Part shown: in pieces, positions 1 through 64,000 of the stretch
Layout: each line of letters starts with the position of its first letter
Position numbering within the stretch: the first letter of the stretch is position 1
DNA from: Scyliorhinus canicula
Taxonomy: Eukaryota
Direction: 5' to 3'
Assembly (NCBI RefSeq): GCF_902713615.1
Contig: NC_052158.1
Span: 40,477,729-40,541,728 of the forward strand
DNA: 64,000 nucleotides
The notes under the pieces: generated by a model
What the model saw: only the letters and a program-made list of their open reading frames with translations
Databases searched by the model: none
Told to the model about the DNA's origin: nothing
Program-made: the position numbers and the translations under genes

Positions 1-1748
1 TCGAACCTGGGATCCTGGCGCTGTGAAGCAACAGTGCTAACAACTGTGCTACCGTAGATGGAGGACAGGCTTTGGGTGGGTCAGGAGGTGAGTTACTCGC
101 CACAGATAGCCCAACCTCTGCCTTGCTCTTGCAGGCACAGTGTCTATATAGTTAGCCCAGTTGAATTTGGATCAATGGTAACCTCCAGGATGTTGATATT
201 GGGGGACTCATTGATGGTAATGCCATTGAATGTCAAGGTGAGATGGTTTGAATTCTGTCTTGTTGGAAATGGTATTGCCTGGCATTTGTACAGCCCACTA
301 CCGAAGTCAGGCTCACTGGTCTATGATTCGGTTTTCTCTCTGCCTCCCTTTTTAAATACATTAGCGACCTTGCAATCTGCAGGAACTGTTCCAGTGTCTA
401 TAAAATCTGGAAGATGACCACAATACATCCACTAATTCTCAGGCCACTTCCTTCAGTACTCTATGATAGGATTATCAGGCCGTGAGGATTTACCAGCATC
501 AATCCATCAGCTTCCCCACATCATTTCTCTACTAATACTGATTTCCTTCAGTTCCTCCCTCTCACTAAACCCTGTGATCCCCAACACAGGATTTATCAGC
601 TGAGGGAGGGTGAGGGTGGGGGTTGGTGGCTCAGTGATAATCAGCAGGAGGATTCCTTGCCCACCTTTGACCTGATGCCATGAATCTTTGTGGTCTCCCA
701 GATCAACTTCCTCTCGAATGTGCACCACCTCAATTGAACTCTGTTCTATCCTGCCATTGGAAGAATAAGGATTGGGACATTGTAAGGTATGACTATGTCA
801 GACTGTTGTTTGACTAGTCTGTGGGACAGCTTTCCCAATACTGGCACAAACCCTCAGATGTTAGAAAGGAGAACTCTGCAGGGCGATAGGACTGGTTTGC
901 CATTGTCGTTTCCAGTGTCCCTGTCAATGCCGGGTAGTCTGTCCGGTTTCTTTCTGTCTCATTGACTTGGAGCAGTTGGATGAAATGAAAAAAATGAAAA
1001 ATGAAAATCACTTATTGTCACGAGTAGGCTTCAATGAAGTTACTGTGAAAAGCCCCTAGTCGCCACATTCCGGCGCCTGTCCGGGGAGGCTGGTACGGGA
1101 ATCGAATCGTGCTGCTGGTCTGCTTTAAAAGCCAGCGATTTAGCTCAGTGAGCTAAACCGGCCCCTAGTAAAATATGCAAACTCCACAGGACAGTGACCC
1201 AGAACCGGGATCGAACGTGGGACCTCGGCGCTGTGAGGCTGTAGGGCTAACCACTGCGCCACCGTACTGGCATGGGTACAACTGAGTGTTTTGCTCGGCC
1301 TTTTCAAAGGACAGTAAAGGGTCATTACTGTGGGTCTGGAGTAAATGTAGGTCAGACTGGGCAAGAAATGGCAGATTTCTGTCCCATTCCGTTTTCATTT
1401 CATCCTGTTACTTGAATTTAAATCCCACCTGCACTCTTCTAAGAATTGAACCTGAGCATCAGTCTGGGCCTCTGGATTGATAGTCCAGTAACACTGCCAC
1501 TAAACAATTACCTCCTCTCAGGCCACCCCTCTGCTTTCCCCTGCTTCCCTCTCCATATTGCTCTCTGTAACACTATCACCTTCTCTGCTCATACTTCCTG
1601 CTCCTTTCTCCATCATTGATGCATCTCCTTCACCTCGATAGCCTTTCTCTCAAGACGAGGGTGGCACGATGGCGCAGTGGTTAGCCGAGGACCGAGGTCC
1701 GGGTTCGATCCCGGCTCTGGGTCACTGTCCGTGTGGAGTTTGCACATT

Positions 1749-2700
1749 AGACCATAAGACATAGGAGCGGAAGTAAGGCCATACGGCCCATCGAGTCCAC
1801 TCCACCATTCAATCATGGTTGATTTCAACTCCATTTACCCGCTCTCTCCCCATAGCCCTTAATTCCTCGAGAAATCAAGAATTTATCAATTTCTGTCTTA
1901 AAGACACTCAATGTCCCGGCCTCCACTGCCCTCTGTGTCAATGAACCTACCACTCTCTGGCTGAAGAAATTTCTCCTCATCTCTGTTCTAAAGTGACTCC
2001 CTTTTATTCTAAGGCTGTGCCCCCGCGTCCTAGTCTCCCCATGCTAATGGAAACAACTTCCCTACGTCCATCCTATCCAAGCCATTCATTATCTTGTAAG
2101 TTTCTATTAGATCTCCCCTCAATCTCCTAAACTCCAATGAATATAATCCCACGATCCTCAGACATTCATCGTATGTTAAGCCTACCATTCCTGGGATCAT
2201 CCGTGTGAATCTCCGCTGGACCCGCTCCAGTGCCAGTATGTCCTTCCTGAGGTGTGGGGCCCAAAATTGCTCACAGTATTCTAAATGGGGCCTAACTAGT
2301 GCTTTATAAAGCCTCAGAAGTACATCCCTGCTTTTATATTCCAAGCCTCTTGAGATAAATGACAACATTACATTTGCTTTCTTAATTACGGACTCAACCT
2401 GCAAGTTTACCTTTAGAGAATCCTGGACTAGGACTCCCAAGTCCCTTTGCACTTTATCATTATAAATTTTGTCACCGTTTAGAAATAGTCCATGCCTCTA
2501 TTCTTTTTTCCAAAGTGCAAGACCTCGCACTTGCCCACGTTGAATTTCATCAGCCACTTCTTGGACCATTCTCCTAAACTGTCTAAATCTTTCTGCAGCC
2601 TCCCCACCTCCTCAATACTACCTGCCCCTCCACCTATCTTTGTATCATCGCAAACTTGGCCAGAATGCCCCCAGTCCCGTCATCTAGATCGTTAATATAT
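1749..2700 (-). mobile_element. 5'-truncated CR1 LINE of the same subfamily, inserted into a SINE
   Basis: RT C-terminal ORF 2030-2452 and the same 3' tail as 5650-5743; absent at the matching site in the other arm (about 41775). Confidence 0.93.
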
Positions 2701-4122
2701 GGGGTGAGACCCAAGTGTCTGCTTGGGTCTCACCCCACAATCCAAACATATGCAAGGCAGGTGGATTGGCCATGCTAAATTGCCCCGTTAATTGGAAACA
2801 AAATGAATTGGGTACTTCAAATTTATTTTAAAATACCCTTCTCTCGAGTTTTCCAGTGACGGGGATGTGCTGAGTGGACGCACAGAAGGTGACTCTCTTC
2901 CTAGGAAATCAAAAATAGCGCCAGAACCAAGAAAAAAGCATACCCTCATCACTCTCTTCAATCTGCAAATGAGATATAAAATATTAACCGAAATGCCAAG
3001 CAACAGCTGTATCAGAGGCCGTAAGGAAACGAGAGGCAACTGGAGCCTGGAGAAACTGGCGAGTGAGATGGTGGACCATAAGGCGAAAAAAATCCCTGGC
3101 AGCACCTGAGCGAGAGGAGCAACAAGCCATGCAAGGAACTTCCCCTCACCAGAGGGCAGCTGGAGGAAGTTCCTCACCAGAGAGCTAAGGAGCTCAAAGA
3201 GGACATAAGACTCGGAATCCAGGTGGCGGTCAATATGGTGGTCACGGAAGCAATGGCCGCCATGTAGCTGGCCCCTCGACAAGGCAGAGAGATGACTACA
3301 GGCCGAGGAGAGCACAATTAAGGCTCATCGCCCTAGAGACAGAGATAGCAAGGTTTATGGTGGCCCAGAGCAAGCTGAAGGGAAATGTGGAAGACCAAGA
3401 GAATCAATCAAGGCGGCAGAAATTCAGAATAGTGGGACTGCCAGAGGGAAACCGAAAGGCTGGGACCACACGAACTACATAGCCAAGATCCTGGGAAACC
3501 TGGTGGGAATGAACAGCTTCCCCAGACTGCCGGAGATAGAGAGGGCTCTTAGGTTGCTCCGGCCGAAATCCACGGCCGTGGAGCAGCCGAGGGCAATAAT
3601 TGTACCGGTGCCAAGACGGGAGAGAATCCTGCAATGGGCCAGCCAGACGAGAACCTGCAACGTGGATGGACACCAGATCGATTTGTATCAGGACATTGAG
3701 ACGGACATTGGGAAAGAAGAAGAATCCAAGGCCACGCAGGGGGGGCCTGGCCCTCCCTAATTTGCTGTATTACCACTGGGAAGCCACAGCAGAGGTAGTG
3801 ATGGAACAGGTAAAGGAACTTGAAGCAGAATGAGTGAAAATGGATGAGAGTTTCTGCACAGGGACATCCCTCCGAGCCCTCGCCACAGCAGCGCTCCCAA
3901 GCCCACTAGCCAAGCACTCAACAAGCCCAGTGGTAATAGTCACGCTTCAGACGGGAACCAACTAAGACGACACATCGGTCTGACCGAAATGTCCACTGTG
4001 GATCCTCAACTACAACAATCACAGGTTGATGCCAGCCAAGATGGATGCCACCTTTAAAGGTGGAGACAGGACAGAGACACTGACAGACAGGGACTTCTAC
4101 AGAGCCAACAGACTGACAAAAC

Positions 4123-5743
4123 AATGTCAAAAAGATGGTGCTAAAAAGCTAAAAGGTCTTAAAATTGACAAATCTCCTGGCCCCGATGGGCTACACCCTA
4201 GAGTTCTGAGGGAGGTGGCTGAAGAAATAGCGGAAGCGTTGGTTGAGTTCTTTCAAAAATCACTGGAGTCAGGGAAAGTCCCGGACGATTGGAAGATCGC
4301 TGTTGTAACCCCCTTGTTCAAGAAAGGATCAAGACAAAGATGGAAAATTATAGGCCAATTAGCCTAACCTCGGTTGTTGGTAAAATTCTAGAATCGATCG
4401 TTAAGGATGAGATTTCTAAATTCTTGGAAGAGCAGGGTCGGATTAGAACAAGTCAACATGGATTTAGTAAGGGGAGGTCGTGCCTGACGAACCTGTTAGA
4501 ATTCTTTGAGGAGGTGACAAGTAGGTTAGACCAGGGAAACCCAGTGGATGTGGTCTATCTGGATTTCCAAAAGGCCTTTGATAAGGTGCCACACAGGAGG
4601 CTGCTGAGTAAGGTGAGGGCCCATGGTGTTCGAGGTGAGCTACTGGCATGGGTTGAGGATTGGCTGTCTGACAGAAGGCAGAGAGTTGGGATAAAAGGTT
4701 CTTTTTCGGAATGGCAGCCGGTGACCAGCGGTGTCCCACAGGGTTCAGTGTTGGGGCCGCAGCTGTTCACCATATATATTAATGATCTGGATGAAGGGAC
4801 TGGGGGCATTCTAGCGAAGTTTGCCGATGATAAGAAGTTAGGTGGTCAGGCAGGTAGTGCTGAGGAAGTGGGGAGGCTGCAGAAGGATCTAGACAGTTTG
4901 GGAGAGTGGTGCAGGAAATGGCTGATGCAATTCAACGTGAGAAAATGTGAGGTCTTGCACTTTGGAAAAAAGAATCCAAGCATAGACTACTTTCTAAAAG
5001 GTGAGAAAATTCATAATGCCAAAGTACAAAGGGATCTGGGAGTGCTAGTCGAGGATTCACTAAAGGTAAACATGCAGGTTGAATCTGTGATTAAGAAAGC
5101 GAATGTAATGTTGTCATTTATCTCAAGAGGGTTGGAATATAAAAGCAGCGATGTGCTACTGAGCCTTTATAAGGCTCTGGTTAGGCCCCATTTGGAGTAC
5201 TGTGTCCAGTTTTGGGCCCCACATCTCAGGAAGGACATACTGGCACTGGAGCGTGTCCAGCGGAGATTCACACGGATGATCCCTGGAATGGCGGGTCTAA
5301 CATATGAGGAACGGCTGAGGATCCTGGGATTGTATTCATTGGAGTTTAGAAGGTTAAGGGGAGATCTAATAGAAACTTACAAGATAATACATGGCTTAGA
5401 AAGGGTGGACGCAAAGAAAACTGTTTCCGTTAGGCGAGAAGACAAGGACCCGTGGGCACAGCCTTAGAATTAGAGGGGGTAAATTCAGAACAGAAATGCG
5501 GAGACATTTCTTCAGCCAGAGAGTGGTGGGCCTGTGGAATTCATTGCCGCGGAGTGCAGTGGAGGCCGGGACGCTAAATAGCTTCAAGGCAGAGATAGAT
5601 AAATTCTTGATGTCGCGAGGAATTAAGGGCCACGGGGAGAATGCTGGTAGGTGGAGTTGAAATGCCCATCAGCCATGATTGAATGGCGGAGTGGACTCGA
5701 TGGGCCGAATGGCCTTACTTCCACTCCTATGTCTTATGGTCTT
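4123..5743 (+). mobile_element. Young 5'-truncated CR1 LINE (RT domain and 3' UTR)
   Basis: ORF 4289-5467 with KSPGPDG, YRPISLTS, DFQKAFD, GVPQGSVLGP and FADD; CR1-type tail; AAAAC duplication on both sides; absent at the matching site in the other arm (about 40360). Confidence 0.95.
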
Positions 5744-6344
5744 AAAACTATAGGAGCTGACAAAGAGGCTTCGACTGACCAGGGGGAATGGGCAGCAAGG
5801 TGGCGCAGTGGTTAGCGCTGCTGCCTCATGGTGCTGAGGTCCCAGGTTCAATCCCGGCCCTGGGTCACTGTCTGTGTGGAGTTTGCACATTCTCCCCGTG
5901 TTTGCGTGGGTTTCTCTCCCACAACCCAAAGATGTGCAGGTAGAATAATTGGTTATGCTAAATTGCTCCTTAACTGGAAAAAATTAATTGGGTACTCTAA
6001 ATGTTTTAAAAAACTAACTAGGGGGAAACGAGTTACGACACATGCAATTCAAAAACTTCCTCCGAAGGGAACCGACGACATACCCACAGCGCCGGGACAA
6101 TCATTATCAGAAGAACTGTTGGACGTGGGCAACTTGAGGGGGGGAACCACGGGACTTATCTGGCCGACTGTTGGGACCGGCACGCTCCCCACTAGGCGAG
6201 ACAAGAGAAAAATGGGAGAAAGAGCCAGGGATAGAAATAGTGGGAACACTGGAGCGAAGCACTGAACAGGATCAACTCCCCCTGCACATGCACACAGCTA
6301 AGCCTTACGCAGCTGAAAGTGGTACACAGCACACAACTAACCAG

Positions 6345-7126
6345 AACCTGAAAGAACATTTGTTCCTTGGAGGTGGAGGACAAATGTGGACGGTGCCAGA
6401 GAGGCCCGGCCAACATGTTCTGGGCATGCCCCAGATTTGTTGAGTTCTGGACGAATTTCTTTGAGGTAATGTCCAAGGTTGTGGGGGTGAGGGTGCCAAG
6501 TCCAAAAGTGGCAATCTTCGGGGTAGCAGACGAGCCAGAACTCGTCTTGGGGAGAGGGGCCGCAGCCTTGCCTTTACCTTCCTAATCGGCCGCCCAAAAA
6601 TCCTGCTCGACTGGTGATTAGCAGCACCGCCCACAGCTGTGGACTGGCTGCCCAACCTGTCGGAATTTCTCCACCTGGAAAAAATCAATTCACCATCCGG
6701 GGGTCGGAAGAGGGCTTCCACAAGACGTGGAAGCCATTCACCAACTTGTTCCAGAACCTGTTGTAGCCAACAGCCAATAGAGCAAAGGGAAGGAGCGGGG
6801 GTCATAGAGGGACCACAGACACCAAGGGGAGAGGGAGGGGGAGAAAATAGGGAGGCACAGACACTGATCACTCCCCCCAGACCAAAAGTTTGTAAATACA
6901 GGTAGCCGACGAGGCTTGATTTATCACTGTGTAATATATGTGTCACTATATGGCCCTGCTGTGTCGGGAAATGAAGAACCAACAAGGAAAACATTCTGTA
7001 CAAGAAAAATAGGGGAAGGGGGTTATTTTTAATGTTTGATCCTTGTAAATTGTATTTGGTTTGTACAGTTTTGTTTATGGTGTATTGTATAAAATGAGAA
7101 CTCTTCATAAAACATTTTCAAAAAAA
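6345..7126 (+). mobile_element. L1-clade ORF2 C-terminus and A-rich 3' end (mirror about 38605-39390, - strand)
   Basis: CGRC..GPANMFWACP zinc-knuckle-like motif, followed by a 3' UTR and A-rich tail. Confidence 0.7.
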
Positions 7127-7439
7127 TACCTTTCGCTCGTCCTCCATAACTGTCCCTTTTCTCTCTCCTCCTCACTCACTTTCCCTTCCCCCTCTCTTCT
7201 GTGTGTCTCTTTTTAATCAAGTTGCTTAACTTCTCCCCCTCACTCTTATCCCTCATCTTCCGATATCTTTAATATTTGAGCTGAGAGAGTGGATATCCTC
7301 AAAACTAGAGGATGTGGAAGACCTCAGGAGTGGGAATAAAGCAGGAAGTACAAACCAGGAATGGCCAATGAGCCAATATGGGGTTGAGTGGGAAAAGTGG
7401 AAGCAGTCGGGTTGGGAGAGTGAGAAAAACAACATAGAA

Positions 7440-8070
7440 TCATAGAATTTACAGTGCAGAAGGAAGCCATTCGGCCCATCGAGTCTGCACCGGCCCTTGG
7501 AAAGTGCACCCAACTTAAGCCCATGCCTCCACCCGATCCCTGTAACCCAGCAACCCCACCCAATGTTTGGACAATTTAGCATGGCCAATCCACCATGGGA
7601 AGCACGGTAGCACAGTGGCTAGCACAGCTGGCCCACAGCGCCACGGTCCCAGGGTCGATTCCGGCCCAGGCCACTGTCCGCCCGGAGTCCGCACGTTCCC
7701 CCCGTGTATGCGTGGGCCTCCTCGGTTTCCTCCCACAAGTCCCGAAAGACGTGCTTGTTCGATGAATTGGACATTTTATATTTTCCCTCAGTGTACCTGA
7801 ACAGATGCCGGAGTGTGGTGACTAGGGGATTTTCACAGTATCTTCATGGCAATGTTTAATATAAGCCTACTTGGGAAAATAATAATGAAGATTATTATAA
7901 TATTATTACCTAACGTGCACATCTTTGGGAGAGGAAACCAGAGCACCCGGAGGAACCCACACACACACACACGGGAGAAAGCGCAAACTCCATACAGACA
8001 GCAACCAAGGCCGGAATCGAACCTGGGGACCCTGTAGCTGCAAAGCCAACCACTGTGCCGCCGTGCCATG
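7440..8070. mobile_element. Cluster of older HE1-like SINEs (others at about 1-56, 1000-1260, 1660-1748 plus 2701-2830, 5780-6010 and their mirrors)
   Basis: Shared B-box GGTTCGAT-type heads and CCACACTCCGGC..GGGGCTTTTCACAGT tails. Confidence 0.8.
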
Positions 8071-8154
8071 AAATATTATTTCAATGGGCAGTAGCAATAC
8101 CTCCACCCCCAGTACCCCGATGTTAGTGGAAGATTCCGGTTTCCTTAGCCATAC

Positions 8155-8415
8155 CAACTGTCTGGTTCATCAATTTCAGGATCGTATTCATGGTCCCCAT
8201 CATTACATCGTAATGTTTCTTTCCCAGGACATTGAGGTAATCCCACTCTTCCACACTGAGATAGTCTGTAATGAATTGGTGTCTGGAAACCATCTGAAGG
8301 GTGTCACTGTCGTAATGGATAACATTACTCCATTGAGCATTGCCACACCCGGCAAACTCAGGGCAACCTGGAATGCCGGAGATTCTGGTGTACAGCACAG
8401 TAAAGGAATCAATAT
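8155..8415 (-). pseudogene. Second (inverted) MHC class I copy, alpha1 exon with compensating +1/-1 indels (pseudogene, variant allele or sequencing error)
   Basis: 261-nt inverted copy of 37311-37571 with intact splice sites. An extra G (GCCGGGT) and a missing C (TTATCCAT) shift about 11 codons; about 8 substitutions. Confidence 0.7.
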
Positions 8416-8949
8416 CTGTGAAATAAACAAAGGAAGGGATTGGTTAATGAGGAATTAACATTTCCCAAATGGTACTAACTAAACAAGATGAATCGGGACC
8501 ACACAATGACAATCTCCTACAGTCTGTCACTTTATATTAACACCAGAATCCTCCCTGATCGATAAACTAGTTCACTGCAGCAAAGGAAATATCAGCAGCA
8601 GCCTATGGATAAGCTTTAGTTTCCGGAGGGTGGACAATGGGAGGCCAGCCAGGAGATCATTGGAAAATCAAATGTTCTGGGGTCAAAATCCTGAGTGAGA
8701 AAATTGGCAGCACATGAGGGAGGGGTTGAGTTGGAAGAAAGAAATTGAACTGGAATCTGGTGGTCTTGGTGATGGAGCGGCTGGAATGAGGACTTTAGGA
8801 ATGCAGTCACTGGAGGAAACAGGACAATGAATTTGTACACAGCAAGATCCCACAATGGCAGGGCAAATGACCAGGTAGCCTGGTTTAGGCTGCCCACGAG
8901 GGGCACATCAAACAGGACATCACACTACCGATCACTCGCTTTCCACCAG

Positions 8950-11945
8950 GGAGAGTGAGCGGAAATGGGAGAGCAGAAGGTACGGGAAGAGAGCTGTACA
9001 GGGAGAGCGATTGGTACGCGGACGAGCGAGCGGTATGGGGAGAGTGAGCGGTACAGGAGAGTGAGCGAACAGGGAGAGTGAGTAGTTCAGGGACAGTGAG
9101 CACGGTGGGGAGTAAGCACACAGGGAGAGTGAGTAGTACAGGGAGAGTGAGCATACAGGGAGAGCGAGCGGTATGGAGAGAGTGAGCACGATGGGGAATG
9201 TGAGCATACAGGGAGAGTGAGTAGCCTGGGGAGAGTGAATGGTATGGGGAGAGTGAATGGTATGGGGAGGACGGCGAGTGAGCGGTATGGGGGAGACGTG
9301 AGCGGTATGGGACAGTGAGAGGTATGGAGAGAGTGAGCGTATGGGGAGAGTGAGCGGTATGGGGAGAAGTGAGAGGTATGGGGACAGTGAGAGGTATGGA
9401 GAGAGTGAGCGGTATGGGGAGAGTGAGCGGTATGGGGGAGAGTGAGCGGTATGGGGAGATGTGAGCGGTATTGGGGAGATGTGAGCGGTATGGGAGAGAG
9501 TGAGCGGAATGGGGAGAGTGAGCGGAAGGGAGGGGAGAGTGAACGGTATGGGGGGGTGAGCATTATGGGGAGAGTGAGGCGGTATGGGGAGAGTGAGCGG
9601 TATGGGGGGGTGAGCATTAGGGGAGAGTGAGCGGTATGGGGAGAGTGAGCGGTATGGAGAGAGTGAGCAATGGGAGAGAGAGTGAGCGGTATGGGGAGAG
9701 TGAGCGTTATGGAGAGAGTGAGCGGTATGGGGAGAGTGAGCGGTATGGGGAGAGTGAGCGGTATGGAGAGAGTGAGCAGTATGGGGAGAGTGAGCGGTAT
9801 GGAGAGGCGTGAGCGGTATGGGGAGAGTGAGCGGTATTGAGAGAGGTTAGCAGTATGGGGAGAGTGAGCGGTATGGAGAGAGTGAGCGGTATGGGGAGAG
9901 TGAGCGGTATGGGGAGAGTGAGCGGTATGGGGAGAGTGAGCGGTATGGAGAGAGTGAGCGGTATGGAGAGAGTGAGCGGTATGGAGAGAGTGAGCGTTAT
10001 GGGGGAGAGTGAGCGGTATGGGGAGAGTGAGCGGTATGGAGAGAGTGAGCGGTATGGAGAGAGAGTGAGCGGTATGGAGAGAGTGAGCGGTATGGGGGAG
10101 GAGTGAGCGGTATGGGGAGAGTGAGCGGTATGGGGAGTGAGCGGTGTGGAGAGTGAGCGGTATGGGGAGAGTGAGCGGTATGGAGAGAGTGAGCGGTATG
10201 GGGAGAGTGAGCGGTATGGGAGAGTGAGCGGTATGGGGAGAGTGAGCGGTATGGGGAGTGAGCGGTATGGAGAGAGTGAGCGGTATGGGAGAGTGAGCGG
10301 TATGGGAGAGTGAGCGGTATGGGGAGTGAGCGGTATGGGGAGTGAGCGGTATGGGGAGAGTGAGCGGTATGGGGAGAGTGAGCGGTATGGAGAGTGAGCG
10401 GTATGGGAGAGTGAGCGGTATGGGGAGAGTGAGCGGTATGGAGAGATGAGCGGTATGGGAGAGTGAGCGGTATGGGAGAGTGAGCGGTATGGAAGAGTGA
10501 GCGGTATGGAGAAGTGAGCGGTATGGAGAGTGGAGCGGTATGGGAGAGTGAGCGGTATGGGAGAGTGAGCGTATGGAGAGTGAGCGGTATGGGAGAGTGA
10601 GCGGTATGGGGAGAGTGAGCGTATGGAGAGAGTGAGCGGTATGGAGAGATGAGCGGTATGGAGAGAGTGAGCGGTATGGAGAGAGTGAGCGGTAATGGAG
10701 AGAGTGAGCGGTATATGGGAGAGTGAGCGGTATGGAGAGAGTGAGGCGGTATGGAGAGAGTGAGCGGTATGGGAGAGTGAGCGGTATGGGGAGAGTGAGC
10801 GGTATGGGGAGAGTGAGCGGTTATGGAGAGAGTGAGCGGTATGGGGAGAAGTGAGCGTAATGGAGAGAGTGAGCGGTATGGAGAGAGTGAGCGGTATGGA
10901 GAGAGTGAGCGGTAGGAGAGAGTGAGCGGTATGGGGAGAGGTGAGCGGTATGGGGGAGAGTGAGCGGTATGGGGAGAGTGGAGCGGTATGGAGAGAGTGA
11001 GCGGTAGGGGGAGAGTGAGCGGTATGGGGAGAGTGAGCGGTATGGGGAGAGTGAGAAGTATGGGGAGAGTGAGCAGTGTAGGGAGAGTGAGCAGTATGGG
11101 GAGAGTGAGCGTATGGGAGAGTGAGCGGTATGGAGAGAGTGAGCGGTATGGAGAGAGTGAGCGGTATGGGGAGAGTGAGCGGTATGGGGAGAGTGAGCGG
11201 TATGGGGAGAGTGAGAAGTATGGGGAGAGTGAGCAGTGTAGGGAGAGTGAGCAGTATGGGGAGAGTGAGCGGTATGGAGAGAGTGAGCGGTATGGAGAGA
11301 GTGAGCGGTATGGAGAGAGTGAGCAGTATGGGGAGAGTGAGCGGTATGGAGAGAGTGAGCGGTATGGGGAGAGTGAGCGGTATGGGGAGAGTGAGCGGTA
11401 TGGAGAGAGTGAGCGGTATGGAGAGAGTGAGCGGTATGGAGAGAGTGAGCGGTATGGGGAGAGTGAGCGGTATGGGGAGAGTGAGCGGTATGGAGAGAGT
11501 GAGCGGTATGGAGAGAGTGAGCGGTATGGAGAGAGTGAGCAGTATGGGGAGAGTGAGCGGTATGGGGAGAGTGAGCGGTATGGAGAGAGTGAGCGGTATG
11601 GAGAGAGTGAGCGGTATGGGGAGAGTGAGCGGTATGGGGAGAGTGAGCGGTATGGGGAGAGTGAGAAGTATGGGGAGAGTGAGCAGTGTAGGGAGAGTGA
11701 GCAGTATGGGGAGAGTGAGCGGTATGGAGTGAGCGGTATGGAGAGAGTGAGCAGTATGGGGAGAGTGAGCAGTGTAGGGAGAGTGAGCGGTATGGGGAGA
11801 GTGAGCGGTATGGGGAGAGTGAGCAGTGTAGGGAGAGTGAGCAGTATGGGGAGAGTGAGCGGTATGGAGAGAGTGAGCGGTATGGAGAGAGTGAGCAGTA
11901 TGGGGAGAGTGAGCAGTGTAGGGAGAGTGAGCGGTATGGGAAGAG
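8950..11945. repeat. Mirror copy of the 18-bp minisatellite (GGGGAGAGTGAGCGGTAT)n
   Basis: Reverse complement of 34130-36780; unit lengths are irregular in 9990-11110. Confidence 0.97.
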
Positions 11946-13039
11946 TGCGATTCGGAATGAGCAACAGAAAGACAGATGTGAGAAATTGCCGAGATAGTGA
12001 GCAATATGTGGAGTTATGTGGCGAGTGAAGGAAGGAAGAATACGAGGGAAGAAAACTGGAAAGAGAATGAATTGTGGGAAATATGATCAGGATGGAGCAA
12101 GGGGGCTTTGCAAATGTGGGAAGGAGGACTTCTGATGGACAGATTGTGAAGAATGATACAACAGAGGGTTTGGTGGGAGATAAAGGACAGAATTGTCCTG
12201 CTGTTCGCTGGTGGATGAATCCACTGATCCCACCGGGATCAGAAACCTGCCGGTATAAAATCCAGTTGCGCTTGTCCCTGTGGTGGGCTAATGGCGGCCC
12301 AGCTTTCCTGCTGGCTGGCAGTGTGAATGGCAATCACTTCCAGGAATGCTCATTAAAGCAGTTGCCTGCCGGAATCCCATCAGGCCTTTCAATGCTGCCA
12401 GATGTGTGAATAACTTTCTGCCTTAGTGCTGTGCCACGTCTGATGTGCTGTTCACTCTGCTAGGAAGTTCCCGCCCTCCTTCTTCACGCTGAGCTGTTCT
12501 TCATGATCAGCACTGTGTTCCTGAACCCATGGACTCTCCTGTCTCACTACCTGGGATTCGCATAGTGCCTGGGGTTGGGCAGTATAGGGGCCTCCAGCCC
12601 TCCGGTGCCACACATGGCAGTGTCTATCTGGACCTGCACCGTTCTGCTGGGCCCATGCAGCCAACCCAACAAAGGTCTGGAATTTTACTGGGGGTGGAGT
12701 GCGAGTTGAGGTTGGGGAAGGGATGTGTGGTGGTGGCTTGATGAAGACAAGGAGTTGGGACAATATGGAAGTAGGGTTGTGCCAGGGGTTGGGGATGGGC
12801 AAAAGCTCACGATGGCAGGCAGAGGACAGGGAGATGGAGGAAGATAAATAATGGAAGGCAGAGGGAACATCATGGGGTGGGGAGCTGGACCTTGACAAAG
12901 CTGCATGAAATGCTCACAAGGGGGGTTAAAAGGACACTACAGCTATTAGTTTTGCAGCCTTCTGGAGTCCCTGAGCCACGTCAATGTTGAGTGTTTTAGG
13001 CTGCACTCCCTTTTTGGTTTCTTAACAAAGTTGTTGTTA

Positions 13040-13450
13040 AAGTTTTGTTTGCACTTCAGCCCCACGCTTCTGATCTACTGGCATCCGGAGCGGGGGGTGG
13101 AGGGGAGGACGGAGGGCCTCCTCGTGAACCTGCTCCTGGGCCTGGCAAAGTGTGCCATAAAGAGGTCCAGGCAGCGGGCGACCATAGGGGCCGTCCGACC
13201 GGACTGTCGGCCCCTCTTCTGTGGCTTTCGTGGCCCGGATATCCCTGGAGAGGGAACATGCGGTGTCCACGGATACACTCGACGCCTTCCGTGCTCTGTT
13301 GGTACCACAGGGGTTAGACTTCTTTACCAACCCCAATTTTCAGATTTTGGTTTGATGTTTCGAAGTTTCTGTTCCTACATTTTCTTTTGGGCTGTGCTCC
13401 GTTTGTTCATTGCAGGATCGGCCGCCTTTTATTTATCTCTTCATTAGTTT
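13040..13450 (+). mobile_element. Tx1-like LINE 3' fragment (mirror about 32625-33030, - strand)
   Basis: LLVNLLLGLAKCAI...LEREHAVST..LDAF, resembling the Tx1-type ORF2 C-terminus. Confidence 0.6.
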
Positions 13451-25331: not shown

Positions 25332-26480
25332 CAGGGCCGGTGCTAGGAATTGCGGGCCCAATTAGAAAAGTGATGGCGGGGCCCCTACTCTACAAAAGTA
25401 AAAATTTATGTATGTTTATATTTCGTGTAGTATGCTCGTCTTTAACCAAAACAAAACATTAAATGCTTGATATACTAAAATTATACTTTCGGGGAACGCC
25501 TGCATCCCTCCGCCAACTTCCTAGCCACAACCTACCGCTAGATGAATTTTGAGTCATCTAACAAAACCAAACCAAACCAAACCTAACCTAACCTAACCTA
25601 GCGATTGCACTTTTCATAATATAACATTAATGGAACACGAAAAATAATCAATATATTCAGAATCAGCTGTTCCACCCACAAGCCATTTTTGATGCATTGT
25701 TTACATTCATGACAGCTGATCGTAGGCTAGACATATTTCCATTTCTACGGCTAATTTCGTACTGTTCTTTTGTAGTCTTTCTCTATGATATCCCAAACAC
25801 TCTCTAACACTGTCATATCATTATCATGCACTAAATATATATAAATATCCATGGAACACGATAAATAATCGGTATATTCTGAACCAGCTGATCACTCGCT
25901 AACCATTATTTAGTCTTCGGAGACGCACAATATTCACACTGTCATATGTCATTTATATGGCTAATTAGCCCACTCCTTCTGTTTCATTTTTTTCTAAACA
26001 CTAATGTTTTGTAAAATTATGTTGTTACAGCACAATATATCCTTAAATACGTAACAAAACACGATATATCCAAAGAGCAATGATACACACGCGAAGAAAA
26101 CAGAGTCTTTACACAATATACAAGGAACTTAAAGTACGACACTTATAAAAAATGAGAGAAAACGTGTTTTTATCATAGAGTAACCTAAACTCAGACGAAC
26201 TCTATCTTTTGGTACCCTTTTGGTTGAAAGACATAACCTTTTGGTTGTTGATAGAAGTGACATGACGACAATTTTCTGTTAATATAGTATGCTTAATAAA
26301 TTAATAATGTGAGGAATAAGAATTTCTCATTCTTCATTTCACGTTTTCAGTAGTGGTTTATTCCTCTTAGAATACAGAAAAGGCTTCAAACGGTAACTCT
26401 GTCGCCGCTGGTGTGGGGCCCCCTTAAGGTGCGGGGCCCAATTTGATAAAATTGGTCAAATAGGCTTAAAACCGGCCCTG
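25332..26480. mobile_element. Non-autonomous hAT-type DNA transposon (MITE-like, 1149 bp) inserted in the gypsy RT
   Basis: Terminal inverted repeats CAGGGCCGGT / ACCGGCCCTG, 8-bp TSD GATGGACC / GATGGATC and subterminal GGGCCC motifs. Removing it restores the RT reading QREMDRMVD. Confidence 0.92.
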
Positions 26481-28550
26481 GATGGATCGAATGGTCGACA
26501 AGCACGGTTTATGGGCCACCTTCCCGTATCTCGATAACGTCACCATCTGCGGCCACGACCAGCAGGACCACAACATCAACCTCCAAAAAATCCTCCGAAC
26601 CGCAAAACTCCTTAATTTAACCTACAATAAGGATAAGTGCGTGTTTATCACCAACCGTCGAGCTATCCTTGGCTACGTAGTGCGTAATGGAGTGATAGGC
26701 TCAGATCCCGAACGCATGCGCCCCCTGATGGAACTCCCTCTCCCCAACTCCCTCAAATCCCTCAAACGCTGCCTGGGCTTCTTCTCCTATTACGCCCAGT
26801 GGATCCCCAACTATGCCGACAAAGCCCGCCCCCTCATCCAGTCCACCTCCTTTCCCCTGTCGATGGAGGCCCGCCAGGCCTTTAGCCGCATCAAAGCGGA
26901 TATCGCAAAGGCCACGATGCATGCTATCGATGAGTCCCTCCCATTCCAGGTCGAGAGCGATGCATCTGACGTAACTCTGGCGGCCACCCTGAACCAAGCG
27001 GGCAGACCCGTGGCCTTCTTCTCATGAACCCTCCGCGCTTCCGAAATCCGCCATTCCTCGGTGGAAAAGGAGGCACAGGCCATTGTCGAAGCCGTGCGAC
27101 ATTGGAGGCACTATCTGGCCGGCAGGAGATTTACCCTCCTCACAGACCAACGGTCAGTAGCTTTCATGTTCGATAATGCACAGAGGGGCAAGATCAAGAA
27201 CGACAAGATCTTGCGGTGGCGGATCAGGTTGTCCACGTACAACTACGATATCTTGTATCGTCCTGGGAAGCTCAACGAGCCTCCCGAAGCCCTATCCCAC
27301 GGTACCTGCGCCAGCGCGCAGATTGACCGCCTCCGCTCCCTCCACACGGACCTCTGCCATCCAGGGGTAACCCGTTTTTACCATTTTATTAAGACCCGCA
27401 ACCTGCCCTACTCCATTGAGGAAGTCAGGACTGTCACCAGGGACTGCCATGTCTGCGCCGAGTGTAAACCGCACTTCTACCGCCCCGAACGACCGCATCT
27501 GATCAAGGCATCCCGCTTCCCTTTCGCCATTCCCCGTCCCGACATGACCACTACAACCATCATAAAGGACCTCCTATCCATCTTCTCCCTGTTCGGTTAC
27601 CCCACGTACATCCACAGCGACCGGGGGTCCTCCTTTATGAGTGACGAACTGCGTCAATTCCTGCTCAGCAGGGGCATAGCCTCTAGCAGGACGACCAGTT
27701 ATAACCCCCGGGGTAACGGTCAGGTCGAGCGGGAGAATGGCACCATTTGGAAGACAACCCTGCTGGCCCTACGGTCCAGAGATCTCCCTATCCCCCGTTG
27801 GCAAGAGGTCATCCCCGACGCCCTGCATTCGATCCGGTCTCTCCTCTGTACTACCACTAATCAAACACCTCATGAACGTCTTCTTGTTTTCCCCAGGAAG
27901 TCATCCTCAGGATCCCCTCTCCCAACCTGGCTGGCCACCCCCAGGCCCACCTTGCTCCGGAAGCATGTGCGGGTGCACAAGTCCGACCCGTTGGTTGAGC
28001 GAGTCCAGTTACTCCACGCCAACCCGCAGTACGCGTACGTGGAGTATCACGACGGTCGGCAGGATGCGGTCTCGCTTCGGGACCTGGCACCCGCCGGCGT
28101 GTGGCCTTCCCCCACTACATCAACACCTCCCCCCCAACCCCAATTCCCCCCAGTGCCCCCCGCGCCCCCACAACCCAGCGCACAGACCCCCTCTTCCCCG
28201 ATTACAGCGTCTCCACCACCGGCCCGGGGTACGGAGACACATCTATGACCGACGCTCCCGGAGGCAAGGACGACCATCGGCCTGACGTCACCGGCTCCAC
28301 TGCGACGGTCCTCCAGAACACCACGGGCACCCGACAGGCTGATCATGTCCATCTGATGCGGCCATGGGACTTTTTTTAAATTCTGTTATTCATAGTTTAT
28401 AGTAGTAGTGTTGTTTTGCTGCGAGTCAGTGGGCAGCCCAACTTTATCGATTTTCACTGCTCATACCACCAGTCCTCGGACCCCTCCCCCTCTCTCCCAC
28501 TTACACACCCCCCCCCCCCCCCCCCGCCTTCTTTCTCCACAAGGGGTGAA

Positions 28551-28829
28551 TGTGTGGTATGGATATGAGCTCTGCCATTGGTGCAGAGCATGGCTCCCCA
28601 TTGGCTCTGGCTGGTCATGTGCCACTCGTCCGATTGGTTGGGACTAGTCATGTGACTGCTCTCCAATTGTTCTAGAGGCAAGTAAGCCCCGCCTCCGAGG
28701 TGGGGTATAAGTACCCAGAGTTCCCAGCGATCAGCCTTACTCTGTAGCCGACCACCGGGCTAACAACTAGCTGATTAAATCCACAGTTCGGATCCTAATT
28801 GTGTCTTGAGTCAAATTGATGGTACATCA
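28551..28829 (+). repeat. 3' LTR of the gypsy element
   Basis: Direct repeat of 23015-23294 preceded by the polypurine tract. Confidence 0.95.
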
Positions 28830-29460
28830 GGGAGAGAGAAGTTTGTTATTTTAAACTTTGTGTCAAAACCAGGAAAGGCTTCCTTTGGGGATCATATTGG
28901 GCCGTCTTCCAAGCTGTTAGCACCCACTCTCCTCTCGGTTAGCCCTCCACATGGTGGGGGTGATCAATACACCGCGTCCCTACACCCACTCCCCATACCC
29001 CCACACCAAAGCCCGCCAACCCATGAGCTCCAGTCCGGTAAGTGTAGGGAACCTCAGAAGGTCAGAGTGTTGGTGTGGAAGGAGGTCACAGAGATGTGAA
29101 AGCTAACAGCTCTGTTCCATGGTCCACACAGCAATGTGGAAACTAACTGAATCATTTCACACAATCTGACAGGGTTGTATATTTCTTGATATTTCATCAT
29201 TGAAATTTAAATTTATGATTTCATGGGTAATGAAGCGAGGATAGGATTTATGGGTTGATGAGGGTTCAATGATGTTAAGTGGGGGTCAAATTTGATTGCC
29301 ATTGGAGACGCACTCACAAAGTATTTCTCTTATCTACACCCTGCACAGAGTGTGAAATTATCCACAAACCCCACAAATTCTTGGCCAAGCCAATACAGAA
29401 ATACAGAGGTATTTATTTCACATTTCTGTTCAGAGTGTGATGGTTGATAATGTCCAGGAG

Positions 29461-30296
29461 GGGGGAGTCCAGGGTCCCAGTGTCTCCTCTCTTTACACTG
29501 GAGCTGCTGGACGAGGGCTCTTCAATCTCACTGTGAGGGGGGAGTCCAGGGTCCCAGTGTCTCCTCTCTTTACACTGGAGCTGCTGGACGAGGTCTCTTC
29601 AATCTCACTGTGAGGGGGGAGACCAGGGTCCCAGTGTCTCCTCTCTTTACACTGGAGCTGCTGGACGAGGGCTCTTCAATCTCACTGTGAGGGGGAGTCC
29701 AGGGTCCCAGTGTCTCCTCTCTTTACACTGGAGCTGCTGGACGAGGTCTCTTCAATCTCACTGTGAGGGGGGAGTCCAGGGTCCCAGTGTCTCCTCTCTT
29801 TACACTGGAGCTGCTGGACGAGGTCTCTTCAATCTCACTGTGAGGAGGGAGCCCAGGGTCCCAGTGTCTCCTCTCTTTACACTGGAGCTGCTGGACGAGG
29901 TCTCTTCAATCTCACTGTGAGGAGGGAGCCCAGGGTCCCAGTGTCTCCTCTCTTTACACTGGAGCTGCTGGACGAGGGCTCTACAATCTCACTGTGAGGG
30001 GGGAGTCCAGGGTCCCAGTGTCTCCTCTCTTTACACTGGAGCTGCTGGACGAGGGCTCTTCAATCTCACTGTGAGGGGGGAGCCCAGGGTCCCAGTGTCT
30101 CCTCTCTTTACACTGGAGCTGCTGGACGAGGTCTCCACAATCTCACTGTGAGGGGGGAGTCCAGGGTCCCAGTGTCTCCTCTCTTTACACTGGAGCTGCT
30201 GGACGAGGTCTCTTCAATCTCACTGTGAGGGGGGAGCCCAGGGTCCCAGTGTCTCCTCTCTTTACACTGGAGCTGCTGGACGAGGACTCTTCAATC
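29461..30296. repeat. 77-bp tandem repeat, about 11 copies, abutting the class I promoter (mirror about 15765-16140, about 5 copies)
   Basis: Unit AGGGTCCCAGTGTCTCCTCTCTTTACACTGGAGCTGCTGGACGAGGGCTCTTCAATCTCACTGTGAGGGGGGAGTCC. Confidence 0.95.
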
Positions 30297-30306
30297 TCTC
30301 ATTTCT

Positions 30307-30317
30307 GTTTCACTTTC
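30307..30317 (+). promoter_or_regulatory. ISRE / IRF-binding element of the class I promoter
   Basis: GTTTCACTTTC matches the ISRE consensus GTTTCNNTTTC, about 270 bp upstream of the ATG. CCAAT/ATTGG boxes at about 30408 and 30553. Confidence 0.7.
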
Positions 30318-30581
30318 TGAAACGCAACCTGTCTGAGTTTAATCTGCCTGGTAACTGGTGACTGAAGGTTGTTTATTTCTTTAACTGGGTAATTTTCTGA
30401 GACGAACCAATCATCCAGCCTCTGGTTCAGGAAATGATTAGACCTGGAGTTAAACATTAAAATGGAGTCTGAGTAAATTTATTATTTTAATGTGTCTCCC
30501 AGTCTGTAAACAGGATTAGTTTCCTCCTCAGAGAGTTTGATTCCCAGTCACTGATTGGAACAGGAACAGTGGATTCCCAGA

Positions 30582-30633
30582 ATGTTCCTGATCCTTTTCT
30601 CCATCTCCCTGTGTTTTTCCTGGGTCTCTCCCG
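30582..30633 (+). CDS. MHC class I exon 1, signal peptide MFLILFSISLCFSWVSP
   Basis: Hydrophobic 17-codon leader ending G|gtaagt (phase 1), just downstream of ISRE and CCAAT motifs. Confidence 0.85.
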
Positions 30634-33600
30634 GTAAGTACAGAATTCACTCTTCCATTCTCACTCTCTCTCTCTCTCTGTCACTTCTCCAGCTCAGGGT
30701 CCGGGCTGAAAATACTCTGGAGATTGTCTGGGAGAGTTTGAGCGTTTAGAAGGAATGTGTGACACAATTTTGCACAGACATGGCGAACACCCTCTTTACT
30801 ACAGGCTCCATTTGACTCTTGAACCTGAATTATAACCCCGCCCCCCCCTCCCGGAATGGATACCTGGGGAGGGTGGGGTTCGTACAATATAGGACAGTGT
30901 GCTCCTGGTGCCATATGCATCACCTGACCACTCCTGGAGCTAGGACTTCCCAGTCTGCCACTGGGATTTTCCCCACAGCTTGGGAGACGTGTACCAGGTG
31001 TTTAGCCTGGCCCCAGCAGGAACTGACAGCCTGGTGGCTGGACTGAGCTGGAGAGGAGGGTGCCCCTTGATCAGTCACACTGGCTGCAATTCTCAGTGTG
31101 GTGGTGGGCAGCTCGAGCCGTCTCACCGACCAGGATAGCAGGATTGGTGATGATCTTTCAGGAATCACTGAAGGCAGGAACGGTCCCAGAGGAATGGAAA
31201 GTGGCTAATGTAACACCGCTGTTTAAGAAGGGTGGGGGGCAGATGGTGGGAAATTATCGGCCGGTTAGCCTGACTTCAGTCATTGGTAAGATTTTAGAGT
31301 CCATTATTTTATCATGCACCAAGTACTTTGCAATCTCATCATTGAGATCGCGGAGTACTTGGAAGTGCATGATAAAATAGGACTGAGATAGCATGGCCTT
31401 GTCAAGGGGAGGTCGTGTCTGACAAAGAGTTCTTTGAGGAGGTAACAAGGAAGTTAGACAAAGGAGAACCAGTGGATGTGATTTATTTAGATTTCCAGAA
31501 GGCCTTTGACAAGGTGCTGCATAGGAGATTATTAAATAAATTAACAGCCCATAGTGTTTAGTGTAAGATCCTGGCATGGATAGAGGATTGGCTGACTGGC
31601 AGAAGGCAGAGAGGGGATAAAGGGGTCTTTTTCAGGATGGCAGCCGGTGACTAGTGGTGTGCCTCAGGCGGTCTGTGCTGGGACCATAACTTTTCACAAT
31701 CTACATTAATGATCTGGAGGAAGAAACTGAAAGCACTGTTGCTAAGCTTGCAGATGATACAAAGATGTGCAGAGGGACAGGTAGTATTGATGAAGCAAGG
31801 GGGCTGCAGAAGGATTTGGACAAGCTAGGAGAGTGGGCAATGAAGTGGCAGATGAAATACAAAGTGGAAAAGTGTGAAGTTATGCACTTCGGAAGGAGGA
31901 ATTGTTACATAGACTATTTTCTAAATGGGGAAATGCTTCGGAAATCAGAAGCACAAAGGGACTTGGTAGCCCTTGATCACAATTCTTTTAAGGTTAACGT
32001 GCAGGTTCAGTCGGCAGTTAGGAAGGCAAATGTAATGTTAGCATTCATGTCAAGAGGGCAGGAATACAAGATTAGGGATATACATCTGAGGCTGTATAAG
32101 GCTCTGGCTGGACCCCATTTGGAGTATTGTGAGCAGTTATGGGCCCCGCATCGAAGGAAGGTTGTTCTGGCCTTGGAAAGGGTCCAGAGGAGGTTCACAA
32201 GAATGATCTGTGGAATGGAGCTTGTCGTCTGAAGAGCGGTTGAGGACTCTGGGTCTGTACCCGTTGGAGTTTAGAAGGATGAGGGGGGATCTTATTGAAA
32301 CTTACAGGATACCGTGAGGCCTGGATAGAGTGGACGTGGAGAGAGTGTTTCCACTTGTAGGAAAAACTAGAAGCAGAGGACACAATCTCAGATTAAAGAG
32401 ATGATCCTTTAAAACAGAGATGTGGAGGAAGTTCTTCAGCCAGAGGGTGGTGGATCTGTGGAACTCTTTGGAACTCTGTGGAATGGGGATGAAAAAATAT
32501 CAGCCATGATTAAATGGCAGAGCAGTCTCGATGGGCCGAGTGGACTAATTCTGCTTCTGTGTCTTATGGGCTAATGGTCTTGTAGGATGTTGCATAGGGT
32601 CCGTCAACCAATTAGAAGAACTGAAACTAATGAAGAGATAAATAAAAGGCGGCCGATCCTGCAATGAACAAACGGAGCACAGCCCAAAAGAAAATGGAGG
32701 AACAGAAACTTCGAAACATCAAACCAAAATCTGAAAATTGGGGTTGGTAAAGAAGTCTAACCCCTGTGGTACCAACAGAGCACGGAAGGCGTCGAGTGTA
32801 TCCGTGGACACCGCATGTTCCCTCTCCAGGGATATCCGGCCACGAAAGCCACAGAAGATGGGCCGACAGTCCGGTCGGACGGCCCCTATGGTCGCCCGCT
32901 GCCTGGACCTCTTTATGGCACACTTTGCCAGGCCCAGGAGCAGGTTCACGAGGAGGCCCTCCGTCCTCCCCTCCACCCCCCGCTCCGGATGCCAGTAGAT
33001 CAGAAGCGTGGGCTGAAGTGCAAACAAAACTTTAACAACAACTTTGTTAAGAAACCAAAAAGGGAGTGCAGCCTAAAACACTCAACATTGACGTGGCTCA
33101 GGGACTCCAGAAGGCTGCAAAACTAATAGCTGTAGTGTCCTTTTAACCCCCCTTGTGAGCATTTCATGCAGCTTTGTCAAGGTCCAGCTCCCTACCCCAT
33201 GATGTTCCCTCTGCCTTCCATTATTTATCTTCCTCCATCTCCCCGTCCTCTGCCTGCCATCGTGAGCCTTGGCCCATCCCCAACCCCTGGCTCAACCCTA
33301 CTTCCACATTGTCCCAACTCCTTGTCTTCATCAAGCCACCACCACACATCCCTTCCCCAACCTCAACTCGCACTCCACCCCCAGTAAAATTCCAGACCTT
33401 TGTTGGGTTGGCTGCATGGGCCCAGCAGAACGGTGCAGTCCAGATAGACACTGCCATGTGTGGCACCGGAGGGCTGGAGGCCCCTATACTGCCCAACCCC
33501 AGGCACTATGCGAATCCCAGGTAGTGAGACAGGAGAGTCCATGGGTTCAGGAACACAGTGCTGATCATGAAGAACAGCTCAGCGTGAAGAAGGAGGGCGG

Positions 33601-36600
33601 GAACTTCCGAGCAGAGTGGTGAACAGCACATCAGACGTAGCACAGCACTAAGGCAGAAAGTTATTCACACATCTGGCAGCATTGAAAGGCCTGATGGGAT
33701 TCCGGCAGGCAACTGCTTTAATGAGCATTCCTGGAAGTGATTGCCATTCACACTGCCAGCCAGCAGGAAAGCTGGGCCGCCATTAGCCCACCACAGGGAC
33801 AAGCGCAACTGGATTTTATACCGGCAGGTTTCTGATCCCGGTGGGATCAGCGGATTCATCCACCAGCGAACAGCAGGAGAATTCTGTCCTTTATCTCCCA
33901 TCAAACCCTCTGTTGTATCATTCTTCACAATCTGTCCATCAGAAGTCCTCCTTCCCACATTTGCAAAGCCCCCTTGCTCCATCCTGATCATATTCCCCAC
34001 AATTCATTCTCTTTCCAGTTTTCTTCCCTCGTATTCTTCCTTCCTTCACTCACCACATAACTCCTCATATTGCTCACTATCTCGGCAATTTCTCACATCT
34101 GTCTTTCTGTTGCTCATTCCGAATTGCACTCTTCCCATACCGCTCACTCTCCCCATACCGCTCACTCTCCCCATACTTCTCACTCTATCCATACCGCTCA
34201 CTCTCTCCATACCGCTCACTCTCCCCATACTGCTCACTCTATCCATACCGCTCACTCTCCCCATACCGCTCACTCTCCCCATACCGCTCACTCTCCCCAT
34301 ACTGCTCACTCTCTCCATACCGCTCACTCTCTCCATACTGCTCACTCTCCCCATACCGCTCACTCTCTCTATACCGCGCACTCTCCCCATACCGCTCACT
34401 CTCCCCATACCGCTCACTCTCCCCATACTGCTCACTCTCTCCATACCGCTCACTCTCCCCATACCGCTCACTCTCCCCATACCGCTCACTCTCCCCATAC
34501 CGCTCACTCTCCCCATACCGCTCACTCTCTCCATACCGCTCACTCTCCCCATACCGCTCACTCTCCCCATACCGCTCACTCTCCCCATACCGCTCACTCT
34601 CCCCATACCGCTCACTCTCCCCATACCGCTCACTCTCTCCATACCGCTCACTCTCCCCATACCGCTCACTCTCCCCATACCGCTCACTCTCCCCATACTG
34701 CTCACTCTCTCCATACCGCTCACTCTCTCCATACCGCTCACTCTCTCCATACCGCTCACTCTCTCCATACCGCTCACTCTCTCCATACCGCTCACTCTCT
34801 CCATACCGCTCACTCTCCCCATACCGCTCACTCTCTCCATACCGCTCACTCTCCCCATACCGCTCACTCTCTCCATACCGCTCACTCTCCCCATACCGCT
34901 CACTCTCCCCATACCGCTCACTCTTCCCATACCGCTCACTCTCCCCATACCGCTCACTCTCCCCATACCGCTCACTCTCCCCATACCGCTCACTCTCCCC
35001 ATACCGCTCACTCTCTCCATACCGCTCACTCTCTCCATACCGCTCACTCTCCCCATACCGCTCACTCTCCCCATACCGATCACTCTTCCCATACCGCTCA
35101 CTCTCCCCATACCGCTCACTCTCTCCATACCGCTCACTCTCCCCATACCGCTCACTCTCTCCATACCGCTCACTCTCTCCGTACCGCTCACTCTCCCCAT
35201 ACCGCTCACTCTCCCCATACCGCTCACTCTCCCCATATCGCTCACTCTCCCCATACCGCTCACTCTCCCCATAATGCTCACCCTCCCCATACCGCTCACC
35301 CTCCCCATACCGCTCACCCTCCCCATACCGCTCACTCTCCCCATACCGCTCACTCTCCCCATACCGCTCACTCTCTCCATACCGCTCACTCTCCCCATAC
35401 CGCTCACTCTCTCCATACCGCTCACTCTCTCCGTACCGCTCACTCTCCCCATACCGCTCACTCTCCCCATACCGCTCACTCTCCCCATATCGCTCACTCT
35501 CCCCATACCGCTCACTCTCCCCATAATGCTCACCCTCCCCATACCGCTCACCCTCCCCATACCGCTCACCCTCCCCATACCGCTCACTCTCCCCATACCG
35601 CTCACTCTCCCCATACCGCTCACTCTCCCCATACCGCTCACTCTCCCCATACCGCTCACCCTCCCCATACCGCTCACTCTCCCCATACCGCTCACTCTCC
35701 CCATACCGCTCACTCTCTCCATACCGCTCACTCTCTCCATACCGCTCACTCTCCCCATACCGCTCACTCTCCCCATACCGCTCACTCTCTCCATACCGCT
35801 CACTCTCCCCATACCGCTCACCCTCCCCATACCGTTCACTCTCTCCATACCGCTCACTCTCCCCATACCGCTCACTCTCTCCATACCGCTCACTCTCCCC
35901 ATACCGCTCACTCTCCCCATACCGCTCACTCTCCCTACACAGCTCACTCTCCCCATACCGCTCACTCTCCCCATTCCGCTCACTCTCCCCATTCCGCTCA
36001 CTCTTCCCATACCGCTCACTCTCCCCATACCGCTCACTCTCCCCATACCGCTCACTCTCCCCCTACCGCTCACTCTCTCCATACCGCTCACTCTCTCTCC
36101 CCATACCGCTCACTCTCCCCATACCGCTCACTCTCCCCATACCGCTCACTCTCCCCATACCGCTCACTCTCCCCATACCGCTCACTCTCCCCATACCGCT
36201 CACTCTCCCCATACCGCTCACTCTCCCCATACCGCTCACTCTCTCCCCATACCGCTCACTCTCCCCATACCGCTCACTCTCCCCATACCGCTCACTCTCC
36301 CCATACCGCTCACTCTCCCCATACCGCTCACTCTCCCCAGGCTACTCATTCTCCCTATATGCTCACATTCCCCATCGTGCTCACTCTCTCCATACCGCTC
36401 GCTCTCCCTGTATGCTCACTCTCCCTGTACTACTCACTCTCCCTGTGTGCTTACTCCCCATCGTGCTCACTCTGCCCATACCGCTCGCTCTCCCTGTATG
36501 CTCACTCTCCCTGTACTATTCACTCTCCCTGTGTGCTTACTCCCCATCGTGCTCACTCTGCCCATACCGCTCGCTCTCCCCATCGTGCTCACTCTGCCCA

Positions 36601-39600
36601 TACCACTCACTCTCCCCATCGTGCTCACTGTCCCTGAACTACTCACTCTCCCTGTTCGCTCACTCTCCTGTACTGCTCACTCTCCCCATACCGCTTGCTC
36701 GTCCGCGTACCAATCGCTCTCCCTGTACAGCTCTCTTCCCGTACCTTCCGCTCTCCCATTTCCGCTCACTCTCCCTGGTGGAAAGCGAGTGATCGGTAGT
36801 GTGATGTCTTGTTTGATTTGCCCCTCGTGGGCAGCCTAAACCAGGCTACCTGGTCATTTGCCCTGCCATTGTGGGATCTTGCTGTGTACAAATTCATTGT
36901 CATGTTTCCTCCAGTGACTGCATTCCTAAAGTCCTCATTCCAGCCGCTCCATCACCAAAACCACCAGATTCCAGTTCAATTTCTTTCTTCCAACTCAACC
37001 CCTCCCTCATCTGCTGCCAATTTTCTCACTCAGGATTTTTGACCCCAGAACATTTGATTTTCCAATTATCTCCTGGCTGGCCTCCCATTGTCCACCCTCC
37101 GGAAACTAAAGCTTATCCATAAGGCTGCTGCTGATATTTCCTTTGCTGCAGTGAACTTGTTTATCAATCAGGGAGGATTCTGGTGTTAATATAAAGTGAC
37201 AGACTGTAGGAGATTGTCATTGTGTGGTCCCGATTCATCTTGTTTAGTTAGTACCATTTGGGAAATGTTAATTCCTCATTAACCAATCCCTTCCTTTGTT
37301 TATTTCACAGATATTGATTCCTTTACTGTGCTGTACACAGGAATCTCCGGCATTCCTGGTTACCCTGAGTTTGCCGGTATGGCAATGCTCAATGGAGTAA
37401 TATTATCCCATTACGACAGTGACACCCTTCAGATGTTTTCCAGACACCAATTCATTACAGACTATCTCAATGTGGAAGAGTGGGATTACCTCAATGTCCT
37501 GGGAAAGAAACATTACGATGTAATGATGGGGACCATGAATACGATCCTGAAATTGATGAACCAGACAGTTGGTATGGCTAAGGAAACCGGAATCTCCCAC
37601 TAACATGGGGGTACTGGGGGTGGAGGTATTGCTACTGCCCATTGAAATGATATTTCATCGCAAGGCGGCACTGTGGTTGGCTTCGCAGCTACAGGGTCCC
37701 AGGTTCGATTCCGGCCTTGGTTGCTGTCTGTATGGAGTTTGCGCTTTCTCCCGTGTGTATGTGTGTGGGTTTCCTCCGGGTGCTCTGGTTTCCTCCCAAA
37801 GATGTGCACGTTAGGTATTATAATAGATATTATAATAATCTTCATTATTATTTTCCCAAGTAGGCTTATATTAAACATTGCCATGAAGATACTGTGAAAA
37901 TCCCCTAGTCACCACACTCCGGCATCTGTTCAGGTACACTGAGGGAAAATATAAAATGTCCAATTCATCGAACAAGCATGTCTTTCGGGACTTGTGGGAG
38001 GAAACCGAGGGAGGCCCACGCATACACGGGGGGAACGTGCGGACTCCGGACGGACAGTGGCCTGGGCCGGGAATCGACCCTGGGACCGTGGCGCTGTGGG
38101 CCAGCTGTGCTAGCCACTGTGCTACCGTGCTTCCCATGGTGGATTGGCCATGCTAAATTGTCCAAACATTGGGTGGGGTTGCTGGGTTACAGGGATCGGG
38201 TGGAGGCATGGGCTTAAGTTGGCTGCACTTTCCAAGGGCCGGTGCAGACTCGATGGGCCGAATGGCTTCCTTCTGCACTGTAAATTCGATGATTCTATGT
38301 TGTTTTTCTCACTCTCCCAACCCGACTGCTTCCACTTTTCCCACTCAACCCCATATTGGCTCATTGGCCATTCCTGGTTTGTACTTCCTGCTTTATTCCC
38401 ACTCCTGAGGTCTTCCACATCCTCTAGTTCTGAGGATATCCACTCTCTCAGCTCAAACATTAAAGATATCGGAAGATGAGGGATAAGAGTGAGGGGGAGA
38501 AGTTAAGCAACTTGATTAAAAAGAGACACACAGAAGAGAGGGGGAAGGGAAAGTGAGTGAGGAGGAGAGAGAAAAGGGACAGTTATGGAGGACGAGCGAA
38601 AGGTATTTTTTTGAAAATGTTTTTATGAAGAGTTCTTCATTTTATACAATACACCATAAACAAAACTGTACAAACCAAATACAATTTACAAGGATCAAAC
38701 ATTAAAATAACCCCCTTCCCCTATTTTTCTTGTACAGAATGTTTTCCTTGCTGGTTCTTCATTTCCCGACACAGCAGGGCCATATAGTGACACATATATT
38801 ACACAGTGATAAATCAAGCCTCGTCGGCTACCTGTATTTACAAACTTTTGGTCTGGGGGGAGTGATCAGTGTCTGTGCCTCCCTATTTTCTCCCCCTCCC
38901 TCTCCCCTTGGTGTCTGTGGTCCCTCTATGACCCCCGCTCCTTCCCTTTGCTCTATTGGCTGTTGGCTACAACAGGTTCTGGAACAAGTTGGTGAATGGC
39001 TTCCACGTCTTGTGGAAGCCCTCTTCCGACCCCCGGATGGTGAATTTGATTTTTTCCAGGTGGAGAAATTCCGACAGGTTGGGCAGCCAGTCCACAGCTG
39101 TGGGAGGTGCTGCTAATCGCCAATCGAGCAGGATGTTTGGGTGGCCGATTAGGAAGATAAAGGCAAGGCTGCGGCCCCTCTCCCCAAGACGAGTTCTGGC
39201 TCGTCTGCTACCCCGAAGATTGCCACTTTTGGACTTGGCACCCTCGCCCCCACAACCTTGGACATTACCTCAAAGAAATTCGTCCAGAACTCAACAAATC
39301 TGGGGCATGCCCAGATCATGTTGGCCGGGCCTCTCTGGCACCGTCCACATTTGTCCTCCACCTCCAAGGAACAAATGTTCTTTCAGGTTCTGGTTAGTTG
39401 TGTGCTGTGTACCACTTTCAGCTGCGTAAGGCTTAGCTGTGTGCATGTGCAGGGGGAGTTGATCCTGTTCAGTGCTTCGCTCCAGTGTTCCTACTATTTC
39501 TATCTCTGGCTCTTTCTCCCATTTTTCTCTTGTCCCGCCTAGTGGGGAGTGTGCCGGTCCCAACAGTCGGCCAGATAAGTCCCGTGGTTCCCCCCCCCCC

Positions 39601-42600
39601 CCCCCTCAAGTTGCCCACGTCCAACAGTTCTTCTGATAATGATTTTCCCGGCGCTGTGGGTATGTCGTCGGTTCCCTTCGGACGAAGTTTTTGAATTGCA
39701 TGTGTCGTAACTCGTTTCCCCCTGGTTAGTTTTTTAAAAACATTTAGAGCACCCAATTATTTTTTTCCAATTAAGGAGCAATTTAGCGTGACCAATTATT
39801 CTACCCTGCACATCTTTGGATTGTGAGGGCGAAACCCGATCCCTGTAACCCAGCAACCCCACCCAATGTTTGGACAATTTAGCATGGCCAATCCACCATG
39901 GGAAGCACGGTAGCACAGTGGCTTGCACAGCTGGCCCACAGCGCCACGGTCCCAGGGTCGATTCCCGGCCCAGGCCACTGTCCGTCCGGAGTCCGCACGT
40001 TCCCCCCCCGTGTATGCGTGGGCCTCCCTCGGTTTCCTCCCACAAGTCCCGAAAGACATGCTTGTTCGATGAATTGGACATTTTATATTTTCCCTCAGTG
40101 TACCTGAACAGATGCCGGAGTGTGGTGACTAGGGGATTTTCACAGTATCTTCATGGCAATGTTTAATATAAACTTTGGATTGTGAGGGCGAAACCCACGC
40201 AAACACGGGGAGAATGTGCAAACTCCACACAGACAGTGACCCAGGACAAGGATCGAACCTGGGACCTCGGCACCATGAGGCAGCAGTGCTAACCACTGCG
40301 CCACCTTGCTGCCCATTCCCTCTGGTCAGTCGAAGCCTCTTTGTCGGCTCCTATAGTTTTGTCAGTCTGTTGGCTCTGTAGAAGTCCCTGTCTGTCAGTG
40401 TCCTCTGTCCTGTCTCCACCTTTTAAAGGTGGCATCCATCTTGGCTGGCATCAACCTGTGATTGTTGTAGTTGAGGATCCATAGTGGACATTTCGGTCAG
40501 ACCGATGTGTCGTCTTAGTTGGTTCCATGTCCAAAGCGTGACTATTACCACTGGGCTTGTTGAGTGCTTGGCTGGTGGGCTTGGGAGCGCTGCTGTGGCG
40601 AGGGCTCGGAGGGATGTCCCTGTGCAGGAACTCTCCTCCATTTTCACTCATTCTGCTTCAAGTTCCTTTACCTGTTCCATCACTACCTCTGCTGTGGCGT
40701 CCCAGTAGGAATACAGAAAATTAGGGAGGGCCAGGCCCCCCCTGCGTGGCCTTGGATTCTTCTTCTTTCCCAATGTCCATCTCAATGTCCTGATACAAAT
40801 CGGTCTGGTGTCCATCCACGTTGCAGGTTCTCGTCTGGCTGGCCCATTGCAGGATTCTCTCCCGGTCTTGGCACCGGTACAATTATTGCCCTCGGCTGCT
40901 CCACGGCCGTGGATTTCGGCCGGAGCAACCTAAGAGCCCTCTCTATCTCCGGCAGTCTGGGGAAGCTGTTCATTCCCACCAGATTTCCCAGGATCTTGGC
41001 TACGTAGTCCGTGTGGTTCCAGCCTTCGGTTCCCTCTGGCAGTCCCACTATTCTGAATTTCTGCCGCCTTGATTGATTCTCTTGGTCTTCCACATTTCCC
41101 TTCAGCTTGCTCTGGGCCACCATAAACCTTGCTATCTTTGTCTCTGGGGCGATGAGCCTTAATTGTGCTTTCCTCGGCCTGTAGTCATCTCTCTGCTTTG
41201 TCGAGGGCCACCTACATGGCGGCCATTGCTTCCGTGACCACCACATTGACCGCCACCTGGATTCCGAGTCTGATGTCTGCTTTGAGCTCCTTTAGCTCTC
41301 TGGTGAGGAACTTCCTCCAGCTGCCCTCTGGCGAGGGGAAGTTCCTTGCATGGCTTGTTGGCTCCTCTTGTTCAGGTGCTGCCAGGGATTCTTCGTCTTG
41401 TGGGTCCACCATCTCACTCGCCAGTTTTTCCAGGCTCCAGTTGCCTCTTGTTTCCTTACGGCCTCTGATACAGCTGTTGCTTGGCATTTCGGTTAATATT
41501 TTATATCTTAATTTGTAGATTGAAGAGAGTGATGAGGGTATGCTTTTTTTCTTGGTTCTGGCGCTATTTTTGATTTCCTAGGAAGAGAGTCACCTTCTGT
41601 GCGTCCACTCAGCACATCCCCGTCACTGGAAAACTTGAGAGAAGGGGTATTTTAAAAATAAATTTGAAGGACCCAATTAATTTTCTTTCCAATTAAGGGG
41701 CAATTTAGCATAGCCAATCCACCTGCCTTGCACATGTTTGGAGTGTTGGGGTGAGACCCAAGCAGACACGGGGAGAATGTGCAAACTCCACACGGACAGT
41801 GGCCCGGGGCCGGGATCGAACCTGGGACCTCGGTCCTCGGCTAACCACTGCGCCATCGTGCCACCTCGTCTTGAGAAAAAGGCTATCGAGGTGAAGGAGA
41901 TGCATCAATGATGGAGAAAGGAGCAGGAAGTATGAGCAGAGAAGGTGATAGTGGTTACAGAGAGCAATATGGGGAGGGAAGCAGGGGAAAGCAGAGGTGG
42001 TGGCCTGAGAGGAGGTAATTGTTTAGTGGCAGTGTTACTGGACTGATGCTCAGGTTCAATTCTTAGGAAGAATGCAGGTGGGATTTAAATTCAAGTAACA
42101 GGATGAAATGAAAAAGGAATGGGACAGAAATCTGCCATTCTTGCCCAGTCTGACCTACATTTACTCCAGACCCACAGTAATGACCCTTTACTGTCCTTTG
42201 AAAAGGCCGAGCAAAACACTCAGTTGTATCCCATGCCAGTACGGTGGCGCAGTGGGTTAGCCCTACAGCCTCACAGCGCCGAGGTCCCACGTTCGATCCC
42301 GGTTCTGGGTCACTATCCGTGTGGAGTTTGCATATTTTGCTAGGGCTGGTTTAGCTCACTGAGCTAAATCGCTGGCTTTTAAAGCAGACCAAGCAGGCCA
42401 GCAGCACGGTTCGATTCCTGTACCAGCCTCCCCGGACAGGCGCCGTAATGTGGCGACTAGGGGCTTTTCACAGTAACTTCATTGAAGCCTACTCGTGACA
42501 ATAAGTGATTTTCATTTTTTATTTTTTTTCATTTCATCCAACTGCTCCAAAGTCAATGAGACAGAAAGAAACCGGACAGACTACCCGGCATTGACAGGGA

Positions 42601-45600
42601 CACTGGAAACGACAATGGCAAACCCAGTCCTATCGCCCCTGCAGAGTTCTCCTTTCTAACATCTGAGGGTTTGTGCCAGCATTGGGAAAGCTGTCCCACA
42701 GACTAGTCAAACAACAGTCTGACATAGTCATACCTTACAATGTCCCAATCCTTATTCTTCCAATGGCAGGATAGAACAGAGTTCAATTGAGGTGGTGCAC
42801 ATTCGAGAGGAAGTTGATCTGGGAGACCACAAAGATTCATGGCATCAGGTCAAAGGTGGGCAAGGAATCCTCCTGCTGATTATTACTGAGCCACCAACCC
42901 CCACCCTCACCCTCCCTCAGCTGATAAATCCTGTGTTGGGGATCACAGGGTTTAGTGAGAGGGAGGAACTGAAGGAAATCAGTATTAGTAGAGAAATGAT
43001 GTTGGGGAAGCTGATGGGATTGATGCTGGTAAATCCTCACGGCCTGATAATCCATATCATAGAGTACTGAAGGAAGTGGCCTGAGAATTAGTGGATGTAT
43101 TGATGGTCATCTTCCCAGATTTTATAGACACTGGAACAGTTCCTGCAGATTGCAAGGTCGCTAATGTATTTAAAAAGGGAGGCAGAGAGAAAACCGAATC
43201 ATAGACCAGTGAGCCTGACTTTGGTAGTGGGCTGTACAAATGCCAGGCAATAACCATTTCCAACAAGACAGAATTCAACCATCTCACCTTGACATTCAAT
43301 GGCATTACCATCAATGAGTCCCCCAATATCAACATCCTGGAGGTTACCATTGATCCAAAATTCAACTGGGCTAACTATATAGACACTGTGCCTGCAAGAG
43401 CAAGGCGGAGGTTGGGCTATCTGTGGCGAGTAACTCACCTCCTGACCCACCCCAAAGCCTGTCCTCCATCTACGGTAGCACAGTTGTTAGCACTGTTGCT
43501 TCACAGCGCCAGGATCCCAGGTTCGATTCCCGGTTTGGGGCACTGTCTCTGCAGAGTTTGCCTATGTCTGTGTGGGTTTCCTCCGGGTGATCCGGTTGCC
43601 TCCCACAGGTCCCGAAAGACATGGGGCGTGATTCTCCGCAAATGCGGAGAGTCCTGAAGGCTGCCGTGAAACCGGCCGTGTTTCACGGCAGCCTCCGCGC
43701 CCCCTCCCGGGACCCGATTCTGCTCCCCGGTCGGGGCTAGCAGCGGGGCCCCGTGAACTTCGGCATCGCGGGCTTAGCGAATTTCGCTAAGCCCGCGCGC
43801 CAAAGTTAGCGACAGCTGACGCATATGATGATGTCAGCCGCGCATGCGCGGATTGGACGGCTCCAACCCGCGCATGCGAGGATGACGTCATCACGCATAT
43901 GCGTTAAACCCGCGCATGCGCGGGCCGTTATGTCCCTCAGTAGCCCCACGGACTGATACAGCGGGGCGGCGGAGGAACAAAGAGTGCCCACCGATCACGG
44001 GCCCATGGCACCCGTGGTGCGGCCGTGCCAATCGGTGCCATGGTTCCCCAGAACGGCACTTTGCGGCCGTTTTTACGAACTGTGATAGCAGGTGTGTTGG
44101 AGTTCTTAAAAACGGCCGTAAAGGCCTGGGAACTCGGCCCATCGGCCAGGGGAGAATCGCTGTTTGCCGTAAAAAACTGTGAGCAGCGATTCGTGTCGGG
44201 GGGAGGGGGGGGGGGGGGGGAATAGCGGGATGTCGGGAAGGCCCTTACGCTATTCTCCGACCCATCGTGGGGGGCGGAGAATCGCGCCCATGCTGTTTGG
44301 TAATTTAGAAGTTCTGAATTTCTCTCTCTGTGCACCCTAACAGGCGCCGGAATGTGGTGACGAGGGGCTTTTCACAGTAACTTCATTGCACTTTTAATGT
44401 AAGCCTACTTGTAACAATAAAGATTATTATTATTTCAAAGCATAAGACAGGAGTGTCATGGAATTCTCTCCACTTGTATGGATGAGTGCAGCTCCAACAA
44501 GAAGCTTGACAACATCCAGGACAAAATAATCCACTTGATTGCCCCCCATCCACAAACACCTGAAGCAAAGTTTTGCGGCCTCAATCAATGACAGGATTTT
44601 CCGCTCCAACCAAAGTTGGTCTTTGGAAAGCTTCCTGTATTTTACGCCCCCACCCACACCGCGTTGAAGCGTTAAATTACCACCCATGGGAACACCAGCA
44701 TCTGGAGGTTCCCCTCCAAGTCACTCACCATCCTGACTTGGAAATGTATCACCGCCGTTCCTTCACTCTCGCTGGGTTAAAATCCTGGAACTCCCTTCCT
44801 AACAGCACAATGGGTGTACCTACATCTCAGAAACTGCAGCGGTTCAAGAAGGCAACTCACCACCACCTTCTGTAGGGCAATAAATGCTGGCCTAACCAGT
44901 AACGCCCACATGCTGAAAATGAATAAAAGAAGGATTATTTTCCAAAAAGAACAGTAATTGGAACACGTCATTGGAATATAAAGCTAATATACTGTGTAGA
45001 ACCCTGGACTTGCAACATACCCAAAATTGATTTCTACTGACTTGAATTTAGTGGAAAATCCAGTGGGATGTAGAATCCCCATAGCCTCCATATCCAGTGG
45101 ATTAGGCCCCATTTCCTTGTCTGAATACCTTATCTGAATTGTGAAAAGACTTTTCTAATCAACAGTGAATTATTGGTTATTGATCTCTGGTGTCTGACAG
45201 GATTTCACACTTTTCAATGGATTCGGTCTGTCGAGGTCACTGAAGACGGCTCCATTAAGAGATCGATGAGGTTTGGATTTGATGGAAAGGATTATATTAG
45301 TTTAGAGCCAGACAGGATGAGATGGGTCGCATCCAATCACATCGCAGTGAAGACTAAAGAGAAATGGGATTCGGATCAATCTTGGAATGAGCACTGGAAA
45401 TGGCAGATGGAAGTAGAACTGATTAGCCTCTTAAGGAAATATTTAAAAATTGGAAAGGAATTTCTCAAAAAGAAAGGTATTGATTTGAGTTTTGATCCAT
45501 GTTCTGATCTAACTTCACTGATCTATCAAACCGTTCTCCCATTCCATTCAGTGTCTGTCTATTGTTTGTGTTTTCACCCTTTCCCATTACAGTTCAGCCT

Positions 45601-48600
45601 GAAGTCTTCATCTCCAGAAGTGAGGCCAATAGTCAGTACAAGCCGCTCACTCTCTCCTGCCTGGTTACTGGGTTTTATCCTGTAGACATCGAGGTGACCT
45701 GGCTAAGGAATGGAGAGGTAATGTCTGAGACACAATCCTCGGGGCTTCGACCGAACCACGATGGGAGCCATCAGATCCAGAAAGAGATTGAAATAAATGC
45801 TGGGGATGAGGATCAATACTCCTGTCAAATTGAACACAGCAGCCTGGCAGAGCCCAAGCTCCATCAGTGGGGTAAGGAATTGAACTGGATGTGCGTGGAT
45901 GAGTACTTGCGTGCATCTGACTACATTTCTTCTTTTTACGAGGTCCTACACTCTCACCATCGGGAAAATTTCTGATTTGTTTTTCTCAGATTTAATGTGG
46001 ATGATCCCATACTTCCCACATTGGGGAAAACTGTGGCAGATGGAATTCACTCATTTAATCAATCAATGTTCCTTCACTGTGTCTCCTAACTTAGTGCCAT
46101 CTGTAAACTGGGATATAAAACTCTCTGTCCCTTCATCCAAGTCATTAATGTAGATGGTGAAAACCTGACCCAGGACAGATCCCTCGGGAATACAACTGAA
46201 CCCATCCTGCCAATGGGAGCACATTCGCTTTATCCCCATTCCCTGTGTCATAACTCCAACCAATTCCCACCCCCTGCCACAGATTGCCTCCAATTCCAAA
46301 CACGCTGATTATTATCAAGAATCTGTGCGGAACCTTATCAATGACCTTCTGGAGTCCATCTGGAGCAGATCCATAGATACTCCCTTATCCACCATGTCAG
46401 TGAGATCCTGATCAAATTCAATGTGATTAGTCAGACATGAGCCCCCATCACAGATCCATCCTGTCTCTCTTTGATCAGCTGATTCTCGTCCCAATGTCTG
46501 GAGCTCAATCTCTGGCCATTTGTGAATCTTTTCTTTGAGTTGGATTCTCTCACTTATTCCATGTGTGGTCCATGGTGGCTTCACTGCAGTCGGTTAGGAC
46601 TAAGTTCTGTGTTGGATTGTACCAAGTGCTTCTTTTGAAGCGTTTGCTCTGTTTATCTGTTGTTTCCCTCATTATCAGCTCAGCCCAGTTTCCTGTGGTC
46701 AGTTTATTCCTCATCCCTTTGAAGTTTGATGTGAAACCCATCAGTGATGCTGCCTCCTGGGCCGTACAATGTTACCCTGGAGATTGAGCAAGGACAGGAC
46801 ACAGAGACATTGGGGAGAATTAGAACTGAACTGGCCGGGAAGGTAACCCACGGGATTGGGACAACACGGCTTTGACACCCCCATCAATGGGAATCTTTAG
46901 TGACTTCACTGAAGAGTGAAATCGGGCGATTGTGAAACCAAAGTTTCAACCAATCCCATCAATTCCCAATGGGCTGCTTCAGTTCAAATTGCCCCCAATT
47001 AACACAGAACTGGGAATGGATCCGGGAACAGAGAGACAATCCTCATATTATTCAGATCTCTTTCAGAAATCCCGGAAAACAGTGGGGATGGCTTCCACCT
47101 TGGAATTATAATCGGATTAGTCATCACTGTACTGGCTGTTATATTCGTGATAATCGGAATAATCATCTGGAAAAGGCAAAGGAAAGGTAAGAATCTGAGA
47201 GGGGGGAATGTAGAACTGAGGGGACAGAGTGAGTGTGGGGGAATCCCCAGTACTGGGAGTACAGGACACTGAGAGGGGAATGTAGAACTGAGGGGACAGA
47301 GTGAGTGTGGGGGGATCCCCAGTCCTGGGAGTACAGGACACTGAGAGGGGAGAGAGAGGGGAATGTAGAACTGAGGGGACAGAGTGAGTGTGGGGGGATC
47401 CCCAGTACTGGGAGTACAGGACACTGAGAGGGGAGAGAGAGAGAGGGGAATGTAGAGCTGAGGGGACAGAGTGAGAGTGGGGGAATCATAGAACATAGAA
47501 CAGTACAGCACAGAACAGGACCTTCGGCCCTCAATGTTGTGCCGAGCCATGATCACCCTACTCAAACCCACGTATCCACCCTATACCCGTAACCCAACAA
47601 CCCCCCCTTAACCTTACTTTTATTAGGACACTACGGGCAATTTAGCATGACCGATCCACCTAACCTGCACATCTTTGGACTGTGGGAGGAAACCGGAGCA
47701 CCCGGAGGAAACCCACGCAAACAGGGGGAGGACGTGCAGACTCCACACAGACAGTGACCCAGCCGGGAATCGAACCTGGGACCCTGGAGCTGTGAAGCAT
47801 TTATGCTAACCACCATGCTACCCTGCTGCCCCAGTACTGGGAGTACAGGACACAGAGAGGAGAGAGAGAGAGAGAGGGGAATGTGGATCTGAGGGGACAG
47901 AGTGAGTGTGGGGGAATCTCCAGTACTGGGAGTACAGAACACTGAGAGGGGATAGTGAGAGATGTGGTGATCGTAGATCTGACTAGATGCAATACAACTG
48001 AGCAAGCACTAGTGGGAGCATGGGGGAGCTATAAATACACCATGACAGGAAGTGAGGACACACTTCACGGAAGGCAGAACTGGTAGCAGGACACAGAGAC
48101 AAGCAGGCAGCATTTGAGGTAGCCGTACGTTAAGGTCTGAAGAGAGAACAAATTCACAATAAAGCATCTTCTCCACATTTGAGACTACGAGCTTTATTAA
48201 GACACGAGGAACAACACATGGTACCATGAGTGGCTTCAGACGCTTACTACAGGACAACTCAGCTGCAGATACAGAAAGAACAAAATGGCATGGAAATCTC
48301 CTACTGGACATTCGACTTGGGAAGACATCGCTAATTCGAGGATGTGGCTTGGATGTCCACCTCAGCTGGAGACGACTGGCAATGTAAGAAATGTCTGGAA
48401 AAATTTTAAACAATGGTTTGATTCATATATCATAGCTAATGATGTAGCAGCAGCCTCAGACGAAATTAAAATAGCAATGCTCATCGCAGGACATGAAGCT
48501 AGGAAAGTATATAATGGATTTAAATACTCAAAAGATGAAGACAGCAACAGTTTACAAATAATACTAAAAAAATTTGAAGAGTACTGTAAGGAATTTGAAC

Positions 48601-51146
48601 AGCACGGCATGCTCAGAGGCCAAACTGCACAGAGACTGAGTGATGCAAAACTTGAACAATCACTAATGTTCAACACGAATCTACTCGTGGTAGACAAATC
48701 CTACCAAGATGATTTGGTTTTCGAAGAATACTACTCAGACATGGCTGAGTTATTCGGATATGCTGATCACAGCATCAGCGACACAGTCGCAAAGCTCAAC
48801 ACGAATCTACTCGTGGTAGATGAATCCAACACCATGGTGCCATGGCAGATCGTCGATACATTGGATGATGGCATTACCCAATACGAAGACGATGCCACAC
48901 AGAGAGCACAGAAAGACTCCACAGAGAGAGCGATGACAGGCTCCACAGTGAGAGTGATGAAAGACTCCAACAGGGAAGCAAGCAAACACTCCCTGGCGAA
49001 CACCATGCATGAACAAGACCATGAAGGTCAACCCGCTGTATCTGAGCAACCGCAAGCAGACTATGAAAGTCTACCAAGCTCACATGAATAAGAAGAAGAC
49101 AATGTGAAAACAGTGACAAGGTGATCACACTCGACGTACAGGATCACAGCGAGACTGACAGTTCTCAGCTTGTCTGTACAGAAGCACAGAGTAGGGCCAC
49201 CCAACAGTCCAGAGAGACAACGCCAATGGAAACCATGCAGACTTTGACTCAAGAAGAGGAGCACCAAGAGTCCAGTGAGACAACATCAACAGAAACCATG
49301 AAGATTTTGACTCCGGAAGAGGAGCACCAGGAATCCAGAGAGACCGCGTCAAATGAAATCGCGAAGAATTTGACTCCAGAAGAGGAGCACCAAGAAAGCA
49401 AAGATGACAAATCAAATCCACAACAAATGACTGATGTCACCAGCATCAATGCAACATCAGATCAGTCTCACCATTCTCGAGATGAAACGTTCAAAGCAAC
49501 AGATTCCACAAAGGACACTCGCACCAATAACTGTGACAATTACTCAAATTATCCACACGGGACACTCATTGCGCATAACAAGAAAAACAAAAGCCAAAAG
49601 AAGCACAGCAGAAACGAGAACAACAACAGCAAGAACAAAAGCAACATGAAGCGCGACAAGAACAACAAAAATCGCAGGAAACACTGCAGAAACAAGAACA
49701 ACAACAGCACCAACAAAAACTACAAGCATAACCACAAAAACTACATGAAGAACAACAAAACTAACAAGAAGCATAACAAAGATAGCAACAACAAAGACAG
49801 AAATGACAAAAACAGCAACAAGAACGGCAACAAAAACAACAAAGACAGGAACGACAGAAACAACAGCAATGAAACAACGACTTGTACAAAATGGTACAAC
49901 TCTGCACATGAAGGACAATGCCACAGCACACTGCAAAACAATGAAAAGACTACAAACATGCCATGGGATGACAACAAATCGCACAAACTCACATCTGCTC
50001 CAGAACAAGCAAGCACACCAGCTTTCAAGGCGGATGAGATAATAAATTGATACCACAAGCACAGAAAAAAGTCCATGTCAGTCAACATCAGTGGTTTGAC
50101 CATGAAAACACCTCGGGATGACGCATTGGTTACTTAAAATAACAGGAACACCGACAACATTCACCACGTCAACAACAACAAAAGAAAAAAACTCTGAACA
50201 AATTCATCAAGTTTGGACTCATAAATGTTTTTATTGAGTGGACTCATAAATATAAATTGGCTTTGTAAAATATGCAATAGCACCATCATTTGTATAGATA
50301 CACATATCATAAGTAACTGTTTTGTATAATTTTCTTTAACGATGTACAGAAAATATGTAAAGAAAAAAGTGGGGATGTGGTGATCGTATATCTGACTAGA
50401 TGCAATACAACTGAGCAAGTACTAGAGGGAGCATGGGCGAGCTATAAATACACCAGGACAGGAAGTGAGGACACACTTCACGGAAGGCAGAACTGGTAGC
50501 AGGACACAGAGACAAGCAGGCAGCATTTGAGGTAGCCGTAAGTTAAGCTCTGAAGAGATAACAAATTCACAATAAAGCATCTTCTCCACATTTGAGACAA
50601 CGAGCTTTATTAAGACACGAGGAACAACACAAGAGAGAGGAGAATGTAGAACTGAGGGGACAGAGTGAGTGTGGGGGAATCCCCAGTACTGGGAGTACAG
50701 GACACTGAGAGGGGAGAGAGAGAGGAATGTAGAACTGAGGGGACAGAGTGAGTGTGGGGGAATCTCCAGTACTGGGAGTACAGGACACTGTGTTGAATGA
50801 ACTGATTTAATTCCCACACAGATACACGTATAAACACATCTTGTTTCCGGTCTGACCTTCCTTTGTGTGATCAGCCCAGACCAGGTCTAATATTGATCAT
50901 TAAACACACCACACACACTCACATCCTCACCTAATGAATATGGATGGAATGGAAGAGATCTACAGGATCTCCATAAAGTGTAAGGATGGAGGGGAGTGTG
51001 GGAATGAGTATTTCTCACACAATCTCCATTCCCTCACACTTGTGTTCTCATTCTCTGATAATGGATTATTCCCCATTCTAACTGACATTTATTTTACTTC
51101 TGCAGATTCACCGAGTGTGATCTACACAACAGCTCACAGTGAGTGA
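30582..51146 (+). CDS. Nonclassical MHC class I heavy chain, complete 6-exon gene (join 30582-30633, 37311-37571, 45201-45476, 45593-45871, 47067-47186, 51106-51146; 1029 nt, 342 aa)
   Basis: All introns are GT-AG and phase 1; internal exon lengths are multiples of 3 (261, 276, 279, 120). The spliced ORF is open from ATG to TGA and gives leader, alpha1, alpha2, Ig-C1 alpha3, TM and a short cytoplasmic tail, the canonical class I layout. Confidence 0.93.
31140..32580 (+). mobile_element. Degenerate CR1 fragment in MHC intron 1 (mirror copy about 13500-14930, - strand)
   Basis: NYRPVSLTS, DFQKAFD and LEYCEQLWAP motifs with frameshifts. Confidence 0.88.
34130..36780. repeat. 18-bp minisatellite (ATACCGCTCACTCTCCCC)n in MHC intron 1
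   Basis: More than 100 tandem units, degenerate toward 36350-36780. Confidence 0.97.
37311..37571 (+). CDS. MHC class I exon 2, alpha1 domain
   Basis: tatttcacag acceptor and G|gtatgg donor, 261 nt. Translates DIDSFTVLYTGISGIPGYPEFAGMAMLNGVILSHYDSDTLQMFSRHQFITDYLNVEEWDYLNVLGKKHYDVMMGTMNTILKLMNQTV, with class I motifs YTG..PEF, YDSD, W60 and the NQT glycosylation site. Confidence 0.9.
40780..41580 (-). mobile_element. L1/Tx1-clade ORF1 remnant (mirror about 2870-3740, + strand)
   Basis: ENQSRRQKFRIVGLPEG...ERALR...PRAIIV, typical of the L1 ORF1p RRM region. Confidence 0.7.
43624..44289. mobile_element. GC/CpG-rich MITE-like element in MHC intron 2
   Basis: Terminal inverted repeat GGGCGTGATTCTCCGC / GCGGAGAATCGCGCCC (15/16 match); splits a SINE. 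Confidence 0.75.
45201..45476 (+). CDS. MHC class I exon 3, alpha2 domain (cysteine-less)
   Basis: gacag acceptor and G|gtattg donor, 276 nt. Translates GFHTFQWIRSVEVTEDGSIKRSMRFGFDGKDYISL...KTKEKWD...LLRKYLKIGKEFLKKK, with DGKDYI, TxxKW and KYLxxGKExL motifs. Confidence 0.95.
45593..45871 (+). CDS. MHC class I exon 4, alpha3 Ig-C1 domain
   Basis: 279 nt. VQPEV...LTLSCLVTGFYPVDIEVTWLRNG...PNHDGSHQIQKEIEI...YSCQIEHSSL; both Ig cysteines, FYP and the core Trp are present. Confidence 0.97.
47067..47186 (+). CDS. MHC class I exon 5, connecting peptide and transmembrane segment
   Basis: ctttcag acceptor and G|gtaaga donor. EIPENSGDGFHLGIIIGLVITVLAVIFVIIGIIIWKRQRK: hydrophobic run followed by a basic stop-transfer sequence. 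Confidence 0.93.
47487..47831 (-). mobile_element. Young HE1-like SINE inserted in the intron-5 tandem repeat
   Basis: Reverse complement of 21939-22289 with few differences. Confidence 0.88.
47963..50631 (+). mobile_element. Non-autonomous LTR retrotransposon (no pol) in MHC intron 5
   Basis: 256-bp LTRs at 47963-48218 and 50376-50631 (about 9 differences), 5-bp TSD AGAGA, PBS TGGTACCATGAGTGG at 48219 and PPT AAAAAAGTGGGGA. Interior has a gag-like N-terminus, then low-complexity coding sequence. Confidence 0.92.
51106..51146 (+). CDS. MHC class I exon 6, cytoplasmic tail DSPSVIYTTAHSE*
   Basis: Polypyrimidine tract plus tgcag acceptor, in phase with exon 5, YxxA motif, then TGA. Confidence 0.75.
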
Positions 51147-51469
51147 CTGAGGGAGAGAGTGTTGGGATTCAAATAGACGGGATTGAAAATTGTCAAATGG
51201 CATTCTCCTGGGAATAACTAAAGGTTACATACGGAGACTCACCCTCCACTCGCTCAGACTCCAGACCTTCTTTCTCCAGCCCTCACCCACCACTCCTGGT
51301 GCCACTGACTCAGGGAGATGAACATAAGAAATAGGAGCCAGAATGGGCCATGTTTTAAAATTTACTTTTGGGATGTAGACGTTACTGCCTCGGATGGGGT
51401 ACAGTGACTGTGTGAAAGTGAGGGGATTTGGATTGGATACAGTGTCTGTGGGTTTCACTGGTCCGGCCA

Positions 51470-53940
51470 GCATTTATTGGCCATGTCTAATTGCCCTTCA
51501 GAAGGTGGCGGAGAGCTGCTTTCTTGAACTGCTCCTGTCCCTGAGGAGTAGGTACACCCACCGTGCTGTTAGGGAGGGTCTTCTGGGATTTTCACCCAGT
51601 GACAGTGAAGGAATGGTAATATATTTCCAAATCAGGATAATGGGTGACTTTGAGGGGAACCTCCAGGTGGTAGGGTTCCCAGGTATCTGCTGCTCTTGTC
51701 TTTCTAGATGGTCACAGTCCTGGGTTTGGAAGGGGCTCCCTAAGGAACCTTGGCAAGTTCCTGCAGTGGATCTTGTAGATGGTACGTACGATTGCCACTG
51801 TGTATAAGTGGTGGAGGGTTTGAATGTTTGTGGAAGGGGGAGCAACCAAGTGGGCTGCTTTGTTCTGGATGGTGTTGAGCTTCTTGATTGTTTTTGGAGC
51901 TGCACTCATCCAGGTAAGTGGAGAGTATTCCATTACACTCCTGACTTGTATGTATATGCTGTTGCTGAACATTCTCACTTCTGACCTTAAGATGGAATGC
52001 AGGTCATTGATGAAACAGCTGAAGATGGTTGGGCATCGGACACTTCCCTGAGGAACTCCTGCAGTGATGTCCTTGAGCTGAGATGATTGACCTCCAACCA
52101 CCACAACCATCTTCCTTTGCGCCAGGTACGACTCCAACCAGCGGAGAGTTTCCCCCCTGATTTCCACTGACTCCAGTTTAGCTGGAATCCTTGATGCCAC
52201 ACTCGGTCAAATGCTGGCTTAGTGTCAAGGGCAGTCACTCATACCTCACCTCTGGCATTCAGCTCTTTTGTCCATGTTTGAACTACGGCTGTAATGAGGT
52301 CAGGAGCTGAGTGACCTTGGAGGAACCCAACCAGCCCATCCATGGGCAGATTATTGCTGAGTAAGTGCCGTTTGATGGTGCTGTTGATGATCCCATCCGT
52401 TGCTTTACTGATGATTAAGTGTAGACTGATAGGGCGGTCGGATTTGTCCTGATTCTTGTGTACGGACATACCTGGGCAATTTTCCACATTGCCGGGTAGA
52501 TGCCAGTGTTGTAGCTGTACTGGAACAGCTTGGCCAGGGGACAGGCAAGTTCTGGAACATAAGTCTTCAGTATTATTGCTGGAATATTGTCAGGGCCCAT
52601 AGCCTTTGTAGTAGCCAGTGCCGTAAGTCATTACTTGATGTCACATGGAGTGAATCATGTTGGCTGAAGACGACATCTGTGATGCTGGGGACCTCCAGAG
52701 GAGACTGTGATGGATAATCCATTTGGCATTTCTGGCAGATGTTGCGAATCCCTCAGCTTTGTTTTTCCCACAGATATGCTGGGTTCCTCCATCATTGAGG
52801 ACGGGGATATTTGTGGAGCCTCCTCCTCCAGTGAGTTGTATAATTGTCCACCACCATTCACGGCTGGATGTGGTAGGACCGCAGAGCTCAGATCTGATCC
52901 TTGGTTGTGGAATGGTTGAATTTATTACTTGCTGCTTATGCTGTTTGGCACACAAGTCGTCCTGTGTTGTAGCTTCACCAGGTTGACACCTCATTTTTAG
53001 GTATACCTGGTGTTGCTCCAGGTATGCTCTCCTGCACTCTTCATTGAACCAGGGTTGGTCCCCTGGCTGGTGGTAATGGTAGAGTGGGGGATATGCCGGG
53101 CCATGAGGTTACAGATTGTGGTCACGTACAATTCTGCTGATGCTGATGGCCCACAGAGCCTCATGGATGCCCAGTCTTGAATTGCATCTGTTCTGAATCT
53201 ATCCCATTTAGCACAGTGGTGGTGCTACACAGCACCATGGAGGGTATCCTCAATGTGAAGACGGGACTTTGTCTCCAGAAGGACTGTGCGGTGATCACTT
53301 CTACCGGTACTGTCACGGACACATGCACCTGCAGCAGGCAGATTGGTGAGGGTGAGGACAAGTATGTTTTTCCCTCTTGTCCCTCACCACCTGGTGCAGT
53401 CCCAGTCTAGCAGCTATGTCCTTTAGGGCCCGACCAACTCAATCTGTGGTGGCATTACTGAGCCACTCTTGGTGATGGACATTGAAGTTCCCCACCCAGA
53501 GCATTCTTGCCACCCTCAGTGCTTCCCCCAAGTGTTGTTCAACATGAAGGGGTGTGGATTAATCAGCTGATGGTGGATGTGTAATCAGCAGGACACTTCC
53601 TTGCCTATGTTTGACCTGGTACCATGAGACTTCATAGGGTCCAGAGTCGATGTTGAGGACTCCCAGGGCATCTCCTGCCTGACTATATACCACTGAGCTG
53701 CCACCTCTGCTGGGTCTGTCCTGCCGGTGGAACAGGACGTACCCAGGGATGGTGATAGTGGCTTCTGGGACATTCTCTGTAAGGTACGATTCTGTGAGTA
53801 TGGTTATGTCAGGCTGTTCCTTGACTAGTCTGTGGGACAGCTCTCCCAACTTTGGCACAGGCCCCTAGATGTTAGAACGGTAGACTTTGCAGGATTGGTG
53901 GGGCTGGGTTTGTTGTTGACGTTTCCGGAGCCAGGGCCAA
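51470..53940 (-). mobile_element. Decayed CR1-clade LINE ORF2 (endonuclease plus RT)
   Basis: ILTESYL..RQDR..GG endonuclease motifs, GPDNIP, KPAFDRVWH and GVPQGSV fragments. Shorter related pieces at about 44440-44910 and 42570-42770. Confidence 0.85.
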
Positions 53941-56164
53941 CATCAGGTGAAATGAAATGAAATGAAAATCGCTTATTGTCACGAGTAGGCTGCAATGAAA
54001 TTACTATGAAAAGCCCCTAGTCGCCACATTCCGGCGCCTGTTCGGGGAGGCTGGTCCTGGAATTGAACCGCACTGCTGGCCTGCCTTGGTCTGAAACTGA
54101 AAAGCAACAGGCAGATTGGAAACATTCAGACTGTTCTCCTGGGAACAGAGAAGGTTAAGAGGGAATTGAATTGAGAGTTTCCGGGTGATGAAAGATTTTT
54201 ATAGAGGAGGTGGACAAAAATCATTCTCTCTGGTCAGTGATCAATAACTCGCTGTTATAGATTCCAATCTATCAGAGGAGAAATGATTTCCACTCTGGGA
54301 ATGTCAGGATGTGGAATACGACAATTGGCAATGTGGTGGAAGCTGATTCCATCAAACATTAAAAGGAAGTTGAACAATATTGAAGATGAGGAAATTACAG
54401 GGATAAAGACAAAAAGCAGGAATCTGGGACAAAGCATGATGGTTCTCTCAAAGGGCCAGTACAGCTAGATGGGCAGAATGGTTTCCTTTTGTGCTGAAAG
54501 TTTCTATAATTCTCAGTGATTCCCCTTCAACTTGGTTCCACTTCCCCTTTCCCACATCATTCCCAGTTTTCTTGCTGCCTCTCAGTGCTTCAGGATTGCT
54601 GAATCCCGTGGCAGAACATTTGCATCGTCTGATCATCCAGAACCATCTGGATAAACAATTCCAAAGATTCACAACCCTCGGAGAGAAGACATTTCCCAAC
54701 ATCATAGCCCAAGTGACTGATCCCTGATCCACAGACTGGGAATCCGAGATCCCAACTCTCCAGACAGAGGAAGCACTGGGCTGGATGTTCCAAAAATGGG
54801 GCTATGTCCCCATGCCGGCGTAAAAACACTGACGTTTCGCGCCAGACTTAAGAGCTATTCTCCTGCCTGCAGGGGGCTGGCAGGGCTCTGGGGTGCTTCT
54901 CACAGCTTTAGCTGTGGATACGGGACCCCGCACTACCCGTTCCGAGTCCGTGCACACTGGAGAATGTCGGAACATTTGACTCAAATTCCACAGACGATTC
55001 ACTGCTTGTCTGCAATCAATCACCTTCCACTATCTCACCCTCCACTTCCTCACCCTCCGCTTCCTCACCCTCCGCTACCTCACCCTCCGCTACCTCATCC
55101 TCCGCTACCTCACCCTCCGCTACCTCACCCTCCACCTCACCCACCGCCACCTCACCCTCCGCCACCTCACCCTCCACCACCTCACCCTCCGCCACCTCAC
55201 CCTCCGCCACCTCACCCTCCGCCACCTCACCCTCCGCCACCTCACCCTCCGCCACCTCACCCTCCGCCACCTCACCCTCCGCTACCTTACATGCCACTTC
55301 CTCACCGTCCACTTCTTCACCCCCGTCCCCTCACCCCCCGTCCCCTCACCCCCCCCCGTCCCCTCACCCCCCCGTCCCCTCACCCTCCGCTTCATCACCC
55401 CCGTCCCCTCACCCTCCGCTTCCTCACCCTCCGCTTCCTCACCCTCCGCTTTCCCTCCCGCCGCTTCCTCACCCTCCGCTTCCTCACCCTCCGCTTCCTC
55501 ACCCTCCGCTACCCCACCCGCCGCTTCCTCACCCTCCACTTCCTCACCCTCCGCTTTCCCTCCCGCCGCTTTCCCTCCCGCCGCTTTCTCACCCGCCGCT
55601 TCCTCACCCTCCGCTTCCTCACCCTCCGCTTTCCCTCCCGCCGCTTTCCCTCCCGCCGCTTTCCCTCCTGCCGCTTTCCCACCCGCCGCTTTCCCTCCCG
55701 CCACTTTCCCACACGCCACTCCCTCACCTTTCACCCCCTCACACTCCACTGTATCATCCTCCCTTCTCTCCCCCAACCCTCCACGGTGTCACGCTCCACT
55801 CCCACACCCTCCAATTCCACAGCCTCCTCTCCCTCACCCTCCATTCCATGAACCTCATCTCCTTCACCCTCATATCTCTCAGCCACACTCCCTCAGCCTC
55901 CACTATATCAACCTCAAAACCCTCACCCTCCACTTGATCACCATCCACCCCCTCTGTGCTCATTTACCATGTGTGAATCAGTTTAGTTAATGCTGAGGGC
56001 TGATTGAATTCTGGGTCCAGTGAGTGAGAGAGAAAATCTTACTCTTGATGTTTATATTTATTTAATTTCTCACATTCTGTTCATATTTCCTCAGCTTCTG
56101 AAGTCCCTGTTCCAGAACCTTCACAATTCAGTAAGTAGAATTTTAATTTACCTCCGATTTATAT

Positions 56165-57838
56165 CACTCCCTCCTGACCCTGTCTCACTCTCCCAGACAC
56201 TGTTAAACCTGTCAGACTAATTTCACTCCCTCCTGACCCTGTCTCACTCTCCCAGACACTGTTAAACCTGTCAGACTAATTTCACTCCCTCCTGACCCTG
56301 TCTCACCCTCCCAGACACTGTTAAACCTGTCAGACTAATTTCACTCCCTCCTGACCCTGCCTCACCCTCCCAGACACTGTTAAACCTGTCAGACTAATTT
56401 CACTCCCTCCTGACACTGTCTCACTCTCCCAGACACTGTTAAACCTGTCAGACTAATTTCACTCCCTCCTGACCCTGTCTCACTCTCCCAGACACTGTTA
56501 AACCTGTCAGACTAATTTCACTCCCTCCTGACCCTGTCTCACCCTCCCAGACACTGTTAAACCTGTCAGACTAATTTCACTCCCTCCTGACCCTGTCTCA
56601 CTCTCTCAGACACTGTTAAACCTGTCAGACTAATTTCACTCCCTCCTGACCCTGTCTCACTCTCTCAGACACTGTTAAACCTGTCAGACTAATTTCACTC
56701 CCCTCCTGACCCTGTCTCACCCTTCCACTGTTAAACCTGTCAGACTAATTTCACTCCCTCCTGACCCTGTCTCACTCTCCCAGACTCTGTTAAAACCTGT
56801 CAGACTAATTTCACTCCCTCCTGACCCTGTCTCACCCTCCCAGACACTGTTAAACCTGTCAGACTAATTTCACTCCCTCCTGACCCTGTCTCACCCTCCC
56901 AGACACAGTTAAACCTGTCAGACTAATTTCACTCCCTCCTGACCCTGTCTCACTCTCCCAGACACTGTTAAACCTGTCAGACTAATTTCACTCCCTCCTG
57001 ATCCTGTCTCACCCTCCCAGACATTGTTAAACCTGTCAGACTAATTTCACTCCCCTCCTGACCCTGTCTCACTCTCCCAGACACTGTTAAACCTGTCAGA
57101 CAAATTTCACTCCCCTCCTGACCCTGTCTCACTCTCCCAGACACTGTTAAAACCTGTCAGACTAATTTCATTCCCTCCTGACCCTGTTTCACTCTCCCAG
57201 ACACTGTTAAACCTGTCAGACTAATTTCACTCACTCCTGACCCTGTCTCACCCTCACCAACACTGTTAAACCTGTCAGACTAATTTCACTCCCTCCTGAC
57301 CCTGTCTCACTCTCCCAGACCCTGTTAAATCTGTCAGACTAATTTCACTCCCTCCTGACACTATCTCACTCTCCCAGACACTGTTAAACCTGTCAGACTA
57401 ATTTCACTCCCTCCTGACCCTGTCTCACCCTCCCAGACACTGTTAAACCTGTCAGACTAATTTCACTCCCTCCTGACCCTGTCTCACTCTCCCAGACACT
57501 GTTAAACCTGTCAGACTAATTTCACTCCCTCCTGACCCTGTCTCACTCTCCCAGACTCTGTTAAAACCTGTCAGACTAATTTCATTCCCTCCTGACCCTG
57601 TTTCACTCTCCCAGACACTGTTAAACCTGTCAGATTAATTTCACTCCCTCCTGACCCTGTCTCACTCTCCCAGACTCTGTTAAAACCTGTCAGACTAATT
57701 TCATTCCCTCCTGACCCTGTTTCACTCTCCCAGACACTGTTAAACCTGTCAGACTAATTTCACTTCCTCCTGACCCTGTCTCACCCTCCCAGACACCGTT
57801 AAATCCTGTCAGACTAATTTCACTCCCTCCTGACCCTG
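56165..57838. repeat. 59-bp tandem repeat, about 28 copies
   Basis: Same unit as 20330-21085. Confidence 0.96.
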
Positions 57839-59274
57839 ATCCGATTGTCTTGTTTCTCTCCATTCCTTACCTCGTGGGTTTACTGGGCTCCACTGCAGGT
57901 CATTCCCGGAGCCTCATTGATGAATAACAGGATTGGCCTATTCTAGTGTGAACCTGGACATCATTATCCATCCTTCCATATCACACTGGAGAATGTCGGA
58001 ACATTTGACTCAAATTCCACAGACGATTCACTGCTTGTCTGCAATCAATCACCTTCCACTTCCTCACCCTCCACTTCCTCACCCTCCGCTTCCTCACCCT
58101 CCGCTACCTCACCCTCCGCTACCTCATCCTCCGCTACCTCACCCTCCGCTACCTCACCCTCCACCTCACCCACCGCCACCTCACCCTCCGCCACCTCACC
58201 CTCCGCCACCTCACCCTCCACCACCTCACCCTCCGCCACCTCACCCTCCGCCACCTCACCCTCCGCCACCTCACCCTCCACCACCTCACCCTCCGCCACC
58301 TCACCCTCCGCCACCTCACCCTCCGCCACCTCACCCTCCGCTACCTTACATGCCACTTCCTCACCGTCCACTTCTTCACCCCCGTCCCCTCAACCCCCGT
58401 CCCCTCCCCCCCCCCGTCCCCTCACCCCCCCCCGTCCCCTCACCCTCCGCTTCATCACCCCCGTCCCCTCACCCTCCGCTTCCTCACCCTCCGCTTCCTC
58501 ACCCTCCGCTACCCCACCCGCCGCTTCCTCACCCTCCACTTCCTCACCCTCCGCTTTCCCTCCCGCCGCTTTCCCTCCCGCCGCTTTCTCACCCGCCGCT
58601 TCCTCACCCTCCGCTTCCTCACCCTCCGCTTTCCCTCCCGCCGCTTTCCCTCCCGCCGCTTTCCCCTCCTACCGCTTTCCCACCCGCCGCTTTCCCTCCC
58701 GCCGCTTTCCCTCCCGCCGCTTTCCCCTCCCGCCGCTTTCCCTCCCGCCGCTTTCCCTCCCGCCGCTTTCCCTCCTGCCGCTTTCCCACCCGCCGCTTTC
58801 CCTCCCGCCACTTTCCCACACGCCACTCCCTCACCTTTCACCCCCTCACACTCCACTGTATCATCCTCCATTCTCTCCCCCAACCCTCCACGGTGTCACG
58901 CTCCACTCCCACACCCTCCAATTCCACAGCCTCCTCTCCCTCACCCTCCATTCCATGAACCTCATCTCCTTCACCCTCATATCTCTCAGCCACACTCCCT
59001 CAGCCTCCACTATATCAACCTCAAAACCCTCACCCTCCACTTGATCACCATCCACCCCCTCTGTGCTCATTTACCATGTGTGAATCAGTTTAGTTAATGC
59101 TGAGGGCTGATTGAATTCTGGGTCCAGTGAGTGAGAGAGAAAATCTTACTCTTGATGTTTATATTTTATTTAATTTCTCACATTCTGTTCATATTTCCTC
59201 AGCTTCTGAAGTCCCTGTTCCAGAACCTTCACAATTCAGTAAGTAGAATTTTAATTTACCTCCGATTTATATCA

Positions 59275-61118
59275 CTCCCTCCTGACCCTGTCTCACTCTC
59301 CCAGACACTGTTAAACCTGTCAGACTAATTTCACTCCCTCCTGACCCTGTCTCACTCTCCCAGACACTGTTAAACCTGTCAGACTAATTTCACTCCCTCC
59401 TGACCCTGTCTCACCCTCCCAGACACTGTTAAACCTGTCAGACTAATTTCACTCCCTCCTGACCCTGCCTCACCCTCCCAGACACTGTTAAACCTGTCAG
59501 ACTAATTTCACTCCCTCCTGACACTGTCTCACTCTCCCAGACACTGTTAAACCTGTCAGACTAATTTCACTCCCTCCTGACCCTGTCTCACTCTCCCAGA
59601 CACTGTTAAACCTGTCAGACTAATTTCACTCCTCCTGACCCTGTCTCACCCTCCCAGACACTGTTAAACCTGTCAGACTAATTTCACTCCCTCCTGACCC
59701 TGTCTCACTCTCTCAGACACTGTTAAACCTGTCAGACTAATTTCACTCCCTCCTGACCCTGTCTCACTCTCTCAGACACTGTTAAACCTGTCAGACTAAT
59801 TTCACTCCCCTCCTGACCCTGTCTCACCCTTCCACTGTTAAACCTGTCAGACTAATTTCACTCCCTCCTGACCCTGTCTCACTCTCCCAGACTCTGTTAA
59901 AACCTGTCAGACTAATTTCACTCCCTCCTGACCCTGTCTCACCCTCCCAGACACTGTTAAACCTGTCAGACTAATTTCACTCCCTCCTGACCCTGTCTCA
60001 CCCTCCCAGACACAGTTAAACCTGTCAGACTAATTTCACTCCCTCCTGACCCTGTCTCACTCTCCCAGACACTGTTAAACCTGTCAGACTAATTTCACTC
60101 CCTCCTGATCCTGTCTCACCCTCCCAGACATTGTTAAACCTGTCAGACTAATTTCACTCCCCTCCTGACCCTGTCTCACTCTCCCAGACACTGTTAAACC
60201 TGTCAGACAAATTTCACTCCCCTCCTGACCCTGTCTCACTCTCCCAGACACTGTTAAAACCTGTCAGACTAATTTCATTCCCTCCTGACCCTGTTTCACT
60301 CTCCCAGACACTGTTAAACCTGTCAGACTAATTTCACTCCCCTCCTGACCCTGTCTCACCCTCCCACTGTTAAACCTGTCAGACTAATGTCACTCCCTCC
60401 TGACCCTGTCTCACTCTCCCAGACACTGTTAAACCTGTCAGACTAATTTCACTCCCTCCTGACCCGGTCTCACCCTCCCAGACACTGTTAAACCTGTCAG
60501 ACTAATTTCACTCACTCCTGACCCTGTCTCACCCTCACCAACACTGTTAAACCTGTCAGACTAATTTCACTCCCTCCTGACCCTGTCTCACTCTCCCAGA
60601 CCCTGTTAAACCTGTCAGACTAATTTCACTCCCTCCTGACACTGTCTCACTCTCCCAGACACTGTTAAACCTGTCAGACTAATTTCACTCCCTCCTGACC
60701 CTGTCTCACCCTCCCAGACACTGTTAAACCTGTCAGACTAATTTCACTCCCTCCTGACCCTGTCTCACTCTCCCAGACACTGTTAAACCTGTCAGACTAA
60801 TTTCACTCCCTCCTGACCCTGTCTCACTCTCCCAGACTCTGTTAAAACCTGTCAGACTAATTTCATTCCCTCCTGACCCTGTTTCACTCTCCCAGACACT
60901 GTTAAACCTGTCAGACTAATTTCACTCCCTCCTGACCCTGTCTCACTCTCCCAGACTCTGTTAAAACCTGTCAGACTAATTTCATTCCCTCCTGACCCTG
61001 TTTCACTCTCCCAGACACTGTTAAACCTGTCAGACTAATTTCACTCCCTCCTGACCCTGTCTCACCCTCCCAGACACCGTTAAATCCTGTCAGACTAATT
61101 TCCCTCCCTCCTGACCCT
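59275..61118. repeat. 59-bp tandem repeat, about 31 copies
   Basis: Same unit; shares rare variant units with 56165-57838. Confidence 0.96.
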
Positions 61119-61692
61119 GAACCGATTGTCTTGTTTCTCTCCATTCCTTACCTCGTGGGTTTACTGGGCTCCACTGCAGGACATTCCCGGAGCCTCATTG
61201 ATGAATAACAGGATTGGCCTATTCTAGTGTGAACCTGGACATCATTATCCATCCTTCCATATCACAGCGACACACAGAATTACAGCTCATTGTTTACACT
61301 CAGTTCTTTGATGATTGAAATCTATTTTTCCTGGGAATGTGTTTCCACAGATTGAACAATGGATCCCAGAGACACCAGGTTGGGAACCTGATTCTTCAAC
61401 TGGGACTTTCTCCAGTAGCGTTTCCATCCAGTATCAGCAATGTGACACCCCTCACAGTCGAAGGGATCTTCTAGGTGACATGAATCTCCTCACTTTACAA
61501 GTTGTCTGAGATGAAGGAAGGTGAGGGTTGATGCAGTGAATTCCCACACAGTTGCTCGTGTGGAAGGTGGGTTCAGCCGGAGCAGAGGATCTGAGTAGGT
61601 TGGAAAACCCTGTCACCATTTCGACATTCCCCATCCCAGGGGAGGAGAATCAACTCAGTCCCGTCACTCATCAGGAACCAGTGGTGTAAACT

Positions 61693-64000
61693 CTGGAAAC
61701 ATTGCTGACCACCAGCCCATTGACAATAATCAGCTGGAAACATTGCTGACCACCAGCTCATTGACAATAATCAGCTGGAAACATTGCTGACCACCAGTCC
61801 ATTGACAATAATCAGCTGGAAACGTTGCTGACCACCAACTCATTGACAATAATCAGCTGGAAACATTGCTGACCACCAGCTCATTGACAATAATCAGCTG
61901 GAAACATTGCTGACCACCAACTCATTGACAATAATCAGCTGGAAACATTGCTGACCACCAACTCATTGACAATAATCAGCTGGAAACATTGCTGACCACC
62001 AACTCATTGACAATAATCAGCTGGAAACATTGCTGACCACCAGCTCATTGACAATAATCAGCTGGAAACATTGCTGCCCACCAGCTCATTGACAATACTC
62101 AGCTGGAAACATTGCTGACCACCAGCTCATTGACAATAATCAGCTGGAAACATTGCTGACCACCAGCCCATTGACACTAATCAGCTGGAAACATTGCTGA
62201 CCATTAGCTCATTGACAATAATCAGCTGGAAACATTGCTGACCACCAGCTCATTGACAATAATCAGCTGGAAACATTGCTGACCACCAACTCATTGACAA
62301 TAATCAGCTGGAAACATTGCTGACCACCAACTCATTGACAATAATCAGCTGGAAACATTGCTGACCACCAGCTCATTGACAATAATCAGCTGGAAACATT
62401 GCTGACCACCAGCTCATTGACAATAATCAGCTGGAAACATTGCTGACCACCAGCCCATTGACAATAATCAGCTGGAAACATTGCTGACCACCAACTCATT
62501 GACAATAATCAGCTGGAAACATTGCTGACCACCAGCTCATTGACAATAATCAGCTGGAAACATTGCTGACCACCAGCCCATTGACAATAATCAGCTGGAA
62601 ACATTGCTGACCACCAACTCATTGACAATAATCAGCTGGAAACATTGCTGACCACCAGCTCATTGACAATAATCAGCTGGAAACATTGCTGACCACCAGC
62701 TCATTGACAATAATCAGCTGGAAACATTGCTGACCACCAGCCCATTGACACTAATCAGCTGGAAACATTGCTGACCATTAGCTCATTGACAATAATCAGC
62801 TGGAAACATTGCTGACCACCAGCTCATTGACAATAATCAGCTGGAAACATTGCTGACCACCAACTCATTGACAATAATCAGCTGGAAACATTGCTGACCA
62901 CCAACTCATTGACAATAATCAGCTGGAAACATTGCTGACCACCAGCCCATTGACAATAATCAGCTGGAAACATTGCTGACCACCAACTCATTGACAATAA
63001 TCAGCTGGAAACATTGCTGACCACCAGCTCATTGACAATAATCAGCTGGAAACATTGCTGACCACCAGCCCATTGACACTAATCAGCTGGAAACATTGCT
63101 GACCATTAGCTCATTGACAATAATCAGCTGGAAACATTGCTGACCACCAGCTCATTGACAATAATCAGCTGGAAACATTGCTGACCACCAACTCATTGAC
63201 AATAATCAGCTGGAAACATTGCTGACCACCAACTCATTGACAATAATCAGCTGGAAACATTGCTGACCACCAGCTCATTGACAATAATCAGCTGGAAACA
63301 TTGCTGACCACCAGCTCATTGACAATAATCAGCTGGAAACATTGCTGACCACCAACTCATTGACAATAATCAGCTGGAAACATTGCTGACCACCAGCCCA
63401 TTGACAATAATCAGCTGGAAACATTGCTGACCACCAGCTCATTGACAATAATCAGCTGGAAACATTGCTGACCACCAACTCATTGACAATAATCAGCTGG
63501 AAACATTGCTGACCACCAGCTCATTGACAATAATCAGCTGGAAACATTGCTGACCACCAGCTCATTGACAATAATCAGCTGGAAACATTGCTGACCATTA
63601 GCTCATTGACAATAATCAGCTGGAAACATTGCTGACCACCAGCTCGTTGACAATAATCAGCTGGAAACATTGCTGACCACCAGCCCATTGACAATAATCA
63701 GCTGGAAACATTGCTGACCACCAGCTCATTGACAATAATCAGCTGGAAACATTGCTGACCACCAACTCATTGACAATAATCAGCTGGAAACATTGCTGAC
63801 CACCAGCTCATTGACAATAATCAGCTGGAAACATTGCTGACCACCAGCTCATTGACAATAATCAGCTGGAAACATTGCTGACCACCAGCTCATTGACAAT
63901 AATCAGCTGGAAACATTGCTGACCACCAACTCATTGACACTAATCAGCTGGAAACATTGCTGACCACCAGCCCATTGACAATAATCAGCTGGAAACATTG
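61693..64000. repeat. Homogeneous 41-bp satellite, at least 56 copies, running off the window
   Basis: Unit CTGGAAACATTGCTGACCACCAGCTCATTGACAATAATCAG. Confidence 0.98.

Follow-up and report, generated by a model that had tools for sequence, protein, structure and literature searches.

Results

A class I gene unit in two mirrored copies

We analysed a 64,000-nucleotide stretch of small-spotted catshark chromosome 13 (NC_052158.1, ~40.478–40.542 Mb; hereafter the window), which lies within a multicopy MHC-Ib cluster beside B2M (41.36 Mb) and BRD2. Self-BLASTN and a MAFFT pair alignment showed that the first 18,152 positions are the reverse complement of positions 27440–43526. This confirms the inverted duplication described in the initial annotation, and carries it slightly beyond the inner limits given there (18093 and 27511). 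In each arm, tblastn with shark proteins located two exons of a nonclassical MHC class I gene, the leader and alpha1; a regular-expression search for class I motifs missed these exons. The gene unit is MHC-Ib, probably of the UEA type. As had been reported (~15 kb), the two leader exons point away from each other; they are identical in sequence and 15.1 kb apart (Table 1).

The right copy corresponds to LOC119975572, which is entered as MHC-Ib in the published chromosome 13 gene table. Its alpha2, alpha3 and transmembrane exons (45197–47269) lie beyond the visible arm, and their left partners fall outside the window. The exon map, together with matches to PF00129 and PF07654, shows a class I architecture of alpha1/alpha2 plus a C1-set alpha3 domain. 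The alpha2 exon is 62–75% identical to shark homologs, and its translation is cysteine-free, that is, without the canonical disulfide cysteines. In the left copy, the pair of compensating indels in alpha1 shifts 11 codons off the conserved frame, and a protein search with this frame returned no candidate within its length range.

The published gene table has no minus-strand entry for the left copy. The same table shows mixed gene orientations across the cluster; a second pair annotated head to head, with 16.6 kb between its members, also comes from this assembly. In the basking shark, the homolog has a class I neighbour on the same strand, 5 kb upstream, and at L001, the one homolog locus with DNA, no class I gene was found alongside. 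Copy number is reported to be highly variable among shark MHC-Ib lineages (Verissimo et al, 2023; PMC10751288).

Table 1. Features of the window. Positions are numbered from the first nucleotide of the window; arms are named left and right as drawn in the assembly.
Feature	Position	Strand	Remarks
Left arm	1–18152	−	End of a separate contig; 5′ part of class I gene; extends leftward out of the window
Left-only CR1 fragment	1749–2714	−	Right-arm counterpart: 7 nt (CTCCCCG)
Left-only 5′-truncated CR1 (CR1-b)	4126–5743	+	Open RT frame; target-site duplication AAAAC
Left alpha1 exon	8150–8416	−	8 substitutions; +1/−1 indel pair 32 nt apart
Left intron-1 18-bp minisatellite	8949–11947		167.5 copies
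Left leader exon	15437–15490	−	MFLILFSISLCFSWVSP; GT donor
Left upstream 77-bp repeat	15762–16141		4.9 copies
Left copy of the Gypsy insertion	16770–18152	−	3′ LTR 16770–17049 plus part of integrase; cut by contig end
500-N scaffold gap	18153–18652		Flanks discontinuous
Satellite module, start of right contig	18653–21435	+	15-bp array, 59-bp array, 352-bp flank
Complete Gypsy element	23015–28829	+	LTRs 23015–23294 and 28550–28829; 3′ part within right arm
Right arm	27440–43526	+	5′ part of annotated MHC-Ib gene LOC119975572
Right upstream 77-bp repeat	29458–30298		10.9 copies
12-bp ISRE-like motif	30308–30319	+	TTTCACTTTCTG; ~270 bp upstream of right leader exon
Right leader exon	30582–30635	+	Identical to left leader exon
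Right intron-1 18-bp minisatellite	34127–36775		147.5 copies
Right alpha1 exon	37310–37576	+	Frame as conserved in shark homologs
Right-only local inverted duplicate, 335 bp	39838–40172		Copy of 37866–38197, 99.1% identical
Right alpha2 exon	45197–45475	+	PF00129; outside visible arm
Right alpha3 exon	45580–45870	+	C1-set, PF07654
Open frame with right connecting/transmembrane exon	47003–47269	+	Hydrophobic stretch; layout of homolog P0001
Two tandem satellite-module copies	54953–61471	+	Downstream of right gene; direct orientation to 18653–21435

Arm homology stops at a contig end inside a Gypsy element

Both arms carry the same Gypsy insertion, and they therefore descend from one unit. Site patterns in the LTRs date the split of the arms to soon after this insertion, with ~4% divergence at the LTR, and 11–16-bp indels distinguish the integrase part of the two arms (MAFFT); one of these may be the right-only integrase deletion named in the initial annotation. 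The homology runs within the Gypsy up to the final base ahead of the gap, in agreement with the earlier observation that the left arm ends exactly there. On the left flank of the gap lies antisense Gypsy integrase, on the right flank a 15-bp satellite, and at least ~4.4 kb of Gypsy would be missing at the gap if the left copy was full length. The arms are over 18 kb long, with 9.4 kb or more of spacer between them.

We take the gap to mark a 3D-DNA join, and the only link between the arms appears to be this one Hi-C scaffold join at a contig end within the shared element. Underlying the assembly are 63x PacBio CLR data, processed with Falcon-unzip, purge_dups, scaff10x, Bionano, 3D-DNA/Juicebox Hi-C at 17x, Arrow and FreeBayes (PMC11979771). 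The left contig survived both purge_dups and manual curation (PMC11979771).

In its outer half (1–8940), the left contig shows an excess of error-like derived 1-bp deletions: among the single-base indels, the base is missing from the left arm in 42 cases and from the right arm in 9. Third copies polarised 12 such sites, and at ~9 of these the ancestral state was that of the right arm. The published marks of false duplication include an assembly gap that separates the two copies and a larger number of erroneous k-mers (Ko et al, 2022; PMC9516828).

Structural differences and mosaic divergence between the arms

The initial annotation had held that the arms are not a single sequence assembled twice, on the basis of two CR1 insertions confined to the left arm, a templated insertion and an ISRE confined to the right, and unequal VNTR lengths. 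All of these differences were recovered (Table 1). The right arm holds an empty site for CR1-b; the right-only insertion is an inverted copy of nearby sequence, the 12-bp ISRE-like motif is missing from the left arm, and both the 18-bp and the 77-bp arrays differ in copy number. A look-up of the open frame in the left-only CR1 gave no match. The two arms are thus genuine and distinct copies of a single nonclassical MHC class I gene unit of the catshark. CR1-b, the 335-bp duplicate and the ISRE-like indel also serve as markers that separate the arms.

The arms differ by 244 substitutions (ts:tv 1.8), and their mean substitution divergence outside the repeats is 1.8–2.1%. BLAST identities of 93–96% count gaps as well; substitutions alone correspond to ~98% identity. 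The initial annotation had put substitutions at a few percent; the mean is ~2%, and divergence is strongly mosaic, ranging from 0.2 to 5.2% per 500 bp (heterogeneity p=6e-16). A low-divergence tract (0.2–1.2%) covers the promoter, the leader and the 5′ part of intron 1 (12.3–16.3 kb) and is adjoined by blocks of 3–5%. Genome-wide pi in another shark is 0.002, so that the divergence between the arms is roughly tenfold higher. The ~2% mean, the 3–5% blocks and the two transposon insertions together fit paralogs better than alleles.

Arm-specific words in public samples

Words of each arm, including arm-specific 31-mers, were scored for presence in run contigs, which hold no depth. The likely source sample, S1, contained 0.51–0.53 of the left-arm words and 0.45–0.48 of the right-arm words, and it seems to hold the arm-specific 31-mers of both arms at similar rates. 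Run X17 contained 0.79 of the right-arm words versus 0.49 of the left-arm words; these shares fit left-specific words being held at an estimated 0.06–0.27. Runs X26 and X27 probably under-represent left-specific words as well. If the runs of study P6 are RNA, the X17 skew reflects expression and not genotype. An attempt to derive dosage from word-retention rates against genome-wide contig totals was dropped, as the answer hinges on repeat collapse.

Discussion

We consider that the palindrome as drawn is probably not the true structure, in which case the left contig represents either a retained haplotype or a flipped or misplaced paralog. Of the two readings in the initial annotation, one was a real palindromic pair and the other a divergent haplotype that scaffolding had inserted in inverted orientation; we weigh both and add a third, and its view that the arms are distinct is borne out. 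The single likeliest case, which we hold only tentatively, is a heterotype false duplication, in which the left contig would be an alternative or copy-number haplotype that was retained. The reading added here, in which Hi-C scaffolding flipped or misplaced the contig of a true paralog nearby on the same chromosome, seems unlikely. The lack of a left-copy entry in the published gene table favours our preferred explanation, as do the direct orientation of the satellite modules and the same-strand class I neighbour of the basking-shark homolog. Against it count the LTR patterns, which place the separation of the arms not long after the Gypsy inserted, the mixed orientations and second head-to-head pair in the cluster (annotated in the same assembly), and the fact that purge_dups and curation left the contig in place.

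A single ancestral MHC-Ib unit that already carried the Gypsy insertion gave rise to both arms. After the split, the left copy acquired the two CR1 insertions, the copies came to differ in the 335-bp inverted duplicate and the ISRE-like motif, both found only on the right, and both repeat arrays changed length. According to our preferred explanation, later tract-wise exchange of sequence left the 0.2–5% mosaic, and the drawn head-to-head adjacency comes from one Hi-C join at the contig end inside the shared Gypsy. The distinctness of the arms, their common origin, the mosaic and the place of the join are shown; the nature of the join and the haplotype status are inferred.

A true palindromic paralog pair, with two divergently transcribed MHC-Ib genes on one chromosome, arms of 18 kb or more and a spacer no shorter than 9.4 kb, is possible but doubtful. 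Its arms would be partly alike through arm-to-arm gene conversion, and its presence may be polymorphic. Real evolutionary events distinguish the arms (a target-site duplication with its empty site, a local duplicate), their divergence is well above typical shark heterozygosity, and the low-divergence tract at 12.3–16.3 kb beside blocks of 3–5% resembles conversion tracts; the mixed orientations in the cluster, the other divergent pair of similar spacing, and the about equal word sets in S1 are further points in its favour. However, no sequence joins the arms, and the inner end of the homology coincides with a contig end inside the shared Gypsy, which makes a fixed palindrome less likely. The excess of error-like 1-bp deletions at 1–8940 of the left contig and the under-representation of left-specific words in at least one sample (X17, probably also X26 and X27) argue in the same direction, and the left copy is missing from the published table. 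A real palindrome polymorphic for presence, in which UEA-type genes would swap promoter and leader tracts by gene conversion and one copy would have lost the ISRE-like element, we regard as somewhat unlikely. The proposal that the inverted pair is a substrate for gene conversion and copy-number change stands for gene conversion and not for copy-number change, because inverted repeats favour spacer inversion and gene conversion.

We rejected as highly improbable a purely technical duplicate, whether one molecule had entered the assembly a second time or a palindromic PacBio read chimera had been turned into sequence. False palindromes as long as a raw read (7–17 kb) can occur in CLR assemblies (PMC9516828), and the left arm does show numerous 1-bp deletions. 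Such an origin is contradicted by the length of the arms (more than 18 kb) and of the spacer (9.4 kb or more), and by the structural differences, namely a CR1 with a target-site duplication, a second CR1, the 335-bp duplicate, the repeat-length changes and the 244 substitutions. Moreover, Illumina-type contigs of S1 appear to hold left-specific words.

Counts of shark nonclassical class I genes, and claims about their copy number, depend on assemblies of this kind. Should the left copy prove to be a retained haplotype, the reference would contain one unit too many and a palindrome that does not exist. Should it be real, one MHC-Ib copy is missing from the published chromosome 13 map, and the locus would offer a natural instance of gene conversion between immune genes in inverted orientation; a real polymorphic palindrome would illustrate in a shark how nonclassical class I genes are partly homogenised and their regulation rewired. 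Markers that distinguish the arms are now defined, whichever reading is true.

Large palindromes, such as those of primate sex-chromosome ampliconic regions, are kept alike by arm-to-arm gene conversion and have an arm identity above 99.9%. The catshark locus shares with them inverted, gene-bearing arms and a mosaic divergence with near-identical tracts, but its arms are only ~98% identical (94–96% with indels included) and are joined solely by a scaffold gap. With the artefact of chimeric palindromic PacBio reads (PMC9516828) it has in common an inverted repeat in a CLR-based assembly, whereas the spacer, arms that exceed a raw read and the many true structural differences set it apart. By its coordinates, on which two independent offsets agree, the window belongs to the multicopy shark MHC-Ib cluster (UDA/UEA; PMC10751288), although the left copy is missing from the published gene table. 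Finally, the catshark locus shares with heterotype false duplications (Ko et al, 2022; PMC9516828) two diverged copies on one scaffold with a gap between them, homology that stops where a contig ends, a surplus of error-like differences in one copy, and high polymorphism. It departs from them in its divergence (~2%, up to 5%) and its two transposon insertions, which would be a high level of difference for alleles.

Mirrored class I copies flank an assembly gap

Self-comparison of the window recovered a chain of inverted homology in four segments, pairing 1-1748 with 43526-41776, 2715-4125 with 41769-40353, 5908-16141 with 39837-29919, and 15762-18093 with 29836-27511. A pairwise MAFFT alignment carried the homology on to the final base ahead of the only N run in the window (18153-18652), where position 18152 aligns with approximately 27440. 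Given this chain and its extension, the mirrored arms are real, confirming the inverted duplication flanking the gap that was proposed in the initial annotation; on its inner side the left arm stops at a plain contig end.

Exons were mapped by tblastn with shark class I proteins (Table). The leader exons of the two genes do not differ in sequence; they point in opposite directions and lie 15.1 kb apart, in agreement with the divergent leaders about 15 kb apart described previously; the remaining exons of the left gene fall outside the window. The right alpha2 exon is 62-75% identical to shark proteins labelled "class I histocompatibility antigen", and only 68-72% identical to the four other catshark paralogs that we retrieved, so that the split between left and right copies looks far younger than theirs. 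The window was placed at about 40,477,686-40,541,685 of NC_052158.1 (chr13). The right copy corresponds to LOC119975572, a plus-strand gene that Verissimo et al. 2023 (PMC10751288) label MHC-Ib in their supplementary gene table for chr13, whereas the same table contains no minus-strand gene at the place of the left copy. The region belongs to a large MHC-Ib cluster adjoining B2M and BRD2, in which UDA is single-copy and UEA multicopy (PMC10751288). Downstream of the right gene, a plus-strand open frame of 296 aa is adjoined by another of 320 aa (48201-50047), neither with a Pfam match, the second being acidic and repetitive.

Features of the two arms (window coordinates)
Feature	Position	Strand	Evidence or remark
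Right gene, leader exon	30582-30635	+	tblastn
Right gene, alpha1 exon	37310-37576	+	tblastn
Right gene, alpha2 exon	45197-45475	+	tblastn, Pfam MHC_I
Right gene, alpha3 exon	45580-45870	+	tblastn, Pfam C1-set
Right gene, transmembrane frame	~47.0-47.3 kb	+	
Left gene, leader exon	15490-15437	-	tblastn
Left gene, alpha1 exon	8416-8150	-	tblastn
CR1-a	1749-2714		left-only
CR1-b	4126-5743		left-only; open RT frame; target-site duplication AAAAC
335-bp piece	39838-40172		right-only; inverted copy of 37866-38197, 99.1%
Complete Gypsy copy	23015-28829		protease, RT, RNase H, integrase

The arms are distinct sequences of common origin

That the arms are not one sequence assembled twice, as had been argued from the sequence alone, was borne out by the two CR1 insertions (the right arm having a clean empty site for CR1-b), the 335-bp piece, an ISRE-like motif in the right promoter region, TTTCACTTTCTG, which the left arm lacks, and repeat lengths (167.5 copies left versus 147.5 right of an 18-bp minisatellite in intron 1, and 4.9 versus 10.9 of an upstream 77-bp repeat). 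Across 11.8 kb outside repeat arrays we counted 244 substitutions (2.07%; ts:tv 156:88). Their rate per 500 aligned bases ranged from 0.2% to 5.2% (heterogeneity p=6e-16); it peaked at the Gypsy end and reached its minimum across 12.3-16.3 kb, which covers the promoter, the leader and the 5' stretch of intron 1. Such mosaic divergence would be expected both from allelic recombination and from gene conversion between paralogs.

Both arms carry a Gypsy insertion at the identical site. The complete copy has 280-bp LTRs that are 95.3% alike, an open RNase H-integrase frame of 406 aa (27028-28245) and the repeat GGGAGAGAGAAG on each side, whereas all that remains in the left arm is the 3' LTR (16770-17049) with a portion of the integrase. 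The arms differ by ~4% at the LTR. Among the three LTRs, 7 sites set the 5' LTR apart, 5 are particular to the left arm and 6 to the right, which places the split of the arms shortly after the insertion.

Single-base indels were lopsided in the left contig's outer half: 42 were missing in the left versus 9 in the right across 1-8940, as against 9 versus 10 across 11951-18152, and in 1-1748 they were as numerous as substitutions. Third copies of the same repeat family polarised the right-arm state as ancestral at ~9 of 12 indel sites. Since sister sequences should accumulate indels equally, the outer deletions look like residual long-read consensus error. Being limited to this half, they also indicate that consensus quality varies along the contig. 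The imbalance bears on the left alpha1 exon, where a +1 and a -1 indel, separated by 32 nt (8316-8348), put 11 codons off the homolog-conserved frame; the left copy may truly have decayed here, or the exon may simply be poorly polished.

Arrangement of the left contig

A 500-N gap is a sign of a 3D-DNA join, and the flanks here are discontinuous, with antisense integrase on the left and a 15-bp satellite on the right. If the left Gypsy is complete, the gap must conceal at least ~4.4 kb. Judged by its sequence, the window sets neither the order nor the orientation of the left contig. For the assembly, 63x PacBio CLR data were processed with Falcon-unzip and purge_dups; scaffolding used scaff10x, Bionano and then 3D-DNA/Juicebox with 17x Hi-C, and the result was polished by Arrow and FreeBayes and manually curated (PMC11979771).

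At the start of the right contig (18653-21435) stands a ~3-kb module in which a 15-bp array and a 59-bp array are combined with a 352-bp flank. This module recurs twice in tandem, without change of orientation, at 54953-61471, 3' of the right gene. Its spacing would fit head-to-tail units of ~40 kb with the left contig flipped, and the module may lie at the boundaries of such units. A basking-shark homolog has a class I neighbour on the same strand, 5 kb upstream. However, published tables of the catshark and white-shark clusters include mixed gene orientations, which counts against a head-to-tail layout, and a further divergent catshark pair is annotated 16.6 kb apart (LOC119976118/LOC119976117), albeit in the same assembly. 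The window's right end is occupied by a highly regular 41-bp satellite (61693-64000; 56 copies, 96% matches) that continues beyond it.

Public runs were compared by the share of arm 31-mer words present; 32% of left words (1-8900) are common to the right arm and 28% lie within the left-only CR1s, and 44% of right words are common to the left arm. S1, the likely source sample, contained 0.51-0.53 of left and 0.45-0.48 of right words, consistent with both arm-specific sets being present at similar rates. In run X17 the shares were 0.79 right versus 0.49 left (left-specific words estimated at 0.06-0.27, upper bound <0.5), a skew that would reflect expression rather than genotype if the runs are RNA. 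Runs X26 and X27 (right words 0.54 and 0.52) are absent among the four same-study runs listed for the left arm, which fits right-only runs if that listing is ordered by rank. Sample S3 (2024, catshark label; X6-X9, X20) gave 0.23 left and 0.10 right, which is the cross-species baseline for both arms; this animal may lack the unit altogether or carry a very different version of it, or the runs may be other than whole-genome DNA.

We tentatively favour, with less than even confidence, a left contig that is a retained alternative or copy-number haplotype. The gap and contig end between the arms, the error-rich left copy, the skewed word shares among samples, the polymorphic locus and the apparent youth of the split all point this way. 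In contrast, the ~2% mean divergence, the 3-5% blocks and the two transposon insertions suit paralogs, the divergence because genome-wide pi is only 0.002 in the epaulette shark (mutation rate 7e-10 per generation; PMC10587355), and the left contig also outlasted purge_dups and curation. The same observations would serve a true palindrome as assembled, which we regard as only slightly less probable than the retained haplotype, and a true paralog whose contig was flipped or misplaced, which seems unlikely. A purely technical duplicate is highly improbable.

If the palindrome is real, its inverted arms would permit gene conversion, and recombination between them could invert the spacer; the copy-number change previously suggested does not follow, as inverted arms alone would not drive it. 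The left copy would then be a weaker or dead partner, because it lacks the ISRE-like element and its alpha1 exon is possibly damaged.

The left copy missing from the published table is new, as are the markers that distinguish the arms; the right gene, its family and the cluster have already been published. Inverted duplication and false duplication are each familiar phenomena. For the latter, Ko et al. 2022 (PMC9516828) name four signs: a gap separating the two copies, half depth, linked reads that are discordant, and 1-copy k-mers. A gap likewise separates the catshark arms.

Follow-up and report, generated by a model that had tools for sequence, protein, structure and literature searches.

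The closest described system to the gene analysed here is the shark class I lineage UEA, which reportedly occurs in sharks and was not detected in rays and chimaeras. The residues that anchor the peptide termini are said to be mostly replaced in UEA, by more hydrophobic ones. According to a 2025 review, UBA and UEA are the only expanded class Ib families in sharks. The class Ib cluster is bordered by B2M and BRD2 on one side and by HSD17B8, RXRB, SLC39A7 and COL11A2 on the other (PMC10751288), and the cluster by B2M/BRD2 has been assigned to UDA and the multicopy UEA (Veríssimo et al. 2023, PMC10751288). Class Ib families that expanded within a single lineage and have divergent grooves are also found in Xenopus (XNC, mhc1-uba) and in the teleost L lineage, both of which originated independently of the shark family; a hydrophobic groove of the L lineage is discussed in a section of one report (PMC4364491). 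In the teleost S and P lineages both alpha2 cysteines are reportedly retained.

We analysed a window of 64,000 nucleotides of Scyliorhinus canicula (chr13:40477729-40541728), which holds the RefSeq gene LOC119975572 (NC_052158.1 40508165-40533866; supplementary file 2 of PMC10751288). This is a genuine, intact class I-like gene of the catshark. In our judgement it is very probably a nonclassical (class Ib) gene with seven exons, a member of a shark-only multicopy family without the alpha2 disulfide that is almost certainly UEA, and its product would pair with beta2-microglobulin and would not hold 8-10-mer peptides by both termini.

Gene structure and promoter

The features of the gene and its promoter are given below in positions of the window.

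30302..30323, + strand: ISRE-like element, TTTCTGTTTCACTTTCTGAAAC, the complement of which contains GAAAGTGAAAC; about 115 nt upstream of the NCBI gene start
30347..30413, + strand: X1/X2-like box, CCTGGTAACTGGTGACTG, followed by a CCAAT box; resembles the SXY module of MHC promoters
30582..30633, + strand: exon 1, with the start codon and a signal peptide of 17 residues; donor GTAAGT, phase 1
37311..37571, + strand: exon 2, alpha1 domain with V7, E59, L84 and N86-Q-T
45201..45476, + strand: exon 3, alpha2 domain with neither cysteine (V101, L164); T143, K146, W147 and Y171 retained
45593..45871, + strand: exon 4, alpha3 C1-set Ig domain with its cysteine pair
47067..47186, + strand: exon 5, connecting peptide, transmembrane helix and basic stop-transfer sequence WKRQRK
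51106..51138, + strand: exon 6, cytoplasmic DSPSVIYTTAH; donor GTGAGT from 51139
56095..56138, + strand: exon 7, cytoplasmic end (T)SEVPVPEPSQFSK; acceptor CCTCAG, stop TAG at 56136-56138

Exons 1 to 5 have AG/GT borders throughout and are joined in phase 1 with an uninterrupted frame, which bears out the spliced class I reading frame from 30582 described in the initial annotation. Its 3' end had to be revised. The proposed terminus S-E-stop at 51146 (stop codon 51144-51146) is intronic, because it results from reading through the GTGAGT donor at 51139. RefSeq proteins of paralogs run on past ...TTAH with T-SDVPVPE(A/P)S, and the homologous exon lies here at 56095-56138. Its stop codon coincides exactly with the final base of NCBI gene LOC119975572 (supplement of PMC10751288). 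With this exon the predicted product has 354 residues in place of the 342 assumed before. It would be a type I membrane glycoprotein made up of a signal peptide, alpha1, alpha2 and alpha3 Ig domains, a transmembrane helix and a short tail. Two ORFs in intron 5 and one in intron 1 (31765-32229) yielded no Pfam domains.

The X1/X2-like and CCAAT motifs are conserved across nine aligned paralog promoters with an overall identity of 70-96%; to the SXY consensus they show a resemblance. Of ten paralog promoters, only two or three contain the ISRE-like element; in the neighbouring copy 12 bp of it are missing and alpha1 carries a frameshift pair. Transcription would be expected to use an MHC-type promoter with an ISRE-like element, and a response to interferon may be mediated by the latter, as judged from its motif.

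Loss of the alpha2 disulfide and of peptide anchors

The alpha2 exon matched Pfam MHC_I with 7.8e-17 and the alpha3 exon C1-set with 2.8e-18. The alpha1 exon had no Pfam match and was aligned to solved class I chains with a weak 6.4e-5. Both partners of the alpha2 disulfide had been described as missing, and phmmer alignments to solved chains gave the same result: C101 is replaced by V (WIRSVEV against WMYGCEL) and C164 by L (MEVELIS against LEETCIE). A hydrophobic V101/L164 pair is thus predicted to occupy the former disulfide site. The same alignments placed Q opposite Y159 and L opposite W167, while T143, K146, W147 and Y171 were retained. In alpha1, V stands opposite Y7 and E opposite Y59. 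The residues at these positions agree with those first read from the sequence, as do L84, where classical class I has Y84, and the N86 glycan site (NQT), both of which were located by counting backwards from the end of the domain. The alpha1 helix, noted earlier as rich in Met, Leu and Val, contains 4 M, 4 L, 2 V and 1 I in 31 residues. Altogether only four of the eight classical anchors for both peptide termini are kept (T143, K146, W147 and Y171).

Compared with classical class I, represented by shark UAA and, as the numbering reference, HLA-A2, LOC119975572 shares the exon plan, the phase-1 introns, the fold, the N86 glycan site, the alpha3 disulfide, T143, K146, W147 and Y171 as well as the predicted pairing with beta2-microglobulin. 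It differs in lacking the C101-C164 disulfide, in the replacement of Y7, Y59, Y84, Y159 and W167, in a groove that is conserved across species instead of variable, and in its location in the class Ib cluster.

The initial annotation read the paired cysteine loss as a sign of a functional molecule with an open or flexible groove end for N-terminally extended peptides or non-peptide ligands, which implied a special gene. A search of the genome of S. canicula itself detected 12-13 alpha2 exons with 55-100% identity at 35.9-41.1 Mb of chr13, none of which encodes either cysteine. The remaining class I alpha2 exons of this genome reach no more than 38% identity and retain both cysteines. In some 90 family proteins, which come from 13 shark species, position 101 was V in 81 and C in none, so that the loss is a trait of the family and does not set this gene apart. 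Nor is it strictly paired: at position 164 the family has L, F, Y, S, G, D or C, with cysteine in about 10 members. We conclude that the cysteine loss is an old and tolerated family trait rather than decay. C101 would have been lost in the ancestor of the family, after which position 164 would have been free to vary. Because the teleost S and P lineages reportedly keep the pair, the loss in the shark family is unusual among class I lineages; a paper on H-lineage teleosts contained nothing usable as a precedent for alpha2 cysteine loss.

The anchor positions showed a mixed pattern in the family. V at position 7 was found in 57 of 90 sequences, positions 159 and 167 were variable, and at position 84 S, R, N, M and G occurred. 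On the other hand T143, K146 and W147 were kept in 68, 83 and 94 of about 95 sequences, respectively, and the alpha2-helix stretch SWN-x-(H/Y)-W-K-W was conserved throughout.

Probable assignment to the UEA lineage

LOC119975572 was labelled 'MHC-Ib' by Veríssimo et al. 2023 (PMC10751288, supplementary file 2) and lies among 15 genes so labelled in the interval from SLC39A7 (35.6 Mb) to B2M (41.36 Mb)/BRD2 (41.46 Mb) (PMC10751288). At 40.51-40.53 Mb it is located inside the class Ib cluster adjoining B2M/BRD2. The family is multicopy; 23 promoter or leader matches were found in the genome in addition to the alpha2 exons. Matches with at least 50% identity came from 13 shark species only, which represent both superorders and include Heptranchias and Pristiophorus, with rays and chimaeras covered by protein searches only; the best ray protein (Mobula) was 39% identical.

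Like UEA, the family of LOC119975572 is multicopy, is located in the class Ib cluster by B2M/BRD2 and has most anchors replaced (in LOC119975572 Y7V, Y59E, Y84L, Y159Q and W167L, with T143, K146 and W147 still kept); its matches with at least 50% identity come from sharks. We found no difference between the two in this comparison of descriptions, not sequences. We take the family to be, almost certainly, the UEA lineage published by Almeida et al. 2021 (J Immunol 207:824), a name that follows from map position, copy number and taxon range and not from a joint tree. Membership in a described multicopy lineage such as UEA had been considered in the initial annotation, which conceded that such a placement would remove the novelty of the gene; by position, copy number and taxon range both the placement and its consequence hold.

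Alternatively, the published UEA could consist of other genes of the same cluster and the family described here be a separate, undescribed lineage. None of the homologue and cluster-name matches returned carries the name UEA, and the RefSeq names of family members are all automatic ('F10 alpha chain-like'). The papers citing the descriptions of UEA and UDA gave no residue-level detail on either. Yet this is the sole expanded family in the cluster assigned to UDA and UEA (PMC10751288), and the other expanded family, at 32.1-32.4 Mb (C4-RXRB), has both cysteines and fits the description of UBA (PMC10751288). We therefore regard a separate lineage as very unlikely.

An old sublineage with a conserved groove

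In alpha1-alpha2 the product of LOC119975572 is 79% identical to a sequence of Mustelus, 72% to one of Cetorhinus and 66-67% to those of Heptranchias, Heterodontus, Chiloscyllium and Pristiophorus, compared with at most 58% to the paralogs of S. canicula. The seven orthologous sequences form one clade with an SH-aLRT of 99. For the alpha1 exon there is a single close copy in the genome (84% amino acid identity), and all others are at most 42% identical. These comparisons place the gene in an old, distinct sublineage that is represented by a single gene in each of seven sharks, which belong to both major groups.

The seven orthologues share 74% identity over 38 positions equivalent to the groove, compared with 68% over the rest. 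The paralogs of S. canicula had 47% identity at groove positions vs 63% elsewhere, and none of 2000 random position sets scored as low. The groove positions of the sublineage are conserved across species and differ from those of the paralogs within one species. In this comparison of species the groove is at least as conserved as the rest, a tendency opposite to the polymorphism of classical grooves. Exon 4 and intron 3 have 100% nucleotide identity to several paralogs. The alpha3 exon is kept identical among paralogs by gene conversion.

Identity maintained by conversion irrespective of selection, together with the lesions of the neighbouring copy, would also suit a gene that is silent and turning into a pseudogene, with an open frame left over from recent duplication or gene conversion. 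We consider this very improbable. None of the seven exons has an interrupted frame or a damaged splice site, and orthologues with 66-79% identity in alpha1-alpha2 exist in six other sharks across the deepest split of the group. Furthermore, words of one stretch, 0.47 of which is the alpha1 exon alone, were found at 0.36-0.46 in small RNA-like assemblies of four studies. The presence of alpha1-exon words there is a hint of transcription.

Predicted fold and candidate ligands

Fold and complex were predicted with the Mustelus orthologue, the one with 79% identity in alpha1-alpha2, and not with the catshark protein. AlphaFold2 modelled it with a pLDDT of 90.7, and the top structural matches were class I chains with a TM of 0.88. 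Together with the Pfam results this gives the class I fold, i.e. an alpha1-alpha2 platform and a C1-set alpha3. Chicken BF2, YF1*7.1, ZAG and MR1 scored alike, which means that the fold search cannot separate peptide-binding from lipid-binding class I chains.

The structure prediction with beta2-microglobulin called for in the initial annotation supported pairing. The complex test yielded 0.86 vs 0.11 for the best control, three runs shared at least 97% of contacts, and the partner had a pLDDT of 90. Of 78 solved complexes 51 attained the mark of this test, as did 2 of 108 mismatched pairs; for class I with beta2-microglobulin, a heavily solved combination, a pass may reflect memory of solved structures. 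With this in mind we infer that the heavy chain would pair with beta2-microglobulin and reach the cell surface. Peptides of 8-10 residues would not be gripped at both termini. What T-cell or NK-type receptors would meet instead is a single conserved ligand, probably hydrophobic or modified at its N-terminus, or else a fixed surface.

A possible functional analogue is chicken YF1*7.1 (MHC-Y; PDB 3p73, 9eb2-9eb6), because in its solved entries, to judge by their titles, the groove is occupied by N-acylated amino acids or by lipopeptides. It is likewise nonclassical with an otherwise classical fold and was among the best alpha2 matches (4.7e-15). However, it keeps the alpha2 cysteines and belongs to a bird lineage with no orthology to the shark gene. 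A ligand of this type for LOC119975572 is speculation by analogy.

The reading put forward in the initial annotation was that of a molecule that presents peptides in a groove open at the A-pocket end; T143, K146 and W147 would hold the C-terminus, and N-terminally extended peptides would protrude. The retention of these three residues here and in most of the family, the substitution of Y7, Y59, Y159 and W167, and a fold nearest to peptide-binding avian class I chains are all in line with it. Because position 84 is not conserved in the family, however, the F-pocket set is incomplete, the KTKEKW motif may persist for structural reasons, and the conservation of the groove across species fits a single ligand better than a peptide repertoire. 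We hold this reading to be distinctly unlikely. The family-wide T143, K146 and W147 are also compatible with anchoring of a peptide C-terminus, which counts against the single conserved ligand that we favour.

Conservation of groove positions across species would also fit a ligand-free molecule. In such a molecule W152, W156, M160, L164 and L167 would narrow or fill the groove, and the only role of the protein would be that of a surface ligand recognised by NK-type or other receptors, like MIC, HFE and FcRn. The loss of the N-terminal anchors and the family-wide SWN-x-(H/Y)-W-K-W agree with this, and ZAG and MR1 are found next to classical chains among the fold matches. Yet the sharp divergence of the paralog grooves is more easily explained by differing ligands than by empty grooves, and we rate a ligand-free groove as possible but unlikely. 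The evidence favours N-terminally extended peptides over neither other ligands nor no ligand at all.

As for the single conserved ligand, we tentatively propose a more specific form. Provided that the paper describing UEA does not already resolve it, the sublineage with the signature E/D/N/Q59, Q159, L164 and L167, old, with one member per species in both superorders and with its own ISRE-like element, might be a candidate for a monomorphic molecule that presents a single conserved ligand, either non-peptide or lipopeptide, and operates without the alpha2 disulfide. On balance we think this possible but doubtful.

Implications for the family

LOC119975572 is an ordinary member of a known group. 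Its RefSeq entry, the published MHC-Ib flag and the description of the family all pre-exist, which gives it modest weight as a discovery. A useful yield is the corrected gene model with seven exons and 354 residues. For ligand and structural work the choice of a UEA member would lie between conserved sublineages with one gene per species and the expanding multicopy part of the family, where grooves diverge and yet the alpha3 exon is held identical through gene conversion. Because the disulfide is absent family-wide, the class I platform appears to have been functional without this bond for a very long time in sharks.

Gene structure of LOC119975572

The coding exons of LOC119975572, the focal class I gene, were placed as listed.

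Exons of LOC119975572 (window coordinates)
30582-30633, + strand: exon 1, signal peptide; GT-AG, phase 1
37311-37571, + strand: exon 2, alpha1; GT-AG, phase 1
45201-45476, + strand: exon 3, alpha2; GT-AG, phase 1; Pfam MHC_I 7.8e-17
45593-45871, + strand: exon 4, alpha3; GT-AG, phase 1; Pfam C1-set 2.8e-18
47067-47186, + strand: exon 5, connecting peptide and transmembrane helix; GT-AG, phase 1
56095-56138, + strand: exon 7, encoding (T)SEVPVPEPSQFSK-stop; CCTCAG acceptor; matches paralog tails

All introns were GT-AG and phase 1 with clean borders, and the intact spliced ORF proposed in the initial annotation was thus confirmed for exons 1 to 5. The alpha1 exon was too divergent for a Pfam match and aligned weakly with solved class I chains (best 6.4e-5). 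The 3' end had to be revised. The previous 342-aa product ended at 51146 in a frame (…TTAHSE-stop) that reads through a GTGAGT donor beginning at 51139. Paralog proteins in RefSeq, from S. canicula and S. torazame, run on as …TTAHT-SDVPVPE(A/P)S, and the stop codon of exon 7 ends at window position 56138, i.e. chr13:40533866, the exact end of the NCBI gene. Taken together, donor, paralog tails, tail exon and gene end indicate that a model of seven exons and 354 aa is better than the 342-aa model.

RefSeq isoforms X2 of several paralogs (proteins P0202, P0228 and P0207) skip the transmembrane exon and join alpha3 straight to DSPS…; their products would be soluble. In LOC119975572 the frame would likewise survive the skipping of exon 5.

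Residues of the platform and predicted fold

The alpha2 exon was aligned without gaps to solved chains by phmmer, the best being Anolis class I (7cpo, 6.2e-17). In HLA numbering Val replaces C101, Leu C164, Gln Y159 and Leu W167, while T143, K146, W147 and Y171 are retained. Alignment of alpha1 with duck class I gave Val for Y7 and Glu for Y59; Leu84 and the retained N86 were placed by counting from the NQT sequon. The residue assignments of the initial annotation, including the absence of both partners of the alpha2 disulfide, were therefore correct, as was its description of a Met/Leu/Val-rich alpha1 helix (4 Met, 4 Leu, 2 Val and 1 Ile in 31 residues).

Structure was modelled on the Mustelus orthologue P0193 (residues 18-288) in place of the focal protein. 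AlphaFold2 with an 83-row alignment returned normal class I secondary structure at a pLDDT of 90.7. Foldseek ranked chicken and duck class I first (TM 0.88), closely followed by YF1*7.1, shark UAA (6lup), ZAG and MR1, a ranking of a predicted model that does not tell what ligand the groove would hold. When P0193 was combined with exon 2 of catshark beta2-microglobulin (locus L030:1789-2058), the predicted complex scored 0.86 versus 0.11 for the best control, and three runs agreed in at least 97% of contacts with a pLDDT of 90 for the partner. Of 78 solved complexes 51 attained the mark applied in this test, as did 2 of 108 mismatched pairs. Because class I/beta2-microglobulin pairs are heavily represented among solved structures, the predicted pairing shows likeness to such complexes and not binding by this copy.

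Loss of the alpha2 cysteines

An exhaustive HMMER search with alpha2 and three word-based searches yielded about 100 proteins. The family was found in Scyliorhinus canicula, S. torazame, Mustelus, Carcharodon, Cetorhinus, Heterodontus, Heptranchias, Pristiophorus, Chiloscyllium plagiosum, C. punctatum, Hemiscyllium, Stegostoma and Rhincodon; the top ray protein, from Mobula, was 39% identical. When 100 sequences were aligned with MAFFT, 81 had Val at position 101 and 6 had Ile, Leu or Ala; Cys was confined to one poorly aligned fragment and to three proteins from another lineage that formed the outgroup. The residue at 164 was variable, with Leu in 31, Phe in 20, Tyr in 10, also Ser, Gly and Asp, and Cys in about ten family members. 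The most conserved alpha2 segment was KTKEKWDSD-SWN-YWKW, which contains T143, K146 and W147. As 101 is never Cys in well-aligned members while 164 varies, a single loss of C101 took place in the ancestor of the family and position 164 drifted afterwards, so that the loss is not strictly paired. The initial annotation had taken a paired loss as the mark of something special in this gene; it is instead an old, family-wide trait of an annotated gene.

The members with C164 but without C101 (about ten, among them proteins P0167, P0194, P0200, P0212, P0217, P0218, P0233, P0238 and P0241) are left with an unpaired cysteine on the alpha2 helix.

Assignment of the family

LOC119975572 is already annotated and its family already mapped. 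The window covers chr13:40477729-40541728. Supplementary file 2 of Veríssimo et al. 2023 (PMC10751288) places it at NC_052158.1 40508165-40533866 (+) as one of 15 'MHC-Ib' genes at 38.35-41.12 Mb of chromosome 13 in S. canicula, flanked by SLC39A7 (35.6 Mb) on one side and B2M (41.36 Mb)/BRD2 (41.46 Mb) on the other. The same study describes UFA as a CD1-like gene of this first cluster and a second cluster, in the c4-rxrb interval, holding UBA only. A 2025 review names two expanded shark class Ib families in all, UBA and UEA.

A six-frame search of the genome with the alpha2 exon recovered the exon itself, an exact duplicate lying 1.7 kb ahead of the window, and some eleven further exons of 55-75% identity at 35.9-41.1 Mb; no family alpha2 exon in this search had a cysteine at 101 or 164. 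Other class I alpha2 exons (32.0-32.5, 36.8, 38.5, 39.2, 43.7 and 52.9-53.0 Mb) were 26-38% identical and had both cysteines. Among these, the expansion with cysteines at 32.1-32.4 Mb, flanked by C4 and RXRB, agrees with what Veríssimo et al. say of UBA. Given these positions and identities, the family is the sole expanded one in the cluster which that study assigns to UDA and UEA. Homologue records in the databases carried automatic RefSeq names only, and none was named UEA. Map position, copy number and elimination together identify the family almost certainly as UEA.

Concerted evolution of alpha3

Compared with paralogs, alpha2 had a dN of 0.15-0.24 and a dS of 0.24-0.50 (ratio 0.3-0.8). 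In seven of eight compared paralogs, on the other hand, intron 3 and the alpha3 exon were 97-100% identical in nucleotides to those of this gene, several being fully identical, and homology with most paralogs was detectable only over about 45171-45897. This disparity indicates that the domain binding beta2-microglobulin is kept uniform by gene conversion as the platform diverges, and the adjoining alpha2 dS points to a sharp-edged conversion tract at intron 3/alpha3. The segment 45477-45871 was identical or nearly so in loci L003, L005, L006, L008 and L009 across 1.2 Mb.

The neighbouring copy and repeats

An inverted copy (leader about 15440-15490, alpha1 about 8155-8415, alpha2 1.7 kb before the window) is 94-96% identical to 27511-45481. 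It fills exactly a 20.1-kb piece, window 1-18152 plus chr13:40475765-40477728 (L029), between two 500-N gaps (chr13:40475265-40475764 and window 18153-18652). Beyond the second gap lies a stretch, 19131-21083, that aligns with 55020-56947 in the same orientation and includes a tail exon at 20209-20289 (+). If flipped, the piece becomes a colinear tandem duplicate with its alpha3-to-exon-6 part inside the gap; the inversion may thus be a scaffolding orientation error. The alpha1 exon of the neighbouring copy (window 8135-8435, -) has eight substitutions and two indels, a +1 insertion and, at a distance of 32 nt, a -1 deletion; these change the reading of roughly 11 codons, after which the original frame resumes. 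Over the 310 nt that reach to the gap, the alpha2 exon of the copy and its flanks show 100% identity.

A long minisatellite in intron 1 (34046-36800), shared with the neighbouring copy, reads as repeated PIPLTL or HTAHSP in open frames reaching 1032 aa, and a tandem array of about 59 bp period lies downstream of the gene at 56161-61119. Intron 5 holds a 2.2-kb insert (47961-50631) between 258-bp direct repeats (96.5% identical), with open frames at 48285-49091 and 49121-50050, the second K/N/E-rich, neither matching Pfam. The 5'UTR with the leader exon recurs (97-99% identity) at chr13:40461127-40461218 (+, L044), 39315118 and 41049445, apart from any matching alpha1 exon that belongs to this sublineage; these copies represent either paralog leader exons kept uniform or orphan fragments.

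Promoter and transcription

Three elements, identified by consensus resemblance only, lie upstream of the NCBI gene start (window 30437).

Promoter-like elements (window coordinates)
30302-30323: ISRE-like element
30347-30365: X1/X2-like box, conserved in nine aligned paralog promoters
30405-30413: CCAAT box, conserved in nine aligned paralog promoters

The ISRE-like element was shared with one gene at 39.395 Mb and partly with one other, and was absent from the remaining aligned promoters. The neighbouring copy lacks 12 bp of it, TTTCTGTTTCAC (window 30302-30313 versus about 15745-15760, -), the rest of promoter and leader being about 98% identical.

Transcription was assessed with the 31-mers of a 521-nt stretch, of which the alpha1 exon alone makes up 0.47. 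Small RNA-like assemblies from four studies held 0.36-0.46 and large DNA-like assemblies 0.52-0.78 of these words, run types being guessed. For alpha2, intron 3 and alpha3 the RNA-like type held 0.47-0.67, where exons alone would give 0.77. With run types guessed, this suggests that the exons may be transcribed without their flanks.

A conserved sublineage

Over alpha1-alpha2 the gene was 79% identical to a Mustelus protein, 72% to one of Cetorhinus and 66-67% to single proteins of Heptranchias, Heterodontus, Chiloscyllium punctatum and Pristiophorus, versus at most 58% to S. canicula paralogs. IQ-TREE, run as a quick search on 75 rows of alpha1-alpha2, grouped the seven orthologues in one clade (SH-aLRT 99), and the alpha1 exon had one close relative in the genome, the neighbouring copy (84%), all others being at most 42% identical. 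The sublineage is therefore older than the divergence of the two shark superorders, and about one copy per species has been kept since. The same tree held two more groups: one, with long tails and likewise conserved with one member per species, includes S. canicula LOC119975713, and the other is large and expanding.

Finally, 38 groove-lining HLA-A2 positions were mapped onto the alignment by hand, uncertain by one residue near indels; the seven orthologues were 74% identical there versus 68% elsewhere, and six S. canicula paralogs 47% versus 63%. In 2000 random draws of positions, no set came down to the value of the paralog groove. A groove conserved among orthologues and divergent among paralogs indicates that each sublineage keeps its own. 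This pattern speaks for function and for different fixed specificities, and against a classical variable peptide repertoire. The one-per-species sublineage with its conserved groove may be the new element in this family.
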